Source of the DNA: Ignavibacteria bacterium
GTDB lineage: Bacteria; Bacteroidota; Ignavibacteria; Ch128b
Reading direction: 5' to 3'
NCBI GenBank assembly: GCA_013177855.1
Contig: JABLYA010000001.1
Coordinates: 1,527,573 to 1,591,572 of the forward strand
Length of the DNA: 64,000 nucleotides
The notes beneath the pieces were generated by a model that saw only the letters and a program-made list of their open reading frames with translations, searched no databases and was not told the DNA's origin. How positions within the stretch are numbered: position 1 is the first letter of the stretch; each line of letters starts with the position of its first letter. Positions 1-64,000 of the stretch are shown one piece after another. The position numbers were made by a program, and so were the translations under genes.

Positions 1-1
1 T

Positions 2-2236
2 CTTCAAGCGGGTGTAATTGACGGACATTTTCGTGGTGGTCGAGCAAACGATGTTGCATATCTTATTGATGGTGTGATGGTTACTGACCCATTCAATGGT
101 GGATTTAACATTGAGGTTGAAAACACTTCAATCCGTCAAATGGAAGTTATAACCGGTACATTTAATGCTGAGTATGGTCAGGCACTTTCAGGAGTTGTGA
201 ATATTGTTACTGAAGGTGGTTCAGATAAATTTAAAACAGATATAAGCGCTTACACTGGTAATTTCGTCACCACTCATACAGATATTTTTAGAAATTTAGA
301 TCGGGTTGACAGAATATCTCAAAAGAATTTACAAATCACCATTAGTGGACCTTTAAGGCCAATTAAAAATCTTTATTACTTTTTGACAGTCCGCTACTAC
401 GATGATATTGGTCATTTATATGGAAAAAGAGTTTATAATACCTGGGATGATGTTCCCTTTTATCCCGATCCATTAAATAAATCTATATGGATTCCTCGAA
501 ACACAGGCGATGGTGCCTATGTGCCGATGAATCCATTCACAAAGTATTCAGCAAATGGGAAGTTGACTTATGCTCTTCCATCAATTGTTCTTTCTTATTC
601 ATTCTTCTATGATAAAACCAGAAACAAATACTATGACCATTACTGGTCCTGGACACCCGACGGAATGATGACGCATTACGGAAATGATTGGATTCATAAT
701 TTTCAATTGACACATTATATCTCTTCAAACACAAGTCACAGTTTCAAATTCACATTTAATAATTACAACTTCAAAGGTTACTTGTACGAAGATGAATTTG
801 ATCCAAGATATGTTGATCCACGACAGGGAATTGCAATATCTGGTTATACTTTTCGATCTGGTGGTAATCAAGGTGGAAGATACACTCGATTCACAAGATC
901 TTACATTGCTCAATGGTCAATTTCTTCTCAGGTAAGCAAAGAGCATAAAATTGGTTCTGGCTTTGAATTGAGATATCATCACATTTATAATCATTACAAA
1001 GATTTAATTAATCTGACAGATGGAGTTGTAGATAGTCTTGGGAATAAAGTCTTTACTCCCGGATATCCTGATAAAGGAACAATTACTGACCGTGGTTCAC
1101 ATATCGAATACACAAGGTTTCCTTATGAAGCTTCGGCTTACATTCAGGACAAAATGGAATACGACATAATGATTATAAACGCCGGTGTGCGGTTTGATTA
1201 TTTCAATGCAAACGCGAAACTTCCTGCAGATAAAAGAAATCCAACTCGAAATCCAAACTTTCCTGGTTACAATGAATGGGTAAAAGCAAAACCGAAAATG
1301 CAGGTCAGTCCGAGACTTGGTGTTTCATTCCCAATCACTGATAAAGGAATCATAAGATTTTCGTATGGACATTTCTTCAAGATTCCGAATTTCGAAAATC
1401 TATATGCAAATCCAGAGTTTGTCGTCCAGCCAGGTAATTCTCTCAGCTCAATTATTGGCAATCCTGATTTAAATGCTGAAAAGAATGTGATTTATGAATT
1501 GGGTCTGCAACAGGTTTTAATGGAAGATCTTGCATTAAACGCTTCGCTTTACTACAGAGATATTCGTAACTGGCTCGGTATGGAGATCGTTAATACTTAT
1601 GAAGGTTTCAAATATGCTCGTTTCATTAATCGTGATTATGCAAATGTTAGAGGCTTGATTGTTACGCTTGATAAGAGATTTTCTAATTATTTCGGAGCTA
1701 AGTTAGATTACACATATCAAATTGCTGAAGGTAATGCTTCTGATCCTTATGCTGTCTACAATTACAATCAAACAAATCCGCCAATTGAAGAATCGAAAAC
1801 CGTTGTGCCTCTTGATTGGGATCAACGACATACTTTGAATCTAAGTATAACTGTAGGAATTCCTGGTGATTGGTCAGCAGGATTAATTTTCCAGTATGGT
1901 TCAGGAACTCCTTATACTGAAGATATCAAGATTTCCCGCGGTGTCCGATTTGAAAATGGCGGTAGAAAGCCAACATTTATTAATCTCGATTTAAGGGCGG
2001 ATAAATTTTTCAAAGTTTTTGGCGTCAATCTTTACACTTACGCTATTATTTATAATGTACTTGATATCAAAAACGAGGTTGGCGTTTATGCAACAACTGG
2101 AAGAGCAACTGCTGATTTAAATGTCAAATATGCTGGTGAAATTATTGGTTTGAATACCATCGATGAGTATATCAAAAATCCAGCAATGTATTCATCACCA
2201 AGACAAATTCGTCTTGGAATCGGATTCCAATTATAA
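2..2236 (+). CDS. TonB-dependent outer membrane receptor, 5' end truncated by window edge
   Basis: Frame is open from position 2 with no stop before the annotated Met at 74. N-terminal plug-like motifs (FRGGRANDVAYLIDGV, NIVTEGG); long beta-barrel-like region rich in Y/F/N/G. Confidence 0.7.
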   Translation, partial: LQAGVIDGHFRGGRANDVAYLIDGVMVTDPFNGGFNIEVENTSIRQMEVITGTFNAEYGQALSGVVNIVTEGGSDKFKTDISAYTGNFVTTHTDIFRNLDRVDRISQKNLQITISGPLRPIKNLYYFLTVRYYDDIGHLYGKRVYNTWDDVPFYPDPLNKSIWIPRNTGDGAYVPMNPFTKYSANGKLTYALPSIVLSYSFFYDKTRNKYYDHYWSWTPDGMMTHYGNDWIHNFQLTHYISSNTSHSFKFTFNNYNFKGYLYEDEFDPRYVDPRQGIAISGYTFRSGGNQGGRYTRFTRSYIAQWSISSQVSKEHKIGSGFELRYHHIYNHYKDLINLTDGVVDSLGNKVFTPGYPDKGTITDRGSHIEYTRFPYEASAYIQDKMEYDIMIINAGVRFDYFNANAKLPADKRNPTRNPNFPGYNEWVKAKPKMQVSPRLGVSFPITDKGIIRFSYGHFFKIPNFENLYANPEFVVQPGNSLSSIIGNPDLNAEKNVIYELGLQQVLMEDLALNASLYYRDIRNWLGMEIVNTYEGFKYARFINRDYANVRGLIVTLDKRFSNYFGAKLDYTYQIAEGNASDPYAVYNYNQTNPPIEESKTVVPLDWDQRHTLNLSITVGIPGDWSAGLIFQYGSGTPYTEDIKISRGVRFENGGRKPTFINLDLRADKFFKVFGVNLYTYAIIYNVLDIKNEVGVYATTGRATADLNVKYAGEIIGLNTIDEYIKNPAMYSSPRQIRLGIGFQL

Positions 2237-2252
2237 AATCGGGAGATGAAGA

Positions 2253-5200
2253 ATGATGCGGAAATTTGTTTTATTTATACTTTTAATTTTGGTTGAGTAT
2301 ACATTTTCACAGGTACCTTATCAAATTCAACTTTATCGTGATGAACCAAAAGGAAACATCCAGTATCGCCGTGAAGGCGTAATGGATGGTAATCAGATTA
2401 GAACATTGTTCTACAATAATGGTGAAGTTGGTCAGTGGCCCTATCAACCTTCTGGGGAATGGCCCAAAGGCAGTGGACATTCTTACCTTGATGGTGTTTG
2501 TGTATTAATTGCATCAGAAGTTACAGCACCAGGAACTGGACAAAAAATTCATCCATTAGAATCATCTTATCGTGAATGGATGGATAAAGATCCTGTAACT
2601 GGAGAAATCTGGGGACTTGAACCAGTCCCGGGTTATGTAAATCCTTCTTCAACAAAACCTGCAATAAACACAGATCCAAAATCCTGGCCACCGATTTGGC
2701 CTCGTGCTTTAAATCTAACCCCTGAATGGAATGGCTATTGGTATGGTTATTTCGGCCGCGGTGTGATGAATTCTGATTTTGAGACTTTCTTTGTTATGGA
2801 TGACTCGAGAGATAAGGAATTTACTCGTCCACCATATTTATATTTTCCAATTGCATCGGATTCGGATCGTGGTGGACTTGGACTTAGAGTTGAAGTTCGC
2901 GGTTTTCAATGGTCTCATGTTTTAGCTGAAGATATAATTTTCTGGCATTATGATATTGTAAATATTTCTGATTTTGATTATCCAACTACAGTTTTTGGTT
3001 TTTATACTGACTGTGGAGTTGGTGGAACTCAAGATTCAGGTGATGATTGTGCATCGTTCGATTTGAAACTCGACCTGGCTTACTGCTATGACAATGATGG
3101 CTTTGGTGTCCCTGATATGTGGAAAACAGGTATGTATGGTTATGCTTATCTGGAAAGTCCCGGAAATCCTTGGAATGGGATTGATGATGATGAAGACGGT
3201 ATGGTCGATGAGCGAAGAGATGATGGTATTGATAATGATGGTGATTGGATTCCATATTCTGATTTAAATGGAAACGGCAAATGGGATCGAGAAGAAAATG
3301 AACCGCTTAATGATGACCTTGGTAAAGATGGTGTGGGTCCTTGGGATAGACAGTACAATGGACCCGACGAAGGTGAAGGTGATGGGATTCCAACAGACGG
3401 TGAACCTCATTTTGACAAAACTGATAAAGATGAATCAGATCAGATTGGTTTAACTGCTGTTTCAATTTATAGACTTGGCGAAGGTGGAACTGGCGGCGGC
3501 TGGCCCAAAGATGATGAATCAATGTGGCTAAAAATGGTTGCCGGCACTTTTGATACCTCACTGCAAAGATCAAACATTTCAATGGTCTTCGCTTCTGGTC
3601 CATTCCCACTTTATAAAGGACTTAGAGAAAGATTCTCGATGGCTTTAGTTTTTGGTGAAGATTTAAATGACTTAGTATTCAACAAAGAAACTGTACAACA
3701 GATTTACAATGCAAATTATAATTTCTCTAAACCACCACTTAAACCAAAACTGACAGCCGTACCTGGTGATGGTAAAGTATTTCTTTACTGGGATAATGTC
3801 GCCGAAGAATCCCGGGATCCATTCTTAGGTTATGAAGATAATGATCCAAGAAAAGGATATAAAAAAGATTTCGAAGGTTATTTAATTTATCGAAGTCAAG
3901 AACCAGAATTCAACGATATCAAAGTTATTACTGACTCTCGCGGATTGCCAAGATACTGGAAACCAATTGCCCAGTTCGATAAGATTGATGGAATAAAAGG
4001 ACCGGATCCAGTTGGAATTAATGGAGCTCATTTCTGGCGTGGTGATGATACTGGTTTACAATATTCTTATGTAGATACTGATGTTAAAAACGGCGTTACA
4101 TATTATTATGCCTGCGTCTCTTATGATATGGGTGATCCAAATTATGGAACAACTGGACTGCAACCTAGTGAATGCACTAAAATTATAACTGTTGATTATG
4201 CCGGTAATGTTCAATTCGTCGATATCAATTGTGCTGTTGTAACTCCAAATGCACCTGTTGCGGGTTATGTGCCTCCGCAAATTTTAGGTGATACTAAACA
4301 AGTTACCGAAGGAGTTGGTACTGGATTTTTACAATTTCATGTTTTCGATCCTAGAGTAGTTGAAGATGGAACCAAATACGAATTTATATTCAAATCAACC
4401 AATGATTATCCACTTTACAAAACTCTGAAATATGAAATTGTTCGAACTAAAGGCAGTGATGTAGATACAATTCTTACTGTTGATTCATCATATATTGGTG
4501 CTGATAAAGTTAGTCCACCATTCGATGGGTTAGCAGTTACAGTAATAAATGATACGGCAGTCACAATCATTGATTCTCTAACCGGCTGGCTTGTCGGAAA
4601 AAGTAATCTTGTTATGAATGTTTTCCCCGATCAAACACCAATTCGTGGTGTTCCCTGGCCCGCTGATTATGAAATTACATTTTACGATGGACCAGCTGAT
4701 ACCTGTTACATTTCTTCACCACCGCTTTACAGGAGATTCCCTGTAAACTTCAAAGTATGGAATAAAACAGAACAAAAATATTGTAAGATAGCAGTTCAGG
4801 ATAGAGATCAATCTCAATCTCTTTCTCTTGGTGATGTGATTCAAATTCTTGAGTTCAAAGATAAAGTCATCACACCTGCAAATATTCGTTTTGCCTGGAA
4901 TATAACTTACAATTCTCCGTTTAATCCAAATGTTCAACCAGAATATCCGAAAGATGGAGATAAATTTATTATAACCACAAGGAAACCATTTAAAACTGGA
5001 GATAAATTCATAGTTACAACTAAAGCAGCTGCCACAGATAATGCGCTGGCGAAATCTCAACTTTCAAAAATTGATGTAGTGCCGAATCCTTATTTAGGTG
5101 CCGCTGCTTGGGAGAAGAGGAATCTTAATACAACCGGTCGTGGTGAACGAAAAATTGATTTTATAAACCTTCCGAATAAATGCACAATTAGAATCTATAC

Positions 5201-5375
5201 ACTTTCAGGACAGCTGATTAAAACTATCTATAAAGATTCGGGTTATCTCGATGGTACTGTCTCCTGGAATTTAATAACTGATGACGGAATGGAAGCAGCC
5301 TACGGTGTCTATGTTTATCATGTTGAAGCTCCCGGCATTGGAGAATACATCGGCAAATTTGCATTAATCAAATAG
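2253..5375 (+). CDS. Large secreted Asp-rich (thrombospondin type 3-like, Ca-binding) repeat protein with T9SS-type C-terminal domain
   Basis: Signal peptide MMRKFVLFILLILVEYTFSQ; D-rich repeats (DNDGDWIPYSDLNGNGKWD, DDLGKDGVGPWD); FN3-like segment (PGDGKVFLYWDN...YLIYRS); C-terminus ...GVYVYHVEAPGIGEYIGKFALIK. Confidence 0.5.
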   Translation: MMRKFVLFILLILVEYTFSQVPYQIQLYRDEPKGNIQYRREGVMDGNQIRTLFYNNGEVGQWPYQPSGEWPKGSGHSYLDGVCVLIASEVTAPGTGQKIHPLESSYREWMDKDPVTGEIWGLEPVPGYVNPSSTKPAINTDPKSWPPIWPRALNLTPEWNGYWYGYFGRGVMNSDFETFFVMDDSRDKEFTRPPYLYFPIASDSDRGGLGLRVEVRGFQWSHVLAEDIIFWHYDIVNISDFDYPTTVFGFYTDCGVGGTQDSGDDCASFDLKLDLAYCYDNDGFGVPDMWKTGMYGYAYLESPGNPWNGIDDDEDGMVDERRDDGIDNDGDWIPYSDLNGNGKWDREENEPLNDDLGKDGVGPWDRQYNGPDEGEGDGIPTDGEPHFDKTDKDESDQIGLTAVSIYRLGEGGTGGGWPKDDESMWLKMVAGTFDTSLQRSNISMVFASGPFPLYKGLRERFSMALVFGEDLNDLVFNKETVQQIYNANYNFSKPPLKPKLTAVPGDGKVFLYWDNVAEESRDPFLGYEDNDPRKGYKKDFEGYLIYRSQEPEFNDIKVITDSRGLPRYWKPIAQFDKIDGIKGPDPVGINGAHFWRGDDTGLQYSYVDTDVKNGVTYYYACVSYDMGDPNYGTTGLQPSECTKIITVDYAGNVQFVDINCAVVTPNAPVAGYVPPQILGDTKQVTEGVGTGFLQFHVFDPRVVEDGTKYEFIFKSTNDYPLYKTLKYEIVRTKGSDVDTILTVDSSYIGADKVSPPFDGLAVTVINDTAVTIIDSLTGWLVGKSNLVMNVFPDQTPIRGVPWPADYEITFYDGPADTCYISSPPLYRRFPVNFKVWNKTEQKYCKIAVQDRDQSQSLSLGDVIQILEFKDKVITPANIRFAWNITYNSPFNPNVQPEYPKDGDKFIITTRKPFKTGDKFIVTTKAAATDNALAKSQLSKIDVVPNPYLGAAAWEKRNLNTTGRGERKIDFINLPNKCTIRIYTLSGQLIKTIYKDSGYLDGTVSWNLITDDGMEAAYGVYVYHVEAPGIGEYIGKFALIK

Positions 5376-5382
5376 CGGAGAG

Positions 5383-6420
5383 ATGAAAATGATGAAAAAG
5401 ATTTTTTACTCAGCTTTGATTTTTGTTATGATATTAAATTATGCTTTTGCACAGACATTCAAAACAAATGTTTCAAAGAGAGGAACTACTGCCGCACCTT
5501 TCCTCTCAATTGGTCAGAGTGCAAGAGCAATTGGTATGGGTTCAGCTTTCGTCGGTGCCGTAAATGATGTGAGCGCAATTTACTGGAATCCTGCTGGACT
5601 AACTAAAGCACAGGGCGGACAAATTCTAGTCGATTACACAAACTGGATTGCCGGCACCAAATACAATTTCCTCGCTGTGAGTTATAATATTGGTGATTAT
5701 GGAACAGTTGGTGTTAGTTTTACAGGTTCTAATATTGGTGATATGAAAGTCACAACGATTGAAGAACCTTGGGGAACTGGTGAGGTCTTCTCCGCTACCG
5801 ATATGGCAATCAGTCTTGCTTATGCTTTGCAATTAACAGATAGATTTTCCATTGGGTTCAATCCTAAATTTGTCTATCAGGGAATCTGGAAAATGAGTGC
5901 AAGTGCTTTTGCAATTGATATGGGTGTTCAATATGTAACTCCATTTGATGATGCAATTCTTGCAATGTCAATTTCAAATTTTGGAACGACAATGCAGCTT
6001 CTTGGCCAGTCGAATCTTGTTTTGTATGATCCAGATCCTTACACAACTGGTAATAACGGCAAAATTCCAGCTTATCTCGAAACAAAAACTTACGATTTGC
6101 CGCTGACATTTAGAGTTGGTGTTGCATATAATCCAATTAGATCTGCAAATCACAGATTGACTTTTGCATTCGATGCTTTGCATCCAAGTGATGACTATGA
6201 AAGTGTCAATGTTGGTTTCGAATATGGATTTCAAGATTTTCTTTTCATTCGTGGTGGATACAAATCTTTATTCCTTGATGACTCAGAAGAATCATTTGCG
6301 CTTGGATTTGGTTTGAAACAAAACCTTATGGGTAATGTAGCTGTTAAAGTTGATTACGCTTATCAAGATTTTGGAAGATTGAACAACATTCAAAAATTTA
6401 CTCTTACTGTTTGTTTCTGA
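5383..6420 (+). CDS. Outer membrane beta-barrel protein, PorV/PorQ-like (possible T9SS shuttle protein)
   Basis: Signal peptide; motif ARAIGMGSAFVGAVNDVSAIYWNPAGL near N-terminus; C-terminal aromatic residue (ends ...TVCF); TGA stop. Confidence 0.5.
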   Translation: MKMMKKIFYSALIFVMILNYAFAQTFKTNVSKRGTTAAPFLSIGQSARAIGMGSAFVGAVNDVSAIYWNPAGLTKAQGGQILVDYTNWIAGTKYNFLAVSYNIGDYGTVGVSFTGSNIGDMKVTTIEEPWGTGEVFSATDMAISLAYALQLTDRFSIGFNPKFVYQGIWKMSASAFAIDMGVQYVTPFDDAILAMSISNFGTTMQLLGQSNLVLYDPDPYTTGNNGKIPAYLETKTYDLPLTFRVGVAYNPIRSANHRLTFAFDALHPSDDYESVNVGFEYGFQDFLFIRGGYKSLFLDDSEESFALGFGLKQNLMGNVAVKVDYAYQDFGRLNNIQKFTLTVCF

Positions 6421-6433
6421 TAGACGCTCTCCT

Positions 6434-6472
6434 CCCGGATTCTGTTTCGACGGAATCCGGGACTGAATTTTT
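6434..6472 (+). terminator. Candidate rho-independent terminator after PorV-like gene
   Basis: Inverted repeat cccggattc / gaatccggg followed a few nt later by a T-run (aatttttt). Confidence 0.45.
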
Positions 6473-6484
6473 TAAGGACTGCCT

Positions 6485-8290
6485 ATGAAAAGAAAAATTT
6501 TACTTCTTGTATTCTTAATAATCCCAATATTTCAACTCCATTCTAAAGATTTTAAAGGAGCTGAATTTAGGACAAAACAATCTTTCCTTTACGGAAGATT
6601 TGAAGTTCGAATGAAATCGGCGTTCCGGGAAGGAATGCTTTCTTCTTTTTTTACATATCATGAATTTTCTGGCGGGATTGAAAACTGGAACGAAATTGAT
6701 ATCGAAATTCTTGGACGATATCCAAACGATATTCAATTCAATACAATCACATCAGGTCAGACCAATCATGTTAGTCATTATCCTTTGCCTTTTTCTCCAC
6801 ACGAAGATTTTCATGTTTACGCTTTTGAATGGACACCAACTTATGTTGCCTGGTTTGTTGATGGAGTTGAAGTTTATCGCCAGACAGGAGATCACATCTC
6901 AACATTAAACAAACCACAGAAGTTAATGATGAACATCTGGAATCCAGAAGCAACAAACTGGGCTGGTCAATTTGATCCAGATGCACTTCCGGCTTTCGCT
7001 TATTATGATTGGGTGAAATATTATTTGTATACTCCCGGCTCCGGAAATTATGGAACTGGGAATAATTTCACTTTATCATGGTCAGATGATTTTAATTACT
7101 GGAATACATCACGATGGGATAAAGCGACTCACACCTGGGTTGGAAATGGATGTGATTTCATCCCTGAGAATACTGTGATTAGAGATGGTTATTTGATTCT
7201 CTGCTTGACAAATAGTGTAAATATTGGATATACCGATGCGAAAGGTCCCGTTCTTTATTCTGCTAAAGTTCACAACGGAAAAATTCTCGTTAATTTCTCT
7301 GAAGAACTTGATGAAGTTTCAAGTCAAAATAAATCAAACTATATAATTTATGGTGTGACAATCGACTCGGCAAAATTACTTTCCGATAAAAAGACAGTCG
7401 AACTTACAGTCTCTGGTTGGGATTTTATCTCACCAAAAACACTTGTTGTTATGAATGTGAAAGATGATTGGAATCCTGCAAATACAATGAGTCCAAAAGC
7501 CGTTAGTATAGTAACGCAAACTCAATTCAATTTTCCTCTAAAAATTAATTGCGGCGGACCTGCTGCACTTGGTTATTTGCCTGAAAAATCCTGGACATTG
7601 ACTTCGGATTACGGTTCAATAGACGGCGGTAATTCAACTTATTCGTTTAACATTAACAATACAGATGAAGATGAAATTTATCAGTCTGAAAAATGGGGGA
7701 TGACAACTTATCGGGTTCGTCTTCCTAATGGCGTTTACAATGTTAAATTAATGTTTGCAGAAAATTATCATAATCAAGCCGGAAAAAGAGTTTTTGATGT
7801 CTGGATTGAACAGGATAGGATATTACAAAATTTTGATATTTATGCCTTAGTGGGAAGAAATACTGCTTATGTAAAAGAAGTTAATAATGTTCAGATTAAT
7901 GATGGTTATCTGGATATTTATTTTGTAACTCATAAAGATAATCCAATGATAAATGGAATAGTCATAGAATTAATATCACTTGGAGTAGATGAATCGGAGC
8001 TTCTACCAGAAAAAAATTTTATGCTTCATCAAAACTCTCCAAATCCTTTCAACGGAATGACAACAATCTCTTATAACATTTACAAACCTGATTATTACTC
8101 TTTTAAGCTTTACACTCTTCTTGGTAAACAAATTATTAAGAAAGATCTCGGTTATTTAACAGAAGGGAGTTACTCTCTTCATCTAAATTTTAATGAGATA
8201 AAAAATTTTACTCCTGCTTCTGGAGTTTACTTTTATGTTTTGCAAAACAGCAATTCACAGCAAACTAAAAAAATGATGTTCCTGAACTAA
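6485..8290 (+). CDS. Glycoside hydrolase family 16 beta-glucanase (laminarinase-like) with malectin-like domain and T9SS C-terminal domain
   Basis: GH16 catalytic signature NEIDIEILG; malectin-like stretch (YRVRLPNGVYNVKLMFAENYH...KRVFDVWIEQ); CTD LHQNSPNPFNGMTTISYNI. Confidence 0.8.
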   Translation: MKRKILLLVFLIIPIFQLHSKDFKGAEFRTKQSFLYGRFEVRMKSAFREGMLSSFFTYHEFSGGIENWNEIDIEILGRYPNDIQFNTITSGQTNHVSHYPLPFSPHEDFHVYAFEWTPTYVAWFVDGVEVYRQTGDHISTLNKPQKLMMNIWNPEATNWAGQFDPDALPAFAYYDWVKYYLYTPGSGNYGTGNNFTLSWSDDFNYWNTSRWDKATHTWVGNGCDFIPENTVIRDGYLILCLTNSVNIGYTDAKGPVLYSAKVHNGKILVNFSEELDEVSSQNKSNYIIYGVTIDSAKLLSDKKTVELTVSGWDFISPKTLVVMNVKDDWNPANTMSPKAVSIVTQTQFNFPLKINCGGPAALGYLPEKSWTLTSDYGSIDGGNSTYSFNINNTDEDEIYQSEKWGMTTYRVRLPNGVYNVKLMFAENYHNQAGKRVFDVWIEQDRILQNFDIYALVGRNTAYVKEVNNVQINDGYLDIYFVTHKDNPMINGIVIELISLGVDESELLPEKNFMLHQNSPNPFNGMTTISYNIYKPDYYSFKLYTLLGKQIIKKDLGYLTEGSYSLHLNFNEIKNFTPASGVYFYVLQNSNSQQTKKMMFLN

Positions 8291-8297
8291 ATCAAAT

Positions 8298-10544
8298 ATG
8301 GGTGTTCAAATGCAGCAAACATTTTTAATTTTTTCAATCTTTGTTTTAGTAATTACATCTCAACTTTTTTCTCAACAGTCAAAATCAATCGATGAGAAAG
8401 TACAGGAATTGCTCTCAAAAATGACAGTTGAAGAAAAAGTTGGTCAAATGACTCAAGTTACGCTCGAGGTTGTTTCTAAAAAACAGGGAACAAAAACTCA
8501 AAAGCACGAACTTGATGAAAAGAAATTAGAAGAAGCAATTGTTAGATATCATGTCGGTTCAATTCTAAATGTCTATGATGTTGCTCATTCAATCGATTAC
8601 TGGCATGAAGTAATTACAAAAATTCAGGACATTGCAACAAAAAAAACGAGGCTCGGAATTCCAGTTATTTATGGCATAGATGCAATTCACGGAGCTACTT
8701 ACACAAAAAACTCAACGCTCTTTCCTCAGGCTTTAGCTGTGGCGTCAACTTTTAACAGAAATATTGCTGAAAGAATTGGTGAGATTACTTCACTAGAAAC
8801 TCGAGCAAGTGGAATTCCCTGGAATTTTTATCCTGTGATGGATCTTGGAAGACAGCCTTTGTGGCCAAGACTGTGGGAAACATTTGGTGAAGATGTATAT
8901 CTTGCTCAGCAGCTTGGAATGGCTTACATTAAAGGTGCTCAGGGGAATGATGTCAGCCGTGCTGATAAACTCGCAACTTGCCTTAAACATTATGTCGGTT
9001 ACAGTTTCCCTTTCAATGGTTTTGATAGAACTCCAGCTTATATGTCCGAAAGAACTTTGCGGGAATATTTTCTGCCGCCTTTCGAAGCAGGAATAAAAGC
9101 CGGGGCAAAAACTATTATGGTCAATTCAGGTGAAGTAGATGGAATTCCCGGTCATGCGAATTATCATCTGCTCACAGAAATTCTTCGTGGTGAATTAAAA
9201 TTTGATGGATTTGTTGTCTCTGATTGGGAAGATATTATACGTCTTCATACAAGAGATAGGGTTGCATCATCACCAAAGGAAGCAGTTAAGATAGCTGTGA
9301 TGGCAGGCGTTGATATGAGTATGGTTCCGTATAATTTTAGTTTTTATGATTTACTTCTTGAGCTTGTAAAAGAAGGCTCTGTTCCAATGTGGAGAATTGA
9401 TGAAGCAGTGAGCAGAATCTTGAAAGTTAAATTTGAACTTGGTTTGTTTGAAAATCCATATCCGAAAAAAGATTACTTAGAAAAATTTGCAAGTTCCGAA
9501 CATACTCAGGCTAATCTGGAAGCAGCAAGAGAATCAATTATTCTTGCAAAGAATGATAACAACATTCTTCCATTAAAAAAGAATAAAAAAGTTTTTGTTA
9601 CAGGACCAACTGCAAATAAACTTTCGGTCTTAAATGGCGGCTGGACAATTACCTGGCAAGGAAATGAAGAAGAACTTTATCCTCAGGAGAAAAACTCAAT
9701 ATTAGAAGCAGTAATCGAAAAAGTAGGGAAGAAAAATGTTTTGTTTGAGGAAGGATGTTCTTTTGATAAAGAATTAAATTCAAACTCAGCAATTCAAAAA
9801 GCAAAACAATCTGATGTAATAATTCTTTGTCTCGGTGAACCAGCTTATTGTGAAACTCCTGGCAATATAAACGATCTCACACTTCCAGAAGCACAGTTGA
9901 ATTATGCCAAAAAATTAATTGCGACTGGTAAACCAGTAATTCTTGTAATCGTTGAGGGCCGCCCAAGATTAATTACAAAAATTTTCAATGACGTGAAAGG
10001 CGCTTTAATTGCTTTTCTGCCGGGTATGGAAGGAGGGAATGCAATCGCTGATGTATTGTTTGGCGATGTAAATCCAAGCGGAAAGCTGCCAATCTCTTAT
10101 CCCAAATATCCAAACGCAATTGTTCATTACGATTATAAACCAATTGAAAATTCTGCTGAGAATAAATATGACCCACTCCTTCCTTTTGGATTTGGTTTGA
10201 GTTATACAAAATTCTCTTACTCAAATTTAAGATTAAACAAAAATGAAATAACTGAAGATGATGAGTTGCTTGTTTCGGTTGATGTGAAAAACGAAGGTTC
10301 AATAAAAGGGAAAGAAGCAGTTTTGATGTACATTACAGATGTTTATGGTCAAGTTAGCCGCCCCAATAAACAATTAAAAGGTTTCGAAAAGATTGAACTT
10401 AATCCTGGCGAGACAAAAACGGTTACTTTCAAGATAAACAAAGATCATCTTTCATTTATTGGAATAAATAACAAAAGAATTATTGAGCCCGGTGAGTTTA
10501 TTGTAACAATTGGTGATCTGCAATCAAAATTTTATTTGAAATAA
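8298..10544 (+). CDS. bglX: Glycoside hydrolase family 3 beta-glucosidase
   Basis: GH3 motifs KHYVGYS and GFVVSDWEDI (nucleophile Asp); signal peptide; about 750 aa as expected for BglX-type enzymes. Confidence 0.8.
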   Translation: MGVQMQQTFLIFSIFVLVITSQLFSQQSKSIDEKVQELLSKMTVEEKVGQMTQVTLEVVSKKQGTKTQKHELDEKKLEEAIVRYHVGSILNVYDVAHSIDYWHEVITKIQDIATKKTRLGIPVIYGIDAIHGATYTKNSTLFPQALAVASTFNRNIAERIGEITSLETRASGIPWNFYPVMDLGRQPLWPRLWETFGEDVYLAQQLGMAYIKGAQGNDVSRADKLATCLKHYVGYSFPFNGFDRTPAYMSERTLREYFLPPFEAGIKAGAKTIMVNSGEVDGIPGHANYHLLTEILRGELKFDGFVVSDWEDIIRLHTRDRVASSPKEAVKIAVMAGVDMSMVPYNFSFYDLLLELVKEGSVPMWRIDEAVSRILKVKFELGLFENPYPKKDYLEKFASSEHTQANLEAARESIILAKNDNNILPLKKNKKVFVTGPTANKLSVLNGGWTITWQGNEEELYPQEKNSILEAVIEKVGKKNVLFEEGCSFDKELNSNSAIQKAKQSDVIILCLGEPAYCETPGNINDLTLPEAQLNYAKKLIATGKPVILVIVEGRPRLITKIFNDVKGALIAFLPGMEGGNAIADVLFGDVNPSGKLPISYPKYPNAIVHYDYKPIENSAENKYDPLLPFGFGLSYTKFSYSNLRLNKNEITEDDELLVSVDVKNEGSIKGKEAVLMYITDVYGQVSRPNKQLKGFEKIELNPGETKTVTFKINKDHLSFIGINNKRIIEPGEFIVTIGDLQSKFYLK

Positions 10545-10601
10545 AAATTTATTTTGAGCTTGTCGAAGGATGACTTTAACGAAAATGTTTTTAATTCTAT
10601 C

Positions 10602-10634
10602 GCTGTCATACTTCGATGAACTCAGTATGACAGC
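10602..10634. repeat. Palindromic hairpin repeat unit (conserved-loop hairpin family) in GH3-GH5 intergenic region
   Basis: gctgtcatacttcgatgaactcagtatgacagc: 11-bp arms around the CTGAG/CGAAG-type loop in reverse orientation; same unit recurs near 39.68 kb and 48.9 kb; partial unit gagcttgtcgaaggatgac at 10553-10571. Confidence 0.6.
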
Positions 10635-10703
10635 ATAAATTGTCATTCTGAATCTTGATTAAATTAATAACTTCGAACGCTAATAAAAATTTGAGAGGAA
10701 AAA

Positions 10704-12701
10704 GTGCTGAAGGTACCAAAAAATTATTTCTCTATTCTCCTTTTACTTTTATTTCTTTTCTTCAATCCAGAAAGTCTTCTTTCGATTGGTTTTCTTAAAG
10801 CAAAAGGAAAAGTAATAGTTGATGGAACAGGTCAAGAATTTTATTTGAAAGGAATTGGACTTGGCGGTTGGCTTTTGCAGGAAGGTTATATGCTTCACAC
10901 CTCTGGTTTTGCAAATGCCCAATGGCAAATCAGACAAAAAATTGTCGATTTAATTGGAGAAGCAAATACAGAAATATTCTATGAAACTTATCGAAGAAAT
11001 TTCATTCGAAAAATTGATATTGATTCAATTAAAGCCTGGGGATTTAATTCAATTCGGCTGCCTTTTCACTGGAATCTATTTGCTGTCAATACGAATCCGC
11101 CTCAATTTATTAACAAAGGTTTCGAAATAATCGACTCCCTTTTAGCATGGTGCGAAGCAAATCAGCTTTATCTTATTCTTGATATGCATGCCGCTCCTGG
11201 TGGACAAAGCGATGAAAACATCAGTGATTATAATCCTGCTTATCCTTCTTTATGGCAAAGTGAACAAAATAAAGATTTGACAGTCAAAATCTGGAGAAAA
11301 ATTGCTGAAAAATACAAAGACAAAGAATGGATTGGTGGTTATGATTTATTGAATGAACCTAAATGGAATCTGCCTCCAAACAATCAGCCGCTTCGAGAGT
11401 TATATATTCGAATTACTGACACAATTAGAGCTGTTGATACAAATCATATAATTTTCATTGAAGGTAATTGGTTTGCGACTGATTTTACGGGACTTACTCC
11501 ACCATGGGATAATAATATGGTTTACAGTTTTCATAAATACTGGAATTCAAATGATCAAGGAAGTATTCAATATTTAATTGATATAAGAAACCAGTATAAT
11601 GTTCCATTGTGGCTTGGCGAGACAGGTGAAAATTCTAACAAGTGGTTTGTTGATTGCGTCGAATTGATGAAACGAAACAATATCGGTTGGGCTTGGTGGA
11701 CTTGGAAAAAAATTGAAACTATTGCAGGTCCGCTTTCAGCTGTTATGTCGCCATTTTATCAAACTTTGTTGAATTATTGGAGCGGCTCGGGTCCAAGACC
11801 GAGCGCAACTTATGCTTTTAATGCACTTATGCTTCAGGCAGAAAATTTAAAATTTGAATTATGTGAATTCAGAAAAGATGTAATTGATGCATTAATGCGG
11901 CAACCAAATAACACTCAGACAATTCCATATAATCAAAACATAATTCCAGGGACTGTTTACGCTACTGAATATGATATGGGAAAATTAAATTATGCTTATT
12001 ATGATGTTGACTATCAAAATGTAGGCGGCGGAACCTGGAACTCTGGAGGAAAATTTAGAAACGATGGCGTTGATATTGAAACCTGTATTGATTTCGGTTC
12101 AAATGGATATAACGTCGGTTGGATTCAAAATGGTGAGTGGTTGAGATATACCTGTAATATTACGCAAAGCGGGACTTATAAAATTAAAATTAATGTAGCT
12201 TCAATGAATACAGGTGGACAAATCCTTTTGCGTCTCGATGGCTTAGTTCTTGGCGGTCTGATCAATGTACCAAACACAAATGGCTGGCAAAACTGGCAAT
12301 TTGTTGAACTTAACAATGTTTATCTCCCGCAAGGCATTCATCAACTTGAAGCAAGATTCTTTAACGGAGGCTTTAATCTCAGTCATTTTGAGTTTGAATT
12401 ACTTTCTACTGATGTGGAAGAAAAAGATTTATTACCGAAAGATTTTGATTTAAAACAAAATTATCCTAATCCGTTTAATTCAAAGACAGTTATTACTTAT
12501 TCAATTCCTGAAATCACAAATATCAAACTCAAAGTTTATGATTTACTCGGTAATGAAACTTTCACCATTGAAGAAGGATTAAAATCTCCAGGAACTTATG
12601 TCGAAGAATTTGATGCTCATAATCTTTCGAGTGGAACTTACTTACTGAGATTAGAAACTGAGAAAAAAACCTTTGTCAGAAAGATGATAATTTTGAAATG
12701 A
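10704..12701 (+). CDS. Glycoside hydrolase family 5 (endo-beta-glucanase/cellulase-like) with carbohydrate-binding domain and T9SS C-terminal domain
   Basis: GH5 catalytic motifs LLNEP (acid/base) and WLGETGEN (nucleophile); GTG start with upstream gagagg RBS; CTD LKQNYPNPFNSKTVITYSIP. Confidence 0.75.
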   Translation: MLKVPKNYFSILLLLLFLFFNPESLLSIGFLKAKGKVIVDGTGQEFYLKGIGLGGWLLQEGYMLHTSGFANAQWQIRQKIVDLIGEANTEIFYETYRRNFIRKIDIDSIKAWGFNSIRLPFHWNLFAVNTNPPQFINKGFEIIDSLLAWCEANQLYLILDMHAAPGGQSDENISDYNPAYPSLWQSEQNKDLTVKIWRKIAEKYKDKEWIGGYDLLNEPKWNLPPNNQPLRELYIRITDTIRAVDTNHIIFIEGNWFATDFTGLTPPWDNNMVYSFHKYWNSNDQGSIQYLIDIRNQYNVPLWLGETGENSNKWFVDCVELMKRNNIGWAWWTWKKIETIAGPLSAVMSPFYQTLLNYWSGSGPRPSATYAFNALMLQAENLKFELCEFRKDVIDALMRQPNNTQTIPYNQNIIPGTVYATEYDMGKLNYAYYDVDYQNVGGGTWNSGGKFRNDGVDIETCIDFGSNGYNVGWIQNGEWLRYTCNITQSGTYKIKINVASMNTGGQILLRLDGLVLGGLINVPNTNGWQNWQFVELNNVYLPQGIHQLEARFFNGGFNLSHFEFELLSTDVEEKDLLPKDFDLKQNYPNPFNSKTVITYSIPEITNIKLKVYDLLGNETFTIEEGLKSPGTYVEEFDAHNLSSGTYLLRLETEKKTFVRKMIILK

Positions 12702-14383
12702 TGAAAATTATAATTCAAAGTTTTTTATTAATCCTTTTTCTGTGCCTGATTTCAATTAGAGCTCAGTCGGTTAATTTCACTTCTTCAAATCTCCCAATAG
12801 TTGTGATAAATACTTTTGGTCAGGAAATTCCAAACGAATATAAAATTCAAGCACGAATGGGAGTAATTTATAATGGTGAAGGTGTAAGAAATTACATTAC
12901 AGATCCATTCAGTCATTACGATGGTTGGATCGGGATTGAATTGCGTGGTTCAAGTTCACTAACATTTCCTAAAAAAAGTTACGCAGTCGAAACAAGAGAC
13001 TCGCTCGGGAACGATAGATCAGTTTCATTGCTCGGTTTCCCATCTGAAGCTGATTGGGTTTTTTATGGTCCATACAATGATAAAACTTTAATTCGCGATG
13101 TTCTTGCTTATAAACTTGCTCGAGATTTGGGTAGATATGCTTCGAGGTCAAAATTTTTTGAACTCGTTATAAATGGCGAATACAAAGGAGTTTATGTTCT
13201 TCTCGAAAAAATTAAAAGAGATGCAAATCGAGTAAATATAAAAAAATTAAATCCAGCTGATACATCAGGCGATGCATTGACTGGCGGATATATCATTAAA
13301 ATTGATAAGCTTGATGGTGAAAATAACGATGGCTGGTATTCTAACTTTCGTCCATTCCCGCAATTAAGTGCAAGAATTTTTTATCAATATCATTATCCAA
13401 AACCCAGTGAAATCGTTGAAGCTCAAAAAAATTACATCAAAGCATGGATTTATGCATTTGAGTCGGCAATGTTTGGACCTTATTACGCCGATTCAATTCT
13501 TGGTTATCAAAAGTATATTGATGTCAATTCGTTTGTTGATTACATTCTCTTAAATGAACTTGTTAAAAATATCGATGCCTACCGATTGAGTACTTTCTTT
13601 TATAAAGATAGGGACAGCCGCAATCCAAAATTATTTGCTGGACCTGTTTGGGATTTCAATTTAGCTTTTGGAAATTGTGATTATTATCAGGCATTCAATT
13701 CAAGTGGATGGTATCTTGAGTATGTTTCGGAATATTCAAACATTCCAAGCTGGGAAAATTATTTCATTCCATTCTGGTGGAAAAAAATTTTTAATGATCA
13801 AAATTTTCGAACTAAATTCAGACAAAGATGGATTGAGCTTAGAAATTCTGTCTGGACAAATGAAAAAATTAATTCTACCATCGATTCGCTTGTTCAATTA
13901 CTTGAAGAATCAAGACAGAGAAACTTTCAGAAATGGCCTGTCATTGGTCAATATGTTTGGCCTAATTACTATGTTGGTCAAACTTACGAAGAAGAAATCA
14001 ACTATCTGAAAAACTGGCTCACATCAAGATTAGCGTGGATGGATTATCAGTTAATTTCTGATGTCGAAAAAGAGAAATCAGAAATTTCAATTAATGACTT
14101 CAAACTTCTACAAAATTATCCGAACCCATTTAATTCAAATACAATAATAAGTTATATCATTCCAGGAAATTTAAACTCACTACAAAAAGTTACTTTGAAA
14201 ATTTATGATGTTCTCGGTAGAGAGATCACAACACTAATTGATGATTATCAAACTGCCGGCTGTTATTCTGTAAATTTTGATATCGAGACAATTAAACAAC
14301 AAAGTATATCGACGAGCGTTTTAATTTGCCAGCTTTTTGTTGGAAATAAAACTCAAACTATCAAAATGCTTTATTTGAAATGA
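12698..14383 (+). CDS. CotH kinase-family protein with T9SS C-terminal domain
   Basis: CotH-like core (YGPYNDKTLIRDVLAYKLARDLGRYASRSKFFELVINGEYKGVYVLLEKIKRD); signal peptide; CTD LLQNYPNPFNSNTIISYIIP; 4-bp overlap with upstream GH5 gene. Confidence 0.65.
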   Translation: MMKIIIQSFLLILFLCLISIRAQSVNFTSSNLPIVVINTFGQEIPNEYKIQARMGVIYNGEGVRNYITDPFSHYDGWIGIELRGSSSLTFPKKSYAVETRDSLGNDRSVSLLGFPSEADWVFYGPYNDKTLIRDVLAYKLARDLGRYASRSKFFELVINGEYKGVYVLLEKIKRDANRVNIKKLNPADTSGDALTGGYIIKIDKLDGENNDGWYSNFRPFPQLSARIFYQYHYPKPSEIVEAQKNYIKAWIYAFESAMFGPYYADSILGYQKYIDVNSFVDYILLNELVKNIDAYRLSTFFYKDRDSRNPKLFAGPVWDFNLAFGNCDYYQAFNSSGWYLEYVSEYSNIPSWENYFIPFWWKKIFNDQNFRTKFRQRWIELRNSVWTNEKINSTIDSLVQLLEESRQRNFQKWPVIGQYVWPNYYVGQTYEEEINYLKNWLTSRLAWMDYQLISDVEKEKSEISINDFKLLQNYPNPFNSNTIISYIIPGNLNSLQKVTLKIYDVLGREITTLIDDYQTAGCYSVNFDIETIKQQSISTSVLICQLFVGNKTQTIKMLYLK

Positions 14384-14844
14384 TAATAAAAAATTTTGTT
14401 CAGGGATCTTATACAGCTCCTCTAAAAATTTCCGGAATGCAATGATTTTTATTTTCTGCTGCGCCTTACTGCTTAATCTTTTTAACCTAAAAATTTGTTA
14501 CCGAGTGTAATTTATTTCGATTTAATGATTACTATTCTCGATTAATATTTCTCAAAGAATTTCCATTCTTATTTCAACTCACCAGTTATATCAAATCCGG
14601 CAATGAAATTCGTTTACTATTTTCATTATACTTAACAAAATTCTTTTTTTACTTCATTGAGCAAGACATATAATTTGTTTTGGGCATTAAAATTCGGGAG
14701 AAATATTTAGCAGATAGTTTTGTTATTCAATAAAAGATTTTAATGGGAAATCTAATAACAGTTCTTTTAATGAAATGTAAAGTCAAATTATTGATTTTGT
14801 TTTTTAGAAAATTTAACTTGACTCAACAAAAGCGGGAGTTCAAA

Positions 14845-16800
14845 ATGAATAAAAATCTTAAACTCATAAAGTTTCTCCCCCTTCTTTTAATCATCTCTTC
14901 TTTAATTTTCACCGGTTTTGGCAGCGAAAAAAACAGAGCAGCGAAAATTAAATCTTTACAGACAGATAGTTACTATCTTAAACTTGACCGTTTTGAATTA
15001 CCTTTTACGAACAATGGAATACTGGCTGATGTGGTAATTTCGTCAAATGAGCCTCAAGCTAAGTTTGATGGCAAACAGGTTATTTTCTCTGGGGGGTTCT
15101 TAATTGGTGGACTAATGTACGCTGGTTCTCCATCTGAGCGTTTTTGGATCAATGGAGTATTCACCAGCTCTCGTGTTGAAGATTATATTCCGGGAAAAGT
15201 TGGTATGGATAAAAACGATCCAAAAGCTAAGCTTTACATTGTTCAAAGTTCAGATCCACCATTTTCTCAAAGCTGGCTGGAGTGGAAAAATGCGGTTGAA
15301 TTAGGAGCAGAATTTTATGACGGTGATAATGATGGTGTTTACAACCCCGTTGATAAAAATGGAAATGGCATCTGGGATGCAGACGAAGATAAACCAAATT
15401 TAATTGGTGATTTCACAGCATGGTGCGTTTATAATGATGGGGTTCCGCAAAATATTCGTCACTTTACATCAATACCACGATTAGGAATTGAAATTCAACA
15501 AACTTTATGGGCATATAAAACAATTCCTAAGCTGGCTAATTCTGTTTTTATTCGATATAGAATTAATTATAAAGGCACTAACGAATTTCCAGATTTAAAT
15601 AAACTCGACAGCGTTATTTTTTCCTTTGTTAACGATTATGATCTTGGTAATTATACTGATGATTTATTTGGTACTGATACTTTGCTGCAATCGAATTATT
15701 GTTATAATGATGGCAGTGATGCTGAATTTGGAAATAATCCTCCTGTTATTATGTCACAGCTTTTGCAGGGACCTTATGCTTTCATCCCTAATGTATCATT
15801 TGTTGATGCAAATGGTAATGGGATTTATGATTCGGGTGATACACCTATTACTTCAGCTAAAATGCTAATTGGAATAAATAAGGTTCAAGAAATTCCCGGT
15901 GCGTTGAATTTAAATATTTCATCATCAAGCTCTCAATTCACAGGTATTGTGGAAATTCCTGAATATGCGTACTGGAATATTATTCAAGGATTAAATCCGG
16001 TTGGTCTAAAATACAATCCTTGTAATTTTGATTACGGAACAGTTGTAGGCGGAGTTAATTGTAATCAAGTCAATCCATATTTCTTGTTTTCGGGTGATCC
16101 TGTTACTAATGTTGGATGGATTAATATTCGGAGTTCTGATGTCCGAGGTTTTCTCAATGTCGGCAGGTTCACACTTGAGAAGAATAAACCAGTTGATGTA
16201 ATAGTTGCTTATGCAATTGGAAGGGGAACTGATCCCATCAATAGTCTTATTGAAACTCGTAAAGTCGCAGCACTAAATAAGTTGTTTTATGAAATGAATT
16301 TTATTCAAACAAAAACATTGCCAACAACAGAATTAAAAATGAGAAGCTTTGAGGATAGATTGGATATATTCTGGCAAACTGCGAATGATTTTCAATTTAA
16401 GGATTTTATGGTTACATCTGCTGGAGATACTTTAATAAATACCGAATTTGAAGCTTATGAGTTGTGGGCTCATTCAACACCTGAGCTTTATTATGGACCA
16501 GATACAAGTCGTTCAAAAAAAGTTGCCGGTTTTGATGTTAAGAATGATATTGAAAGATTGTTTTTTGTGGACGACGATGGAATTACGATTAAAAATGTTT
16601 TCTCAAATTACACTCAACTTGACCCAGTAATTTATTCAAATTCAAATAGAGGATATATTTTGGTTTCTCTCACCGAAAATCCATTTACAGGTAAAAAGTT
16701 GAAGAAAGGGGAAAGACTTTATTTTTCACTTCGAAAAATTTATTTGAATAAAACTTCAACAGAGTTGTTCAGATCAAAGATAAACCCAAAAGTTATTTAG
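14845..16800 (+). CDS. Hypothetical secreted protein with Asp-rich Ca-binding-like loops
   Basis: Start moved to ATG 14845 (in frame with track ORF 14743, preceded by gggag RBS, followed by signal peptide MNKNLKLIKFLPLLLIISSLIFTGFG); motifs DGDNDGVYNPVDKNGNGIWDADEDKP and DANGNGIYDSGDTP. Confidence 0.45.
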   Translation: MNKNLKLIKFLPLLLIISSLIFTGFGSEKNRAAKIKSLQTDSYYLKLDRFELPFTNNGILADVVISSNEPQAKFDGKQVIFSGGFLIGGLMYAGSPSERFWINGVFTSSRVEDYIPGKVGMDKNDPKAKLYIVQSSDPPFSQSWLEWKNAVELGAEFYDGDNDGVYNPVDKNGNGIWDADEDKPNLIGDFTAWCVYNDGVPQNIRHFTSIPRLGIEIQQTLWAYKTIPKLANSVFIRYRINYKGTNEFPDLNKLDSVIFSFVNDYDLGNYTDDLFGTDTLLQSNYCYNDGSDAEFGNNPPVIMSQLLQGPYAFIPNVSFVDANGNGIYDSGDTPITSAKMLIGINKVQEIPGALNLNISSSSSQFTGIVEIPEYAYWNIIQGLNPVGLKYNPCNFDYGTVVGGVNCNQVNPYFLFSGDPVTNVGWINIRSSDVRGFLNVGRFTLEKNKPVDVIVAYAIGRGTDPINSLIETRKVAALNKLFYEMNFIQTKTLPTTELKMRSFEDRLDIFWQTANDFQFKDFMVTSAGDTLINTEFEAYELWAHSTPELYYGPDTSRSKKVAGFDVKNDIERLFFVDDDGITIKNVFSNYTQLDPVIYSNSNRGYILVSLTENPFTGKKLKKGERLYFSLRKIYLNKTSTELFRSKINPKVI

Positions 16801-16874
16801 TTATTACAAAGAGTTTTGGACTAAGGGAGAAAATTTCAGACCTGTACGAATTTAGAGTTGGTGAGTATTTCAAT

Positions 16875-18260
16875 ATGCCTTTAAATTTGATGTCCCCGCC
16901 TATTTCTGCTCAGTTGAATACAACAGAGAGTGAAATTTATTTTGAGGAAGTAGATAATACTCAATTGACAGATGATGAATATCAATTAAGTTTCTTTAAG
17001 GATCTATCTACTACAGATTACTCAATGTTCTGGCGATTAAAAAATTTAACTAAGAACAGAATATTGCTTGACTCACAAAAGGTATATTTCAATTTAGATG
17101 ATAGACCAATTGTTGTTGAAGGGTTGTATCCAAAGATAAGCTGGGTTGAACCAGAAATTAAAAATGTTAATTATAAACCTGAAAACAATAAATGGTTTGG
17201 TGACTTTAGAAGCGAGATTTCGGGTATTTTTTATTTAGGTCCTGAAAAAGTAAAAGGAGTTTCTGCATATAATATTCTTCCATTGGGTAATGTGGGAACA
17301 AAAAAATCCTCCTTAACGACTTTTGATAAATTAAGGAGAATTGAAATTCGTTTTGGCAAATCTCAAAAAGCTTACAGATTTGTCTCAAATTCGTTGGGAA
17401 CAAGATACTTAAGTGGCGCAAGTACTGAAGGGGTATCAGGAATATGGTACCCAGGTGAATATTTTGTTGATGTTCCTTTTCAAGTCTGGATAAAAGATGA
17501 TAGGTTTGGTGAAGAAAAACAACTTACCTGTGGTTTTATAGAAGCAAGAGCACCTTTAGGTGGAAATCCTGATGGTGAATGGGATCCCGGTACAAATATT
17601 AGTTTAACACGAGAATACATTATTATATTTAATCAACCCTACAATCCTTCTGGAAATCAAATGGAGTATGTTGGTTATCTTCCAACAACGGGAACGAAAG
17701 TTTATGCAGATTTGAATGGATGGAATCCACCGGCGGAAGCCAATTTTACACCTGAACAGATTGCACGGGCAAAATCTCCGTGGTTTGATGCTTTGCTTGT
17801 AGTTGGTTTAGAAAGAACTTCAGTTGATACATTTTATAAACCTGGAGATATTTTAACAATACCAATCTCGTATGTAATTACTTCAAGAGATACTTTTTAT
17901 TATAGATCAAAATCAAAAATGAATAAATTAACTCTTGAGGAGAAGAAATCGCAGGTAAGCAAGATTAATGTGTTTCCAAATCCATACTTTGAATGGGAAG
18001 ATTTTAGAGCAGTCAGAAACGGTGTAATAATTTTTTCAAACTTGCCGGAAGAAGTAACTATAAAGATTTATACACTGTCTGGCAATTTAGTTAGAACTTT
18101 GACAGAAAATGATAAATCATCAATAACTTCTCCATTTATCGAATGGGATTTAAGAAATGAGAATGGCAAGAAAGTTGCCGATGGAATTTATCTCGCTCAT
18201 ATTAAAACAAAATTTGGAGATAAGGTTCTAAAATTCTCGATTGTTAAGCAGAAAAGATAA
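16875..18260 (+). CDS. Hypothetical protein with T9SS-like C-terminal domain, paralogous to the C-terminal third of CDS 2253-5375
   Basis: C-terminus KINVFPNPYFEW...VTIKIYTLSGNLVRTL...GIYLAHIKT resembles VVPNPYLGAAAW...TIRIYTLSGQLIKTI...GVYVYHVEA of 2253-5375; no obvious signal peptide at the annotated start. Confidence 0.4.
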   Translation: MPLNLMSPPISAQLNTTESEIYFEEVDNTQLTDDEYQLSFFKDLSTTDYSMFWRLKNLTKNRILLDSQKVYFNLDDRPIVVEGLYPKISWVEPEIKNVNYKPENNKWFGDFRSEISGIFYLGPEKVKGVSAYNILPLGNVGTKKSSLTTFDKLRRIEIRFGKSQKAYRFVSNSLGTRYLSGASTEGVSGIWYPGEYFVDVPFQVWIKDDRFGEEKQLTCGFIEARAPLGGNPDGEWDPGTNISLTREYIIIFNQPYNPSGNQMEYVGYLPTTGTKVYADLNGWNPPAEANFTPEQIARAKSPWFDALLVVGLERTSVDTFYKPGDILTIPISYVITSRDTFYYRSKSKMNKLTLEEKKSQVSKINVFPNPYFEWEDFRAVRNGVIIFSNLPEEVTIKIYTLSGNLVRTLTENDKSSITSPFIEWDLRNENGKKVADGIYLAHIKTKFGDKVLKFSIVKQKR

Positions 18261-18282
18261 ATTATTCAAAATTTAATTCATC

Positions 18283-18326
18283 CAATTCCTCAAAGTTCAA
18301 TTAGAGCTTTGAGGAATTTTCATTTT
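18283..18326 (+). terminator. Candidate rho-independent terminator
   Basis: aattcctcaaag ... ctttgaggaatt 12-bp inverted repeat followed by ttcatttt, 23 nt after the stop codon. Confidence 0.5.
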
Positions 18327-18467
18327 AAATAATAATTGTTCTTGAGTTTGTGGGTTTAAGAGACTTATTTACCAAAAGTAAAATAAGGAAATTGCTTGCT
18401 TTACTTTTCGGGCTGAAAGTAAAATAAGAAATCTAAAAACAGAGGAATTTCAAAAAATTGAAATGAT

Positions 18468-19484
18468 TTACTTCGCGTAAACCATAGCTTTTACTTTGAT
18501 ACCCGAATCAGTTTTCAATTTATAGTAATAAATTCCAGACGATAAATTAAACTCTCCGGCTTCAAAATAAGCTTGATGCAATCCGGATTTTAATTCGCCA
18601 TCAATAAAAGTTGTGATTTCTCGCCCGAGTATATCGAAGATTTTGAGATTGACTTTTTCGTTTCTCTTTAAATTAAACTGAATGATAGTCGAACCATTGA
18701 AAGGATTTGGATAATTCTGATAAAGTTCAAAGTTCTCGATAATTTTATTCTCATTTTCTACTAATGTTGGAGTTTTGAATTCAACAAGCTCACGCATTGA
18801 ACCAGGAATAAATAAATTCAGAGTATCAATTGAAAATGGTTCCTGAATCGATTTAATGATATATCTTCCCTGAGCAAGCCAATCGTTAAATGGAATTGTG
18901 ACTATATCAATTCCAATCGGTGGAAGCGGTGGAGGCAGGGCAACCAGATATTGAACTTTAATTTCAGTCCTAAATTTTACAGCATTGAAAAATCCAGCTG
19001 GAACTGTAACAGTATCAAGACCAAGTCTTGCTCCGCGCATAAGAAATCTTAATGGAAGTGTTCCAAGCTGTGGAACCGTTAGAGTTGTATCAAATCTATA
19101 AATTTGATAGAAAGTGCCAAGCGAAGTTCCAAATCTGTAATATTCAAACCAATCGGGCAATTTGAAAGTTATTAATGTATCGATTTCTAAATCTCTTTGA
19201 TGAATGAAAATGCTTTGAGTTGAAGCAGAAACCCAATTTGTATCTCCAATCTCAACTCCGGCGGGTCGTGATACAATAAAAAGAGTTTGTCTACCTAAAA
19301 AGTTTTGATAAGCCACAGATGAATCAATAATTACTTGTGGTTCACCAACCGGATTTCCAAGTGAATCAAGCAGATAAACATTATTAACCCACACATTTCC
19401 AACTTCAATCGGTAAATATTGCTGCGCATTTTGTGAGTAGAGAATTGAACCCATTAAAATCGAAAGAAGAATAAACTTCCTCAT
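18468..19484 (-). CDS. Hypothetical secreted protein with T9SS C-terminal domain
   Basis: Signal peptide MRKFILLSILMGSILYSQ; CTD LYQNYPNPFNGSTIIQFNL...KIFDILGREI. Confidence 0.5.
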   Translation of the reverse strand: MRKFILLSILMGSILYSQNAQQYLPIEVGNVWVNNVYLLDSLGNPVGEPQVIIDSSVAYQNFLGRQTLFIVSRPAGVEIGDTNWVSASTQSIFIHQRDLEIDTLITFKLPDWFEYYRFGTSLGTFYQIYRFDTTLTVPQLGTLPLRFLMRGARLGLDTVTVPAGFFNAVKFRTEIKVQYLVALPPPLPPIGIDIVTIPFNDWLAQGRYIIKSIQEPFSIDTLNLFIPGSMRELVEFKTPTLVENENKIIENFELYQNYPNPFNGSTIIQFNLKRNEKVNLKIFDILGREITTFIDGELKSGLHQAYFEAGEFNLSSGIYYYKLKTDSGIKVKAMVYAK

Positions 19485-19487
19485 TGC

Positions 19488-20855
19488 TCACTCCACTAAA
19501 ATTTCATAACTAATTTGCTGAACTTCAACGAATTTTTCCAGCTGAGATTTTATCTCTTTCGAATCACCTACTACGACAATCAAAACATTATTTTCCGGGA
19601 AATATTCTCTTATAACTTGCTGAATTTTTTCTTGAGAAGTGTTCTTAATTTTTTCAGAGAAGTTTGTCAATAATTCTTTGTCTTTATTATAGAATATGAT
19701 TTCAGTTAAAGAATTCACAAATCCTTCAGGGGATTGAAGATTTCTTGAAAGATCGCCAATTAGATAATTCTTAGCCTTTTTTATTTCCCAGTCACTAACA
19801 CCGGACTTTTTTAATTTTTTTAATTCATCAAGAATGATTTGAATAACTTCGCCGACTGTTTGATTTTTAGTAAATGTAGATATTAAAAATTTCCCACTTT
19901 GCTTCAGCATTTGAAATGAACTTCTTGCTCCATAAGTCAAGCTTCTCTTTACTCTTATTTCTTCAACAAGCCGGGATGTAAATCCATCGCCTAAAATCGT
20001 ATTAACGATTGATATTGGGATTTCGTCAGGATTGTTTTGACTTATTCCAATGTTACCAACACGAATTTGTGCCTGTGTTAATCCAGGTTTATCTACAAGG
20101 ATTAACTTTAAATTTGAAAGCTTTTGAATAGGTTGATCATTTAATTTTATCTTTTCACCTTTTTGCCAATTTGAAAATAAATTTTTTATAAGTTGTTCCG
20201 CCTCTTGAGTATCGATATCTCCATAAAAAAGAATGGTGGTTTCGTTTGGAACGAAATAAGTTTTGTAGTGATTGCGAATTTGTCTCGCTGAGATATTATC
20301 AATCTGTTTTACAGTTCCACGAATTGATTGAGAGTAAGGATGTCCGTTAAAAATAAATTTATTGAAAAATTGATTAGCAACATAAGTTGGATTTTCGAGA
20401 GAAGATTTTAATTCTGAAATTAACTTATCTTTCTCTTTATCAATTTCTTTAGAATCAAAAGCCGGTGAAGTTAGAATTTCAGCTAAGATGTTCATTCCAT
20501 CTTGAAAATTGTATTTTAAGAATTCAGTTGATACAAGAGTGTAATCGTAATTTGTAGAGATATTTATTGTTGATCCAAGAAATTCAAATTCTTCCGCAAT
20601 CTGCTGAGCAGTTCGTTTTGTTGTTCCTTTCAAAAGCAATTGCCCGGTTAGGTAAGTCAATCCCTGATACTTTTGCGGATCAAGACGCGCTCCGCCGTTG
20701 AAAATAACTCTAACTTGAACAAGCGGAAGCTTTTTGTTTGGGACTATAACATATTTTAATCCGTTATCAAGATTTTTTATTTCAAAATCAGAAACGGTTT
20801 GAGCATTAAGTGTATAAATGCAAATTAGAAGCAGAGTTAATAATATCTTTTTCAT
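19488..20855 (-). CDS. M16 family peptidase, non-catalytic subunit-like (no HxxEH)
   Basis: Signal peptide; M16 fold-like length and position immediately downstream of, and overlapping by 4 bp with, the HxxEH-containing M16 gene; no inverzincin motif seen. Confidence 0.65.
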   Translation of the reverse strand: MKKILLTLLLICIYTLNAQTVSDFEIKNLDNGLKYVIVPNKKLPLVQVRVIFNGGARLDPQKYQGLTYLTGQLLLKGTTKRTAQQIAEEFEFLGSTINISTNYDYTLVSTEFLKYNFQDGMNILAEILTSPAFDSKEIDKEKDKLISELKSSLENPTYVANQFFNKFIFNGHPYSQSIRGTVKQIDNISARQIRNHYKTYFVPNETTILFYGDIDTQEAEQLIKNLFSNWQKGEKIKLNDQPIQKLSNLKLILVDKPGLTQAQIRVGNIGISQNNPDEIPISIVNTILGDGFTSRLVEEIRVKRSLTYGARSSFQMLKQSGKFLISTFTKNQTVGEVIQIILDELKKLKKSGVSDWEIKKAKNYLIGDLSRNLQSPEGFVNSLTEIIFYNKDKELLTNFSEKIKNTSQEKIQQVIREYFPENNVLIVVVGDSKEIKSQLEKFVEVQQISYEILVE

Positions 20856-22159
20856 TGCTTTTCACTTTTTGGTTTTGAAATGATAATTGTTCTTGAACTA
20901 CTTGAAAAATATTTTTGAGCGACTCTCTGAATTTCTTGTGGGGTTACCTGAGCATATTTATCTACAACTTTGAAAAGATTATTGTAATCTCCAGTCAATG
21001 TTTCAAAATATCCTAAAGCAAAGGAAAGTGCTTCGTTTGTTTTGAATGAGTCAAAGTATTCAAGGACTTTAGAGTTTTTTGCTTTTTCAATTTCGTTAGC
21101 CGTCACACCTTTTGTTTTGATATCTTCCAAAATTTTTTCAATCTCTGGTAAAAGTTTTTCGAATTCTTTTTCACCTCTTGCCTGAGCATAAATTTTGAAA
21201 AGCCCTGGATCTTCCATTTGATCCTGATATGCGTAAGCTTCAGTTATTAATTTCTTTTCTTCACTTAAAACTTTGTTGAATCTTGAACTTAAACCTTTGC
21301 TTAATATATTAGCTAACAAATCCATTGCATAGAAATCGCTGTCGTTAATCGAGCAAGATTTATATCCTATCATCAAAGATGGCAATTCAACTTCTTGATA
21401 AAGAGTTATTATTTTTTCTCCGCTTTGATCTGGTTCGGTGATTTTTTTATAAGCAGGAATTTTTGCTTTTGGAATTTTTTCAAAATATCTGGCTATTAAT
21501 TTTTTTGCTTGGGCTTTGTTGAAATTGCCGGTTAAAATTAGAACAGAATTGTTAGGCGAATAATAAGTTTTATAAAAATATTTACAATCATCTAAGGTAA
21601 TGTTTTTCAAATCATTCATCCATCCAATAACAGGTTGACGATAAAGGTGAGAGACAAAAGCATTTGCATAAAGTTCTTCTTCCATTTTTTGTTGTGGATT
21701 ATTATCAACACTTAACCTTCTTTCTTCCATTACAATGTATCGTTCTTGTTCAAGATTTTCAGAATCTAGTTTTAATGCTTTCATTCTGTCCGCTTCCATA
21801 TCTAAAATTAGCTCGAGTTTGTCTGAATTAAATTCTTCCCAGTAATTAGTGAAATCATTCCAGGTGCTTCCGTTTGAATAGCCGCCGTTTTCTTCGAGAA
21901 TTTTATCAAACATACCTGGTTTATATTTTGCTGAGCCATTAAACATCATATGTTCAAAAAGGTGTGAAATACCTGTAGTGCCAGGTGACTCATATTTCCC
22001 GCCAACTTTGAAAAAAATTCGAAAACAAATGCTCGGCACTTCATTGTTTGGTGAAAGAATTACTTTCATCCCGTTTTTTAAGTAATAACTTTCAATATCA
22101 AGATTTTGGGCGGATAATTTTAGAGTGATTAGTAATGTTAAAAAGAAAAATTTTTTCAT
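20852..22159 (-). CDS. M16 family zinc peptidase (insulinase/pitrilysin-like), catalytic subunit
   Basis: Inverzincin motif HLFEHMMFNGS (HxxEH); signal peptide. Confidence 0.8.
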   Translation of the reverse strand: MKKFFFLTLLITLKLSAQNLDIESYYLKNGMKVILSPNNEVPSICFRIFFKVGGKYESPGTTGISHLFEHMMFNGSAKYKPGMFDKILEENGGYSNGSTWNDFTNYWEEFNSDKLELILDMEADRMKALKLDSENLEQERYIVMEERRLSVDNNPQQKMEEELYANAFVSHLYRQPVIGWMNDLKNITLDDCKYFYKTYYSPNNSVLILTGNFNKAQAKKLIARYFEKIPKAKIPAYKKITEPDQSGEKIITLYQEVELPSLMIGYKSCSINDSDFYAMDLLANILSKGLSSRFNKVLSEEKKLITEAYAYQDQMEDPGLFKIYAQARGEKEFEKLLPEIEKILEDIKTKGVTANEIEKAKNSKVLEYFDSFKTNEALSFALGYFETLTGDYNNLFKVVDKYAQVTPQEIQRVAQKYFSSSSRTIIISKPKSEKQ

Positions 22160-22178
22160 TGTGATTTTATCCCTGAGT

Positions 22179-22589
22179 TTAATTCTCTTTTTTTGTTTGA
22201 CAGAATTCTGTTAAAACACCATTTACTGATTTTGGATGAATGAAAGCAATTAAAAAATCTTCAGCACCAATTCTTGGTTTTTCGTCAATAAGACTGAAAT
22301 TCAACTCTTTAAGCTCATTTAATTTGTTCTGCAAATCATCAACTTCAAAAGCAATGTGATGTATTCCTTCGCCGCGTTTTTCAATGAATTTTGCAATTGG
22401 ACTATCTGAAGAAGTGGCTTCCAATAATTCAATTTTTGTTTCACCAACTTTTAAAAATGCAGTTCTGACTTTTTGATCTTCCACTTCTTCGATTTTATAA
22501 CAATTCGTCTCCAAAAGTTTTTCAAATAATGGAATTGCCTGCTCAAGATTTCTTACAGCAATTCCTATGTGTTCAATTTTTTTTACCAT
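22179..22589 (-). CDS. Methylmalonyl-CoA epimerase / VOC (glyoxalase) family protein
   Basis: HIGIAV...IELLEA...[21 protein letters not shown]...HPKS..GVLTEF pattern typical of methylmalonyl-CoA epimerases; 136 aa. Confidence 0.65.
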
Positions 22590-22766
22590 ATGAAACCACC
22601 AGATTTTACATTCAAAATAATATTAAAGGAAAGAAAAAGTAAGAACTATTTAAAGAATTTTATTCAAATCAGTTTTGAGCTCATAAAAAAATCTTGCATT
22701 ATATTTGAATTACTGTGATCTTTCTGGATTATTTAATTTAAATACAACTGCCAATCTTGAGATTTA

Positions 22767-22806
22767 AAACAAAAAACGCCAGTCTTAAAAAATTAAAACT
22801 GGCGTT
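22767..22806 (-). terminator. Candidate rho-independent terminator downstream of fbaB
   Basis: On the minus strand: aacgccagt...actggcgtt hairpin followed by a U-run (plus strand acaaaaaacgccagtcttaaaaaattaaaactggcgtt). Confidence 0.55.
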
Positions 22807-22828
22807 TCGCATTTAAGAACTCAACTAA

Positions 22829-23884
22829 TTATGCAACAGTTACATCTTTGCAGAGATAAACATCTTGAATTGCGTTCAGCAATTTCACACCTTCATTCAT
22901 CGGTTTCTGGAATGCTTTTCTGCCAGAAATCAATCCCATTCCACCAGCTCGCTTGTTAATGACAGCAGTTCTTACGGCTTCAGCAAAATCATTCTCTCCA
23001 GAAGGACCACCAGAATTTATTAATCCAATTCGGCCCATATAGTTATTTACAACTTGATATCTTGTTAAATCAATTGGATGATCACTTGTTAACTGCTCAT
23101 AAACTTTCTTGTGTGTCTTCCCGAATTTTAGAGCGTTATATCCGCCGTTTGTTTCTGGAAGTTTTTGTTTGATAATATCTGCTTCGATTGTTGCACCTAA
23201 ATGATTTGCCTGTCCGGTTAAATCGGCTGCAACATGATAATCTTTGTCACCAACTTTGAAAGCAGAATTTCTCAAATAACACCAGAGAATTGTAACCATT
23301 CCAAGTTCGTGAGCATACTGGAATGCTTGTGAAATTTCCTGAATTTGTCTCTTTGATTCAGCAGAACCAAAATAAATTGTCGCACCAATTGCAACAGCAC
23401 CGAGATCAAAAGCTTGTTTAACTGATGCGAATAAAATTTGGTCGTAAGTATTTGGATAACTCAAAAATTCGTTGTGATTTATTTTAAGTATGAAAGGAAT
23501 TTTATGAGCATATTTTCTTGCAACTGATCCTAATACGCCAAGAGTTGATGCAACAGCATTGCACCCGCCTTCAATAGCGAGCTTTACAATGTTTTCAGGA
23601 TCAAAGTAAATTGGATTTGGGGCAAATGATGCGCCAGCAGAGTGTTCAATTCCCTGATCTACTGGAAGAATTGAGAGGTAACCAGTTCCTGCAAGTCTGC
23701 CAGTATTAAATAAAAGCTGAAGATTTCTTAGAACCTGAGGATTTCTATCGGAAGGAACAAAAATTCTGTCAACAAAATCAGGTCCAGGAAGATGAAGCAT
23801 ATCTTTTGGAACGGTTTTGCATTCATGCTTTAGAAGATAATCTGCTTCATTGCCTAAAAGTTTTACAATTTCATCTATTGTCAT
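22829..23884 (-). CDS. fbaB: Class I fructose-bisphosphate aldolase (FbaB type)
   Basis: Near-colinear with E. coli FbaB-type sequence as recalled: [63 protein letters not shown]. Confidence 0.85.
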
Positions 23885-24171
23885 TGTTATATCTCCAATT
23901 TTAGTTGTGGTTTAAACAAATATAAAAAAATCGTTCAGGACTTTTATTTTTCATTTGACAAATAAGGAGTAGAAGAAACTGATGACAAAGTCTAAGCTGA
24001 CTGAAAACATTAAAAAATTTAAGTATAACTTGAAACTTTTTTGAGTAAATGGTTTACAAAGAAGATAAAAAATGAAGATTTTATGCATTAATCGCTCTTA
24101 TTTTTTTTTCGTTTTAATCTTAGTAAATTGTTTTGCTTTAATCAATTAAATAAAGAGAATGGTTTACGATA

Positions 24172-24972
24172 GTGCAATCAACTGAGGATCAAAAACTTCA
24201 AGAAAAGCTTAAAAATCGGGGAAATTTGCCAAGACATATCGCCATTATCATGGATGGTAATGGCAGATGGGCTAAAAAAAGAGGATTACCTCGAGTCGCA
24301 GGCCATTCTGAAGGTGTTAAATCTGTCCGTGATGTAGTCGAAGCCTGTGCTGAACTTGGAATTGAATATTTAACACTCTACGCTTTTTCCACTGAAAACT
24401 GGAGAAGGCCCAAAGAAGAAGTTTCAACATTAATGAAATTATTACTAAAAACTTTAAAGACAGAAACCGATGAACTTCATAAGAATAATATTCGATTAAG
24501 AATGATCGGAGATTTTGAAAGTTTACCTGAAGCTGTCCAGAAGCAATTGAAAGAGGCTATCAAAAAGACAGAGAAAAATACAAGATTAAATTTAATTTTA
24601 GCTTTGAGTTACTCAGGAAGATGGGATATACTTCAAGCCACAAAAAAAATTGCTGACGATATATCACATAAAAAAATTAAAAAATCTGAAATCGATGAAA
24701 ATACTTTCAAAAAATATCTTTCAACCGCAGAATTCCCCGAACCAGATTTGTTAATCAGAACAAGCGGAGAGATGAGAGTAAGCAATTTTCTATTATGGGA
24801 AATTGCGTACACCGAACTATATGTAACAGAAACTCTCTGGCCAGATTTTAGGAGAAAAGAACTTTATAAAGCGATTGAAGATTATCAGAAAAGAGAAAGA
24901 AAATTCGGTTTAGTCAGTGAACAGATAAAAGGATATGGAAAAAATGCTCTTCTACTCAGGCAAACAAAATAA
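24172..24972 (+). CDS. uppS: Undecaprenyl diphosphate synthase
   Basis: Hallmark HIAIIMDGNGRWA motif and cis-prenyltransferase C-terminal motifs (RTSGE.R.SNFLLWE). Confidence 0.9.
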   Translation: MQSTEDQKLQEKLKNRGNLPRHIAIIMDGNGRWAKKRGLPRVAGHSEGVKSVRDVVEACAELGIEYLTLYAFSTENWRRPKEEVSTLMKLLLKTLKTETDELHKNNIRLRMIGDFESLPEAVQKQLKEAIKKTEKNTRLNLILALSYSGRWDILQATKKIADDISHKKIKKSEIDENTFKKYLSTAEFPEPDLLIRTSGEMRVSNFLLWEIAYTELYVTETLWPDFRRKELYKAIEDYQKRERKFGLVSEQIKGYGKNALLLRQTK

Positions 24973-27448
24973 AATTCATCTTTTGATTCTTTTCGTTCTA
25001 ATTTGTCTATTATTCAATCAGACATTCGCTCAACAAGTTTTGCCTACCTACAAAATTCTTGGAATTTCGGTCGAGGGGAATGTAACTGCCGATCCGACTG
25101 TTATCATAGCATCGAGCGGACTTAAAATTGGTGATGTAATTCAAGTCCCTGGTGATGCAACAATAAATGCAATAAAAAGAATCCTTGCTCTGAATATTTT
25201 CTCCGATGTTCAACTCATTAAAGAAAGACAAATTGGTGATGGAATTTATATCCTCATCAAAGTACAGGAATTTCCAAGGCTTGAAGATTTCGTTTTTGTT
25301 GGCAATGATGAGATAAGTGAGAAAGATCTAAAGAAAGAAGTCACATTAATAAAAGGACAAACATTAAAACCACAGGATATCAGTAAACTTAAAAGAAATA
25401 TTCTTCGTCTTTACGAAGAAAAGGGAATGTTGAATGCTGAAATTTCTGCATCACTTCTTGAATTTTCGAAAGTTGATACAACTAAGAAGAAACTTTTGAT
25501 TCACTGGATAAACAAGTATGATCCCGAAGATACATACACAACAGAAATTAGTCTGAGCGATAAACCTGATGCAGAAACTATCAAAAGAATTCAAAATCGA
25601 GTTTTATTAAAAATTAAAATCGACGAAGGGAATGTTGTTCTTGTAAAGAAAATTAATTTCTACGGCAATAAGAATTTCTCTAAAAGTAAATTGTTAAGCC
25701 AATTTGATGAGATTGTTGAAAAAAGATGGTGGCGTTTCTGGAAAAAAGAAAAGTTCGATAAAAAGAATTTCGAAAAAGACAAAGAAGCTTTAGTCAAATT
25801 TTATAAAAAGAACGGCTATAAAGATATAACGATATTAAAAGATTCTATTTATACAGACGAAAGCAAAAAAAATCTTTACATTGATATTTATCTTTATGAA
25901 GGCCCCCAGTACAAAGTCAGAAATATACAATGGATTGGAAATACCGTTTTTTCAACCGATGTATTGAACAAAAGACTTGGATTCGAAAAAGGTGATATTT
26001 TCGATTATGAAAAATTTGAAAGAAATCTGAGACAGAATGAACAACAAACCGATGTTTCTTCGCTTTATTTTGATAATGGCTATCTTGGATTTTCTCTTAA
26101 AACTGAAGAAGTAAAAGTTGCAGAAGATTCACTCGATATCATTATCAAAATCGCAGAAAGAAATCAGTTTAAAATTGGTCAGGTAGAAATTAAAGGTAAC
26201 GATAAAACGATGGATAAAGTGATTCGTCGTGAATTGTTTACTAGACCTGGTGATTATTTCAATCGTGCTTTGCTTTTGAGAAGTTTGCAGCAACTCGCAA
26301 ATCTCCAGTATTTTAATCCAGAAAAACTTTATCAAGAAGGACTTGATTATTTCCCTTCGAACGATTCAACAGTCGATATAACTTATAAAGTTGAAGAAAA
26401 ATCCAGTGATTACTTAAATGCTTCGGTAGGTTACAGCGGGAGCTGGGGTTTTAGCGGTGCGGTCGGAATCACATTAACAAACTTTTCGCTTGCTCATCCT
26501 TTTACGCTCGGCGGCGGTCAAGTTCTAAACTTTAACTGGCAATTTGGGATTGGAAATTACTACAGAACCTTTCAGCTCGGTTTCACTGAGCCTTGGTTTA
26601 TGGATACACCTACTTCAATTGGATTCGATGTTTTCGATACAAGACAAATTTATATTTATGAGCTCAGACAATACGGTGGGAGCGTTAGAGTTGGAAGAAG
26701 ACTTTCCTGGCCCGATGATTATTTTATGGTTAATGGAAGTTTTAGATATTATATGAACGATGTTAAAGGCGGCGGTGGTTATTACCGCGAAGGAATGTAT
26801 AAACAATATTCATTGACTTTTGGAATTGGAAGAAAAGATATTGATAACCCAATCTTCCCAAGCACAGGAAGTAATCTCGGAATTGATTTTGATTTATCCG
26901 GTGGTCCATTTCTTCCTGGCGATGTAGATTATTTGAAAGCTGATATTAACCTAGAAGTTTATAGGAGATTATTTGGTACAAATAAAGTTACTCTCTTTTT
27001 AGGAAATTATTACGGCTTTATCTACGAACTTGTGCCAAATACTCCAATTCAACCTTTTGAATATTATTATATGGGTGGGAGCGGTTTAATTATTGCAACT
27101 GAACCTTTGCGAGGTTACGATGACCGTTCAATTGGACCCAAAAATGTTAATGGAAATGTAATTGGCGGTAAAATATTTTCGAGAAATACTTTTGAATTAA
27201 GATTTGCTGTAACTCTTCAACCTATGCCTCTCTATGTTCTTGCTTTTGCAGAGGCTGGAAATGTCTGGAGAGATATGAAAGATGTTAATATATTTGATTT
27301 AAAGAGGAGTGTCGGATTCGGTGCGCGTGTGTTAATAAATCCAATTGGAATGATAGGCTTTGATTTCGGTTATGGATTTGATAGAAAATCAGTAAGTGGT
27401 TACGATCCGCAATGGATCTTCCACTTCCAATTTGGTAGAGGAATGTAA
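24935..27448 (+). CDS. bamA: Outer membrane protein assembly factor BamA
   Basis: Signal peptide, POTRA-like N-terminal repeats, C-terminal beta-barrel with GFDFGYGF and terminal ...FHFQFGRGM; followed by skp paralogs and lpxD. Confidence 0.8.
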   Translation: MEKMLFYSGKQNKIHLLILFVLICLLFNQTFAQQVLPTYKILGISVEGNVTADPTVIIASSGLKIGDVIQVPGDATINAIKRILALNIFSDVQLIKERQIGDGIYILIKVQEFPRLEDFVFVGNDEISEKDLKKEVTLIKGQTLKPQDISKLKRNILRLYEEKGMLNAEISASLLEFSKVDTTKKKLLIHWINKYDPEDTYTTEISLSDKPDAETIKRIQNRVLLKIKIDEGNVVLVKKINFYGNKNFSKSKLLSQFDEIVEKRWWRFWKKEKFDKKNFEKDKEALVKFYKKNGYKDITILKDSIYTDESKKNLYIDIYLYEGPQYKVRNIQWIGNTVFSTDVLNKRLGFEKGDIFDYEKFERNLRQNEQQTDVSSLYFDNGYLGFSLKTEEVKVAEDSLDIIIKIAERNQFKIGQVEIKGNDKTMDKVIRRELFTRPGDYFNRALLLRSLQQLANLQYFNPEKLYQEGLDYFPSNDSTVDITYKVEEKSSDYLNASVGYSGSWGFSGAVGITLTNFSLAHPFTLGGGQVLNFNWQFGIGNYYRTFQLGFTEPWFMDTPTSIGFDVFDTRQIYIYELRQYGGSVRVGRRLSWPDDYFMVNGSFRYYMNDVKGGGGYYREGMYKQYSLTFGIGRKDIDNPIFPSTGSNLGIDFDLSGGPFLPGDVDYLKADINLEVYRRLFGTNKVTLFLGNYYGFIYELVPNTPIQPFEYYYMGGSGLIIATEPLRGYDDRSIGPKNVNGNVIGGKIFSRNTFELRFAVTLQPMPLYVLAFAEAGNVWRDMKDVNIFDLKRSVGFGARVLINPIGMIGFDFGYGFDRKSVSGYDPQWIFHFQFGRGM

Positions 27449-27474
27449 AACAAAAACAAATTAAGAGGTTAAAA

Positions 27475-28008
27475 GTGAAAGCGTTAAAATTAATTTTACC
27501 TTTGATTTTGCTTGTATCAAATTTATTATTTGCACAACAACCAGCAGTTAAAATTGGTGTTGTAGATTCAGAAATAATTTTGAGTCAGCTCCCTGAATAC
27601 AAAAAAGCCCAAGATCAATTAAATGAAATCGTTAAAAAATGGCAGGCCGAACTTGATAGTCTCTCAATCGAATATCAAGAACGCATTGATAATTATCGTA
27701 AACAAGAAGCTCTGATGAGTGATGAAGTTAAGCTGAAAGAACAACAAGAGATAATGAAACTCGAACAGGAAATTTATAATTTCCGTCAAAGAAGATTTGG
27801 ACAACAGGGTGACTTTGCTCAGAAGCAAGAAGAATTACTTACACCAATAAAACAAAACATCATCAAAGCAATTGAGAAAGTTGCTAAAGAAGAAAAAGTT
27901 ACAATTGTTTTCGATAAAGCTGGTGATGTTGTGGTTTTGTATTCAGATCCGTCTTATGATTTAACATTTAAAGTTTTAGATCAATTAAGACGCGGGAAAG
28001 TCAAATAA
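27475..28008 (+). CDS. skp: OmpH/Skp periplasmic chaperone
   Basis: About 170 aa, signal peptide, coiled-coil rich in K/E/Q, conserved position between bamA and lpxD. Confidence 0.7.
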   Translation: MKALKLILPLILLVSNLLFAQQPAVKIGVVDSEIILSQLPEYKKAQDQLNEIVKKWQAELDSLSIEYQERIDNYRKQEALMSDEVKLKEQQEIMKLEQEIYNFRQRRFGQQGDFAQKQEELLTPIKQNIIKAIEKVAKEEKVTIVFDKAGDVVVLYSDPSYDLTFKVLDQLRRGKVK

Positions 28009-28020
28009 TAAGAGGCTTTT

Positions 28021-28524
28021 ATGAAAAAGCTAATCATTCTCTCCGCATTATTTTTTGCTCTTCCAATTTTTGCTCAGGTAAAAATTGGTTATATAAATTC
28101 TGAAGCAATTATGAAAGAACTTCCCGAAGCTCAGGATGCTCAACGAAAACTTGATAATCTGGTTCAAGAATGGCAAGCAGAACTCAGAAAACTTGAATCG
28201 GAATGGAAACAAAAATATGATGCTTACGATCGTGATAAATTAATTATGAGTGATCAAACAAGAGCCGAAAAAGAAAAAGAACTTGTTGATCTTGAAAATA
28301 GAATTATGCAATACCGCGAGCAAAAATTTGGACAAAATGGCGAGCTCTTCCAGAAGCAGGAAGAATTTATGAAACCAATTCAAAACAAAATTTTCAATGC
28401 TCTTGAAAAAATAGCTAAAGAAGAAGGATATGATTTTGTTTTCGATAAGAGCGGTGAAATCCTTCTCCTTTATGCAAATGAAAAATATGATTTAACCAAC
28501 AAGGTCTTACAAGCATTAAAATAA
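28021..28524 (+). CDS. skp: OmpH/Skp periplasmic chaperone (second paralog)
   Basis: Paralogous to the preceding ORF (both have ...QKQEE...PI...I..A.EK.AKEE...VFDK...LY... pattern). Confidence 0.7.
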   Translation: MKKLIILSALFFALPIFAQVKIGYINSEAIMKELPEAQDAQRKLDNLVQEWQAELRKLESEWKQKYDAYDRDKLIMSDQTRAEKEKELVDLENRIMQYREQKFGQNGELFQKQEEFMKPIQNKIFNALEKIAKEEGYDFVFDKSGEILLLYANEKYDLTNKVLQALK

Positions 28525-28528
28525 TTCT

Positions 28529-29575
28529 ATGAATATCACAGTAGAAGAGATTGCCGAGCTTGTTAATGGTGAAGTTGTCGGTAATAAAAATAAAGTGATT
28601 AAAAATGTTGCAAAGATCGAAGAAGCAGGTGAAGACGATCTTACATTTTTATATCAAGATAAATACGAAAAATTTTTAAATCCTGCTTCTTCTTTTGCAA
28701 TACTTGTAAAAAAAGACTTCACCAAAAATTTCCCCGCATTAACTTTAATTAAAGTTGCTGACCCTTATCTTTCTTTCATCAAAGTAATTGAGAAGTATTT
28801 TCTACCAGAAGTAGAATTACCTCCGTTATTTGATAAAAAACCCGAAGAGGTTAGCTTTACTTTTGGAAAAAATTTTAGATGCGGAGAGAATGTTTCTATT
28901 GGAAAGAATTGTAGAATTGGTGATAATGTAACTATTTATTCAAATGTGTCTATTTTGAATGATGTTGAAATTGGTAATGATACAATCATCTATCCAAATG
29001 TAACAATTCGTGAAAGATGCAAAGTTGGCAACAGAAATATTATTCATGCAGGGGTTGTAATTGGCAGTGATGGTTTTGGTTATTACAAAAAACCTGATAA
29101 GACATACAAGAAAATTCCACAGATTGGAATTGTAGTTCTTGAAGATGATGTAGAAGTCGGAGCAAATACTTGCATTGATCGAGCAACAATAGGCGAGACA
29201 AGAATCAAAAAAGGAACAAAGATCGATAACCTTGTTCAAATTGCTCACAATGTAGTTATTGGTGAAAATTGTGCCGTCTCTGGTCAGACTGGATTTGCCG
29301 GAAGCACAAAAGTTGGTAACAATGTAATCATTGCTGGTCAGGTAGGTTTTGCTGATCATATTGAAGTTGAAGATGATGTAGTTGTAATGGCTCAATCGGG
29401 AGTATCTCACAGCTTAAAAAAAGGGAAAGTTTATTTTGGATATCCAGCTATGGAAGTTAGAGAAGCATTTAAATTAAATGCTTTGATTAGAAATCTTCCA
29501 GAGCTGAGCGAAAAATTATTTAAATTGAACAAACGTATCGATGAACTTGAACAAAGACTAAAAGAGAGTAAATAG
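28529..29575 (+). CDS. lpxD: UDP-3-O-(3-hydroxyacyl)glucosamine N-acyltransferase
   Basis: N-terminal LpxD domain (ITVEEIAELVNGEVVG), left-handed beta-helix hexapeptide repeats, C-terminal helix; position after skp. Confidence 0.85.
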   Translation: MNITVEEIAELVNGEVVGNKNKVIKNVAKIEEAGEDDLTFLYQDKYEKFLNPASSFAILVKKDFTKNFPALTLIKVADPYLSFIKVIEKYFLPEVELPPLFDKKPEEVSFTFGKNFRCGENVSIGKNCRIGDNVTIYSNVSILNDVEIGNDTIIYPNVTIRERCKVGNRNIIHAGVVIGSDGFGYYKKPDKTYKKIPQIGIVVLEDDVEVGANTCIDRATIGETRIKKGTKIDNLVQIAHNVVIGENCAVSGQTGFAGSTKVGNNVIIAGQVGFADHIEVEDDVVVMAQSGVSHSLKKGKVYFGYPAMEVREAFKLNALIRNLPELSEKLFKLNKRIDELEQRLKESK

Positions 29576-29585
29576 GAGAAATTTT

Positions 29586-31004
29586 ATGGTTGAACAACAG
29601 CGTACCATTGCAAAACCAGTTACAGTTTCAGGGATTGGTATTCATACTGGTACAGAATGTACAATGACATTTAAACCTGCACCAGAAAATTATGGAATTA
29701 GATTTATTCGCGTAGATCTTGGTGGTAATCCAGAAATTCCTGCAATCGTTGAAAATGTTGTTGATGTTTCAAGAGGAACCACAATCGCTGTTGGGGAAGC
29801 GAAGGTTCATACCGTTGAACATGTTCTTGCTGCAGTTTATGGATTGAAAATTGACAACTTAAAAATTGAACTTGATGGAATTGAACCGCCAATTGGTGAT
29901 GGAAGTGCAAAACTTTATGTTGACGCACTTCTTGAAGCTGGTATTGTGGAACAGGAAGCGCCTAAAGATTATTTAGTAATTGATCAAACAGTTATGTATC
30001 ACGACGAAGAAAGAGGAATTGATATAGTTGCACTTCCTCTTGATGACTTTAGAATTACAATAATGATTGATTACAACAATCCTGCTCTCGGAAGTCAGCA
30101 TTCAAGTTTATTTAGCCTTGAAAAAGAATTTATTACAGAGTATTCCACTGCAAGAACATTTTGCTTTTTAAGCGAAGTTGAACAACTCGTTAATCAAAAT
30201 TTAATAAAAGGCGGAGATATTGATAACGCTGTTGTAATTGTTGACAGAAAACTTGATGAAAAAGAATTAAACAATTTAGCTCAAAAGTTAAATATCAAAC
30301 ATCCTTTGTTCATTGGTGAAAATGGAATTCTAAATAACGAGACTCTCCGATTCAAAAATGAACCTGCGCGTCACAAAGTTTTAGATTTGATTGGTGATCT
30401 TGCATTAATTGGTGTCCCGCTTAAAGCACAAATTTTAGCAGCTCGCCCTGGTCATAGAGCAAATGTTGAATTTGCTCGAATGATTAGAAAACTTTATCAG
30501 CAGAAAAAACTTGAGAAGAAATATCAATTTATTAAAAAGGAAGGCGTTGTATTTGATGCAAATGCAATTCTCAGAATCCTTCCCCATCGTTATCCTTTTG
30601 TGCTTGTCGATAAGATCGTTGATTTGAAAATGGGAGAAAGAGTCGTTGGTATTAAAAATGTAACTATCAACGAACCATATTTTCAGGGACATTTCCCGGG
30701 ACAAATGGTTATGCCCGGCGTCTTGATTATTGAAGCTCTTGCCCAAACAAGTGGAATTTTGCTCCTTAATTCTATCCCTGATTTTGAAAATAGTTTAGTT
30801 TACTTTATGGCTATTAACAATGCAAAATTTAGAAAACCAGTTGTTCCAGGTGATCAGTTAGTTTTAGAAGTTGAACTTGTAAATTCAAGAAGCAAAACAT
30901 TCACAATGAAGGGAAGAGCCATCGTTGATGGAAATCTTGCCGCCGAAGCTGAATTTATGGCTGCAGTTGTTCCAAAAGAAGAAAGTCAAAAATCACAGAA
31001 ATAA
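29586..31004 (+). CDS. lpxC/fabZ: Bifunctional UDP-3-O-acyl-GlcNAc deacetylase / 3-hydroxyacyl-ACP dehydratase (LpxC-FabZ fusion)
   Basis: N-terminal LpxC (QRTIAKPVTVSGIGIHTG, HTVEHVLAA) fused to C-terminal FabZ hot-dog domain (LPHRYPFVLVDKIVD...GHFPGQMVMPGVLIIEALAQ). Confidence 0.85.
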   Translation: MVEQQRTIAKPVTVSGIGIHTGTECTMTFKPAPENYGIRFIRVDLGGNPEIPAIVENVVDVSRGTTIAVGEAKVHTVEHVLAAVYGLKIDNLKIELDGIEPPIGDGSAKLYVDALLEAGIVEQEAPKDYLVIDQTVMYHDEERGIDIVALPLDDFRITIMIDYNNPALGSQHSSLFSLEKEFITEYSTARTFCFLSEVEQLVNQNLIKGGDIDNAVVIVDRKLDEKELNNLAQKLNIKHPLFIGENGILNNETLRFKNEPARHKVLDLIGDLALIGVPLKAQILAARPGHRANVEFARMIRKLYQQKKLEKKYQFIKKEGVVFDANAILRILPHRYPFVLVDKIVDLKMGERVVGIKNVTINEPYFQGHFPGQMVMPGVLIIEALAQTSGILLLNSIPDFENSLVYFMAINNAKFRKPVVPGDQLVLEVELVNSRSKTFTMKGRAIVDGNLAAEAEFMAAVVPKEESQKSQK

Positions 31005-31009
31005 GACTT

Positions 31010-31783
31010 ATGCCTGAAATTCATCCTACCTCAATTGTATCAAGCGAAGCACAGATCGCAGATGATGTTGTAATTGGTCCCTTCTGTATTGTTGAAGGAG
31101 ATGTAAAAATTGACAGCGGAACAAAATTATTAAGTCATGTTGTCGTTTATAATGGTGCAAGAATCGGAAAGAACAATAAAATTTTTCCGGGCGCTGTAAT
31201 TGCTGCTGTCCCCCAAGATTTAAAATTTAATAATGAATATACAGAAGTCTTTATCGGTGATAATAATACAATTAGAGAAGCCGTTACGATAAGTCGGGCA
31301 ACTTCGGCAACAAAAAAAACAATTGTTGGAAATAATTGCCTTTTGATGGCTTATGTTCACATTGCTCATGATTGTGTGGTTGGTAATAATTGTATTCTTG
31401 CTAATTCGGTTGAGCTTGCTGGTCATGTGCATGTTGAAGATTATGTTATCATTGGCGGTCTGACGGGTGTTCATCAATTTACAAGTATCGGGCAGCATGC
31501 GATGATTGGTGCTTGTTCAAAAATTGTGAAAGACATTCCTCCTTACACTTTATTCAGCGGCAATCCGATACATTACGAAGGATTAAACATCATTGGATTG
31601 AAGCGGCGTGGATTTTCAGTTGATGCAATCACCTCACTCAAGGAAGCTTATAATATTCTTTACAGTCCATTCTTTAATACTACTCAAGCTGTTGAAAAAA
31701 TCAGGAATGAAATTAAACAGACAAGCGAAGTAAAAAATCTTTTGGACTTTATTGAAAAAAGTCGTCGCGGAATTAGTAAATGA
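31010..31783 (+). CDS. lpxA: Acyl-ACP--UDP-GlcNAc O-acyltransferase
   Basis: N-terminal IHPTSIV...A.I, hexapeptide repeats, about 257 aa, position after lpxC/fabZ. Confidence 0.85.
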   Translation: MPEIHPTSIVSSEAQIADDVVIGPFCIVEGDVKIDSGTKLLSHVVVYNGARIGKNNKIFPGAVIAAVPQDLKFNNEYTEVFIGDNNTIREAVTISRATSATKKTIVGNNCLLMAYVHIAHDCVVGNNCILANSVELAGHVHVEDYVIIGGLTGVHQFTSIGQHAMIGACSKIVKDIPPYTLFSGNPIHYEGLNIIGLKRRGFSVDAITSLKEAYNILYSPFFNTTQAVEKIRNEIKQTSEVKNLLDFIEKSRRGISK

Positions 31784-32526
31784 AAGAATGGTACTATATA
31801 GATACGGGGAAAAACACCGGCACCTTTAATATGGATTTTGATTTAAAGCTTGTTGAAAAAGTTAGGGAAGAAAGAATTCCATTTTTACGTTTCTATCAAT
31901 GGCAGCCTTTTTCTATTTCTTTGGGCTACCATCAAAAAATCGAATCGATTAATTCAAAATTATGCGAAAAAGATTCCATTGATATTGTTAGAAGACCAAC
32001 CGGCGGCAGAGCAATTTTGCATTCCGATGAATTAACCTACTCCGTTACAATACCCCTTGATTTGTTTTCTCCGCACGAAGTTTATTATAAAATTAATTAT
32101 GCATTGCTTGAGGGATTACATCTCTATGATGAAAAATTGAAGTCGGTTGAACTCGAAAAATCACAGATTGATTTCAAGAATTTTTACAAATCATCTCGTT
32201 CTATTCCTTGCTTTTCAAGTTCAGCAAGAAATGAAATTAAATTTCAAAACAAAAAGCTTGTAGGTTCAGCACAAAGAGTTATTAATGATATAACTCTTCA
32301 GCATGGTTCAATTTTAATTGGAGATTATCACAAAAGAATAGTTGATTACCTTAACTTAAATGATGAAGAAAGAAAAATTTTAAGAAGCGATCTTGATGAA
32401 AAAACAATTTCATTAAAAGAAATTCTCAACTCTGAAATTGATCTGGAAAAATTAAAATATTGCTTAAAAAAAGGTTTTGAAAAAGTTTTTGAAGTAAATT
32501 TTATCGAGAGTGAGGTGATGGTATGA
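31780..32526 (+). CDS. Biotin/lipoate A/B protein ligase family protein (lipoate-protein ligase / octanoyltransferase-like)
   Basis: BPL/LPL catalytic-domain-like motifs ([19 protein letters not shown]; KLVGSAQR); 248 aa. Confidence 0.55.
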
Positions 32527-33338
32527 GCTCGACATCAGAAATTAAGAAAGTTACCACGAGAAGAATTCAGGAGATGAAAGATAACGGCGAAAAAATAACT
32601 GCACTTACAGCATATGATTTTTTAATTGCTCGCCTCTGTGATCGTGCTGGGATTGATATTATTCTTGTGGGCGATTCGCTTGGAAATGTTTTTCAAGGAC
32701 ATTTGACAACATTGCCAGTCACTCTCGACGATATGATTTATCATACAAAAGCTGTCCAACGTGGTGTCAAAAGAGCAATGATTGTTGTTGATATGCCCTT
32801 TATGTCTTACCAGACAAACATCGAAGAAGCATTTAGAAATGCTGGAAGAATTATGAAAGAAACTGATGCAGGTGCAGTGAAAATTGAAGGTGGTGAAATT
32901 TTTGCGGAAACAGTTGCAAAGCTTACTGCAAATGGAATTCCAGTAATGGGGCACATTGGATTAACACCACAATCGATTCATCGTTTCGGTGGTTATCAGC
33001 CAAGAGGAAGAGAAAAAGAAGAAGCTCAGCAATTAATTCGTGATGCTAAAGCGCTTGAAGAGGCAGGTGCTTTTGCTATTGTAATTGAAAAAGTACCAGC
33101 AAAACTTGCAAAGAGAATTACTCAATCCGTTAAAATTCCAACAATCGGAATCGGCGCAGGAAAATTTGTTGATGGACAGATACTCGTTGTGTATGATATG
33201 CTTGGTTTGACAGAAGAATTTAATCCTCGATTTGTTAGAAAGTATGCTCATCTCTCTGAAACTATCTTCGATGCATTTAAACATTATATCGAAGATGTTC
33301 GAAGCGGCAATTTCCCAAACGAGAAAGAAAGTTATTAA
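32523..33338 (+). CDS. panB: 3-methyl-2-oxobutanoate hydroxymethyltransferase
   Basis: Typical PanB N-terminus ([37 protein letters not shown]) and K(I)EGG motif. Confidence 0.9.
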
Positions 33339-33653
33339 TAATCACTTCTCCGAGTTTTAATCATTAATCATTTCATAAAAATATTTTTAAACACATCAAA
33401 CAAAATCTTATCTCTCGCATTAAGAATTTTTTTGAGTATGAAAAAGAATTAATAAAAACTTGAATAATGTTTTCTTCTTATTTCAAAAAATCATTCACAT
33501 CATTTTCAACAAGAAAAATTTTTTTATCAACTCACACATCACTCATCAAAAAAAATTTTTAAAATCATTCAAAAACTATTGACAAAAAATTTATAAATCA
33601 TATATTAGCAAGTGAATTAAGTGAATATGTTGAACAAATTGAGAGAGTGATTT

Positions 33654-34736
33654 ATTAGTACTTATACTTCTTCTGGAAAAAAATTAAATGTTGTTCTCAC
33701 CTATAACATTAAGCAGGAAGGTTTTGACACTCCATCGGCTAAGTATCCTTTTCTCAAAAAATTCAATTACAATTCTGAGATCAATCAAGATACTTTTGCA
33801 GAATGGGACACTGAAGAAACAATTAATGCCGTCAGAGATGCACTCGCATTATATCACAATGTAACTTTAGTTGAAGCTGATAATGATGCATTCGAAACAT
33901 TCCGTGAGTTAAATCCCGATATCGTGTTCAATATTGCAGAAGGTTTTAATGGAATTAGTCGTGAAGCCCAGATTCCTGCCATGCTTGAATTCTTAAATAT
34001 TCCATACACTGGTTCAGATCCTGTCACACTTGGAATTTGTTTAGATAAATCTCGAACAAAAGAAATACTTTCGTTTTATAAGATTCCAACCCCTCAATTT
34101 GTTTTGATCGATAAAGATGATGATTATAGTTCAATTGATTTTCCTTTGCCTGCTATCGTAAAACCGGTTGCAGAAGGTTCGAGCAAAGGAATATATAATT
34201 CATCGGTTGTGAGAACAAAAGAAGAATTATTAAGAGAAATTCAAAAAATACATCAGATTTATAATCAATCTGCACTGGTCGAAAAATTTCTGGAAGGAAG
34301 AGAATTTACCGTTGCAATTCTTGGAAATGGAAAAGATGCAAAAGTTTTGCCAATTATTGAGATGAAATTTGAAGAATTGCCGGAAGGAGTTTTGCCAATT
34401 TATTCTTATGAAGCGAAATGGATTTTCGATACAAGAGAAGATCCTCTTGATATTTATGAATGTCCAGCCAATATAGATGAAAGATTAAGAACTCAGATTG
34501 AAAAAATTGCGCTTGCAACATATCGAGTTTTGCGATGCCGAGATTGGTCAAGAATTGATATCAGACTTGATGAAAATGATGTTCCAAATGTACTTGAGAT
34601 AAATCCTTTACCGGGAATTTTGCCCGATCCAAAAGATAATTCCTGTTATCCAAAAGCTGCAAGAGCAGCTGGAATGACTTACGAGGAAATGATAAATGCA
34701 GTTTTGAATGAAGCAAGAAAAAGATATGGAATATGA
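33654..34736 (+). CDS. ATP-grasp ligase, D-Ala-D-Ala ligase-like (first of tandem pair); start codon unresolved
   Basis: Frame is open from 33651 (after TGA 33648-33650) and homologous to the N-terminus of the downstream paralog already from about 33678 (KKLNVVLTYN vs KILLVYNQ), but there is no ATG/GTG/TTG in frame before GTG 33924. ATP-grasp motifs (IVKPV.EGSSKGI, E.FLEGREFTVAILG). Confidence 0.55.
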   Translation: MSTYTSSGKKLNVVLTYNIKQEGFDTPSAKYPFLKKFNYNSEINQDTFAEWDTEETINAVRDALALYHNVTLVEADNDAFETFRELNPDIVFNIAEGFNGISREAQIPAMLEFLNIPYTGSDPVTLGICLDKSRTKEILSFYKIPTPQFVLIDKDDDYSSIDFPLPAIVKPVAEGSSKGIYNSSVVRTKEELLREIQKIHQIYNQSALVEKFLEGREFTVAILGNGKDAKVLPIIEMKFEELPEGVLPIYSYEAKWIFDTREDPLDIYECPANIDERLRTQIEKIALATYRVLRCRDWSRIDIRLDENDVPNVLEINPLPGILPDPKDNSCYPKAARAAGMTYEEMINAVLNEARKRYGI

Positions 34737-35782
34737 AAGAAGATATTAAAATACTTTTAGTATATAACCAACCAGTTGGTGGAATATTCGAAAGTTATGA
34801 TGGCAGGAGGATAAAATCTGAATCTTCTAACTCAATAGATTTATCTGAAGTTGGTGTTTTAGAAGAGTATGAAGAAATTAAAGAAGCATTAACTGAAAGA
34901 GGATATAAAACAGAATCTTTTAATCTTCTTGATAACATTAGTGAATTATGTTCAAAAGTTGGAGCGGGGAATTATGATGTTGTCTTCAATTTAGTTGAGA
35001 GTGTTGGCGGTGAATCAATTAAAGAGATGTATGTTGCTGGAATTTATGAACTTTATAATATCCCTTACACTGGATGCAGCGCTGTTACTCTTGGTCTTTG
35101 TTTGAATAAACATCGTGCAAAATTGCTAATGAAGGGAGCTGGATTTAATGTCCCGGACTGGAAACTTTATGCGAATCCATCAAAAATAATTTTTGATTCA
35201 AAACCTGAATTTCCAATGATTGTGAAACCATCACAGGAAGATGCAAGTGTTGGAATAAGTGAGCAATCGGTTGTATATAATGAAAATGAATTAAAAGAGC
35301 AGCTTGAATTTATTTATAATACTTTAAAGCAGCCAGTTTTGGTTGAAGAATATATTGAAGGAAGAGAAATTAATTCAGCTATTCTTGGTGATAAAGAAAA
35401 AGTCGCTCTTCCACTTTCTGAAATTAGCTTTGATACTTTGCCAGATGATCTACCAAAGATTGTAACTTATGACGGCAAGTGGATTAAAGATAGTCTTTAC
35501 TGTCAAAATACAATCCCTGTGTGCCCTGCACCGCTTGATGATGAACTTGCAGAACATATAAAGAGAATTGCTCTAGATGTTTCAAATCTTTTCGGTTGCC
35601 GAGATTACTGCCGGGTTGATTTTCGAATTGATAAAAATAATAAACCTTACATTCTTGAAGTAAATCCAAATCCAGATATCTCAAAAGATGCTGGTTTTGC
35701 CAGAGCAGCGAAAGCGTACGGATTAGATTATGATGAACTTTTAATTCGCATAATTGAATTTGCTTTAGAAAGAAGAAAATGA
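34733..35782 (+). CDS. ATP-grasp ligase, D-Ala-D-Ala ligase-like (second of tandem pair)
   Basis: Paralog of the preceding ORF (NIPYTGCSAVTLGLCLNKHRAKLLM vs NIPYTGSDPVTLGICLDKSRTKEIL; MIVKPSQEDASVGI; EEYIEGREINSAILG); 4-bp overlap with upstream gene. Confidence 0.7.
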   Translation: MKEDIKILLVYNQPVGGIFESYDGRRIKSESSNSIDLSEVGVLEEYEEIKEALTERGYKTESFNLLDNISELCSKVGAGNYDVVFNLVESVGGESIKEMYVAGIYELYNIPYTGCSAVTLGLCLNKHRAKLLMKGAGFNVPDWKLYANPSKIIFDSKPEFPMIVKPSQEDASVGISEQSVVYNENELKEQLEFIYNTLKQPVLVEEYIEGREINSAILGDKEKVALPLSEISFDTLPDDLPKIVTYDGKWIKDSLYCQNTIPVCPAPLDDELAEHIKRIALDVSNLFGCRDYCRVDFRIDKNNKPYILEVNPNPDISKDAGFARAAKAYGLDYDELLIRIIEFALERRK

Positions 35783-36264
35783 AAATTCGAGAAATGAAAA
35801 AAGAAGACAGAGAAAAATTAAAAGATATTTTATTTAGAACAGAAAATTTTTCACTCGAAGAGAAAGAAGTAGGATTAGAATTAATTGATATTGCCTTGAA
35901 TAATCCAGAACAAAAAGATTATTTCTTCAAAGTTGCCGAAGAAAATGGAAAAGTTTTAGGATATTACTGCATAGGTCATCGTGCATTAACTGATGGAGTT
36001 TATGATTTGTATTGGATTGTTGTTGATCCTGGAACACGCGGTTCAGGAGTTGGATCACAATTGATAAAAGATGCTGAAGAATTTGTTGCATCAAAAAATG
36101 GAAGATTAATTTTAGCAGAAACATCATCGCGTGATGACTATCAAACTACAAGAAATTTTTATAAGAAAAACAATTACAATGAACTTGCTATCATCAAAGA
36201 CTTTTACAAACAGGGTGATAGCTTAATAATCTTCGGCAAATACTTACAAAATCAAGGGGATTAA
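35779..36264 (+). CDS. GNAT family N-acetyltransferase (candidate beta-lysine acetyltransferase)
   Basis: GNAT acetyl-CoA-binding motif IVVDPGTRGSGVGSQL; 161 aa; translationally coupled between ATP-grasp ligase and lysine 2,3-aminomutase. Confidence 0.65.
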   Translation: MKIREMKKEDREKLKDILFRTENFSLEEKEVGLELIDIALNNPEQKDYFFKVAEENGKVLGYYCIGHRALTDGVYDLYWIVVDPGTRGSGVGSQLIKDAEEFVASKNGRLILAETSSRDDYQTTRNFYKKNNYNELAIIKDFYKQGDSLIIFGKYLQNQGD

Positions 36265-36266
36265 CT

Positions 36267-37406
36267 ATGGAACTCTGGCAAAAAATGATCAGAGACAGCA
36301 TTCATTCAGTCGATCAACTCGTCGAGAAATTTAAACTCGATAGACGAGTGGCTGAAAGACTGGATAAATTCTTCCAGGCTCGCATCAATCCATATTATCT
36401 TAGTTTGATCCGTTATCCTGGCGATCCAATATGGTTGCAATGCGTTCCAGATGAAACAGAACTAAATGATATTGACGCTCCTGAAGATCCTTTGGGTGAA
36501 GATTCAATGAGTCCTGTTCCAAATATAACTCACAGATATCCTGATCGTGTTCTCTTTCTTACAACGAGCCAGTGTGGAATGTACTGTCGATTCTGTACAA
36601 GGAAGAGAAAGGTTGGTGATTCATCCAAAATTTCAATGCGAGGTCTTGAGGCAGCATTCAAATACATTGAAGAGCATAAAGAAATTCGAGATGTTATTCT
36701 TTCTGGTGGCGATCCATTGATGTTAACTGATGCAATGCTTGAAAAAATTCTTCAAAGATTAAGACAAATTCCTCATGTTGAAATAATTCGTCTCGGTACT
36801 CGAATGCCAGTAGTTCTTCCACATCGAATTACCCCGAAACTTGTAAGGATGCTGAAGAAATATCATCCAATTTATGTGAATACTCATTTTAATCATCCCT
36901 GGGAAATTACTCCTGAAAGCAAACGAGCCTGCGAACTTTTAGCCGATGCTGGAATTCCGATTGGTAATCAAACCGTACTTATGAAAGGCGTAAATGATGA
37001 TCCAGAAGTTATTAAAGAACTTTTCAGAAAATTACTTTTAATGAGAGTTAGACCTTATTACTTGTATCAAGCTGATTTGACAAAAGGTGCAAATCATTTC
37101 AGAACACCTGTGAAAGTCGGTCTCGAAATTATGGATAAATTGCGTGGACATACATCGGGACTTGCAGTTCCATATTATGTTATTGATGCACCTGGCGGTG
37201 GTGGAAAAATTCCATTGCTTCCTCAATACGTTTTGTATCAGGATGATGAAAAATTAATTCTTAGAAATTACAAATATGAAACTTTCGTTTATCCAGATGT
37301 TAAGCCTGAAGAATACAGATCCGGTATCCCTGTTCAAACAGAAACTTACGAAAGCAATTCAACTATTTCGTTACCTGTAATTCAATACCAGAACGAAAAC
37401 GAATGA
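36267..37406 (+). CDS. kamA: Lysine 2,3-aminomutase (radical SAM, KamA family)
   Basis: HRYPDRVLFLTTSQCGMYCRFCTRKRKVG (CxxxCxxC radical SAM cluster in KamA context); SGGDPLML motif; 379 aa. Confidence 0.85.
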   Translation: MELWQKMIRDSIHSVDQLVEKFKLDRRVAERLDKFFQARINPYYLSLIRYPGDPIWLQCVPDETELNDIDAPEDPLGEDSMSPVPNITHRYPDRVLFLTTSQCGMYCRFCTRKRKVGDSSKISMRGLEAAFKYIEEHKEIRDVILSGGDPLMLTDAMLEKILQRLRQIPHVEIIRLGTRMPVVLPHRITPKLVRMLKKYHPIYVNTHFNHPWEITPESKRACELLADAGIPIGNQTVLMKGVNDDPEVIKELFRKLLLMRVRPYYLYQADLTKGANHFRTPVKVGLEIMDKLRGHTSGLAVPYYVIDAPGGGGKIPLLPQYVLYQDDEKLILRNYKYETFVYPDVKPEEYRSGIPVQTETYESNSTISLPVIQYQNENE

Positions 37407-37428
37407 TTTAAAATTTTAGTTAATCGAA

Positions 37429-37466
37429 AAGGTTTAGCGGATAAACTCTGCTAAACCTTTTTTAAT
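37429..37466 (+). terminator. Rho-independent terminator after kamA
   Basis: aaggtttagc...gctaaacctt 10-bp stem followed directly by a T-run (tttttaatttt). Confidence 0.65.
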
Positions 37467-37563
37467 TTTAAAAACATATCTCGCTTAAAACGGAAGTTCT
37501 GAATTTTCAATTTGTCTAATTTTATTTCTTAAATTCTTTTGCTTTTTATATTTTTTAATTGCT

Positions 37564-38982
37564 ATGAAAAATCTATTTGAAAACTTCGGCCTTTATCTTG
37601 ATTATTATGAGCTTACAATGGCTCAGGGTTATTTTTTGAGCAATCGACGCAATTTAAAAGCAACCTTCGATTACTTTTTCCGCAAAAATCCTTTTGGTTC
37701 TGGTTATACAGTTTTTGCAGGAGTTTCCGATTTACTTGAGTTATTAAAAATTTTTCGTTTTGGAAGTGAAGCAATTGATTTTTTGAAATCGAAAGGCTTT
37801 AAAGATGAATTTCTCGACTACTTGAAAGAATTTCGTTTTGCTGGAAGTATTTATTCTGCTAGAGAAGGTGAAATTGTTTTTCCTTACGAGCCTTTAATTA
37901 GAGTCGAGGGAAATATTATTGAAACTCAGATTATTGAGTCACTTCTTCTTAATCTAATTAATTTTGAATCATTGATTGCAACAAAAGCAAAAAGAATTCG
38001 ATTTGCGGCAAAAGATAAAATTATATCTGACTTTGGATTAAGAAGAGGTCAGGGACTGGCATCTTTATTTGCAAGTCGAGCTGCGGTAATTGGTGGAGTG
38101 AACAGTACTTCTAATGTTTTAGCAGCATTTAATTATGATTTAATTCCAGCTGGTACTCAAGCTCACTCCTGGATTCAAAGTTTCGAAAATGAACTCGAGG
38201 CTTTTAGAAAGTTTGCCGAGTTTTATCCTGATAATTGTATTCTTCTTGTTGATACATTCGACACACTGCGGAGTGGAATTCCAAATGCGATTAAAGTTGC
38301 AAAGGAGCTTGAGCAAAAGGGTAAAAGATTGAAAGCAATTCGATTAGATAGTGGTGACCTTGCTTACTTCTCAAAGAAAGCAAGAAAAATGTTAGACGAG
38401 GCTGGATTGAATTATGTGAAAATTGTCGCTTCTAATCAGCTCGATGAATATCTAATTAAAAGTCTTGACGAACAAAATGCACCAATTGATTTCTTTGGTG
38501 TTGGGACAAATCTAATTACCGGTCAGAAAGATGCAGCGTTGGATGGTGTTTATAAAATCTGTCAGATTGAAGATAATCCAACAATTAAATTATCTGAAGA
38601 TATTAGCAAAGTAACTTTACCGGGACCAAAAAAGATTTACCGTTATTTTAATGGTGAAGGAAAATTCTATGCTGATTGTATCGCGTTGATTGATGAAGAT
38701 GAAATTGACTTAATGATTCATCCGTTCGATATTTATAAAAAATGTAATTTGAAAGAATTGAAAAGAGAAGAAATTCTGGAACAGGTTGTAAAAAATGGTG
38801 ATGTAATTGTTCCCGAAAAATCTGTAAATGAGATTGCATCTTATTCTGAATTTCGTTTCTCGCAACTGCCTGATGAACATAAGAGATTTGAGTATCCCCA
38901 TATCTATAAAGTTGGAATAACTCCGAAACTTTTAGAGCTTCGAGATAATTTAATCAGAAAAAATAAGGAGGGTAAATTATGA
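37564..38982 (+). CDS. pncB: Nicotinate phosphoribosyltransferase
   Basis: About 470 aa NAPRTase-type protein (N-terminal LDYYELTMAQGYF); immediately followed by and overlapping pncA. Confidence 0.75.
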   Translation: MKNLFENFGLYLDYYELTMAQGYFLSNRRNLKATFDYFFRKNPFGSGYTVFAGVSDLLELLKIFRFGSEAIDFLKSKGFKDEFLDYLKEFRFAGSIYSAREGEIVFPYEPLIRVEGNIIETQIIESLLLNLINFESLIATKAKRIRFAAKDKIISDFGLRRGQGLASLFASRAAVIGGVNSTSNVLAAFNYDLIPAGTQAHSWIQSFENELEAFRKFAEFYPDNCILLVDTFDTLRSGIPNAIKVAKELEQKGKRLKAIRLDSGDLAYFSKKARKMLDEAGLNYVKIVASNQLDEYLIKSLDEQNAPIDFFGVGTNLITGQKDAALDGVYKICQIEDNPTIKLSEDISKVTLPGPKKIYRYFNGEGKFYADCIALIDEDEIDLMIHPFDIYKKCNLKELKREEILEQVVKNGDVIVPEKSVNEIASYSEFRFSQLPDEHKRFEYPHIYKVGITPKLLELRDNLIRKNKEGKL

Positions 38983-39521
38983 AAGCGTTATTTATTGTTG
39001 ACCTTCAAAATGATTTTTGCCCGTGGGGAGCTTTACCAACTCCAAAAGGCGATGTAATTATTCCTGTATTGAACAAAATAATGGATAAATTCGATCTTGT
39101 TCTGGCTTCCAAGGATTGGCATCCGGAAGATTCAATTCATTTTCAAAAATGGCCTAAACATTGTGTTCAGAACACGAAAGGTGCAGATTTCCCCGATGGA
39201 TTAAATACTGAAAAAATTAAGAAAGTATTTCTAAAAGGAACTGGCAATAAAGATGATGGTTACTCTGCCTTCGAAGCGACAAACGAAAATCTTGCTGAAT
39301 TTCTGAGAAAGAATAATGTCGATGAGTTATATGTAACTGGTTTAACAGCTGAGTATTGTGTTAAACAGACGGTACTGGATTCATTGAAAAATGGATTTAA
39401 GACTTTTGTTATTAAGGATGGTGTTGAAGGAATCTATCAGAACGAGGGCGATGTTGAAAATGCTTTCAAAGAAATGGAACAAGCTGGAGCAATTCTCATT
39501 ACTTCTAACGATTTGAAATAG
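38979..39521 (+). CDS. pncA: Nicotinamidase/pyrazinamidase (isochorismatase family)
   Basis: LFIVDLQNDFCPWGALP N-terminal motif, catalytic Cys region (LYVTGLTAEYCV). Confidence 0.8.
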   Translation: MKALFIVDLQNDFCPWGALPTPKGDVIIPVLNKIMDKFDLVLASKDWHPEDSIHFQKWPKHCVQNTKGADFPDGLNTEKIKKVFLKGTGNKDDGYSAFEATNENLAEFLRKNNVDELYVTGLTAEYCVKQTVLDSLKNGFKTFVIKDGVEGIYQNEGDVENAFKEMEQAGAILITSNDLK

Positions 39522-39581
39522 ATTAATCACACTCCGACTACTTTATAAAAATCTTTTAATTAAACTGATTTTATTTTTTTT

Positions 39582-40555
39582 GTCAGGCTGAGCTTGTCGA
39601 AGCCTGACGACAATTAAACTTAAAGCATTCTTTAAGGTCATACTTCGTCAAGTCTCAGGATGACCTCAAATTTTCGCTGTCATACTGAGTTCATCGAAGT
39701 ATGACGGCGATTATTGAGAACATTTGAGTTAATATCATCCTTCGTCAAGGCTCAGGTTAACAATTCCTTAAAAAAATCATAATGGGTCGCTCCTATGGAG
39801 CTTAAATATTTTTTGTTGGTTTTGCTCTCTACTACAAATAGGTCGCTTCTACAAAGCTTTTAAAGAATAAAATTTAGTAGGTAAGAAAAATAAAAGTCGC
39901 GTAGTGATGAACGATTTGTAGCAGAATAATTACTGAGCCCGAAACAAATTGAAGTTGCATAGCAACGACCTCTTTGTAGAGAAAATTATGAACAACTAAA
40001 AAGCTAAAGTCGCGTAGCGACGACCTATCGTAGATATAATTATAAACCGCATAAAGAATTAAATCCAAAATGGAAGAAATTATTATAGAGAAAAACAATC
40101 ACAAACAAAAAAATAAAAAAATAAAAACCCCGCAGGGGTTTAATGTGAATAGCCCCCAATCGCATTGGGGGGTAAGTGAGAACAAAAAAACAAAGAACCC
40201 CAAAGGGGTTCAATTATAACAGAAATTGTTTTAAACGATCCTAAAAATTCAATTGCAAATCAAACATTAAAAATATTTTGAACCTCTCATTTAACCCCTT
40301 CAGGGTTGGAATTATCTTTTGGCGATATTTACCGAGTGCAACTCGGGGCTAATCATATTCAACTCCTTCGGAGTTGGTGAAAATCAACCAGAATAAGATA
40401 TTGATTACAATTTCATTAACTGATAAATCCAGAATGGATGAAATTATTATAGAAAGAAGAAGTGCGCATAAGAAAAAATCCTGAAGGTATGACATTCCGT
40501 TCGTCGAGGCTCAGGATTACAATTCTCTGTCAGGCTGAGCTTGTCAAAGCCTGAC
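39582..40555. repeat. Repeat-rich module A: conserved-loop hairpins + GTCGC/TGTAG-type repeats + tetraloop hairpin array
   Basis: Contains gtcaggctgagcttgtcgaagcctgac (39582-39608), gtcatactgagttcatcgaagtatgac (39679-39705), degenerate units, GTCGC..TGTAG modules (39780-40040), core 40061-40456 and a terminal hairpin 40529-40555. Confidence 0.75.
40061..40456. repeat. Core element copy A: array of six GC-stem short-loop hairpins bounded by about 35-bp direct repeats
   Basis: Bounding repeats aaatccaaaatggaagaaattattatagagaaaaa (40061-40095) and aaatccagaatggatgaaattattatagaaag (40425-40456); hairpins at 40126-40140, 40153-40172, 40195-40211, 40293-40309, 40332-40346, 40360-40376. Confidence 0.75.
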
Positions 40556-40748
40556 GACATTAAAACTATAAACATTTTTTAGGATTACATTTTTTAATTC
40601 TGAACGATACTGAAGAAAGGTAATTGTCAGAAAAAAGATGAGTTTAAAAAATAAAAGTAAGAGCTGCCCAGTTTTTTTGTTGATGCTCATTTAAGATAGA
40701 GATATTAAATTTTTTCTCTGGACAGCTCTAATTGAAGAGCAATAATTT

Positions 40749-43700
40749 TTATTTCAAATAGACCATTTTCTTTATTGATTTATAATCTCCAGAAATTAAT
40801 TGGTAGAAATATATTCCACTTGGAATTTTGTACTGAGCAGCATCAAAAATAAAGCTATAGATACCTGCTTCTCTTTCTTCATCAATCAATGTAGAGATTT
40901 CTCTGCCAATCACATCGAACAATTTTAACTGAACTCTGGATTTTTCTTTTAATGCAAACTTAATCTTTGTAACAGGATTAAACGGATTTGGATAATTTTG
41001 ATAAAGTTCAGTTCTATCTGGAATTGTAACAGGTGAAAGTTTTAACAGCTTTATGTTTTTATCCTCGATAACTAATTCATCACCGGGCGTAAGTGTTTGG
41101 CTAATCTCTTGATTAGGCTCGCTTTCAACTTTGACTTTTAATTTTGTTGATTTAATTCTAATTGGATATTCTCCCGAGTTTATGATCAAATAATTTTCCT
41201 TATTAACATTTTCAACAAATCGATTTGAAGAAAATCGAACATCAAAAATTTGAGCTGGTGGAGTTGGTGGCAATTCAAACAAATCATTTTCCAAATTGTC
41301 ACTCAGATAAAGTTTTACGCTTCGATCTTGATTATCTGTAATTATTAATTCACCAGCGTCACTTAATATTTTTTCAAGTGTTGAGAATTTAGACTTTACT
41401 TTCCCCATATTTTGATTAAAAATAATTTTCCCATCTTGAGAAACTTTTATCCAGTAACCTTTGCCTTTTTGAATTGTGCTGGCAACAAAATATCCATTCT
41501 GGTAACCGAAGAAATAAGATTGCAAAATGTCAGGCGGATTCGTTGTAATCGAATTCACTGAAACATCATTTTCAAATCCACCAATTAAATTCCATCCAGC
41601 TTTTACATTAGCAAAAGGATTTTCAATTGGTAAACCGCAAACCGTAACTTGAGTTGAGTTTGGATATTTCAACCAATAACCTTTTCCATTTGAAAGAGTA
41701 TCAACTGTGTAGTAACCGATTGATTGACTAAATGCAAACGCTGATGATGTTGCATTTGGAAAGATATCAGTCTTTGACATATTTGTTCTTGCAACAGGAA
41801 CAGAAACAATATTCCATCCTGAATTTAAAGAAAAGTTAACGCACAACTCAGTTCTAATCGAAAAAGTATTGTCGCTAATATCGAAGACATTTGGATTTTC
41901 AAGAGAAGAAATTTTAATCAAACATTGTTCTGAAGTAGAACCCGTTACTAACCATTCATAAGAACCAGATTGAGCAGCAATGTTTGTTGCAATTAGATTC
42001 CATGTGCTTCCATTATTAGTCGAAATTTCTATTTTCACATTGTTTACATTCGTACTTGTCCACTCAATTAATTTATGTTGATTCACATACCAGATTTCAC
42101 CGCCATTTGGTTTTGTAACTTGAATTGAACTTGCTTGAACAACTACACCACCAGAGAGCAGCGCAACATTACCAAGATTTGACCCAACCAAAATTTCTTT
42201 TGAACCATTATTATCAAGATCAGGGACAACAGCAACTTCTCTTGCCTGAGTATTTCCACCAAATGAATAAAGAGCCAGTTCATTACCATTGCTGCCATTT
42301 ACAATTAGAGCTCCTTGATTTTGTACTGCAAACACAACATCATCGGAGCCGTCTCCATTTAAGTCTGGAATTATATCAACACCCATAGTATTGCCAGTTG
42401 ATTTGTACCATAGAGTATTTCCATTTGCACCATCAACACAAACAGCGCCGCCTGCTAAAATTGAAATTACAACTTCATCAACTCCATCTCCGTTTACATC
42501 TCTTAAGATTTTCATTTGAGTTGGTGCACCGCCGCCGGTTGAAAATGTCCACAGAGGTAAACCAGTTGTTCCTTTCAATCGATAAACTGGGCCCCAGAAA
42601 GCTCCAGCAATTACATCAGGTTTTTGACCTGGAACTGGAAATACTAAAACTTCTTTTGCACCGCCAGTATTCGAACCAACTTGATATGCCCAGATTAAAT
42701 TTCCATTTGCTCCGCTTAATGCCTGAAATTGATAAACTGGTTCACCAACTGTTGCAATGACATCTGGAATTCCATCATTGTTTATATCTGGAATTGCGGT
42801 AACTCCATGAGTAAATCCACCGACAAATCTTTGCCAGATAATTTGTCCATTTGGTCCATTGAAAAGATAAACCGATCTTCTTCCAGCTACTCCGCCTGAT
42901 TGAGTTGCACTTGCAGCTGCTATTACATCTGGAATACCATCGTTATTAAAATCGGTTGTTGCATCGACACCAGTTATATCACCTAAAGCAAAACTATCGG
43001 GATGATCAGTTCCAAATTTCCATAACATTTGACCTGTTTTGCCATTTAAAGCATAAACGGACTCATTTCCACCACCTGTTCCGATTACTACATCATTAAA
43101 GCCATCGCCATTTAAGTCACTTGCGATTGAAAGCGCTTTTTGATAAGAATAATCTCCGGTTGAGCCAATAGAACCTGCACTTGAATTTGAAATGTAAGTA
43201 TTAAAAGACCACAGAGTATCATTCCCGCCTGAAGAATTTCCATTTAATGCTGCAGTCCAATAGTTTTCAGTGCAGACAATTACATCAGATTTGCCATCAC
43301 CGGTTATATCGTTGATAGCTCTAATTCCTTTTATGGTTCTGTATGTGTTTGAAATTGGATGATTGGGCATTGTATGAGTCCATAAAGGTTGAGCAAGTGA
43401 AAGATTCTGAATTTCGCCTGTGCCTGTTAAAAAAATCTTTGCTTCTGGAGCATTTGTAGAATTGTTGATGATTCTTAAAGTATCAGAAATTAATCCTGAA
43501 GATCTTGGATTGAACCACACTCTTACATATTTAAAACTATTAGCAGGTAAATTTAAAGGAAAGATATCTGGTTCAAGATAAAAATCTGGAATTGATGTAT
43601 TCCATGAAAAAATGTTAATTGGTTGATTGCTTAAGTTTTCAATTTTCATCCACCAGAAATTTGTGCTTCCAACTCTTTTGGTTCCAAAATTATAAGACGG

Positions 43701-44885
43701 CGGAACACTAATTACTCCCTGACCATAAATTCCATTTCCAACCAATCTTATCACCTGCGCAGGTCGTGATAAATCATTGTGATAAATATAGAGATGAGAA
43801 CTATCCGAACCGTATGCGATTGGCGAAAAGAAGATTTGAAAGCTCAGATTACCATTTGGTTGAATGATTGCTGGTGTTGTTAGATTAGTTGTAAATCTTG
43901 ATGAGTAGAAAAATCTTAGGCTGTCAATTACGAGATTTGCAGTTCCATTATTAACAATTGTTGCGGTAATCTGTCCTGAATTTCCAAGAACAACATTACC
44001 AAAATCAAAAAATTTTGTTGGGATGTTAATAGATGGACTTCCACCGCCAATTACATATTTAAAGATTTGTCTGCCCGATGATGCACCAACAGGTTCAGCA
44101 AGGAGGTAAAGGTAATTTCCATCCCAAGCAAGTCCTCTTGGATTTTGTCGTTGTCCGGGTGTTTCAGGAAGCGGGAATGAAAAAAGAGTATCTTTTGTAA
44201 ATCTGTTTACAGCATAAATTCTTTCCGGGTCTCCATCAAATCCATCCATTACATAAAATATTGTATCTCCTTTGACTGCAATACCCTGAGGTTGTAAACC
44301 AAAAACTGGAATTGTATCTGTAACCTGACTTGTGTTTATATCAATCCGATAAAGTGCAGCACTTGAATTTGGATAGTAAACTGAAGCCCATATTTGTCCG
44401 TCATAAGCAAGTCCGCCAAGATAAACGCTTGAAGCAGTAGGCCAATTCAATGAATCAAGTATCTGACCATTTTTAGCAATTCTAATAATTCTACATCTTG
44501 CTGTGTATCTTTGAACAAAGTAAAAAACATTTCCATCTGTTGTTAAACCCTGTGATGAGTTCACATGTGAACTGCTAAAGATTACACTATCTCGAATTAT
44601 ACCAAGCGTATCAACTGCATAGAGTTTTGCCCCTAAATTTCCAGTCGAATATGAACTTGAAACCCACAAAAGTCCATCTCGAATTGTTAAACCATATCCA
44701 TAGTTAAAGAAATTGTCGTTGGGCAAATTGATTACCTGGACAAGTGTTTGCCCGTTTAAAATTTTAGTGAGCAACAAATAGATTATTAAAGTTATAATGA
44801 ATGATATTATGAAACTCTTTTTTGGTTTTTGTGGGTTTGTAGTTTTTCTATTAGAAAAAAGCGGCAGGAAATTATCTGATTTCAT
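40749..44885 (-). CDS. Very large secreted FG-GAP/VCBS-repeat beta-propeller protein with T9SS C-terminal domain
   Basis: FG-GAP-like repeats (DLNGDGFNDVVIGTGGG, DINNDGIPDVIATVG, DVNGDGVDEVVISI, DLNGDGSDDVVFAV, DLDNNGSKEILVGS); CTD LYQNYPNPFNPVTKIKFAL...KLFDVIGREI; 1378 aa. Confidence 0.6.
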   Translation of the reverse strand: MKSDNFLPLFSNRKTTNPQKPKKSFIISFIITLIIYLLLTKILNGQTLVQVINLPNDNFFNYGYGLTIRDGLLWVSSSYSTGNLGAKLYAVDTLGIIRDSVIFSSSHVNSSQGLTTDGNVFYFVQRYTARCRIIRIAKNGQILDSLNWPTASSVYLGGLAYDGQIWASVYYPNSSAALYRIDINTSQVTDTIPVFGLQPQGIAVKGDTIFYVMDGFDGDPERIYAVNRFTKDTLFSFPLPETPGQRQNPRGLAWDGNYLYLLAEPVGASSGRQIFKYVIGGGSPSINIPTKFFDFGNVVLGNSGQITATIVNNGTANLVIDSLRFFYSSRFTTNLTTPAIIQPNGNLSFQIFFSPIAYGSDSSHLYIYHNDLSRPAQVIRLVGNGIYGQGVISVPPSYNFGTKRVGSTNFWWMKIENLSNQPINIFSWNTSIPDFYLEPDIFPLNLPANSFKYVRVWFNPRSSGLISDTLRIINNSTNAPEAKIFLTGTGEIQNLSLAQPLWTHTMPNHPISNTYRTIKGIRAINDITGDGKSDVIVCTENYWTAALNGNSSGGNDTLWSFNTYISNSSAGSIGSTGDYSYQKALSIASDLNGDGFNDVVIGTGGGNESVYALNGKTGQMLWKFGTDHPDSFALGDITGVDATTDFNNDGIPDVIAAASATQSGGVAGRRSVYLFNGPNGQIIWQRFVGGFTHGVTAIPDINNDGIPDVIATVGEPVYQFQALSGANGNLIWAYQVGSNTGGAKEVLVFPVPGQKPDVIAGAFWGPVYRLKGTTGLPLWTFSTGGGAPTQMKILRDVNGDGVDEVVISILAGGAVCVDGANGNTLWYKSTGNTMGVDIIPDLNGDGSDDVVFAVQNQGALIVNGSNGNELALYSFGGNTQAREVAVVPDLDNNGSKEILVGSNLGNVALLSGGVVVQASSIQVTKPNGGEIWYVNQHKLIEWTSTNVNNVKIEISTNNGSTWNLIATNIAAQSGSYEWLVTGSTSEQCLIKISSLENPNVFDISDNTFSIRTELCVNFSLNSGWNIVSVPVARTNMSKTDIFPNATSSAFAFSQSIGYYTVDTLSNGKGYWLKYPNSTQVTVCGLPIENPFANVKAGWNLIGGFENDVSVNSITTNPPDILQSYFFGYQNGYFVASTIQKGKGYWIKVSQDGKIIFNQNMGKVKSKFSTLEKILSDAGELIITDNQDRSVKLYLSDNLENDLFELPPTPPAQIFDVRFSSNRFVENVNKENYLIINSGEYPIRIKSTKLKVKVESEPNQEISQTLTPGDELVIEDKNIKLLKLSPVTIPDRTELYQNYPNPFNPVTKIKFALKEKSRVQLKLFDVIGREISTLIDEEREAGIYSFIFDAAQYKIPSGIYFYQLISGDYKSIKKMVYLK

Positions 44886-45137
44886 AAGTCACCTCAATTA
44901 AATGTTATGACCTGGTTCAAATTAATTAATTATTTTTTTAAAATCCTGGAAAAGATTTGAATGAAAATGAGGGTATTTGATTTTCTTTCTCTATAAATCT
45001 TATAAGGGAAGATTATTGTATTAACAGGCTCGAGGTAATTTGAATTTAAATGAAAGTTCTTTATTAAAAGTCTTAATGGATTTGAATTTCAAATAAAAGC
45101 TGACTACTTTTGAATTGTAAACATAAGGGGTTCAAAA

Positions 45138-45317
45138 ATGAAGAATAAAGTTATTTTAATCCTTCTCATTGTCGCCGCTCTAAGTATTGTAATAGGACTA
45201 ATTGGAAAATTTTCCGGCTCTTTTATTGTTTTTGCAAATGCAACTTGGCATATGTTCGCTCAAACCTGTTTATTGGCTGCCATTGCATTTGGGGTCGGTA
45301 AACTCCTGGAGAAATAA
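45138..45317 (+). CDS. Small predicted membrane protein (59 aa, two hydrophobic helices), not in the supplied ORF track
   Basis: ATG at 45138 preceded by aagggg 8 nt upstream; MKNKVILILLIVAALSIVIGLIGKFSGSFIVFANATWHMFAQTCLLAAIAFGVGKLLEK; TAA stop at 45315-45317. Confidence 0.35.
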   Translation: MKNKVILILLIVAALSIVIGLIGKFSGSFIVFANATWHMFAQTCLLAAIAFGVGKLLEK

Positions 45318-46279
45318 AATTTAATTTGTCTAAAAATTTTTCAGATTAATTCTGCTTAAAAAAGTATTAATTCTTCTCTTTCATTAAAATCATTATTAAA
45401 CACAACTCTTGAAAGTTGCATTGGGTGAAGAGCTTTAAATTCGGGGAATTGTAAATCATTAATTTCAAATTGAACCAGGCTTCTGTGCAGCTGGCATCTT
45501 CAAATGTAAAAGTAAATCTATCATAATCATCTGGTTGAGCTGGTGTCCTTTTACAGGTTAAGGTTGTTAGAGCTGTGGTAAACAAAAAATGAAAAATGAA
45601 AATTTTTTTAAAAGACTAAAAATAAATCCTCCTGTGATATAGGAGAAAAATAAGAATTAATAAAATGAAATCCTTTGCTTGTGATTTTGTAAACAAGAAT
45701 TTTAAAGCTGTTTAATATATGCGGGGGGCGGACATTAGAGGACTTACACTGATTATTGTATTTGAGATTTTAATAATCATCTTTTTCGCTAAAAGGCTTA
45801 ATGGGTATTTACTAATCTAAAAACATTTTTCAATTATGTTTTTATGAGATTTATCTATAACAATACTCAGATTAAAAAATATTGGGATATGAATATTTAT
45901 TGAATGAAATTCATAGAATGTAAATGTTATACAAATAGTTGTTCTTTCTAAAAGAGATTTATTTGTTTCCGGGAAAATTGCTTCGCTTAACTTACAATAG
46001 ATTTTATTTTTGAAAATTTTCCGTTAAAAAATTATTGACCTTAAATGATGATGCACATAAAAAATAGTATTCTTAGCTTATAGAAATTTATCTAAGATGG
46101 AAAGTACAGACACAGAACTGTTCAGTTGTTATTTTTCATTTATCTGTTATTTTTTCGGTATGAGTTAAATTATACTCTTTAATATCAAAATTCCATTTAC
46201 ACAAATTTTAAAGACTCTGAGGTTTGCTTAATTTCATTGGACAAATGTAAGATTAAAGTTAAAATTTTTAATCAATTTC

Positions 46280-48454
46280 TTATTTCATCAAAATAAATTT
46301 TTTAGTTTGAACCAAAGAATTGTTTTTCAATTGATAAATATAAACTCCTGTACTTAGATTATATTGATCGGCATTGAATTCAATTTCGTATTCCCCGATT
46401 TGTTTATGTTCATTCACAAGAGTTACAATTTCCTGGCCGAGTAGGTTGTAGATTCTTAAGCTTGTAAATCCAGAGATAGGGATTGAGAATTTAATTTTTG
46501 TTTTTGAATTAAACGGATTAGGATAGTTTTGAAAGAGAATAAATTTTTTTTCAATGTAATTATTATCATAAACATTGGTTGGTAGATTAACGCCACTTAT
46601 ACCATTTTCATTAAAAATTGCGAGACCCCAGTCTTGGCCATAGTCACTGGCAATCCATTTATTATTGAATTTATCAATTTTTATATCCACAATGCTTCGG
46701 TTAGTTGTTTGATCAAATAAAGTAAAATTTGTCCCATCATATTTCAATAATCCATCATCAGTTCCTATCCAGAGATTATTAAATTTATCAACGGTAATAA
46801 CATTAATATAATTATTAGTGAAAGGTGCGTTATTTGAGTTAAATACAATAAATGTTGAGTCATTTATCCATTTTAATAATCCCATTCTTCTTGTACCAAG
46901 CCAGCGTGTACCATATAAATCTTTAACAAAATAAGTAATTTCTTGACTTGGCATTTTAGTATTAGTTGTATCATAGATTTTCCATTCGTTATTGTATAGT
47001 AAAACCAGCCCTTTAAATGTACAAATCCAAATCGAATCGCCGTAAGGAATTACCAACATACCATTATTTGAGGGTAAAGGAGAATTAGATGTGTTAAAAA
47101 AATAATAATTATTTAAGCTATCAACTTTCAAAACTCCACTTCCTACGGGTGCAATTATCCATTTATTTCTTGACTTATCAATGTTCATTCTTGGATATTT
47201 GACAGCAATTAAAGGAGTAGAGTATGAACTAAAAGAATAACCATCAAAACTGATTAACCCTTTTCCAACCATATATAACCAGATAATGTTGTTACTATCA
47301 ATTGCAGATATAAAATGATTTGGATTAACATTAAATGTGTCTGAGATTTTCCAATAATACCAATTAAATCCATCATACTTTATAAGAGCATTATAAGTAT
47401 TATATAAACTGAATGATAACCATACATTTTCGTTCTTGTCGATAATAATGTTGTATACATCCTGTCGTAAATATTGCGAGGTATCAAATCTAATGAACAA
47501 CCATTGATCTGAATCTTTACTTAGATTTCTTGAAATAAACAGAGGTATCTGAAATGGTTTAAAATTATTGTCACCAGTTAAATTAATTGATTGCTTTTGG
47601 ATTTCAGGATTTATCGTGATGGATTTTATGGGCGAAGGATTACTTGACATAAGATTTGTATTTATTGTCCAGACGCGATATTCAACAGTAATTGAATTAT
47701 TTCCCCCATTCCAGGTAATATCATAATCAATGAAATGATTTTCGTTTGTTTGATTTAATTTAAACCAGTTACTGTTATTTTTTCTTCTTTCTATTAAAAA
47801 TCCTGTATAAAATTCTTTACATTCCCAAAAAAGAAAAGGGTGGTTATCATAATTATTAATATTAAGCTCAATAATTTGTGGCGGTTCAAAATATTTTGTG
47901 ACGGGTAAGCCTTGATTTTTTATCTCCCAAACTTTCAATAATGAACCTGCCTTAAATGTGTACCAATTAGTTTTATCGACACTATAATTTAATGTATTTG
48001 TACCAAAATCAAATTTGATAAAAATATCAGGATTATAGCTGTTTGATACACTACCACTCCATCTACAATCCCTTGTGTCCAGATAAAAATAAAGATTGTT
48101 ATTTTTTGAATTAATTATTTTATAAAATCCATATGTGATTACAGGGGAATAACCACTTCTATAAGAAAACCAGCAGTTCCATTTCGATGGATCATTATTA
48201 CTGATCCCAGTAGTTTCTAATTCACTGTTAATTAAACTCGAGTCGTTAGTAATTGAAAAAATAGTGTCAGATGGATTAATCCAGGTAATTCTTTCACTTT
48301 CAAGAAAATATTTAACCTTTTCGTTTTCATCAACACCAAATGTACCTACAAACAAAACGCCTTCAGTAATTTTTTCTTGAGATAATAAATTAAAATAGGA
48401 TATGAATAATAAAAGGAGTGTGAAAAATTTTTTCATATTATATCTCCTAAACAA
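46280..48454 (-). CDS. Secreted beta-propeller (two-component-regulator-propeller-like repeats) protein with T9SS C-terminal domain
   Basis: Repeats of the type NNLWIGTDDGLLKYDGTNFTLF, NKWIASDYG, RWLGTRRMGLLKW; CTD ILFQNYPNPFNSKTKIKFSIP...RIYNLLGQEI; real start may be the internal Met of MKKFFTLLLLF. Confidence 0.55.
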   Translation of the reverse strand: MFRRYNMKKFFTLLLLFISYFNLLSQEKITEGVLFVGTFGVDENEKVKYFLESERITWINPSDTIFSITNDSSLINSELETTGISNNDPSKWNCWFSYRSGYSPVITYGFYKIINSKNNNLYFYLDTRDCRWSGSVSNSYNPDIFIKFDFGTNTLNYSVDKTNWYTFKAGSLLKVWEIKNQGLPVTKYFEPPQIIELNINNYDNHPFLFWECKEFYTGFLIERRKNNSNWFKLNQTNENHFIDYDITWNGGNNSITVEYRVWTINTNLMSSNPSPIKSITINPEIQKQSINLTGDNNFKPFQIPLFISRNLSKDSDQWLFIRFDTSQYLRQDVYNIIIDKNENVWLSFSLYNTYNALIKYDGFNWYYWKISDTFNVNPNHFISAIDSNNIIWLYMVGKGLISFDGYSFSSYSTPLIAVKYPRMNIDKSRNKWIIAPVGSGVLKVDSLNNYYFFNTSNSPLPSNNGMLVIPYGDSIWICTFKGLVLLYNNEWKIYDTTNTKMPSQEITYFVKDLYGTRWLGTRRMGLLKWINDSTFIVFNSNNAPFTNNYINVITVDKFNNLWIGTDDGLLKYDGTNFTLFDQTTNRSIVDIKIDKFNNKWIASDYGQDWGLAIFNENGISGVNLPTNVYDNNYIEKKFILFQNYPNPFNSKTKIKFSIPISGFTSLRIYNLLGQEIVTLVNEHKQIGEYEIEFNADQYNLSTGVYIYQLKNNSLVQTKKFILMK

Positions 48455-48683
48455 AATCCAAACAAATATATTTTATTTTTTTTTAAAAAACAAATAAGCG
48501 TTAAGTATATATGAAAGCGGCTGATATATTTAAAAATGCTTAAATATGTTTTTTGTATTGGTCTTATTGTTACAGCCAATGTTTCTGAAACAAATTAAAT
48601 ATTTTTATTGTCAACAATTTTTAAAAACGTTTGTTTGAATATTTGACAAGCTCTGCCTTAGATTGAGCTTTTAGAAATTAATT

Positions 48684-49740
48684 GCTGTCATACTTCGATG
48701 AACTAAGTACGACAAAGAAGGGAATGTCATCCTGAGCTTGTCGAAGGGAATGTCATCCTGAGCCCCGACGAAGGATGACACAAAAGAATGTTTTAAATTT
48801 CATTGCTGTCAGGATTCGACTGGCTCAGCCTGACAAAGAATTGGCATCCTGAGGTCAGTCGAAGGATGACCTGAAAGAATATTTTATGTTTGATCGCTGT
48901 AATACTTCGATGAACTCAGTATGACAGCGGAATTGTCAACCTTAGCCCCGACGAATATAATGTCATCCCTTCAGGATTTTTTTATGGGTGCTTGTTTTTT
49001 TCTATAATAATTTCATCCATTCTGGATTTAATTTTCAATTAATCAAAAATAAATCAATATCTTTTTCTGATTGATTTACATCAACTCCAAAGGAGTTGAA
49101 TATGATTAACCCCGAGTTGCACTCGGGGAAATATTGTCAAAAGATGTTTCCAACCCTGAAGGGGTTGAATGTGAATTTCAAAATTTTTTGATGTCTGTTC
49201 TGCAATTGAATTTTTAAGATCGTTTAGAACAAATTCTGTTATAATTGAACCCCTTTGGGGTTCTGTGGGTTTTTGTTCTCATTTACCCCCAATCCGATTG
49301 GGGGCTATTCACATTAAACCCCTGCGGGGTTTTTATATTTTTTGTTTTTTATGTGTAAAGGTTTTTTCTATAATAATTTCATCCATTCTGGATTTAATTT
49401 TTATGCGGCACATAATTATTTCTACAGGGAGGTCGTTGCTGCGCAACTTTAATTTTTTTTCGGGCTTAGTAATTTTTTGAATACAAAGAGTCTATCGCAA
49501 CGCGATTACACATTTTTAGTTTTATCATTTTTATTCTGAAAATAGAACAACGCTATTTTATTTCTTTCAAGTTTGTTTTAATTATTTCATTTTTTTATGG
49601 TTTACTTTGAAATAAAAAATCATTTAGATAGATCTTCTTTCTATTGAACTTAAAAAATCTTCCTTGGAAGCGACCTATTTGTAGAGAAAGAACCAAACAA
49701 AAAATATCAAAGCTCTATCGGAGCGACCTATTAACATTAG
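48684..49740. repeat. Repeat-rich module B, inverted relative to module A
   Basis: Conserved-loop hairpins (e.g. gtcatcctgagccccgacgaaggatgac 48752-48779), core 48997-49402 that is the reverse complement of 40061-40456 by eye (hairpin order and loops inverted), then GTCGC/TGTAG-type modules to about 49740. Confidence 0.75.
48997..49402. repeat. Core element copy B (reverse-complement orientation of copy A)
   Basis: Bounding repeats ttttctataataatttcatccattctggatttaatttt at both ends; hairpins 49081-49099, 49109-49127, 49151-49167, 49247-49263, 49286-49304, 49317-49331 are reverse complements of those in copy A, in reversed order. Confidence 0.75.
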
Positions 49741-49907
49741 CTGTGAAAAACTGAATTTTAAAATATTTTTATTATCAATGGTGAATTAATAAACATTCTC
49801 AATTTTCTGAAAATTTGGAGAGAAATTTACGATCAATCAGATTTTATCAAGTATAAAAATTCTGTCTATGATTAAATCTTTTGATTGAAAAGGGGAGTGC
49901 TTTTTAA

Positions 49908-49963
49908 TTTTAATAAAAAAACAAAAAATCCTTTCTCCACTCTTTAGAAGCAGAGAAAGGATA
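49908..49963 (-). terminator. Candidate rho-independent terminator downstream of icd
   Basis: Minus-strand hairpin atcctttctc...gagaaaggat followed by a U-rich run (plus-strand A-run 49908-49927). Confidence 0.55.
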
Positions 49964-49978
49964 AATTAAATCAACAAA

Positions 49979-51229
49979 TTACATATGATCAACTATGTTC
50001 TTACCGAATTCAGAACATTTAATTTCAGTTGCGCCTTCCATCAATCGGGCAAAATCATAAGTTACTCGTTTGCTTGCAATTGCACCGCTGATTCCTTTTA
50101 TGATTAAATCAGCAGCTTCCGTCCAGCCCATATATCTAAACATCATTTCTCCAGATAAAATTACAGACGAAGGATTTACTTTATCCAGTCCTGCATATTT
50201 TGGAGCGGTTCCGTGAGTTGCTTCAAAGATTGCGTGACCCGATTCGTAATTGATATTTGCACCTGGTGCAATTCCAATTCCTCCGACCTGAGCGGCTAAT
50301 GCATCGGAAATATAATCACCATTTAAGTTCATCGTTGCAATCACATCGTATTCGGCAGGGCGAGTTAAAATTTGTTGTAAGAAGTTATCGGCAATTGCAT
50401 CTTTAATTAAGATTTTTCCTTCAGGAACATTTCCCTGACATTCATCCCAAGTTACAACTTGATCACGAAATTCTCTTGTTGCAAGAGCATAACCCCAGTT
50501 TCTAAATGCACCTTCAGTAAATTTCATAATGTTGCCTTTGTGAACGAGTGTAACGCTTTTTCGATTGTTTTTAATTGCGTAATTAATTGCAGCACGAACA
50601 AGTCTTTCTGTCCCTTCTCGTGAGATTGGTTTAATTCCAATTCCACTTGTATTGGGGAAACGAATCTTTTTTACGCCCATTTCGTTTTGTAGAAATTCAA
50701 TGACTTTTTTTGCTTCAGGTGATTCTGCTTCCCATTCAATTCCTGCGTAAATATCTTCTGTGTTCTCTCTGAAAATTACCATATCAACAAGTTCAGGATG
50801 TTTGACAGGCGAAGGGACGCCAGGGAAATATTGAACTGGTCTCAAGCAGACATAAAGATCAAGTAACTGTCTTAATGCAACATTAATTGATCTAATTCCA
50901 CCGCCAACAGGAGTTGTCATTGGACCTTTAATTGCAATTAAATATTCTTTAATGGCTTCAAGAGTTTCGTCGGGAAGCCAGGTGTTTGGTCCATAGACTT
51001 CGTTTGATTTTTCACCAGCATAAACTTCCATCCAGACAATTTTTCTTTTTCCACCGTAAGCTTTTTCAACTGCTTTATCAAATACATATTGGGCTGCTCG
51101 CCAAATGTCGGGACCGGTTCCATCTCCTTCAATGAAAGGGATAATTGGTTTATCAGGCACATTTAGTTTTCCGTCCTGAATTGTAATTTTTTCACCTTCA
51201 GTGGGCACTTTGATTTTGTTGTACTTCAT
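49979..51229 (-). CDS. icd: NADP-dependent isocitrate dehydrogenase
   Basis: Typical prokaryotic Icd N-terminus ([39 protein letters not shown]) and isocitrate/isopropylmalate dehydrogenase motifs; 416 aa. Confidence 0.9.
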
Positions 51230-51718
51230 CTCAATAATTCCTCTCTTTTATTTACTACAAATTTAGAAAAATTTATTGCGTGTTTTTTGGCAAGAAGTTT
51301 TATTTGAAGTGAATACGTATGTATGTGAAAATTAAAAATTAATAAACTCCTTTCAATTAAAGATTAAAAATTCTAAGTGTGAAAAGAATTTTTATTATCT
51401 AACGAATTTACTTTTCTGAAATGTGATCATAGCATTCAATTGGCTAATGAATCAACGAATGAAATTGATCTCTCAAATAATTAATAAATGAATGTTAATT
51501 GATTACAAGAGTGACTTACTCGCATAACTAAGAATTAATTTTTTCAATTGTGAAATAAAATTAAAAAAAGCTGTTTCAGAATAAAGATTAAATTTTATTT
51601 TCAAAGCTTTTTGCTGGCATAGGATGTGATTTAATCAGTCGACTATTAAAATTAATCGTTAATGATTAAAAAATTTTTGCATTCGAATAAAAGTCACACC
51701 AATAATTTTTAATGATCT

Positions 51719-53038
51719 ATGCTAATCTCAATTAAAAAATCATTTAAAGGCGGTGTTCATCCTGAAGAGTATAAAGAATTAACTAAAGATAAAGCATTTG
51801 AGAAATTACCAAATCCTGTTGAAATTTCGATTCCTCTTTCACAACATTTAGGGAAGGAATCAATTCCAATTGTTAAGAAAAATGATAAGGTAAAAATCGG
51901 AACATTAATAGCTGCTGAAAACGGATTTATTTCTGCACCAATTCATAGTCCAACAGCGGGAATTGTTTCATCAATCACCAAGACATTTTTACAAACTGGA
52001 TTTCAAATATCATCAATTCAAATTAAGTCTGACTCTTCAAATGAAACAGAATTTTTACAACCGCTTGATTACGATTCAATTTCACCCCAGCAAATAATTC
52101 AAAGAGTTCGTGAAGCTGGAATTGTTGGACTTGGCGGAGCTGCGTTTCCGACATATGTAAAGTTATCTCCTCCAGCAAACAAGAAAATTGATCATATAAT
52201 TTTAAATGCTTGTGAATGTGAGCCTTATTTAACTCGTGACTATCGAATAATTCTTGAAAGAACTGATGATGTGATTAAAGGTCTTCTTTTGATTATGCGA
52301 GCAACGAATGTTAACAATGGTGTGATTGGAATTGAAGACAATAAACCCGCAGCAATTAAAAAGTTAAAAGAAGCTCTATCGAATTATCCGCAAATCAAAT
52401 TAATTGTTCTTAAGACAAAGTATCCTCAAGGCGCTGAGAAAATGTTAATTAAGGCGGTGCTTGGCAGAGAAGTTCCTCCAGGAAAATTACCGCTTGATGT
52501 TGGCGTGATTGTTCAGAATGTTGGAACTGCCGTCTCGATTTATGATGCAGTTGTTAAAGGAATTCCATCAATTTATGCTTATCTGACAGTTAGCGGAAAA
52601 GGAATTAAAGATCCAAAAAATTTAATAGTACCTATTGGAGCAAGTATCAAGGATGTGGTTGAATTTTGCGGCGGCTTGACTGATGATGCAAAAAGAATCG
52701 TAATTGGCGGGCCAATGATGGGCTTTGCTCAGTTTGACTTATCAATTCCTGTGACAAAAGCAACATCGGGAATTCTTGTTTTAACTGAAGAAGAAGTCAA
52801 AGAAATTCCAGAAACTAATTGTTTAAGATGTGGAATTTGCGTAAGTGTGTGTCCATTGAATATTACTCCTACTCGACTTGTGAGATTAATTCAGAAGAAA
52901 AGATTTGAGGAAGCAGCAAAACTCAACGTTTCGCTTTGCATGGAATGCGGAACTTGTGCTTATAGTTGTCCAGCATATATTCCGCTTGTCCAGTGGTTAA
53001 GATTGGGAAAACAATGGGCTTTGAAAAATAAGGTTTAA
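51719..53038 (+). CDS. rnfC: Rnf electron transport complex subunit C
   Basis: N-terminal FKGGVHP, NADH-binding-like GLGGAAFPT, two C-terminal 4Fe-4S ferredoxin motifs (CLRCGICVSVCP, CMECGTCAYSCP). Confidence 0.85.
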   Translation: MLISIKKSFKGGVHPEEYKELTKDKAFEKLPNPVEISIPLSQHLGKESIPIVKKNDKVKIGTLIAAENGFISAPIHSPTAGIVSSITKTFLQTGFQISSIQIKSDSSNETEFLQPLDYDSISPQQIIQRVREAGIVGLGGAAFPTYVKLSPPANKKIDHIILNACECEPYLTRDYRIILERTDDVIKGLLLIMRATNVNNGVIGIEDNKPAAIKKLKEALSNYPQIKLIVLKTKYPQGAEKMLIKAVLGREVPPGKLPLDVGVIVQNVGTAVSIYDAVVKGIPSIYAYLTVSGKGIKDPKNLIVPIGASIKDVVEFCGGLTDDAKRIVIGGPMMGFAQFDLSIPVTKATSGILVLTEEEVKEIPETNCLRCGICVSVCPLNITPTRLVRLIQKKRFEEAAKLNVSLCMECGTCAYSCPAYIPLVQWLRLGKQWALKNKV

Positions 53039-53062
53039 TAAAATTATAATTTTTGAAAAACT

Positions 53063-54019
53063 ATGGATGAGAAGCAAACAAAATATAGTTTTGAATATCG
53101 AACCTCACCGCACTTGCATTCGAAATTTTCAACTTCTCAGGTGATGTGGCTGGTCAATTTAAGTTTACTTCCATGTTTGATTTCTGGAGTTATTTTGTTT
53201 GGAGCTTATCAACTTGTAATAGTTTTGACAGCAATTATTTTTTCTATCTTGACAGAATTCTTAATTCAAAAATTTACAAAGCAAAAAATAACCATCAGCG
53301 ATGGAAGTGCATTCTTAACAGGATTGCTTTTAGCTTTAACTCTTCCACCGAATTTTTCGTTGAGTGCAACTGCAATCGGGGCAATCTTTGCAATAGGAAT
53401 TGGTAAACAAGTTTTTGGCGGTTTAGGATATAACATTTTTAATCCTGCTCTTGCTGGTAGAGCGTTTCTTCAAGCAGCTTTTCCAGTTGAAATCACAACC
53501 TGGACAAAGCCAGCATATTCTGTTGATGCTGTAACTTCAGCAACTCCTCTTGCTGCATTTAAGTACGATAGAGTTTTAACTGAATTAAAACCTTTGATTG
53601 TAGGAAATGTTGGTGGATGTATTGGCGAGACATCGGCAATTGCAATTTTAGCTGGCGGAATATTTTTGATTTTAATTGGTATAGTTAATTATAGAATTCC
53701 TCTTGCGATGATTATTGGGATTTTTCTTTTTGGTGGAATATTTAATCTGATTGATCCAGCAAAATATCCTCCACCAATCTTTCATCTTTTTGCCGGCGGC
53801 TTTTTGTTGGGTGCATTTTTTATGGCAACTGATTATGTAACTTCTCCAATCTCTTCTAAAGGAATGTGGATTTATGGACTTGGAATTTCGCTTGTTATTA
53901 TAATCATTCGTTTGTTTGGCGGAGTCCCTGAAGGCGTAATGTATTCAATTCTCTTTATGAACGCATTTGTTCCATTAATTAATAGATATACGCTTCCAAA
54001 ACCATTTGGAATGAAGTGA
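53063..54019 (+). CDS. rnfD: Rnf complex subunit D
   Basis: Polytopic membrane protein with NqrB/RnfD FMN-attachment-like motif (VDAVTSATPL). Confidence 0.85.
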   Translation: MDEKQTKYSFEYRTSPHLHSKFSTSQVMWLVNLSLLPCLISGVILFGAYQLVIVLTAIIFSILTEFLIQKFTKQKITISDGSAFLTGLLLALTLPPNFSLSATAIGAIFAIGIGKQVFGGLGYNIFNPALAGRAFLQAAFPVEITTWTKPAYSVDAVTSATPLAAFKYDRVLTELKPLIVGNVGGCIGETSAIAILAGGIFLILIGIVNYRIPLAMIIGIFLFGGIFNLIDPAKYPPPIFHLFAGGFLLGAFFMATDYVTSPISSKGMWIYGLGISLVIIIIRLFGGVPEGVMYSILFMNAFVPLINRYTLPKPFGMK

Positions 54020-54579
54020 TGAAAAAGGTTTTACAAATTATTCTTGTTTTAACTTTTACTGCTGTTGTCTCGGGATTTGTTTTATCAAGTGTAAATAACT
54101 GGGCTAAACCATTAATTGAAGAGAATAGAATCAAAGCAATTTCGCAAGCTATCTTTCTTGTTCAACAAAGTGGCGTACGATATGAAAAATTAAAAATTGA
54201 TGAGATAGATGTTTTTGAAGTGTTCGATGAAAATAATAACTCAATTGGTTATGCAGTTGTAAGTGAAGGCAATGGATTTCAAGGAACAATTAAATTAATC
54301 TTTGGAATTGATAAAGATTTAAATCGCATTAAGGCTATCGAAATCCTTGAACAAGTAGAAACTCCAGGACTCGGTTCACTCATTACTGAAGACAATTTCA
54401 AAAATCGATTTAAGAATTTGAATACTCAGCCATTAATTCAAGTTGGGAAAGGTAAAAAACCTTCAAATGATAATGAGGTTCAGGCAATCACTGGTGCAAC
54501 TATCTCCTCCAAAGCAGTTGTGAGAATTGTAAATGATGCAATTAGTAAGTTGAAGAAGTTCAATGGAATTCAGAAATGA
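54016..54579 (+). CDS. rnfG: Rnf complex subunit G (FMN-binding)
   Basis: Single N-terminal TM helix and FMN-attachment motif ITGATISS. Confidence 0.8.
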   Translation: MMKKVLQIILVLTFTAVVSGFVLSSVNNWAKPLIEENRIKAISQAIFLVQQSGVRYEKLKIDEIDVFEVFDENNNSIGYAVVSEGNGFQGTIKLIFGIDKDLNRIKAIEILEQVETPGLGSLITEDNFKNRFKNLNTQPLIQVGKGKKPSNDNEVQAITGATISSKAVVRIVNDAISKLKKFNGIQK

Positions 54580-55226
54580 AAAAGCAAGTCAGTTTACATT
54601 ACGAATTTTTAAAAGGTTTGTGGGATATTAATCCTATCTTTAAACAAATTCTTGGAATGTGTCCAACTCTGGCTGTAACTGTTTCTGCAATCAATGGTCT
54701 GGCAATGGGACTGGCAACTACTTTTGTTTTGATTTTTTCAAGTGTGATAATTTCAAGTGTACGAAAGATTGTTCCAAATCAGGTTAGAATTGCAACTTAC
54801 ATTTTAATTATTTCCACATTTGTTACAATCGTTGACCTCGTGATGAAAGCCAAGTTTCCAGAATTAAGCAAAGCACTCGGACCATTCATTCCTTTGATTG
54901 TTGTGAATTGCATTATCCTGGGTAGAGCTGAAGCTTTTGCATCAAAAAACAATGTGCTTAGATCTTTTTTAGATGCTCTTGGAAATGGGACAGGATTCCT
55001 TCTTGCTCTTCTCGTTCTTGGAAGCATCAGAGAAATCTTAGGAACAAGAAGTGTCTTCGGCTTTCAAATTCTTCCAGATGGATTTTCAACATGGATGGTA
55101 ATGATTTTACCTGCTGGTGCATTCCTCACACTTGGATTGCTGCTTGGATTTGCAAATGCTTATACAAACTGGAAAAAGAAAAATCAAAAGAACAAGTTTT
55201 TCAAACGAAGTGATAAAGTGAGGTGA
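54576..55226 (+). CDS. rnfE: Rnf complex subunit E
   Basis: LGMCPTLAVT motif and RnfE/NqrD-type hydrophobic profile. Confidence 0.8.
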   Translation: MKKQVSLHYEFLKGLWDINPIFKQILGMCPTLAVTVSAINGLAMGLATTFVLIFSSVIISSVRKIVPNQVRIATYILIISTFVTIVDLVMKAKFPELSKALGPFIPLIVVNCIILGRAEAFASKNNVLRSFLDALGNGTGFLLALLVLGSIREILGTRSVFGFQILPDGFSTWMVMILPAGAFLTLGLLLGFANAYTNWKKKNQKNKFFKRSDKVR

Positions 55227-55229
55227 TGG

Positions 55230-55802
55230 ATGGAATTAATTATAATTTTTTTAAGTGCTGCTCTGATTAACAACTTTGTTCTCTCGTATTTTCTTGGAAT
55301 TTGTCCTTTCATTGGAGTATCGAGCAAAATATCTTCCGCTGTTTCGATGGGGCTTGCGGTGATTTTTGTGATGACAATTACTGCTATTGTAAGCTGGCTG
55401 ATTAATCATATGATTTTAATTCCTTATCATCTTGAGTTTCTTACAATCCCTTCTTTTATTCTTGTGATTGCGTCGCTTGTTCAATTTGTTGAAATGGTAA
55501 TTAAAAAAGTCAGCTCGGCAATTTATCGTGCACTTGGAATTTTTCTTCCATTAATAACAACCAATTGCGCAATTCTTGGATTGGCTCTTTTTGCATCAAT
55601 GAGAGAATATACTTTAATTCAAAGTGTGATTTTCGCTCTCGGAGCTGGCAGCGGTTTTACTCTCGCACTTGTAATTATGGCTGGAATTCGTGAAGAACTT
55701 GAATTAGCAAATGTCCCCAAACCTTTTCAAGGTGCTCCAATAACTTTAATTGTTGCTGGACTTTTAGCTTTAACATTTATGGGTTTTGCCGGAATTATTT
55801 AA
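55230..55802 (+). CDS. rnfA: Rnf complex subunit A
   Basis: LGICPFIGVSSK motif and RnfA/NqrE-type hydrophobic profile. Confidence 0.8.
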   Translation: MELIIIFLSAALINNFVLSYFLGICPFIGVSSKISSAVSMGLAVIFVMTITAIVSWLINHMILIPYHLEFLTIPSFILVIASLVQFVEMVIKKVSSAIYRALGIFLPLITTNCAILGLALFASMREYTLIQSVIFALGAGSGFTLALVIMAGIREELELANVPKPFQGAPITLIVAGLLALTFMGFAGII

Positions 55803-55812
55803 GGAGTTAATT

Positions 55813-56583
55813 ATGATTTCAAGAAGAGATTTTTTAAAACTTGCTGGATTATCAACTGTCGCTTTTACTGCTGGAATAAAACTCGGCAATTTTGTGAAGA
55901 ACTCTGAGGGATCACATATTTACTTAACAGCTTTCCTTCCAGAAAATGATCTTTATTTGAATTTTGTTCTTCAAAAATTTTTAGATCAAGTTGAATCTTA
56001 TGAAGGAAGCGACAACAGTGTAAAAAGTTTAAGGAAAATTCGTTTCGCAAAAAATTTATTGTGTGATAATGATAAATCGAACGATTTGAAGAGAATATGT
56101 AATGGAGATTCAGAGATTATTATCTCAGGAGATTGTCTGATTATATTTCAAACTCTCAATGGAAATTTGAATTCAGATATCTTTCTAAAAGACGATAAAC
56201 ATTCCATTTATCAACCTGATGAAATTTCAGAACTATTTTTTATTCGAGATGAAATTTTAAATCAACAAGCAAAATATAAATTGATCTGTGAGTACAAAAA
56301 AGAAAACCTGCTTGATAAATTTCTTCAGTTTAAAGAGAAAAAGGTCATTGTTGAAGTTGATAATGATATTGTAGAAGAAATTCCTATTAGCAAAACTTAT
56401 AAGCAAATTTCGGTTAATGGGTCATCGGGTAAAATACATTTTTCAGTTCAGGATGGAAAAGTTTTTGTAACCGAATCATCTTGCAGGAATAAGCTGTGTG
56501 TCCACTCAGGATTAATTGAGAATTTAAATCAGAATATCGTGTGTGCACCAAATAAAGTTATAATTAGAATTGGCAATGCATAA
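55813..56583 (+). CDS. TAT-signal exported protein of unknown function with C-terminal Cys-containing (NusG-domain-II-like) motif, embedded in rnf operon
   Basis: Start moved to ATG 55813 (aaggag RBS 7 nt upstream, in frame with track ORF); twin-arginine motif MISRRDFLKLAGLSTVAFTAG; C-terminal SSCRNKLCVHSGLI...VCAPNKVIIRI. Confidence 0.45.
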   Translation: MISRRDFLKLAGLSTVAFTAGIKLGNFVKNSEGSHIYLTAFLPENDLYLNFVLQKFLDQVESYEGSDNSVKSLRKIRFAKNLLCDNDKSNDLKRICNGDSEIIISGDCLIIFQTLNGNLNSDIFLKDDKHSIYQPDEISELFFIRDEILNQQAKYKLICEYKKENLLDKFLQFKEKKVIVEVDNDIVEEIPISKTYKQISVNGSSGKIHFSVQDGKVFVTESSCRNKLCVHSGLIENLNQNIVCAPNKVIIRIGNA

Positions 56584-57637
56584 TCAATCAAGTTTTAAAA
56601 AAAACATTCTTTTTGCTCTTATAATCATTCTGTTTTTTTTGATTGGATTATGGATTAGTAATAAACCAAATGGAGAAAAACTTTATTCTAAAAGTAAATT
56701 TTATCTTGGCTCAATTGTGGAAGTTCAGTTTTATTGTGATGATGAAAAATCAGCCGATCATTTGATGAAAGTTGTTTTTGATGAATTTGAAAGAATAGAC
56801 AAAAAATATTCATTTTACTCGAGTGAAAGTTATTTAGCAGAAGTAAATTCGGATACATCCTCTCTGATTGAAGTCGATGATGAGACTTTTTTAATTATTA
56901 AGCTTTGTGATTCAGTTTACAATATTACTAATGGAAAATTCGACGCATCAATTGGCTCATTAACAAAACTCTGGAAAAAATATATTGAAGGCGAAGATTT
57001 TTCTCTTTTAAGAGTGAGCTATGGTAAAGATGAGCCAGAGAACCCAAAACTAATTCCTGATGAAGAAGAAATTAATTATTCAAAGAACAACTCTGGATGG
57101 ATAAATCTTCGAATTGCAGGCGAAAATAAAATTGAAAGATTTAAGAAGTTCTCTTTAAACTTCGATGCAATTATTCAAGGTTATGCTGCTGATCGTGCAA
57201 TTAAAATATTAAGATCTAATGGAATTGAAAAAGCTCTTGTAAATGCGAGCGGAGAGATACGAGTAATTGGCAATAACTGGAGAATAGGAATAAAACATCC
57301 GAGAAACCTTAATCAATTAATTGAAAAAGTTAAACTATCAGATTACTCTATCGCAACATCGGGCGATTATGAAAAATTTATTGAAGTGGACGGGAGAAGA
57401 TATCATCACATTATTGACCCCGAAACTGGTTTTCCGTCTACAAAAAATATGAGCGTGACTGTTATTGCTAAAGACTGTGCATTAGCTGATGCGCTTGCAA
57501 CCGGATTTTTTTCACTTGAACCCGAAGAGATTATTCGCATAACTAATAGCCTTGATGATGTTTATGTTTTTATAGTCGATTCAAGAAATCAGATCCATAA
57601 ATCTCGAAACTTTGATAAATTTTTGTGGAGGAAATGA
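56570..57637 (+). CDS. apbE: FAD:protein FMN transferase (ApbE family)
   Basis: ApbE signature SIATSGDYEKFIEVDGRRYHHIIDPETGFP; adjacent to FMN-binding RnfG/RnfD. Confidence 0.8.
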   Translation: MAMHNQSSFKKNILFALIIILFFLIGLWISNKPNGEKLYSKSKFYLGSIVEVQFYCDDEKSADHLMKVVFDEFERIDKKYSFYSSESYLAEVNSDTSSLIEVDDETFLIIKLCDSVYNITNGKFDASIGSLTKLWKKYIEGEDFSLLRVSYGKDEPENPKLIPDEEEINYSKNNSGWINLRIAGENKIERFKKFSLNFDAIIQGYAADRAIKILRSNGIEKALVNASGEIRVIGNNWRIGIKHPRNLNQLIEKVKLSDYSIATSGDYEKFIEVDGRRYHHIIDPETGFPSTKNMSVTVIAKDCALADALATGFFSLEPEEIIRITNSLDDVYVFIVDSRNQIHKSRNFDKFLWRK

Positions 57638-58470
57638 TGACAGCTGATTTAACAATTGCAATTTTTACAATGGGTGGATTGGGTTTATTGTTTTCATCAA
57701 TACTTGTTTTTGCAGATAAAAAATTAAGAGTTCAAGAAAATCCACTTATTGGTCAGATAGCTGAATTGTTACCGAATGCAAATTGTGGTGCCTGCGGTTT
57801 TGCCGGCTGCTATGATTTTGCAACGAAAGTTCTTGAAGGCAAAATTGATTTATCTAAATGTTCTGTTTGCGACAGTGATTCAAGAGAAGAAATTTCAAAA
57901 CTCCTTGGTATTGATTCATCTCAAGCAGAAAAGAAAGTTGCTCGAATTTTGTGTCGTGGTGATAATGAAGCTGCAAAAAGTAAAAATGTTTTTTACATTG
58001 GACCAACTTCCTGTTCGGCTCTTTCCTTGATGGGCGGATTAAAATTATGTCAATATGGTTGTCTTGGAGGCGGTGATTGTGTGGAAGCTTGTCCTTTTGA
58101 TGCGATGTTTATGGCAGATAATGGATTGCCAGTTGTAATCGAAGAAAAATGCACGGGTTGTGGATTGTGTGCAAAAGCTTGTCCGAGAAATATAATTGAA
58201 ATTCACCCGATTGATAGAAATGTTTTCGTTTTCTGCAAAAGTGAAGACGATCCAAAACTATCAAAGGAATTTTGTAAAAATGCCTGCATCGGTTGTGGAA
58301 TTTGTGCGAGAAAATCTGATGGTGGAATTGAAATGGTAAATTATCTTGCCGTAATTAATTATGATAAACTTGACATCTCGAAAATCCCATTTGACAAATG
58401 TTCAACCGAAGCTTTACAATTATTAAATCATCGAGAAGAAATCGTTGAACAAGTTATTCAGGCAAATTGA
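57625..58470 (+). CDS. rnfB: Rnf complex subunit B (polyferredoxin)
   Basis: N-terminal TM helix, CGACGFAGC cluster motif, multiple 4Fe-4S ferredoxin CxxCxxCxxxCP motifs; exact start (ATG 57625 vs 57634/57637) uncertain. Confidence 0.8.
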   Translation: MEEMMTADLTIAIFTMGGLGLLFSSILVFADKKLRVQENPLIGQIAELLPNANCGACGFAGCYDFATKVLEGKIDLSKCSVCDSDSREEISKLLGIDSSQAEKKVARILCRGDNEAAKSKNVFYIGPTSCSALSLMGGLKLCQYGCLGGGDCVEACPFDAMFMADNGLPVVIEEKCTGCGLCAKACPRNIIEIHPIDRNVFVFCKSEDDPKLSKEFCKNACIGCGICARKSDGGIEMVNYLAVINYDKLDISKIPFDKCSTEALQLLNHREEIVEQVIQAN

Positions 58471-58886
58471 TGGTCGAAGAAGTTCTAATTGAAGAAGGTA
58501 TTGTAACCAAAGTAACTGAAAAAGAAATTGAGATAGAGCTTATAAAAACAGGTAATTGCGATAATTGTGGGACAAAGGATTTTTGTAAGGGCGGTGAAAT
58601 AAAAACGATCACTTTAAAAAACGAATATGATTTATCAATGGGTGATAAAGTTATAATTGAAGTTCGTGGGAAAACAATTTTAAAGACGGTTTTCTTGCTT
58701 TATGGAATTCCACTTCTAATATTAATTTTATCATTCCTGATTTCATATCAAATTTTAGAAGTTAATAAAGAGTTAATTGCGAGTTCAGTGAGTTTCACTT
58801 TTATTGGAATTTATTACCTATTAATGGCTACTTATTTCAGAAAATTTGAAAATCAATTTAAAGTAAATTTGACAAGGATGAATTGA
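58467..58886 (+). CDS. rseC: RseC/MucC family protein (SoxR-reducing system component-like)
   Basis: N-terminal soluble domain with Cys cluster (GNCDNCGTKDFCKGG) followed by two TM helices; position at end of rnf operon. Confidence 0.6.
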   Translation: MMVEEVLIEEGIVTKVTEKEIEIELIKTGNCDNCGTKDFCKGGEIKTITLKNEYDLSMGDKVIIEVRGKTILKTVFLLYGIPLLILILSFLISYQILEVNKELIASSVSFTFIGIYYLLMATYFRKFENQFKVNLTRMN

Positions 58887-58974
58887 AAAACGAAAATAAC
58901 CTCTATTCTTTCGTTCTATCTAATTTACTCATCAAAAAAAATTATGAATTAAAAAATTAATGTTTGAGTTTCGT

Positions 58975-61008
58975 TCACTTTAAGAAGAAAAATTTGCCCC
59001 AGTAAAACTCACCATTTGAAATCTGAATAGTATAAAGATAAAAATTTGATTCGGTCGCGATTTCTCTAAGATTAAATTTGATATTATGTTCACCAGGTCT
59101 TAAAAATCCAGAATAAATTGATCTTACAAAGTCACCTCGATTATCATAAAGATTAATCAAGACAAACTCGGGCTTGAAGGGATTAAAAATATCTTTCGCT
59201 TTTGAAATTTTGAAATTAATTGCGAGCTCCTTTGCAAATGGATCAAACGAACTTTCAGTTGGTGTAAAGGTCTCTTTTGCTCTTGCATAAAAGTTTACAA
59301 GATTAAGCGGGAAGTTTGCTTTAAAGTAATAGAAGTTTCCATTGTATTCACCAACTACAAGTTCCGGCCTCCCATCACCATCAAGGTCGGCAAAGCCAGG
59401 AGATGAGTTTTGTTTTACTTTTACATCTTTGAATAAATCTCTGTTTAATTCGAAGTAAGGTTTTTCTGCAATTCCAGTGTTTTCGAAATAAATTAATCTT
59501 CCATCTCTTCCACCGATGATGAGATCAAAATCACCATCGCGATCAACATCAGCAAAAGTTGGTCGTGCATCGTAGGGGAAACTTACTCTTTCAATTAAAG
59601 AATTATCTGGTTTAAAATTTCCTTTACCTTGATTCAGCATAAATAAATATTGATTGGGCAAACCGCTACAAAATAGAAAATCAGTCAGTCCATTATTATT
59701 AATATCCACAGCTGCTGGTGCACTTTTTTCTCTAAATCTTACATTCTTAAAAGGATTTGCATTCTCGATGTATCCGTTTTTAGTGTTGGTAAAAACATAA
59801 ATTCTGCCGTCGAGTGCACCAGAAATGATGTCTAAATCTCCATCATTGTCATAATCAACAAAAATTGGTGTGCTGAAAGATTGAACTTTTAGTGATGTAA
59901 AGCTTGCAGCTGATCTTCTAAAAACAGGCCTGTATTTGTTTCCAATATTTTTGAAATACTGAAATCCACCTAAATAATCACCGCTTAATAAATCATAATC
60001 TCCATCTTTATCGAAATCGGCAAAAGAAACTGAAGGTGAGCCACCAGCAATTCTAATCGGTTCAAACAATTGAGCTTCAAGTTTAAACTTCGGGTTTTTT
60101 CTTGTTCCGATGTTTCGGTAAAAATAAAGTTCACCATCACCTGAGCCGTATATCAAATCCATATCACCATCATTATCAATATCAGCAAATGTCGGATTTT
60201 TCCAATAAGATTTCTTTTCGAAGTCGCCAAATGTTATTGGTTGTCTAATCCACTTTGGATTTTTTTTAGTTCCAGCATTTATGAAATAAGCAAAAGTGTT
60301 TTGATCTCTTCCTATTAAAATTTCATACTTTCCATCGCCATTTAAATCAACAAAAGCAGGAAATGCATTCAAACCAAGGTCTGCAATTCCTGTGGTTAAA
60401 GCTTTATCTCTAACAAATCTTGGAAAAGTTTTTCTACCTGTGTTTCTGAATCCAATTACAGTTCCTGCGACTGGTCCGCCAAAAAGAGATTCACCAATAC
60501 CGATGAATAGATCAAGATCGCCATCACCATCAATATCAACTAGCGCAGGCTTTGCGTCATTACCGGTAAACTTATTTACCTCAAAAAAGAAATTGTCAAT
60601 CTTAAAAAAGATTGGGTAGTTTTTATCACCAACATTACGATAGAATTGTAATCCTTTGAAAGTACTTAGAATTAAATCATAGTCGCCATCTCCATCTAAA
60701 TCCGCAAGGAATGGATAAGAAGGGGAGTTGTGATATTCTTTTAGATTTACTTCTTTTAGTAAATTATCGTCTCTAATAAATCTCGGTTCTGTTGGGCTTC
60801 CCACATTTCTGAAGAATAAGATATTGCTTAACGATGAGCTTCCAATAAAAAGATCAAGATCGCTATCTCCGTCAATATCACAAAAAAACGGAGAACTAAA
60901 ACTAATAGCCTGAATTTCATTAGGTGTAAAAATGGAATCTATTCTTATCCAATTTTGCGAATATGCAATTTGGATAAAAGTAAGAAGGAGTGAGAAGAGT
61001 AATTTCAT
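58975..61008 (-). CDS. Secreted FG-GAP/VCBS-repeat protein (ASPIC/UnbV-like), probable T9SS cargo
   Basis: Signal peptide; repeated D.DGDGD.DL...G motifs (DIDGDSDLDLFIG, DLDGDGDYDLIL, DIDGDGDLDLFIG, DLNGDGKYEILIG, DIDNDGDMDLIYG, DYDNDGDLDIISG, DVDRDGDFDLIIG, DLDGDGRPELVVG). Confidence 0.55.
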   Translation of the reverse strand: MKLLFSLLLTFIQIAYSQNWIRIDSIFTPNEIQAISFSSPFFCDIDGDSDLDLFIGSSSLSNILFFRNVGSPTEPRFIRDDNLLKEVNLKEYHNSPSYPFLADLDGDGDYDLILSTFKGLQFYRNVGDKNYPIFFKIDNFFFEVNKFTGNDAKPALVDIDGDGDLDLFIGIGESLFGGPVAGTVIGFRNTGRKTFPRFVRDKALTTGIADLGLNAFPAFVDLNGDGKYEILIGRDQNTFAYFINAGTKKNPKWIRQPITFGDFEKKSYWKNPTFADIDNDGDMDLIYGSGDGELYFYRNIGTRKNPKFKLEAQLFEPIRIAGGSPSVSFADFDKDGDYDLLSGDYLGGFQYFKNIGNKYRPVFRRSAASFTSLKVQSFSTPIFVDYDNDGDLDIISGALDGRIYVFTNTKNGYIENANPFKNVRFREKSAPAAVDINNNGLTDFLFCSGLPNQYLFMLNQGKGNFKPDNSLIERVSFPYDARPTFADVDRDGDFDLIIGGRDGRLIYFENTGIAEKPYFELNRDLFKDVKVKQNSSPGFADLDGDGRPELVVGEYNGNFYYFKANFPLNLVNFYARAKETFTPTESSFDPFAKELAINFKISKAKDIFNPFKPEFVLINLYDNRGDFVRSIYSGFLRPGEHNIKFNLREIATESNFYLYTIQISNGEFYWGKFFFLK

Positions 61009-61037
61009 AAGATTAAATTTGGTGGTAGAGACTGGAT

Positions 61038-61388
61038 TTAATTTTTAACTTGTGTGAAATTGTTGACTGCTTCATCAACTGTTGAAAAGATTTTAAATAT
61101 TTTACTCATTCGAGTCATATCTAAGCTTGCAATAATATTTTGATTATTAACAACCAGATGAATATTCCCACCAATTGGGATTAGCCTTTTGTATGAAATC
61201 ACAAGTACTCCCAGAAATGTACTGTCAACGAATTCGCACTTGGAAAAATCAACTATTATGTATTTTTCTCCGTTTTCAATTGCGTTGAAAATGAGTTCTT
61301 TAAAGTCATTTGCCAGATAGATACTTGTTCGTGGAATATTTACATCTACAACGAAAATATCATTTAGTCTATTTGTTCTTAGGGTCAT
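61038..61388 (-). CDS. STAS-domain protein (anti-sigma-factor antagonist-like)
   Basis: About 116 aa with SpoIIAA-like motif IIVDFSKCEFVDSTFLGVLV. Confidence 0.55.
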   Translation of the reverse strand: MTLRTNRLNDIFVVDVNIPRTSIYLANDFKELIFNAIENGEKYIIVDFSKCEFVDSTFLGVLVISYKRLIPIGGNIHLVVNNQNIIASLDMTRMSKIFKIFSTVDEAVNNFTQVKN

Positions 61389-61485
61389 CGTTATTGAGAA
61401 AATTCTTGTAGCTAAAATAAAAAAAATAGACTACATAAGCATTAGTAAGATGCTCAATAAATAAAAAATAAACTCTAGAAACTGA

Positions 61486-61743
61486 TTATTGATTGAAATT
61501 CTTCAACCAATTTTCTAAAGTTGCTTTAGTGGGAATTTTTCCCTGAATAACAACCTTATTATTTACAACTAACGCAGGGGTTAACATAATACCATATTTC
61601 ATAAATTCTTCTGGTTTAACAACTTTCTCAAGTTTTGCTTCTATGTTATTTTCATGAATTACTTCACTGCAAAGTTTAAAGAGTTTTTCACAATTCATAC
61701 AACCAGGACCAAGAACTTTTATATCAAGCATTTTTTCCTCCAA
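61486..61743 (-). CDS. Small thioredoxin-family protein (redox-active disulfide protein)
   Basis: 85 aa, MLDIKVLGPGCMNCEKL CxxC motif, adjacent to arsC. Confidence 0.6.
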   Translation of the reverse strand: MEEKMLDIKVLGPGCMNCEKLFKLCSEVIHENNIEAKLEKVVKPEEFMKYGIMLTPALVVNNKVVIQGKIPTKATLENWLKNFNQ

Positions 61744-61772
61744 ATTTTTTTGATTTTTGATCTGTTTAGTTT

Positions 61773-62207
61773 TTAAGATTTTAATTCATTTGTATAGAAA
61801 TCGAAAAACGCGTTTTTGATTTCATCTCTAACTTTTCTGAAGACAGCTAAAATTTCTTCTTCAGTACCTGTTGCTTCAGCTGGATCTTCAAATCCGATAT
61901 GTAATTGTTTCCCAACTTTACCCATAAATACCGGACAGGTTTCTTTCGCATTGTCGCAGACTGTTATCACGTAGTCAAAAGATTCATTTATAAATTGCTC
62001 AACATCTTTTGGATAATTTTGACTGATGTCTATTCCAATTTCTTTCATTACAGCAACAGCTTTTGGATTTACTTTATCAGCAGGTTTTGTCCCGGCGGAA
62101 TAAACCTCAAGTTCTGAATCAAATGATTTTAAAAATCCTTCAGCCATTTGACTTCTGCAGGAGTTCCCTGTGCAAAGAATGAGAATTTTCTTTTTCATAT
62201 TTTTCAA
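61773..62207 (-). CDS. arsC: Arsenate reductase, LMW-PTP/thioredoxin-coupled type
   Basis: P-loop ILILCTGNSCRSQMAEGF (CX5R) and downstream Cys (TCPVF) typical of LMW-PTP-type ArsC. Confidence 0.75.
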   Translation of the reverse strand: MKNMKKKILILCTGNSCRSQMAEGFLKSFDSELEVYSAGTKPADKVNPKAVAVMKEIGIDISQNYPKDVEQFINESFDYVITVCDNAKETCPVFMGKVGKQLHIGFEDPAEATGTEEEILAVFRKVRDEIKNAFFDFYTNELKS

Positions 62208-62283
62208 TCTCTTAAGTTTTGAAGAATTAATTTTTTAAGATCAAACTATTATAAAAATCTAAAACAAAATCTTTTTAGTTCTA

Positions 62284-63585
62284 TCAGAACAAGGATCCGT
62301 AAATTAATCCACTAATTGTAGCCATAATTATAACAAGCGAAACATAAACAACAGTTTTCTGTGTTCCAATAACGCTTCTTATAACTAGCATATTTGGTAA
62401 AGATAGTGCTGGTCCCGCAAGTAGTAAAGCTAATGCTGGACCTTTTCCCATTCCATTGTTAATCAATCCTTGAAGAATTGGAATTTCTGTCAATGTTGCA
62501 AAATACATAAAAGCACCAGTAACAGATGCAAATAAATTTGAGAATAAAGAATTTCCACCGACTAATTTATAGATCCATTCTTTAGGAATAATTCCACCAT
62601 TACCTTCTGCAGAACCGAGCAGAAAACCAGCTACGAGCACACCCGCACCGAGAAGAGGCATAATTTGTTTAGTAAATCCCCAGGTTTCACCAAGCCATTG
62701 ATTGGGTTCGCCTTCTGTAAAAGTTAATGCTAATGTTGTTGCAACTACTCCGATTACAAAAGGTATAGTTGGATTATTATAAAAGAATATTGCAGATAGT
62801 ATAACTGCAACGACACCAAACAATACATATAACTTCTTTACACCAATTATATATATCAGTGATAATGCAAAACCAAATCCGAACAATGCTGTGATGAACC
62901 ACTTATTCGCATATATAAAATACCAGAAGCCCTCTGTCTCCAGTGGTTTGCCCCAATTTACAAAAACAAGTATTGCAACAAGAATGAAGAAATGAATTGA
63001 AGTTTGCCAGAGTGGTCGTGGTTCTTCAACTTCTGGCATTGCGAGCTGTGTATCAGCTCTTTCTTTTTCTTCTTTACGATAAATGAAGGCCATAATCAGT
63101 CCAATAACCAAACTAAATGAAACAGCACCGATAACTCTTGCAATTCCGAGCTCAAGACCCAGGACTCTTGCAGTTAAAATAATAGCAAGAATATTTATTG
63201 CTGGTCCCGAGTAAAGGAATGCGATTGCAGGTCCCAGACCCGCTCCTCTCTTATGAATACTTGAAAACAATGGTAAAACTGTGCAAGAGCAAACAGCTAG
63301 AATTGTCCCTGAAACCGAAGCAATAAGATATGCTTTCCACTTTTTTGCTTTTGCACCAAAATGTTTTACTACTGATGCTTGACTTATGAAAACAGCAATT
63401 ACCCCGGCAATAAAGAATGCGGGAACAAGACATAAAAGCACATGTTCCTGTGCATACCACTTAGCCAGGGCAAACGCATCAATTATAGAATTACGAAATG
63501 TCTCGTTATCAATGGGCATAAAGTAAGCAAAGAGAAAAAAGCCCATAATTAGTAGAAAAGTTTTGTATTCTTCTTTCCAGTTCAT
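62284..63585 (-). CDS. Polytopic permease of the DUF318/COG0701 type (ArsP-like putative arsenical efflux permease)
   Basis: About 10 predicted TM segments; CSC motif (ILAVCSCTVLPLF) as found in ArsP-type permeases; located between arsR and arsC. Confidence 0.55.
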   Translation of the reverse strand: MNWKEEYKTFLLIMGFFLFAYFMPIDNETFRNSIIDAFALAKWYAQEHVLLCLVPAFFIAGVIAVFISQASVVKHFGAKAKKWKAYLIASVSGTILAVCSCTVLPLFSSIHKRGAGLGPAIAFLYSGPAINILAIILTARVLGLELGIARVIGAVSFSLVIGLIMAFIYRKEEKERADTQLAMPEVEEPRPLWQTSIHFFILVAILVFVNWGKPLETEGFWYFIYANKWFITALFGFGFALSLIYIIGVKKLYVLFGVVAVILSAIFFYNNPTIPFVIGVVATTLALTFTEGEPNQWLGETWGFTKQIMPLLGAGVLVAGFLLGSAEGNGGIIPKEWIYKLVGGNSLFSNLFASVTGAFMYFATLTEIPILQGLINNGMGKGPALALLLAGPALSLPNMLVIRSVIGTQKTVVYVSLVIIMATISGLIYGSLF

Positions 63586-63622
63586 TTTAATCTCAGCAAT
63601 TTGTTATTAAAATTTTTTTGAA

Positions 63623-63994
63623 TTATCTCTTAACTTTTTTTGAGTTCTTTTTTACAGGTTTGGTTTCAGGAATAATTCCAATAACGCAGCGATTATTTTC
63701 TCTTAAGTTTAATCTTTGCATTAATCTTTTTTCATCCTCTTTCATTAGGTCATTTGATAAAAAATCTCTTAAGAAATCAAAAAGAAGAATATTGTTTTTT
63801 GTTGGATTGAGTTTGTAGTATGTCCATAATCCATCTTTTTCGAAAATTAAAAGTCCAGCCGATCTAAGAATGCTCAATGCTTTTGAAATGGTGTATTGGG
63901 GAAGCTGAAGAGCATCCATTAACTCACAAACACAAATTTTTTCCTGACTTTTAATGAAGAGGTTGATTATTCGAAGTCTTGTTTCGTCAGACAA
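63623..63994 (-). CDS. arsR: ArsR/SmtB family metalloregulatory transcriptional repressor
   Basis: Winged-HTH with metal/arsenite-binding Cys pair (CVCELMDALQLPQYTISKALSILRSAGL). Confidence 0.75.
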   Translation of the reverse strand: MSDETRLRIINLFIKSQEKICVCELMDALQLPQYTISKALSILRSAGLLIFEKDGLWTYYKLNPTKNNILLFDFLRDFLSNDLMKEDEKRLMQRLNLRENNRCVIGIIPETKPVKKNSKKVKR

Positions 63995-64000
63995 AGCTTT

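What the first reader, a model, noticed from the sequence alone, without database searches (positions are those of the whole stretch)
1..14383. Beta-glucan utilisation locus built on a TonB-dependent receptor and T9SS-secreted hydrolases rather than a SusC/SusD lipoprotein system
A TonB-dependent receptor, a 1040-aa Asp-rich putative binding protein, a PorV-like barrel, GH16 (EIDIEILG), GH3 (SDW) and GH5 (NEP/GETGE) are colinear on one strand with short gaps, and at least three carry NYPNPFN-type T9SS C-terminal domains. No SusD-like gene is visible. This looks like a polysaccharide utilisation locus (laminarin or mixed-linkage glucan) of the Ignavibacteria style, where cargo is exported by T9SS and possibly anchored via PorV.
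Basis: partly seen in the sequence, partly recalled or inferred. Interest (0 to 1): 0.45.

Follow-up and report, generated by a model that had tools for sequence, protein, structure and literature searches.

The report
SusD-less beta-glucan locus with TonB–PorV-like module
This is a real beta-glucan utilisation gene cluster of an Ignavibacteria bacterium. Its core is a conserved gene trio, a TonB-dependent receptor, a 1040-residue secreted protein and a PorV-like barrel, which recurs across many related phyla where Bacteroides would carry SusC/SusD, and I found no paper describing it.

Summary
Window 1-14383 carries, on one strand with gaps of 7-159 nt:
- a 5'-truncated TonB-dependent receptor (TBDR);
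- a 1040-aa protein with no Pfam model, called "X" here;
- a PorV/PorQ-family barrel;
- GH16 + malectin + T9SS C-terminal domain (CTD);
- GH3;
- GH5 + CBM6 + CTD;

There is no SusD and no room for one. The GH16 is a Fibrobacter-type lichenase, so a mixed-linkage beta-glucan target is likely.

The larger result concerns the trio TBDR-X-PorV-like.
- In 80 loci from other genomes, X is preceded by a TBDR in 71 of 72 cases and followed by a PorV-like gene in 74 of 76. A CBM+CTD protein usually lies upstream.
- The loci come from Ignavibacteriota, Calditrichota, Marinimicrobia, Rhodothermales and Balneolales.
- The trio sits next to beta-1,3/1,4-glucan, beta-1,2-glucan or beta-mannan genes.
- X has a galactose-mutarotase-like supersandwich, an Asp-rich insert, an FN3-like domain, a hypervariable middle and a divergent T9SS CTD.

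Best reading (inferred, about 0.55): X is exported by the T9SS, docks on its own PorV-like barrel, and acts as the surface partner of the transporter, as SusD does for SusC. This is a new variant of a known kind. Interest 0.62.

The parts
1..2236 (+). TonB-dependent receptor (TBDR), 5'-truncated by the window edge. The full-length orthologue is 907 aa.
   Evidence: Plug + TonB_dep_Rec_b-barrel (PF00593, 3.7e-26). The orthologue L005:7261-9984 carries an N-terminal CarboxypepD_reg domain. It reaches only 55 bits against the 368-bit cutoff of the SusC/RagA model TIGR04056, and only over model positions 2-207.
2253..5375 (+). Protein X (1040 aa), with a signal peptide and no lipobox. Proposed surface partner of the TBDR.
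   Evidence: No Pfam hit. It belongs to a family of 4571 50%-identity cluster representatives at E<=1e-3, and every source name shown is 'hypothetical protein'. It is flanked by a TBDR in 71/72 and by a PorV-like gene in 74/76 related loci.
2319..3737 (+). X residues about 23-495: galactose-mutarotase-like beta-supersandwich, interrupted by an Asp-rich insert that is probably Ca-binding (residues 301-400, nt 3153-3452).
3738..4247 (+). X residues 496-665: FN3-like domain (DFEGYxIYRS ... YYYAxVSYD).
   Evidence: Conserved motifs in alignments A1-A3. Beta-strand pattern in the model. Mean pairwise identity among paralogues is 0.42.
4248..5042 (+). X residues 666-930: hypervariable beta-sandwich region, the candidate substrate-specific part.
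   Evidence: pLDDT mostly 80-94 in the full-length model, in which DSSP shows mostly beta strands for these residues. Mean pairwise identity is only 0.21-0.24 among paralogues and 0.50 among orthologues, against 0.35-0.50 and 0.72-0.83 for the rest of X.
5043..5372 (+). X residues 931-1040: divergent T9SS C-terminal domain. It starts with VVPNPY and carries a conserved insert of about 25 aa (WE.....GRGER.I.F..LP).
   Evidence: hhalign against type-A CTDs of the same loci gives probability 92.4%, E 5e-7. There is a weak hit to the PorU CTD (NF033707, E 0.0027). It is 34% identical (E 3e-17) to the C-terminus of ORF 16875-18260, which hits the PorZ and PorU CTD models. TIGR04183 itself does not hit X.
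5383..6420 (+). PorV/PorQ-family outer-membrane beta-barrel (345 aa), a dedicated paralogue.
   Evidence: NF033709 gives 215.6 bits against a cutoff of 90. It is below the equivalog cutoffs of PorQ (104.7/220), PorV2 (89/325) and PorV (77.3/250). It matches F. johnsoniae PorV chain 6h3i_F at 1.2e-10. It begins 7 nt after X ends.
6433..6462 (+). Strong stem-loop followed by a T-run, between the PorV-like gene and GH16. Probable terminator or attenuator that sets the trio apart.
   Evidence: 13-bp stem with 7 GC pairs, the best terminator-like site in 1-19000. A similar hairpin precedes the TBDR in the 96% identical contig (L005:7108-7140).
6485..8290 (+). GH16 lichenase-type endo-beta-1,3-1,4-glucanase + malectin domain + T9SS type-A CTD.
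   Evidence: Pfam and NCBIfam. Best solved relatives are Fibrobacter succinogenes 1,3-1,4-beta-glucanases at 1.2e-57. EIDIE catalytic motif at aa 70.
8298..10544 (+). GH3 beta-glucosidase (BglX-like) with a signal peptide and no CTD, so presumably periplasmic.
   Evidence: GH3 N-terminal, C-terminal and Fn3-like domains. BglX model 487 bits against a cutoff of 666. SDW motif at aa 308.
10704..12701 (+). GH5 + CBM6 + T9SS type-A CTD.
   Evidence: PF00150 7e-33, PF03422 1e-24, TIGR04183 47.1 bits. Solved relatives include CelC, GH5 exo-1,3-glucanases and CBM6 modules of a cellulase and a GH16 endo-1,3-beta-glucanase.
12698..14383 (+). CotH-domain protein with a CTD-like tail. Its role is unknown, but it is conserved in close orthologous loci.
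   Evidence: PF08757 1.4e-59. CTD below threshold (TIGR04183, 19.2 bits against a cutoff of 23). It holds the same position in L001, L005 and L017.
14743..18260 (+). Two ORFs (685 aa and 461 aa, in different frames, 74 nt apart) that together resemble a split, very divergent X-family paralogue without its own TBDR or PorV-like gene. Whether they belong to the locus is uncertain.
   Evidence: The 461-aa ORF matches X profile positions 681-1022 with probability 99.3%, E 1.5e-20. The 685-aa ORF aligns collinearly to X 158-589 but only at 13% probability. The next strong terminator-like hairpin is at 18284-18318.

Best explanation
Window 1-14383 is the distal two-thirds of a beta-glucan utilisation operon set of an Ignavibacteria bacterium. 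The most likely target is mixed-linkage beta-1,3-1,4-glucan. The proposed pathway has six steps.

1. Shown by family assignment: GH16-malectin and GH5-CBM6 (and CotH) carry type-A CTDs, so they are exported by the T9SS to the cell surface, where the lichenase-type GH16 would cut the polymer.
2. Inferred: oligosaccharides are captured and imported through the TonB-dependent receptor.
3. Inferred from anatomy, strict synteny and T9SS precedent: the 1040-aa protein X is itself a T9SS substrate. Its divergent CTD is probably not cleaved but is held by the dedicated PorV/PorQ-family barrel encoded 7 nt downstream. This places X on the surface next to the receptor as a non-lipoprotein glycan-binding or lid partner, the role SusD and the surface glycan-binding proteins play for SusC.
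4. Inferred: the conserved supersandwich, Asp-rich and FN3 parts and the CTD would make the constant contacts. The hypervariable middle (residues 666-930) would give substrate specificity.
5. Inferred from family assignment and the absence of a CTD: the GH3 finishes degradation in the periplasm.
6. Seen in a 96% identical contig: a sodium:solute symporter, a CBM9-CTD binding protein, a GH2-CTD enzyme and a sigma54-type response regulator lie just upstream of the window.

The same four-gene core (CBM-CTD protein, TBDR, X, PorV-like) is reused with other enzyme sets for other glycans across FCB-group phyla.
For: - Gene content and order.
- Lichenase assignment of GH16. CBM6 and GH5 relatives.
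- Upstream genes in near-identical and orthologous contigs.
- Trio conservation: a TBDR lies directly upstream of X in 71/72 loci and a PorV-like gene directly downstream in 74/76. Median gaps are 6 and 11 nt, and the gene two upstream carries a CTD in 49/59.
- Spread: the loci come from Ignavibacteriota, Calditrichota, Neomarinimicrobiota, Rhodothermales, Balneola and Eisenbacteria.
- Different glycan sets beside the same core: GH16/GH3/GH5; GH94 + GH144-type + GH35, which is beta-1,2-glucan; LacI + CBM4_9-CTD + ABC importer + GH130, which is beta-mannan, in cultured Roseithermus sacchariphilus RA and in Marinimicrobia.
- Genes flanking that Roseithermus cassette are induced 2.5-4 fold on hemicellulose (PMC7409140).
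- X has a carbohydrate-enzyme-type beta-supersandwich with no catalytic domain and a T9SS-type CTD. Only the middle of X is variable.
- In a tandem duplication all three components diverged in parallel, to 41, 44 and 38% identity.
- Precedent: the PorU CTD stays bound to PorV and the PorZ CTD to PorQ, and cognate PorV-like barrels are proposed to protect CTDs from cleavage (PMC10202324). Type-B CTD proteins bind PorP/SprF barrels (PMC9143113).
Against: - No direct evidence shows that X, the TBDR and the PorV-like barrel touch each other, that X is surface-exposed, or that its CTD is retained.
- X's CTD does not reach the TIGR04183 threshold, and the structural match to PorZ/PorU has TM below 0.15.
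- No sugar-binding site was identified in X. The best-conserved part, not the variable part, has the carbohydrate-related fold.
- The CBM-CTD protein upstream could be the real binding protein, which would leave X another role.
- The PorV-like barrel could serve the neighbouring type-A CTD proteins instead.
- Substrate assignment rests on homology only. GH5 specificity is ambiguous, and some orthologous loci carry laminarinase-like GH16 instead.
Confidence: 0.55

Rival explanations
1. X and the PorV-like barrel form a locus-specific T9SS sorting or attachment module, a private analogue of PorZ-PorQ or PorU-PorV. It would process or anchor the CTD-bearing hydrolases and CBM proteins of the same locus and would not be a partner of the transporter.
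For: PorZ and PorU are the top Foldseek hits of the full-length X model. The CTD of X and of its paralogue hits the PorU and PorZ CTD models. Most loci contain type-A CTD proteins next to the trio.
Against: The alignment of paralogues has no invariant Cys or His column, so a PorU-type cysteine peptidase is unlikely. The structural matches have TM below 0.15. This reading does not explain why X follows a TBDR in 71/72 loci, with a median gap of 6 nt. The N-terminal fold is a sugar-enzyme-type supersandwich, whereas PorZ, from my recollection of its structure rather than a test here, has beta-propellers.
Confidence: 0.15
2. X is an ordinary T9SS cargo: a surface glycan-binding protein or adhesin whose CTD is cleaved and replaced by an A-LPS anchor, or which is released. 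The PorV-like barrel is only a dedicated shuttle or a FadL-type channel. The TBDR works alone, as in proteobacterial TBDT-CAZyme clusters.
For: The X CTD is homologous to cleavable type-A CTDs. From my own knowledge, not tested here, TBDT-only carbohydrate loci exist in Proteobacteria. The CBM-CTD protein shows that ordinary cargo is part of the core.
Against: Every cassette keeps its own PorV-like copy, including tandem duplicates. The X CTD has a family-specific conserved insert that the type-A CTDs of the same loci lack. The CTD is as conserved as the core of X.
Confidence: 0.2
3. The gene neighbourhood is coincidental or purely regulatory. The trio imports something other than glycans, for example a metal chelate or a peptide, and merely sits beside CAZyme genes in this genome.
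For: The best NCBIfam TBDR hits are haem- and siderophore-type subfamilies, all far below their cutoffs. The trio is bracketed by hairpins.
Against: The association with CAZymes, CBM proteins, sugar ABC importers and LacI- or sigma54-type sugar regulators holds across phyla and across three glycan types.
Confidence: 0.05

Closest known systems
SusC/SusD-type polysaccharide utilisation loci of Bacteroidota, for example the Bacteroides beta-glucan PULs (PMC7974029 and PMC7157763, abstracts seen)
   Same: Both have a TonB-dependent transporter with an N-terminal carboxypeptidase-regulatory-like domain, directly followed by a gene for a large surface protein. Both have a surface endo-glycanase (GH16), a periplasmic GH3, extra glycan-binding proteins and a dedicated regulator in one locus. 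Both occur as many paralogous loci, one per glycan.
   Different: There is no SusD/RagB protein. The transporter fails the SusC/RagA family model (55 bits against a cutoff of 368). The partner X is about 1040 aa, has a supersandwich, FN3 and beta-sandwich architecture, has no lipobox, and ends in a T9SS CTD. A third invariant component, a PorV/PorQ-family barrel, is present. The enzymes and binding proteins are T9SS cargo, not lipoproteins.
T9SS attachment-complex pairs PorU-PorV and PorZ-PorQ (review PMC10202324)
   Same: In both, a large surface protein with a T9SS CTD would be retained and bound by a PorV-family 14-stranded barrel. The X-family CTDs hit the PorU and PorZ CTD models, and the barrel meets the PorV/PorQ family model.
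   Different: The barrel is below the PorV and PorQ equivalog cutoffs. X has no invariant Cys/His pair that could serve as a catalytic dyad. From my recollection of the PorZ structure, not tested here, X also lacks PorZ's propellers. The pair is encoded inside nutrient-uptake loci next to a TBDR, in many copies per genome, and not once per T9SS.
Type-B CTD proteins anchored by PorP/SprF-like barrels: PG1035-PorP and SprB-SprF (PMC9143113)
   Same: A cargo gene sits next to the gene for its own outer-membrane barrel. The barrel is proposed to anchor the cargo at the surface independently of PorU and A-LPS.
   Different: The barrel family differs (PorV/PorQ, not PorP/SprF) and so does the CTD type (a type-A relative, not type B). 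The pair is coupled to a TonB-dependent transporter and glycan catabolism, not to motility.
BamG (FadL-like barrel) holding the surface lipoprotein BamH in the Bacteroidota BAM complex (PMC12578637)
   Same: A 14-stranded FadL/PorV-type barrel is used as a docking platform for a surface protein beside a larger barrel.
   Different: The function is unrelated (OMP assembly), the partner is a lipoprotein, and no T9SS CTD is involved.
Ignavibacterium album beta-1,2-glucan gene cluster IALB_1177-1187 (PMC8861115) and the Rhodothermus marinus xylan locus Rmar_1069-1073 (PMC6987092)
   Same: Loci of the I. album type (GH94, GH144-type, GH35) contain the same TBDR-X-PorV-like core (L085, L083, L075, L048). 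The R. marinus table lists Xyn10A, a TonB-dependent receptor, a hypothetical protein with a Por CTD, and another hypothetical protein, in the same order.
   Different: Those papers mention only a TonB-dependent transporter or 'hypothetical proteins'. The trio is not recognised as a unit. I could not verify by sequence that Rmar_1071 and Rmar_1072 are X and PorV-like.

Membership tests
Canonical Bacteroidota PUL (SusC/SusD-defined) | A SusD/RagB-family gene adjacent to the transporter | tested here: not met
   None of the nine proteins encoded at 1-18260 hits a SusD family. The intergenic gaps are too small for another gene. No SusD family appears among the 25 most frequent Pfam families of 89 neighbours in related loci.
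Canonical Bacteroidota PUL (SusC/SusD-defined) | Transporter belongs to the SusC/RagA family (TIGR04056) | tested here: not met
   The full-length orthologue L005:7261-9984 scores 55 bits against a cutoff of 368.25 and matches only model positions 2-207. The window copy is truncated.
Canonical Bacteroidota PUL (SusC/SusD-defined) | N-terminal carboxypeptidase-regulatory-like extension on the transporter | tested here: met
   PF13620 and PF13715 are recorded on the orthologous TBDRs. This cannot be seen in the window itself because the 5' end is cut off.
Canonical Bacteroidota PUL (SusC/SusD-defined) | Surface proteins are lipoproteins (lipobox Cys) | tested here: not met
   By inspection of the N-termini, X, GH16, GH3 and GH5 have signal peptides with no Cys. 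CotH has a Cys inside the hydrophobic core, followed by an AQS-type cleavage site. Surface targeting is by CTD instead.
Carbohydrate utilisation locus in the broad sense (TBDT + CAZymes + regulator + inner-membrane transporter) | Co-localised, co-oriented transporter, glycoside hydrolases for one glycan, importer and regulator | tested here: met
   for the window. for the symporter and the sigma54 response regulator (and histidine kinase) upstream in orthologous contigs.
T9SS type-A cargo (TIGR04183 / PF18962) | C-terminal sorting domain above the model threshold | tested here: met
   GH16 scores 34.1 bits and GH5 47.1 bits against a cutoff of 23. CotH scores 19.2 bits, below threshold, so it is only probable.
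T9SS cargo (applied to protein X) | C-terminal sorting domain | tested here: inconclusive
   X has no TIGR04183 or PF18962 hit and only a weak PorU-CTD hit (E 0.0027). However, profile-profile homology to type-A CTDs is 92.4%, E 5e-7, and the paralogue at 16875-18260 passes TIGR04183 (27.8 bits against a cutoff of 23).
PorV/PorQ family (NF033709) | Score above the family cutoff | tested here: met
   215.6 bits against a cutoff of 90. Homology to solved F. johnsoniae PorV at 1.2e-10.
PorV proper (NF033710) or PorQ proper (NF033711) | Score above the equivalog cutoff | tested here: not met
   PorV 77.3 against 250, PorQ 104.7 against 220, PorV2 89 against 325.
GH16 lichenase (endo-1,3-1,4-beta-glucanase) | GH16 domain with an ExDxE catalytic motif lacking the laminarinase-type extra residue, and closest relatives that are characterised lichenases | tested here: met
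   PF00722 4.4e-33. EIDIE motif at aa 70-74. Top solved relatives are F. succinogenes and Bacillus 1,3-1,4-beta-glucanases. The BglS equivalog model is below cutoff (163.7 against 300), so the exact specificity is not proven. That the lichenase motif lacks the extra residue found in laminarinases is from my own knowledge.
GH3 / GH5 / CotH | Pfam domain above the gathering score | tested here: met
   GH3_N 226 bits, GH3_C 152 bits, PF00150 114.7 bits, PF08757 202.7 bits.

The most novel reading that the evidence does not exclude
TBDR, X and the PorV-like barrel form a three-component outer-membrane glycan-import machine, widespread in FCB-group phyla outside the classical SusC/SusD-rich Bacteroidota lineages. 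In it, a T9SS-exported, CTD-retaining, non-lipoprotein partner docked on its own FadL/PorV-type barrel does the job of SusD. It would be a second, independent or ancestral solution to surface glycan capture. It would occur as many substrate-specific paralogues per genome and be used by abundant uncultured groups such as Marinimicrobia/SAR406, Calditrichota and Ignavibacteriota.
Probability: 0.4. Interest if true: 0.8.

Novelty: new variant of a known kind. Interest (0 to 1): 0.62.

Why it matters
PUL prediction and much marine and sediment glycan-cycling genomics rely on finding SusC/SusD pairs. Lineages without SusD are therefore scored as poor polysaccharide users, or as having 'TBDT-only' clusters.

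A conserved, easily recognised TBDR-X-PorV-like marker has three useful properties.
- It is common: 4571 50%-identity clusters of X, and more than 590 hits among the genome-contig collection of one genome per species.
- It would allow glycan-uptake loci to be called in Ignavibacteriota, Calditrichota, Marinimicrobia, Rhodothermales and Balneolales.
- It would link the T9SS mechanistically to nutrient import, giving a function to a very large 'hypothetical protein' family and to a whole class of orphan PorV/PorQ paralogues.

The idea is directly testable. The cassette occurs in a cultured strain (Roseithermus sacchariphilus RA) and in source-named proteins of Ignavibacterium album and Rosettibacter firmus, and probably also in Rhodothermus marinus.

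Tried and rejected
- An exact-sequence look-up of the window's X protein found nothing. The 99% identical P0001 was used instead.
- The first full-length AF2 model was poor for residues 1-660 (pLDDT 62). A second model of residues 1-670 with a deeper alignment succeeded.
- A Foldseek search of the full-length model gave PorZ and PorU as top hits, but with TM below 0.15. I treat this as weak support only.
- The afdb50 library was unavailable.
- phmmer of the X CTD against PDB sequences found nothing.
- A profile search with A2 added little diversity beyond the first search.
- A strict sigma54 -24/-12 pattern was not found in the window or in L001, L002 or L005. There is only a near-match, TGGCATTAAATTTGA, at L005:2880-2894 upstream of the symporter gene.
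- The sigma70-type promoter scan was at chance level: 68 sites against 72.7 expected.
- My first crude ORF-neighbour count (69/75 and 71/77) under-counted because antisense shadow ORFs were picked. It was replaced by an HMM search of the flanks.
- Ten full-text searches found no description of the trio.
- No supplementary tables are held as text in the library for the Roseithermus transcriptome paper, so fold-changes of X, the TBDR and the PorV-like gene themselves are unknown.
- Rejected: X as a PorU-like peptidase, because the alignment of paralogues has no invariant Cys or His.
- Rejected: X as a GH15/GH65/GH94-type enzyme. Only 230-306 residues align to those much longer chains. DSSP shows an almost all-beta protein, so the (alpha/alpha)6 catalytic barrel those enzymes have, from my own knowledge, is absent.

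Full report
**1. Observation**

All are on the plus strand.
- 2-2236: a TonB-dependent receptor (TBDR) that runs off the window start.
- 2253-5375: a 1040-aa protein with no Pfam family, called X here.
- 5383-6420: a PorV/PorQ-family barrel (NF033709, 215.6 bits against a cutoff of 90).
- 6485-8290: GH16 + malectin + type-A T9SS C-terminal domain (CTD).
- 8298-10544: GH3, with no CTD.
- 10704-12701: GH5 + CBM6 + CTD.
- 12698-14383: a CotH-domain protein with a sub-threshold CTD.

The quoted motifs are at the expected places. The gaps are 16, 7, 64, 7, 159 and -4 nt. There is no SusD hit and no space for one. The rest of the window holds housekeeping genes (M16 peptidases, DeoC, UppS, BamA) and unrelated CTD proteins. 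The locus therefore ends at about 14.4 kb, or at about 18.3 kb.

**2. Context that the window cuts off**

Window 1-14727 is 92-96% identical in DNA to a contig of an Ignavibacteria MAG (L005). [quoted passage not shown]

The same order is found in a complete Ignavibacterium sp. genome, where X is 81% identical (L001). In a more distant MAG (X 70% identical) the set is histidine kinase, sigma54 regulator, symporter, SGBP_B_XBD + CBM9 + CTD, TBDR, X, PorV-like, two GH3 and a laminarinase-like GH16.

**3. Substrate**

- The GH16 domain matches solved Fibrobacter succinogenes 1,3-1,4-beta-glucanases at 1e-57. Bacillus lichenases come next and laminarinases lie far behind. It has the EIDIE motif.
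- GH3 is BglX-like.
- GH5 is ambiguous. Its relatives include GE32, CelC and exo-1,3-glucanases.
- The CBM6 resembles CBM6 modules from a cellulase and from a family-GH16 endo-1,3-beta-glucanase.

A mixed-linkage beta-glucan target is the best reading. Laminarin-type glucans are not excluded, especially since some orthologous loci carry laminarinase-like GH16. None of this is experimental.

**4. Anatomy of the trio**

The supersandwich is interrupted by an Asp-rich stretch of about 100 residues with many invariant D, E and G columns. An FN3-like domain follows. Residues 666-930 are modelled confidently as mostly beta strands.

The last 110 residues are homologous to type-A T9SS CTDs (hhalign 92.4%, E 5e-7). 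They carry a family-specific conserved insert after VVPNPY and miss the TIGR04183 threshold. The closest CTD models are those of PorU and PorZ.

Conservation among paralogues (mean pairwise identity):
- supersandwich, N-terminal part: 0.35
- Asp-rich insert: 0.50
- FN3-like domain: 0.42
- middle, residues 666-930: 0.21-0.24
- CTD: 0.49

The barrel meets the PorV/PorQ family model. It is below the equivalog cutoffs of PorV, PorQ and PorV2. It matches solved F. johnsoniae PorV at 1.2e-10.

The TBDR orthologue has the carboxypeptidase-regulatory-like N-terminal domain typical of SusC-like transporters. It fails the SusC/RagA model, scoring 55 bits against a cutoff of 368 and matching the N-terminus only.

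The strongest terminator-like hairpin of the region lies right after the PorV-like gene, at 6433-6462. A similar hairpin precedes the TBDR in L005. The trio may therefore be a separately tuned transcription unit.

**5. The trio is a widespread cassette**

X belongs to a very large family with no Pfam or NCBIfam model and only 'hypothetical protein' names.
- 5259 90%-identity clusters at E<=1e-5.
- 4571 50%-identity cluster representatives at E<=1e-3, of which 678 are at E<=1e-30.

The 80 best loci come from Ignavibacteriota, Calditrichota, Neomarinimicrobiota/Marinimicrobia, Rhodothermales, Balneola, Eisenbacteria, Stahlbacteria and unclassified FCB bacteria.

I called ORFs in these loci and searched the flanks of every X gene with HMMs.
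- A TBDR lies directly upstream in 71 of 72 cases with enough flank.
- A PorV-like gene lies directly downstream in 74 of 76.
- Median gaps are 6 and 11 nt. The gene two upstream carries a T9SS CTD in 49 of 59 cases.
- Where examined, that upstream gene encodes a non-catalytic protein, often with a CBM4_9 or CBM9 module.
- One contig has two complete cassettes in tandem. Their three components are 41, 44 and 38% identical, so they diverged in parallel.
- One Calditrichia chromosome has at least two cassettes (L055 and L083).

**6. Different glycans beside the same core**

- GH16, GH3 and GH5 in the orthologues of the window locus.
- GH94 + PF10091 (GH144-type endo-beta-1,2-glucanase) + GH35 in L048, L075, L083 and L085. 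This is the architecture of the Ignavibacterium album beta-1,2-glucan cluster studied in PMC8861115. [quoted passage not shown]
- LacI, CBM4_9-CTD, the trio, a sugar ABC importer and GH130 in the complete genome of cultured Roseithermus sacchariphilus RA (X = AWN76_014005). A Marinimicrobia contig carries LacI, GH5, a large CTD protein, the trio, an ABC importer and GH130.

In strain RA, genes flanking the cassette are induced on hemicellulose medium: LacI 2.5-fold, two components of the adjacent ABC importer, and GH130 4-fold (PMC7409140). My mapping of those locus tags onto the genes is inferred from gene order.

Aggregated Pfam hits of 89 neighbours in divergent loci are dominated by CTDs, ABC sugar-transport components, CBMs and GH families. 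The Rhodothermus marinus xylan locus table (Xyn10A, TonB receptor, hypothetical protein with a Por CTD, hypothetical protein; PMC6987092) looks like the same core, but I could not check the sequences.

**7. Mechanism**

Shown:
- family memberships, domain anatomy and strict synteny;
- association with glycan catabolism across phyla.

Inferred:
- the CTD-bearing GH16 and GH5 act at the surface;
- the TBDR imports the oligosaccharides;
- GH3 acts in the periplasm and the symporter takes up the products;
- X is exported by the T9SS and stays docked, through an uncleaved CTD, on its own PorV-like barrel beside the TBDR, serving as binding or lid partner.

The docking step rests on precedent. PorU stays bound to PorV through its retained CTD, and PorZ likewise to PorQ. 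Cognate PorV-like barrels are proposed to protect CTDs from cleavage (PMC10202324). Type-B CTD proteins bind PorP/SprF barrels (PMC9143113). A FadL-like barrel holds a surface protein in the Bacteroidota BAM complex (PMC12578637).

The conservation pattern suggests constant contacts through the N-terminal half and the CTD, and specificity in residues 666-930.

Rivals:
- a private sorting or attachment module for the locus's cargo (0.15);
- X as ordinary cleaved cargo, with the barrel acting only as shuttle or channel (0.20);
- an unrelated import function (0.05).

**8. Comparison with the known, and novelty**

The system works like a PUL but is not a SusC/SusD PUL. SusD is absent, the SusC family model is not met, and the surface proteins are not lipoproteins.

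It borrows the PorV-family barrel plus retained-CTD principle from the T9SS attachment complex, but the barrel is neither PorV nor PorQ proper.

Ten full-text searches found no paper describing the trio. The two papers whose loci appear to contain it treat these genes as hypothetical proteins or mention only the transporter.

The library does not cover most subscription journals, so prior description cannot be excluded. I therefore file the window locus as a new variant of a known kind: a SusD-independent, T9SS-linked glycan-uptake module.

**9. Limits**

- Nothing here is experimental.
- The interaction of the three proteins, the surface exposure of X, the fate of its CTD and the substrate are all inferences.
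- The genome's canonical T9SS genes could not be inspected.
- The window genome itself is not in the look-up collection.
- The TBDR in the window is truncated, so its N-terminal features come from orthologues.

**10. Verdict**

The most interesting content is the conserved TBDR-X-PorV-like cassette, which reaches well beyond this locus.
- Interest: 0.62.
- Most novel reading: a second, T9SS-anchored solution to SusD's job, used across FCB phyla. Probability about 0.4, interest 0.8 if true.

Noticed in passing
window 14743-16800 and 16875-18260 (+): Two adjacent ORFs in different frames look like a split, very divergent orphan paralogue of protein X. The 461-aa ORF equals the C-terminal third of X including the CTD (hhalign 99.3%). 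The 685-aa ORF is collinear with X 158-589 but only at 13% probability. There is no TBDR or PorV-like gene next to them. This could be a frameshifted pseudogene, a sequencing error or a real two-gene form.
   Followed up: partly
window 6433-6462; L005:7108-7140: Strong GC-rich hairpins with T-runs bracket the TBDR-X-PorV-like trio, one after the PorV-like gene and one before the TBDR in the 96% identical contig. This suggests separate or attenuated transcription of the trio within the locus.
   Followed up: partly
window 10545-10703 (palindrome at 10602-10634); L005:18308-18839: The GH3-GH5 spacer contains an 11-bp-stem palindrome (GCTGTCATACT...AGTATGACAGC). The near-identical contig L005 has about 530 extra bases here, with a second, 87% identical copy of a 91-nt segment. 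This may be a small repeat or mobile element.
   Followed up: no
L005:2880-2894 (outside the window): A near-consensus sigma54 -24/-12 element, TGGCATTAAATTTGA, lies upstream of the symporter gene. This would fit the sigma54-type response regulator encoded at the head of the locus. It fails the strict pattern at the -12 GC.
   Followed up: partly
L063 (FCB group MAG), 404-14295: Two complete TBDR-X-PorV-like cassettes sit in tandem. Their components are 41, 44 and 38% identical, so the whole cassette was duplicated and the three components diverged in parallel.
   Followed up: yes
window 18468-19484 (-), 40749-44885 (-), 46280-48454 (-): Three further T9SS-CTD proteins lie outside the locus: a 338-aa and a 724-aa protein with no other recognisable domain, and a 1378-aa FG-GAP/ASH-Ig protein.
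   Followed up: no
window 46001-50000: The lowest GC of the window, 0.278-0.299 against about 0.33-0.35 elsewhere, coincides with the 724-aa CTD protein of unknown function.
   Followed up: no
window 24172-27448 (+): An undecaprenyl-diphosphate synthase gene overlaps the start of a BamA (Omp85, POTRA-domain) gene. This is housekeeping and unrelated to the finding.
   Followed up: no

Follow-up and report, generated by a model that had tools for sequence, protein, structure and literature searches.

We conclude, with modest confidence, that the CotH-family gene at the 3' end of a putative beta-glucan utilisation cluster in an Ignavibacteria genome encodes a genuine CotH enzyme, predicted to be exported by the type IX secretion system (T9SS), which would act as an active extracellular phosphotransferase accessory to glucan capture. 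That the protein is exported, the gene co-transcribed, the enzyme catalytically active and its function coupled to glucan use is what we infer from the sequence and its comparisons. The gene lies within a window of 64,000 nucleotides, the whole stretch of DNA that was analysed, and the features on which the argument depends are as follows.

74..6420 (+): uptake module kept with the GH genes (profile matches and synteny)
74-2236 (+): TonB-dependent receptor (Pfam)
2253-5375 (+): 1040-aa protein of unknown family
5383-6420 (+): PorV/PorQ-family outer-membrane protein
6433..6462 (+): hairpin, 13-bp stem and T-run, between the PorV-like gene and GH16 (pattern scan only)
6485..8290 (+): gene for GH16, malectin and a T9SS C-terminal sorting domain (CTD) (Pfam)
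8298..10544 (+): GH3 beta-glucosidase-type gene with a signal peptide and no CTD (Pfam)
10704..12701 (+): gene for GH5, CBM6/35 and a T9SS CTD, directly upstream of CotH and overlapping it (Pfam)
12698..14383 (+): CotH-family gene, 561 aa plus stop (ORF list and translation)
12698..12701 (+): ATGA, shared by the start of CotH and the stop of GH5 (sequence)
12698..12763 (+): Sec type-I signal peptide, aa 1-22, predicted cleavage between IRA and QS (inspection and hydrophobicity profile)
12767..14077 (+): kinase-fold CotH core, aa 24-460 (Pfam CotH part aa 80-448, nt 12935-14041)
13568..13591 (+): catalytic-loop motif N291-I-D293-A-Y-R-L-S298 (D293 equivalent to B. subtilis D228)
13649..13660 (+): motif W318-D319-F-N321 (D319 equivalent to B. 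subtilis D251)
14105..14380 (+): aa 470-561, probable diverged T9SS sorting domain (CTD) of type A (below curated thresholds)

The reading frame at 12698..14383 on the forward strand begins with ATG and gives an unbroken translation of 561 residues, listed by NCBI, at 100% identity, as 'MAG: spore coat protein CotH [Ignavibacteria bacterium]'; it is confirmed as a real, intact gene of the known CotH family. The Pfam CotH profile PF08757 matches aa 80-448 over its entire length (profile 1-322/322, E 1.4e-59) with 202.7 bits, compared with a gathering score of 23.8, so that the homology claimed by the earlier note survives the profile search. The name 'spore coat protein' is a family label only, since the protein carries a signal peptide and a CTD, has GH16, GH3 and GH5 neighbours, comes from an Ignavibacteria MAG, and is accompanied by no Ser/Thr-rich repeat protein like CotB or CotG among the proteins of the locus.

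Relationship to the structurally characterised members emerges as the search profile is enriched. The single window sequence gave no phmmer match to PDB sequences, a 23-sequence profile found the B. cereus structure 5JD9 only marginally (E 0.025), and a 71-sequence profile matched it with an E value of 2.4e-7; in profile-profile comparison, Bacillaceae CotH and the family of the window protein are related with a probability of 98-99%. An AF2 model made from a shallow alignment of close relatives was discarded (pLDDT 59) and the model from alignment A2 was used instead. The predicted fold is the atypical protein-kinase-like fold of B. cereus CotH (5JD9/5JDA).

The catalytic residues point the same way. 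The Bacillaceae reference comprised intact CotH sequences retrieved with a B. cereus CotH rebuilt from a frameshifted locus, a search with an 88-aa B. cereus fragment having returned gene fragments only. D293, in an N-x-D motif, and D319, in a W-D motif, line up with D223 and D246 of B. cereus-group CotH, both Bacillaceae-invariant, and are themselves invariant in 71/71 homologues, for which the mean column identity is 37%; the loss that would have reduced the protein to a scaffold or binding role in the earlier note is thus not seen. None of the 120 Bacillaceae CotH matches listed is labelled B. subtilis, and the equivalence of D293 and D319 to B. subtilis D228 and D251 is based on an identical 23-residue spacing and near-identical numbering (D227/D250) in 362-aa homologues. 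The D228Q and D251A mutants of B. subtilis CotH are inactive (PMC7821199). A further 20 Bacillus-invariant residues, including R83, G84, K92, K93, D128, R133, E170, N291, W318 and R444, are kept at a level of at least 90% in the 71 homologues, and the nucleotide-binding and catalytic core appears to be intact and under strong purifying selection.

There are differences, however, at two active-site positions, the DxxxxN and WDYD motifs of Bacillus corresponding to DxxxxS and WDFN here. S298, which is Ser in 71/71 homologues, stands where Bacillus has the invariant Asn of DGFVHN (N228), and N321, which is Asn in 59/71 and Asp in 10/71, stands where it has the second Asp of WDYD (D248). By analogy with canonical kinases both positions could bind metal, and the changes may signify a chemistry or a phosphate donor that differs from that of Bacillaceae CotH.

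Both ends of the protein suggest export, as the earlier note had proposed. By inspection, the N-terminus, MMKIIIQSFLLILFLCLISIRA followed by QS, is a classical Sec type-I signal peptide with a basic n-region (MMK), a 17-residue hydrophobic core and an A-x-A-like cleavage site, and the hydrophobicity maximum over 12 residues is 3.3. Export as a lipoprotein was considered and rejected; Cys16 is preceded by L-F-L, and a Leu immediately before the Cys does not make a lipobox. At the C-terminus the curated T9SS models fall below their cut-offs (PF18962, 17.2 bits against 27; TIGR04183, 19.2 bits against 23). Residues 470-561 nevertheless align end-to-end with the above-threshold CTD of the GH5 neighbour (38% identity, E 4e-19), and the CotH family profile matches the solved T9SS CTD structures 8GLK (E 3.5e-5) and 8GLJ (E 1.9e-4). 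PF18962 is present in orthologues at ≤77% identity, in 44/58 long relatives and in most of the best 120 homologues. We accept this region as a probable, diverged T9SS CTD, homologous by alignment despite its sub-threshold scores. The 64-kb window holds seven CTD proteins in all; these and the PorV/PorQ-family gene (NF033709, 215.6 bits) are its only T9SS-related genes, and core machinery genes such as porKLMN and sprA, if the genome has them, lie elsewhere. The CotH protein should, on these signals, reach the cell surface or the medium.

The glycoside hydrolase neighbours GH16, GH3 and GH5 were identified by Pfam, and their synteny with CotH is conserved. The closest solved relative of the GH16 protein is the Fibrobacter succinogenes 1,3-1,4-beta-glucanase (3AXD, E 1.2e-57), and the candidate substrate is probably a mixed-linkage or beta-1,3-glucan, not lignocellulose. 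The GH3 enzyme is presumably periplasmic, since it has a signal peptide without a CTD. In the sequence ...GAA ATG ATG AAA..., the CotH start codon occupies 12698-12700 and the GH5 stop codon TGA 12699-12701, so the 4-bp overlap described in the earlier note is real; it suggests translational coupling of CotH to GH5. Orthologues begin at a second in-frame ATG, here at 12701, and with this start the overlap would be 1 nt. The hairpin at 6433..6462 may be a terminator or attenuator marking the 5' boundary of a GH16-GH3-GH5-CotH unit. Pattern scanning gave no promoter or terminator that would define the limits of the transcript, and the scan for sigma-70 promoters, which found fewer sites than in shuffled sequence, was uninformative.

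Comparison of related loci supports the view that the linkage of CotH to glycoside hydrolases is no accident of this genome, because it is conserved in 8 other Ignavibacteria or Melioribacteraceae species and recurs, rearranged, in MAGs of KSB1 and Bacteroidota. The gene order u1040, PorV-like, GH16, GH3, X, CotH is found in loci L002, L003, L004, L006, L008, L010, L011, L015 and L084-L086, and a rearranged GH16/GH3/GH5 linkage in L013, L014, L016 and L021. The MAG with locus L003 carries the label Ignavibacterium album. CotH is retained whichever gene occupies position X, where a GH5-CBM6 protein, a second CotH of 1200 aa or a MAM-like CTD protein is encoded. The related loci L006, L008 and L014 encode a second CotH that carries LTD and Fn3-associated domains. 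The glycan-linked CotH proteins form one clade, 12/18 members of which have a GH context, and it is to this clade that the linkage is confined. The close Ignavibacteria relatives L001, L005, L007 and L012, and some 60 more distant CotH-CTD loci, have heterogeneous contexts. Glycan linkage as a general trait of CotH-CTD proteins was likewise rejected, the immediate neighbours being heterogeneous across 74 and 72 loci.

How does this protein compare with CotH proteins of known setting? Its lineage is not known to form spores. A functional spore-coat CotH belongs to an endospore former, is intracellular and is encoded beside cotB and cotG, none of which applies here; the Bacillus proteins (B. subtilis; B. 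cereus 5JD9/5JDA) share only ∼16-21% identity with it, and they are cytoplasmic in the mother cell, with neither the signal peptide nor the CTD that it possesses. CotB and CotG, coat proteins rich in Ser, are the phosphorylation substrates of Bacillus CotH (PMC7821199).

A parallel, drawn by description and not by sequence, is with the cellulosomes, where an extracellular CotH is likewise attached, physically or genetically, to polysaccharide degradation. CotH modules are recognised non-CAZyme parts of bacterial and fungal cellulosomes, where their role is undefined (PMC12484212, PMC12774918, PMC8665504, PMC6083626); examples are CseP/Cthe_0044 and Cthe_0239 of C. thermocellum, Ccel_1101 of R. 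cellulolyticum and the dockerin-CotH proteins of Neocallimastigomycota. The second CotH of L006, L008 and L014 has the architecture type of Cthe_0239 (LTD, LTD, Fn3, CotH). Because CotH modules are recognised in cellulosomes, and CotH proteins with a CTD number in the thousands, the earlier description of the arrangement as unusual was overstated. The means of attachment differs, since cellulosomal CotH is held by a dockerin, whereas the window protein would be attached by a T9SS CTD in a diderm. Pfam finds no dockerin in it, placing it outside the cellulosomal class, and Dockerin_1 occurs in 1/58 long relatives. Unlike in cellulosomes, the association here is at the level of a putative operon with a TonB-receptor uptake system.

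The locus resembles SusC/SusD polysaccharide utilisation loci (PULs) in its TonB receptor, surface endo-enzymes, periplasmic exo-enzyme and CAZymes with T9SS CTDs, but no locus protein matches the SusD family, and the 1040-aa protein and the PorV/PorQ-family outer-membrane protein stand in the adjacent positions. Our literature search on CotH with T9SS, type IX secretion or PULs returned nothing relevant and no account of CotH as a PUL component. The Fam20 kinases (Fam20C, a protein kinase, and Fam20B, a xylosylkinase) are eukaryotic enzymes of the Golgi, into which ATP is imported, and the window protein has no detectable membership of their sequence family. The CotH2/CotH3 invasins of Mucorales are similarly surface-exposed in a non-spore-coat role (PMC9973265), but are eukaryotic, bind a host receptor and have no known relation to glycan catabolism.

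These comparisons suggest a mechanism in which the GH16 and GH5 enzymes, with their CTDs, would act as surface endoglucanases and the GH3 enzyme in the periplasm, and the TonB receptor, the 1040-aa protein and the PorV-like protein would provide the route of uptake. CotH, as the terminal and translationally coupled gene of the cluster, would be brought to the cell surface or medium by its signal peptide and CTD, there to act as an accessory to the machinery that captures glucan; it would be, by analogy, a Gram-negative, T9SS counterpart of the dockerin-bearing cellulosomal CotH. Because its nucleotide-binding and catalytic core appears intact and under strong purifying selection, it is most likely an active extracellular phosphotransferase and not an inert scaffold.

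A difficulty for this proposal is the phosphate donor, as we know of no source of ATP in either the periplasm or the extracellular space. Cellulosomal CotH has been noted to pose the same paradox (PMC12774918). The lack of an obvious extracellular donor favours a non-catalytic binding or scaffold module, in which the kinase fold would provide a surface for glycan or partner proteins. The Mucorales invasins bind host GRP78 in such a manner, fusions to binding modules occur occasionally among the relatives (LTD in 11/58 long relatives; CBM9, F5/8C and LamG once each), and the S298 and N321 changes could impair metal binding. Plant cell wall binding and a structural role have been proposed for cellulosomal CotH (PMC8665504 and PMC12484212, respectively). 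We nevertheless consider a pure scaffold unlikely because the active site is invariant, with the catalytic Asp pair and some 20 further Bacillus-invariant residues either invariant or at least 90% conserved in the 71 homologues. Pseudokinases typically lose their catalytic residues. Lillington et al. (2023, a study cited in PMC12484212) are said to have found ATP hydrolysis by fungal cellulosomal CotH, which also counts against a scaffold.

It is distinctly unlikely that the function has nothing to do with glucan, the gene being that of a general T9SS-secreted CotH, with a role in, for example, surface-protein modification or phosphate/polyphosphate metabolism, left behind GH5 by history only. 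The unrelated contexts of the orthologue-level loci L001, L005, L007 and L012 are consistent with this, as are a PHO4/PhoU pair ∼7 kb from CotH in L001 and, in the wider family, neighbouring PhoD-like phosphatases (3/74) and DUF4956 (2/72), the latter a known neighbour of CotH and of a polyphosphate polymerase in the pel loci of Gram-positive bacteria (PMC7112168). Against it, the stop and start codons of GH5 and CotH overlap, CotH still closes the GH block on its 3' side in lineages that diverged at family and phylum level, even where its neighbour has been replaced, some loci have two CotH genes of different subfamilies inside one GH block, and no VTC, DUF4956, PPK or PhoD genes were found among the window proteins scanned.

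A surface kinase that phosphorylates beta-glucan, as chains or as oligosaccharides, and could tag or retain products for TonB-receptor uptake, has models in Fam20B, which phosphorylates xylose, and POMK, which phosphorylates mannose, but is very unlikely given that sugar phosphorylation has, to our knowledge, been shown for no CotH, that no donor is known outside the cell, that the Pfam scan revealed no recognisable phospho-sugar-specific hydrolase or transporter in the locus, and that most CotH-CTD relatives lie outside glycan loci.

Among the non-CAZyme components of fungal cellulosomes, extracellular CotH kinases form the largest class, and bacterial cellulosomes repeatedly contain them as well. 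The locus shows that this association with polysaccharide degradation also exists in diderm FCB bacteria, where CotH appears to be hard-wired into a small, putative beta-glucan operon by overlapping codons and by synteny across families. As a bolder and highly improbable conjecture, the FCB-superphylum CotH clade, with its DxxxxS/WDxN variant, might be an extracellular glycan-directed phosphotransferase that acts on fragments of beta-glucan or on the surface apparatus that binds glucan, perhaps with polyphosphate, pyrophosphate or another donor in place of ATP; if true, this would be the first mechanistic role for the CotH of polysaccharide-degrading systems, cellulosomes included. The locus offers a tractable system, with a defined candidate glycan, few candidate partners (GH16, GH3, GH5, the TonB receptor, the 1040-aa protein and the PorV-like protein) and cultivable relatives in Ignavibacterium and Melioribacter. 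For the family as a whole, the annotation 'spore coat protein CotH' is misleading for thousands of T9SS cargo proteins.

The CotH gene closing the glucan cluster is a genuine reading frame (12698-14383, + strand; 561 codons and a stop), and it is the only CotH gene in the window. Residues 80-448 of its product span the entire PF08757 (Pfam CotH) profile (E 1.4e-59; 202.7 bits against a cut-off of 23.8), bearing out the homology claimed in the earlier note, and the product is identical to database protein P0001, named in NCBI 'MAG: spore coat protein CotH [Ignavibacteria bacterium]'. The 4-bp overlap with the GH5 gene claimed there is likewise real, an ATGA in which the CotH ATG (12698-12700) runs over the GH5 stop TGA (12699-12701). 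In CotH orthologues the second methionine is the start, which would still leave an overlap of 1 nt. CotH is the last gene of the following series:

74-2236, + strand, TonB-dependent receptor
2253-5375, + strand, 1040-residue protein with no family match
5383-6420, + strand, PorV/PorQ-family outer-membrane protein (NF033709, 215.6 bits)
6485-8290, + strand, GH16 with malectin domain and T9SS C-terminal sorting domain (CTD)
8298-10544, + strand, GH3
10704-12701, + strand, GH5 with CBM6/35 and CTD
12698-14383, + strand, CotH

All the proteins from the TonB receptor to CotH have signal-peptide-like N-termini. Since the GH16 domain is nearest to the Fibrobacter succinogenes 1,3-1,4-beta-glucanase (3AXD, E 1.2e-57) and the GH5 domain to 9KU5 and the endoglucanase CelC, the cluster looks like a system for beta-glucan (mixed-linkage or beta-1,3) utilisation, with predicted surface endo-enzymes, a periplasmic GH3 and TonB-dependent uptake, and without SusD. 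The first three genes (74-6420, +) also lie beside GH genes in the relatives' loci L002-L004, L006, L008, L010, L011 and L015, and occur in L052; this triplet looks like a SusD-less uptake module using a PorV paralogue. The C-terminal end of the 1040-residue protein is weakly PorU-C-terminal-like or CTD-like. A strong hairpin followed by a T-run (6433-6462, +; 13-bp stem, 7 GC pairs) occupies the 64-nt gap between the PorV-like and GH16 genes and may be a terminator or attenuator between uptake and enzyme genes; the 360 nt 3' of CotH yielded no terminator-like site.

The remainder of the window holds housekeeping genes (BamA, LpxC-FabZ, Rnf, IDH and others) and more CTD proteins, with CTD-like ends on seven window proteins in all; no polyphosphate, VTC, DUF4956 or PhoD genes were found among the window proteins scanned. 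Downstream of CotH, two reading frames are the halves of one 1138-residue CTD protein, which is intact in the 95%-identical relatives L084-L086 (12145-15561). tblastn places a frame switch near residues 620-649, pointing to a frameshifted pseudogene or else a misassembly in the window copy; translation probably begins near 14845. The genes that follow, also kept in L084-L086, are a CTD protein and an M16 peptidase pair, and three further large secreted proteins lie on the minus strand:

14743-16800, + strand, first part of the split protein, 685 residues
16875-18260, + strand, second part, 461 residues, with CTD
18468-22159, - strand, 338-residue CTD protein, then M16 peptidase pair (455 and 435 residues)
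40749-44885, - strand, FG-GAP/ASH/beta-propeller protein with CTD, 1378 residues
46280-48454, - strand, CTD protein with no other domain match, 724 residues
58975-61008, - strand, FG-GAP repeat protein, 677 residues

Both export signals proposed for CotH are probably present. At the N-terminus, MMKIIIQSFLLILFLCLISIRA/QS looks by inspection like a Sec type-I signal peptide. At the other end, ~92 residues form a predicted T9SS type-A sorting domain; although they score slightly below the curated thresholds (PF18962, 17.2 against 27 bits; TIGR04183, 19.2 against 23 bits), their alignment with the above-threshold CTD in the adjacent GH5 protein is full-length (38% identity, E 4e-19), and the CotH family profile matches the solved CTD structures 8GLK and 8GLJ. 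Precomputed annotation places PF18962 on CotH orthologues at 77% identity or less. The diverged CTD (residues 470-561; 14105-14380) is common to a sub-clade with database proteins P0002-P0010, at least 83% identical. In the alignment this sub-clade has STSVLICQL in place of the usual SGVYFY motif and keeps YPNPF, GxY and the terminal lysine; its CTD misses the Pfam and TIGRFAM cut-offs, whereas orthologues at 77% identity or less exceed them.

A shallow alignment gave a poor structure prediction (pLDDT 59), whereas 71 diverse homologues gave a model of residues 24-460 with pLDDT 95.4 and pTM 0.93. Against the PDB, Foldseek matched this model to the Bacillus cereus CotH kinase (5JD9/5JDA, E 1e-15) and to no other structure below 1e-3. 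Profile-profile comparison of the 71 homologues with 15 Bacillaceae CotH proteins (probability 98.3% local, 99.2% global) pairs N291-I-D293-A with the Bacillaceae-invariant N-F-D-G (D223, B. cereus-group numbering) and W318-D319-F-N321 with W-D-Y-D (D246). The two Bacillaceae aspartates are 23 residues apart and occupy positions 227 and 250 in 362-residue homologues; from this spacing and numbering we infer that the pair corresponds to D228 and D251 of B. subtilis CotH, where the substitutions D228Q and D251A inactivate the kinase (PMC7821199). The earlier note had taken loss of all catalytic residues as the mark of a scaffold or binding role only. No such loss is seen, because D293 and D319 are invariant in 71/71 homologues, at a mean column identity of only 37%, and 20 of the 110 Bacillaceae-invariant aligned columns retain their residue in at least 90% of the family, among them R83, G84, K92, K93, D128, R133, E170, N291, W318 and R444. 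The invariant aspartate pair speaks against a purely binding or scaffold role, which we consider unlikely.

The active site nevertheless differs from that of Bacillus CotH. Where the latter has an asparagine five residues past the catalytic aspartate (DGFVHN), the window family has an invariant serine, S298; the second aspartate of WDYD is asparagine in 59/71 sequences; and K173, R178, D203, Q243, E255 and K303 are invariant polar residues of the family's own. In canonical kinases the asparagine of HRDxxxxN binds Mg. By analogy, the distinctive DxxxxS/WDxN variant that the window protein carries, with its changes at S298 and N321, may alter metal or donor use.

The linkage to glycoside hydrolases is conserved. 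Relatives turned up in at least 585 species when one genome per GTDB species was scanned, and the best 80 loci were searched with the proteins of the window's locus. The order 1040-residue protein, PorV-like, GH16, GH3, one variable gene, CotH recurs in L002, L003, L004, L006, L008, L010 and L011 (Ignavibacteria) and L015 (Melioribacteraceae), and in L084-L086. Rearranged GH16/GH3/GH5 linkage is seen in L013 (Bacteroidota MAG), L014 (KSB1), L016 (Cytophagia MAG) and L021, and in L052 and L059 CotH adjoins the TonB/PorV-like module. In L010 (contig_15632, MAG MFD05942.bin.2.261) the four genes from the 1040-residue protein to GH3 are all fragmented into short frames, typical of uncorrected long-read indel errors rather than real pseudogenes. 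The variable gene is GH5-CBM6 in the window, L002-L004 and L011, a MAM-like CTD protein in L015, and in L006 and L008 a second CotH (CHB_HEX_C/Fn3_assoc, CotH, LTD, CTD):

L006, 6686-10297, second CotH of ~1200 residues, between GH3 and the CotH orthologue
L008, 6716-10324, second CotH of ~1200 residues, between GH3 and the CotH orthologue
L014, 33-3587, similar large CotH, upstream of GH3

With its Bacillus-like DxxxxN and DxD motifs, this large protein falls into another CotH subfamily, and its architecture echoes the Clostridium thermocellum cellulosomal protein Cthe_0239 (LTD, LTD, Fn3, CotH; PMC6083626). The CotH orthologue has stayed last in the block despite turnover of the gene beside it, which speaks against chance hitch-hiking. 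A role unrelated to glucan is disfavoured by this conserved position and by the start/stop overlap, and is distinctly improbable.

In a neighbour-joining tree the window protein and all these loci fall in one clade, 12/18 of whose members have this gene context (the exceptions being L001, L005, L007, L009, L012 and L022); the other clades, from Cyclobacteriaceae, Saprospiraceae, Rhodothermales, Marinimicrobia and others, lack it. Across the whole set of CotH-CTD genes the neighbours are heterogeneous: immediately upstream, 15/74 carry a CTD, with four GH5+CBM6, four CotH and three PhoD-like phosphatases; immediately downstream, 7/72 are GFO_IDH_MocA oxidoreductases and 2/72 DUF4956. The glycan link therefore characterises this clade and does not extend to CotH-CTD proteins in general. 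In L013 the gene directly upstream of CotH encodes an arylsulfotransferase-like CTD protein. The CotH family is very large, with 6,615 of 8,000 scored candidates (90% clustering) at E 1e-5 or below and 3,332 clusters (50% identity) at 1e-30 or below. PF18962 occurs in most close CotH matches, and 58 longer relatives carry CTD (44), LTD (11) and P-domain (10), with CBM9, F5/8C, LamG and dockerin once each.

The protein combines an intact, strongly conserved catalytic core in a CotH-family kinase fold with predicted Sec and T9SS signals, the GH5 overlap and conserved beta-glucan synteny. We suggest that it would be co-expressed with GH16 and GH5, exported along with them to the cell surface or medium, and act there as a phosphotransferase supporting glucan capture or degradation. 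We put this composite explanation slightly above an even chance, because no CotB/CotG-like substrate is encoded near CotH and ATP is not known to be available in either the periplasm or the exterior. A glycan kinase, attractive for the operon setting and clade-specific residues, is without precedent in the CotH family and very unlikely.

Lillington and co-workers reportedly found in 2023 that fungal cellulosomal CotH proteins hydrolyse ATP and have conserved motifs for ATP and Mg. In Bacillus, CotH patterns the spore coat as a Ser/Thr kinase (PMC7821199), and beside Gram-positive pel loci a CotH gene occurs together with a polyphosphate polymerase and DUF4956 (PMC7112168); our literature searches found no paper tying CotH to T9SS or polysaccharide utilisation loci. 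The window protein appears to be a T9SS, operon-embedded counterpart of the cellulosomal CotH proteins. It is already annotated as CotH, and secreted CotH on polysaccharide-degrading systems is established, though unexplained. A T9SS-linked CotH in a glucan operon would come as no great surprise to a specialist. The compact, conserved locus offers a place to test what extracellular CotH does.

Follow-up and report, generated by a model that had tools for sequence, protein, structure and literature searches.

A conserved operon in Ignavibacteriota joins two Ddl-like ATP-grasp ligases to an acetyltransferase and a lysine 2,3-aminomutase

Operon organization and the start of AG1

Positions 33579-37462 on the forward strand of the window, the 64,000-nucleotide stretch of an Ignavibacteria bacterium contig analyzed here, constitute a single transcription unit that runs from a promoter through AG1, AG2, GNAT and KamA to a terminator. 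Its features are as follows:

33579..33606, + strand: sigma70-type promoter (TTGACA at 33579-33584, 16-nt spacer, TATATT at 33601-33606)
33641..33647, + strand: Shine-Dalgarno-like GAGAGAG, 6 nt 5' of the ATT start, read from the sequence
33654..34736, + strand: AG1, Ddl-like ATP-grasp ligase, 360 aa from a probable ATT start (Pfam Dala_Dala_lig_C, E 1e-36)
34733..35782, + strand: AG2, second Ddl-like ATP-grasp ligase, 349 aa (Pfam Dala_Dala_lig_C, E 3e-34)
35779..36264, + strand: GNAT N-acetyltransferase, 161 aa (Pfam Acetyltransf_7/_1)
36267..37406, + strand: KamA-family radical SAM/PLP lysine 2,3-aminomutase, 379 aa (Pfam Radical_SAM and LAM_C)
37426..37462, + strand: intrinsic terminator with a 16-bp stem, 5-nt loop and T-rich tail, from a terminator scan

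The promoter matches the consensus at 11 of 12 positions and was the top-scoring candidate of the region in a consensus scan; the TTGAC...TATATT pair is kept 5' of AG1 in related Ignavibacteriota loci. ATGA overlaps join AG1 to AG2 (34733-34736) and AG2 to GNAT (35779-35782), and only 2 nt separate GNAT from KamA. Every element named in the original prediction (two Ddl-like ATP-grasp genes, a GNAT gene, kamA, the ATGA overlaps and the terminator) is present, and the Pfam search of the four proteins that it proposed returned Dala_Dala_lig_C twice, GNAT domains, and Radical_SAM with LAM_C. The operon adjoins an lpx/bamA envelope gene block.

The start of AG1 required revision. The ATG at 33627, where the gene had been taken to begin, is followed after seven codons by an in-frame TGA (33648-33650), and TGA is an ordinary stop in the window, ending 12 of its 32 large ORFs. 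From this TGA the AG1 frame contains no ATG, GTG or TTG until GTG 33924. Initiation at this GTG was considered and rejected, as it would cost AG1 approximately 90 N-terminal residues, including the glutamate that aligns with Glu15 of Ddl. Comparison of the upstream sequences of relatives indicates that the non-canonical ATT at 33654 is most likely the start. AGGAG, AGGA or GGAG was read by eye 5-10 nt 5' of the aligned ATT, ATC or ATA in 23 of 24 relatives, and a non-canonical AG1 start behind a Shine-Dalgarno sequence recurs in 26 related species. Public gene calls shorten AG1 to 270 or 251 aa. Here and in the related genomes, with an AUU start behind a good Shine-Dalgarno sequence and overlapping downstream genes, expression of all four genes is probably kept at a low level or coupled to start-codon discrimination.

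Properties of the four enzymes

KamA contains SQCGMYCRFCTRKRK, the radical SAM signature predicted for the fourth gene, and aligns with the lysine 2,3-aminomutase of C. subterminale (2A5H) with an E-value of 1e-123. The CxxxCxxC motif, whose cysteines bind the Fe-S cluster, Arg134, the lysine-binding Asp293 and Asp330, and the PLP residue Lys337 are kept in the window protein and in every usable cluster-linked orthologue. KamA scored 476 bits on the AblA/KamA model TIGR03820 (cut-off 525), covering profile positions 10-367 of 417, such that about 50 C-terminal residues of the profile are absent; on the EpmB model it scored 240 bits (cut-off 369). Across the sampled Ignavibacteriota the protein is 70-97% identical.

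Among the NCBIfam models the GNAT matches RimI best, with 48.6 bits (cut-off 86.4), and the AblB model gave no match in the same profile search. An acetyl-CoA motif, R-G-S-G-V-G, was found. The closest solved relative is PDB 2R7H (E 1e-24), the uncharacterized Dde_3044, whose gene is a member of this cluster in a contig resembling D. alaskensis G20. KamA and GNAT had been likened to AblA/AblB. The aminomutase half of this comparison holds, with the lysine-specific residues kept, while the acetyltransferase half does not, and the likeness of the pair is one of analogy and not of homology. Since the GNAT lacks homology to AblB, epsilon-N-acetylation of beta-lysine is only one option for its activity.

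The two ligases are paralogous to each other, with 36% identity and an E-value of 7e-56. On the NCBIfam Ddl model AG1 scores 199 bits and AG2 167 bits (cut-off 243), and both fall far under the equivalog cut-offs for Ddl, Van and DdlA. Their best 25 NCBIfam matches are all Ddl or Van ligases, with no MvdC/D or RimK among them. In fold they resemble Ddl and Van ligases along the whole chain. An AlphaFold2 model of AG2 (pLDDT 82) found Ddl structures as its best PDB matches, with TM-scores of 0.74-0.85 at 22-26% identity; overall, AG1 and AG2 are 22-30% identical to these ligases. Using E. coli DdlB numbering, both retain every ATP, Mg and catalytic residue: Lys97, Lys144, Glu180, Glu187, Lys215, Arg255, Asp257, Glu270 and Asn272. 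Glu15 is kept in 64 of 64 AG1 and 74 of 86 AG2 sequences. Since all of the Ddl catalytic residues are retained, both ligases are probably active.

The substrate pockets are altered. His63Glu, Tyr216Trp and Met259Arg set AG1 and AG2 together apart from Ddl. AG1 retains the Ddl acceptor-carboxylate residues Gly276 and Ser281, whereas the acceptor site of AG2 carries the motif N-x-N-P-[D/C]-[IL]-x-x-D-A-G, with Asp or Cys at 276 (Gly in Ddl), Asp280 and Leu282Gly; AG2 also differs at Ser150Ala. This remodeling suggests that AG2 uses a different acceptor, possibly a cationic one. Together with the sub-cut-off scores, the altered pockets distinguish the pair from ordinary Ddl.

Conservation and gene order

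The four-gene arrangement is far beyond chance. The order AG1-AG2-GNAT-KamA was found in 72 of 80 species-representative loci, nearly all from Ignavibacteriota, and in 50 of the 52 with 1.5 kb or more of flanking sequence on either side. A Planctomycetota MAG (L077) shares this order, and KamA-AG1-AG2-GNAT occurs in Desulfovibrio mangrovi, the D. alaskensis G20-like contig and many metagenome contigs. Among 23 fully visible diverse loci, KamA adjoins the ligase pair in 19 and is not beside it in four, and the GNAT was undetected in five; the module is therefore not indivisible. In every case the first of the two Ddl-like genes has AG1 as its best match and the second has AG2, and so the ligase pair is ancient. 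AG1 and AG2 are fused into one 712-aa protein in L173, and AG2 is fused to GNAT in L175, within an AG1-KamA-AG2GNAT cluster. In L171, AG2 relatives are fused to a different GNAT type with no KamA nearby, and thus the ligase/GNAT theme is not always tied to beta-lysine. The flanks vary: RecG and a peptidase in L001, argG and recJ in L077, and a sigma54 activator in Desulfovibrio. This gene-neighborhood survey, a check suggested at the outset, places the ligases in tight and ancient linkage with kamA in several phyla, in both gene orders and with fusions; among the surveyed loci they did not prove to be ordinary Ddl enzymes unlinked to kamA.

In roughly one quarter to one third of the diverse loci the set is extended by an acetylpolyamine-amidohydrolase (APAH)-like deacetylase, which matches acetylpolyamine amidohydrolases with E-values of 1e-64 to 1e-66. 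A GNAT-like plus APAH-like protein is encoded within the cluster or adjacent to it in 7 of the 23 fully visible diverse loci, as well as in L083 and L088, and fusions of this kind are present in many clusters outside Ignavibacteriota.

A candidate beta-lysine pathway and its alternatives

A literature search on the four-gene arrangement found no description of it, in agreement with the original prediction, which had not recognized a described pathway. Our preferred reading, to which we assign a probability of about one half, is that the four genes are a self-sufficient biosynthetic unit, in which beta-lysine formation, two ATP-dependent ligations and N-acetylation would together yield a small amide-linked metabolite. 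We infer the chemical steps, their order, the product and its physiological role as follows. KamA, judging from its conserved residues, would convert L-lysine to beta-lysine (3,6-diaminohexanoate). AG1 and AG2 would act in series, each forming one amide bond via an acyl-phosphate; with Gly276 and Ser281 in place, the acceptor site of AG1 remains amino-acid-like. The GNAT would transfer acetyl from acetyl-CoA onto a free amino group, either of beta-lysine itself or of the ligation product. Because many clusters outside Ignavibacteriota add the GNAT-like/amidohydrolase fusion, the acetyl group may be present transiently, for protection or neutralization, for example to prevent cyclization of the activated diamino acid, in the way known from arginine biosynthesis, or else it may act as a reversible switch. 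The product would be a cytoplasmic, N-acetylated di- or tripeptide-like conjugate of beta-lysine, serving as a solute or as a cation of the polyamine type.

By its described chemistry, this pathway can be likened to synthesis of the osmolyte N-acetylglutaminylglutamine amide (NAGGN), in which Ngg couples GNAT-type N-acetylation to an ATP-dependent, non-ribosomal peptide bond to give an N-acetyl dipeptide solute (PMC8070244). The GNAT-ligase fusion of Ngg has a counterpart in L175. Unlike Ngg/AsnO, the operon lacks an AsnO-type amidotransferase, has two Ddl-type ligases instead of one, and would obtain a beta-amino acid from a radical SAM aminomutase.

It is unlikely, in our estimate, that the ligases instead couple beta-lysine, or some other residue, to a protein or ribosomal peptide and that the RimI-like GNAT caps it, whether as an analogue of EF-P beta-lysylation that does without EpmA or as a graspetide-like system. 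KamA is paralogous to EpmB, a KamA-family aminomutase that likewise feeds beta-lysine to an ATP-dependent ligase, EpmA, and RimI is a protein N-acetyltransferase. RimK is an ATP-grasp enzyme that modifies proteins, the microviridin-type graspetide enzyme set comprises two ATP-grasp ligases and a GNAT, the same class count as here, and phylum-wide, core-gene-like conservation would suit a housekeeping target. However, KamA scores about twice as high on the AblA/KamA model as on that of EpmB, the ligases are ATP-grasp and not LysRS-like, and the operon includes a PLP/radical SAM enzyme for a free amino acid. Both ligases are full-length and Ddl-type, not MvdC/D-type, as their best NCBIfam matches also indicate, with an N-terminal small-substrate domain and, in all AG1 and most AG2, the donor-amino-binding glutamate. 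Neither efp, epmA nor a conserved small precursor ORF was found in or beside the cluster in any surveyed lineage. Somewhat more doubtful is an iterative role for the ligases, giving oligo-beta-lysine or an alternating polyamide whose charge or mobilization is set by (de)acetylation. Cyanophycin synthetase and RimK are iterative ATP-grasp enzymes, two distinct ligases could form a backbone bond and a branch bond, and the APAH-like hydrolase of many clusters could process the product. Yet the enzymes nearest to AG1 and AG2 in sequence and in fold are single-turnover dipeptide ligases, neither protein has a primer-binding or other additional domain, and Ignavibacteriota have no conserved depolymerase.

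We regard a cell-wall role as improbable. AG1 and AG2 would here be specialized Ddl paralogues supplying peptidoglycan or some other envelope polymer with an alternative dipeptide in which one residue is beta-lysine, as their Ddl fold and catalytic residues, the acceptor-carboxylate residues of AG1 and the neighboring lpx/bamA block might suggest. Their scores far below the equivalog cut-offs argue otherwise, as do flanks that vary between L001, L077 and Desulfovibrio; the pair is fixed, heterologous and linked to kamA, not to mur/fts genes, and mur or fem genes are adjacent in none of the surveyed loci. The acetyltransferase/deacetylase pairing, moreover, suggests soluble amine chemistry. Very improbable is plain N-epsilon-acetyl-beta-lysine made by KamA and GNAT, with both ligases serving some unrelated function. 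AblA/AblB (methanogens and some bacteria) and B. subtilis KamA/YodP synthesize this compound, according to PMC3543383, which cites Pflueger et al. (2003) for the sufficiency of the kamA and acetyltransferase pair in methanogens. Those systems also place a KamA-type aminomutase with the lysine-binding Asp pair beside an acetyl-CoA-dependent GNAT. The operon differs in its 161-aa RimI/2R7H-like GNAT outside the AblB family, its C-terminally shorter, sub-cut-off KamA, its two obligatory ATP-grasp ligases and, often, an APAH-like deacetylase. Of all parts of the module the ligase pair varies least, its order is kept across phyla, and AG2 overlaps the GNAT translationally and is fused to it in L175.

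As a real operon, conserved in several phyla, that matches no described pathway found in the literature search, the cluster probably makes an undescribed small beta-lysine compound. Essentially every Ignavibacteriota genome sampled from non-saline habitats carries it, and its occurrence across a phylum that is mostly not halophilic speaks against a role in salt stress alone; the conservation pattern looks more like that of a core function than of a classic stress solute.

Architecture and conservation of the cluster

The four genes are co-directional and lie between a sigma70-type promoter, which matches the consensus at 11 of 12 positions, and a terminator with a 16-bp stem.

Features of the operon in the window
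33579-33584 and 33601-33606, + strand: promoter hexamers TTGACA and TATATT, 16 nt apart
33654-34736, + strand: AG1, D-Ala-D-Ala-ligase-like ATP-grasp enzyme (Pfam), 360 aa, probable ATT start
34733-35782, + strand: AG2, AG1 paralogue, 349 aa (36% identity, E 7e-56)
35779-36264, + strand: GNAT acetyltransferase (Pfam), 161 aa, NPV11423.1
36267-37406, + strand: KamA-family radical SAM enzyme carrying CGMYCRFCTRK, 379 aa, NPV11424.1
37426-37462, + strand: terminator

ATGA overlaps join AG1 to AG2 and AG2 to GNAT, and 2 nt separate GNAT from KamA. Pfam confirmed that all four genes are of the types originally predicted. The neighbouring genes are unrelated housekeeping genes. Upstream (24935-33338) is an outer-membrane/lipid A block of bamA, two skp-like genes, lpxD, an lpxC-fabZ fusion and lpxA, followed by a lipoate ligase gene and panB; downstream are pncB and pncA. 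Further along, on the minus strand at 40749-48454, two genes encode large proteins bearing type IX secretion C-terminal sorting domains; one of these proteins is 1378 aa long and has FG-GAP repeats. When 33300-37700 was searched against Rfam for riboswitches in the leader, only a chance miRNA match appeared (E 0.41), and PADLOC defence models returned no relevant match.

A degenerate-pattern scan derived from the AG2 alignment, with one genome per species, returned at least 592 relatives. The order AG1-AG2-GNAT-KamA was present in 72 of the best 80 loci, nearly all of them from Ignavibacteriota and including Ignavibacterium album, Melioribacter roseus, Stygiobacter electus and Kryptonia; of the 52 whose sequence extends past the cluster at both ends, 50 have it. 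The ligases are thus linked to kamA in related genomes, as the original prediction had proposed should be checked. Five of the remaining loci are cut by contig ends and three contain a lone AG2-like paralogue. The flanking genes vary between lineages. A Planctomycetota MAG (locus L077) has the same order as the window, and a search with the 2R7H sequence revealed a KamA-AG1-AG2-GNAT order in Desulfovibrio mangrovi, G20-like contigs and several further lineages. AG1, AG2 and GNAT keep a fixed order, and it is KamA that shifts, from the last position to the first. Whichever locus is taken, the leading Ddl-like gene has AG1 as its best match and the one after it AG2, indicating that the duplication is old.

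A metagenome scan with a divergent AG2 alignment added 80 more loci, 23 of them fully visible. KamA lies beside the ligase pair in 19 of these 23, and 15 contain the GNAT; five have KamA-AG1-AG2 with no detectable GNAT, and KamA is missing from four. Gene fusions also occur: AG1 is fused to AG2 in a 712-aa protein (L173), and AG2 to GNAT in a 498-aa protein within the cluster AG1-KamA-AG2GNAT (L175). At L171 (6001-7563) a stand-alone AG2-like ligase is fused to an Acetyltransf_3-type GNAT with no KamA or AG1 nearby, which shows that the ligase and acetyltransferase theme is wider than the beta-lysine clusters. The contig with the AG2-GNAT fusion (L174, 4272-7737) also encodes a small zinc-ribbon (TFIIB/Elf1-like) protein and a B-block_TFIIIC-domain protein, a hint that its lineage may be archaeal. 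A lone second AG2-like ligase, 41-42% identical, lies away from the operon in L072 (a Melioribacter roseus MAG), L067 and L081; in L072 (5074-7053) this gene is divergent from that of a 277-aa protein with a Peptidase_C39/BtrH-like domain.

A probable non-canonical start codon for AG1

The original prediction began the cluster at ATG 33627, a start that is untenable as an in-frame TGA (33648-33650) follows seven codons later. TGA is a normal stop in the window, ending 12 of 32 large ORFs, AG1 and AG2 included. Recoding of the TGA or a frameshift was rejected as a rescue of ATG 33627, given that TGA is an ordinary stop and no other frame enters AG1. Beyond this TGA the AG1 frame is open and encodes a Ddl-like N-terminal domain, with no ATG, GTG or TTG until GTG 33924.

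Start region of AG1
33641-33656, + strand: Shine-Dalgarno and ATT region
33924-34736, + strand: AG1 as publicly called, a stump with a GTG start

We compared the 5' ends of AG1 in 26 species, comprising 24 relatives of Ignavibacteriaceae/Melioribacteraceae type, the window and L003, its closest relative. The examined loci of this type have ATT at the same place, replaced by ATC in three and ATA in one. The codon lies 15-16 codons (about 45 nt) upstream of the Y/F-N motif of AG1 (L029, L030, L050, L054, L069 and others), and AGGAG, AGGA or GGAG is found 5-10 nt 5' of it in 23 of the 24 relatives; the window and L003 have GAGAGAG where the relatives have the AGGAG-type sequence. No ATG, GTG or TTG occurs anywhere in this open frame in 15 of the AG1 genes listed, the window's included. 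Genes lacking a canonical start include those of L026, L029, L030 (Melioribacter roseus), L032, L038, L039, L043, L050, L055, L056, L062, L070 and L082. Some AG1 relatives have the Leu codon TTG, and others TTA, CTG, CTT or CTA. Other AG1 clades start at ATG (MDVALVYN...) or TTG.

The best reading of these alignments is that AG1 initiates at the conserved AUU (AUC/AUA) codon. A single ATT to ATG change would give a strong start. That this change has stayed absent suggests that selection favours weak or IF3-sensitive initiation of AG1, the first and translationally coupled gene. Because no ATG, GTG or TTG precedes GTG 33924, the ORF listing and public gene calls contain only stumps; in this clade the public AG1 calls are 270 or 251 aa long and lack the N-terminal domain in many independent assemblies (database proteins P0361-P0369). 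This mis-calling is a systematic annotation error arising from the ATT start. To our knowledge only two E. coli genes, infC and pcnB, start at AUU, and the conserved AUU would make a rare and clean example for work on non-canonical initiation beyond infC.

The seven codons from ATG 33627 form a mini-ORF, MLNKLRE (33627-33650), that lies between the promoter and the ATT, stops at the TGA and ends 3 nt before the ATT. It was considered as a leader peptide or RiPP precursor and rejected: it is identical only in L003, the upstream ORF of L004 is unrelated, and most relatives have no counterpart. The mini-ORF is probably non-functional.

Enzymes and accessory genes

KamA matches the Clostridium subterminale lysine 2,3-aminomutase 2A5H with an E value of 1e-123 (phmmer). 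Its CxxxCxxC motif is CGMYCRFC, and none of the three cysteines varies among the 109 aligned orthologues that are linked to the cluster. Arg134, Asp293, Asp330 and the PLP lysine Lys337 (2A5H numbering) are identical in the KamA/2A5H alignment; Arg134 is invariant in 109/109 orthologues and the other three in 108/109, the remaining sequence being gapped. Asp293 and Asp330 are said, by Ruzicka and Frey, to distinguish lysine from glutamate aminomutases, and by this criterion the predicted substrate is lysine. KamA scores below the TIGR03820 equivalog cut-off (476.3 against 525.4 bits), and so do ten orthologues elsewhere (446-507 bits); all match only approximately positions 3-374 of the 417 in the model, the last 50 or so being missing. 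The only model that KamA passes is the subfamily model TIGR00238. The zinc site of 2A5H comprises Cys268 and a C-terminal Cys cluster. At the position of Cys268 the counts listed give Asp, Asn, Ser or Glu, and no Cys follows Lys337 in the tails of 68 of 72 Ignavibacteriota-type KamA proteins. By these features the cluster KamA is assigned to a distinct short-tailed clade. With an EpmB equivalog score of 240 bits against a cut-off of 369.3, it is placed much closer to AblA/KamA than to EpmB.

The original prediction also likened GNAT and KamA to the AblA/AblB pair, a comparison that fails for GNAT. AblB has a longer two-part architecture of about 270 aa, compared with 161 aa here, and no AblB model appeared among the NCBIfam matches of GNAT at E ≤ 0.01; the best was RimI, with a score of 48.6 bits against a cut-off of 86.4. 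PF13508 and PF00583 both score above their Pfam cut-offs, and the acetyl-CoA pyrophosphate-binding motif R/Q-x-x-G-x-G/A is present as RGSGVG. The nearest solved relative is 2R7H, Dde_3044 of Desulfovibrio alaskensis G20 (E 1e-24).

Both ligases retain the catalytic residues of the Ddl fold (E. coli DdlB numbering; the reference sequence aligned as expected). Lys97, Lys144, Glu180, Glu187, Lys215, Arg255, Asp257, Glu270 and Asn272 are conserved across 64 AG1 and 86 AG2 sequences, and Glu15 is kept in all AG1 and 74/86 AG2, so AG1 and AG2 should both be active. The possibility that they are ordinary Ddl enzymes, held out as a refutation of the original prediction, is countered by their scores and their altered pockets. 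AG1 and AG2 score 199.0 and 167.4 bits against the NF002378 Ddl cut-off of 243 and miss all other Ddl and Van models by wider margins. The D-Ala pocket (His63, Ser150, Tyr216, Gly276, Ser281, Leu282) is not kept: His63Glu, Tyr216Trp and Met259Arg are common to both ligases. AG2 further carries Ala150, Asp or Cys276, Asp280 and Gly282. In AG1, residue 282 is Cys and an insertion follows 276; Ser150, Gly276 and Ser281, which in Ddl bind the acceptor carboxylate, are retained. We infer from the two pockets that there may be two different ligations: an amino acid would be the acceptor in the first, and something else, possibly cationic, in the second. An AlphaFold2 model of AG2 (pLDDT 82), whose best PDB matches in Foldseek are all Ddl (TM 0.74-0.85, 22-26% identity), confirms the predicted Ddl fold and nothing further. 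The family is large: an exhaustive search with AG2 reached 1,524 clusters (50% identity) at E ≤ 1e-30. Genome annotation currently labels its members 'D-alanine--D-alanine ligase' or 'ATP-grasp domain protein', and no NCBIfam model names AG1, AG2 or the GNAT of the operon.

Accessory features at related loci
L083, 8629-10386, and L088, 5211-7004: APAH-like fusion, just downstream of the operon and inside it, respectively
L088, 2671-3195, and L102, 1520-2128: CxxCxxCC cysteine-rich protein
L083, 2857-4293; L086, 2874-4310; L176, 884-2353: sigma54 activator
L083, 4456-4472: -24/-12 element

Outside Ignavibacteriota a frequent fifth member of the cluster is the APAH-like fusion, a protein of 585-597 aa with an N-terminal 240-aa GNAT domain (Pfam E 1e-8) and a C-terminal part that matches acetylpolyamine amidohydrolases (E 1e-64 to 1e-66). 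It occurs in 7 of the 23 fully visible diverse loci in addition to L083 and L088, and lies between AG2 and GNAT or, at one locus, between KamA and AG1; further examples are in L096, L101, L102, L106, L112, L117, L127, L137, L149 and L159. None was found in the window or the Ignavibacteriota loci. Four loci (L088, L102, L096 and L106) encode a CxxCxxCC cysteine-rich protein (PF03692) between KamA and AG1; it might serve the radical SAM enzyme as its own metal or electron-transfer partner. One database protein, P0464, has a DUF3109 domain fused to the ligase. A sigma54 enhancer-binding protein is encoded immediately upstream of Desulfovibrio-type clusters, and in L083 a -24/-12 element, TTGGCATATCTGTTGCT, precedes KamA by about 100 nt. 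Only L083, of ten loci tried, has the strict -24/-12 pattern upstream of KamA, and sigma54 control is therefore not established in general. Clustering of flanking ORFs from 89 diverse loci gave nothing recurrent except the APAH fusion, the CxxCxxCC protein (4 loci) and the sigma54 activator (4 loci).

Proposed product and its alternatives

In the pathway that we propose, KamA would make beta-lysine, AG1 and AG2 would add two amide bonds in series, and GNAT would acetylate a free amine; the APAH-like fusion, where present, would take the acetyl group off again. This would yield an N-acetylated beta-lysine compound resembling a di- or tripeptide, which might serve as a solute, a polyamine-like cation or in some other role. 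APAH enzymes carry out reversible acetylation of an aminoalkyl chain, and arginine biosynthesis uses acetyl protection of an activated amino acid. In NAGGN synthesis the enzyme Ngg makes N-acetylglutaminylglutamine by N-acetylation and non-ribosomal peptide ligation (PMC8070244). The present cluster resembles the Ngg/AsnO system in having an acetyltransferase and a peptide ligase as a unit, seen here in the AG2/GNAT overlap and the fusion at L175, but no AsnO-type glutamine amidotransferase is found in the window operon or among the recurrent neighbours at the 89 diverse loci. Almost all Ignavibacteriota from non-saline habitats have the operon, and across Ignavibacteriota loci KamA is 70-97% identical and AG2 41-82%, which together argue against a narrow salt-stress role.

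Synthesis of plain acetyl-beta-lysine with the ligases as bystanders would account for KamA and GNAT, but is contradicted by the fixed gene order, the overlaps and the fusions. A cell-wall dipeptide role, as the Ddl fold might suggest, is made less likely by the sub-threshold Ddl scores and altered pockets, by flanks that are not conserved and by the absence of neighbouring mur genes. The ligases might instead modify a protein or RiPP. We do not favour this, as both belong to the Ddl type that acts on small substrates, KamA is like AblA and not EpmB, and the cluster has no target or precursor gene. In contrast to EF-P beta-lysylation by EpmB/EpmA, KamA falls below the EpmB cut-off and neither epmA nor efp adjoins the cluster; unlike microviridin-type graspetides, it has no conserved small ORF in or beside it, and all top NCBIfam matches of AG1 and AG2 are Ddl or Van ligases rather than MvdC/D-type maturases. 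An iterative polymer is a possible but unlikely product. We give a probability of about 0.4 to the reading in which the cluster makes a previously unrecognised, widespread class of beta-lysine amide metabolites by means of a dedicated Ddl-derived ligase pair with N-acetyl protection and deprotection, a core trait across Ignavibacteriota that would be common in sulfate reducers and other anaerobes, with synthesis throttled by a conserved AUU start in one large clade. In a bolder variant of this proposal the ligases would beta-lysylate a protein, which would give beta-lysyl modification a second, ATP-grasp-based route.

The enzyme classes are familiar; the combination is not. We know of beta-lysine in few contexts only: lysine fermentation, the osmolyte acetyl-beta-lysine, EF-P modification and a few NRPS-built antibiotics. 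The original prediction did not recognise the arrangement as a described pathway, and a literature search likewise found no account of the cluster; the D. alaskensis G20 functional-genomics and D. vulgaris sigma54 regulome papers do not mention it. The compact four-gene cluster is present in cultured I. album, M. roseus, S. electus and D. alaskensis G20, and the last of these has a transposon library (PMC4045070). With a four-gene construct and these hosts, the question of the product is directly answerable. The module would add a ribosome- and NRPS-independent route to beta-lysine amides.
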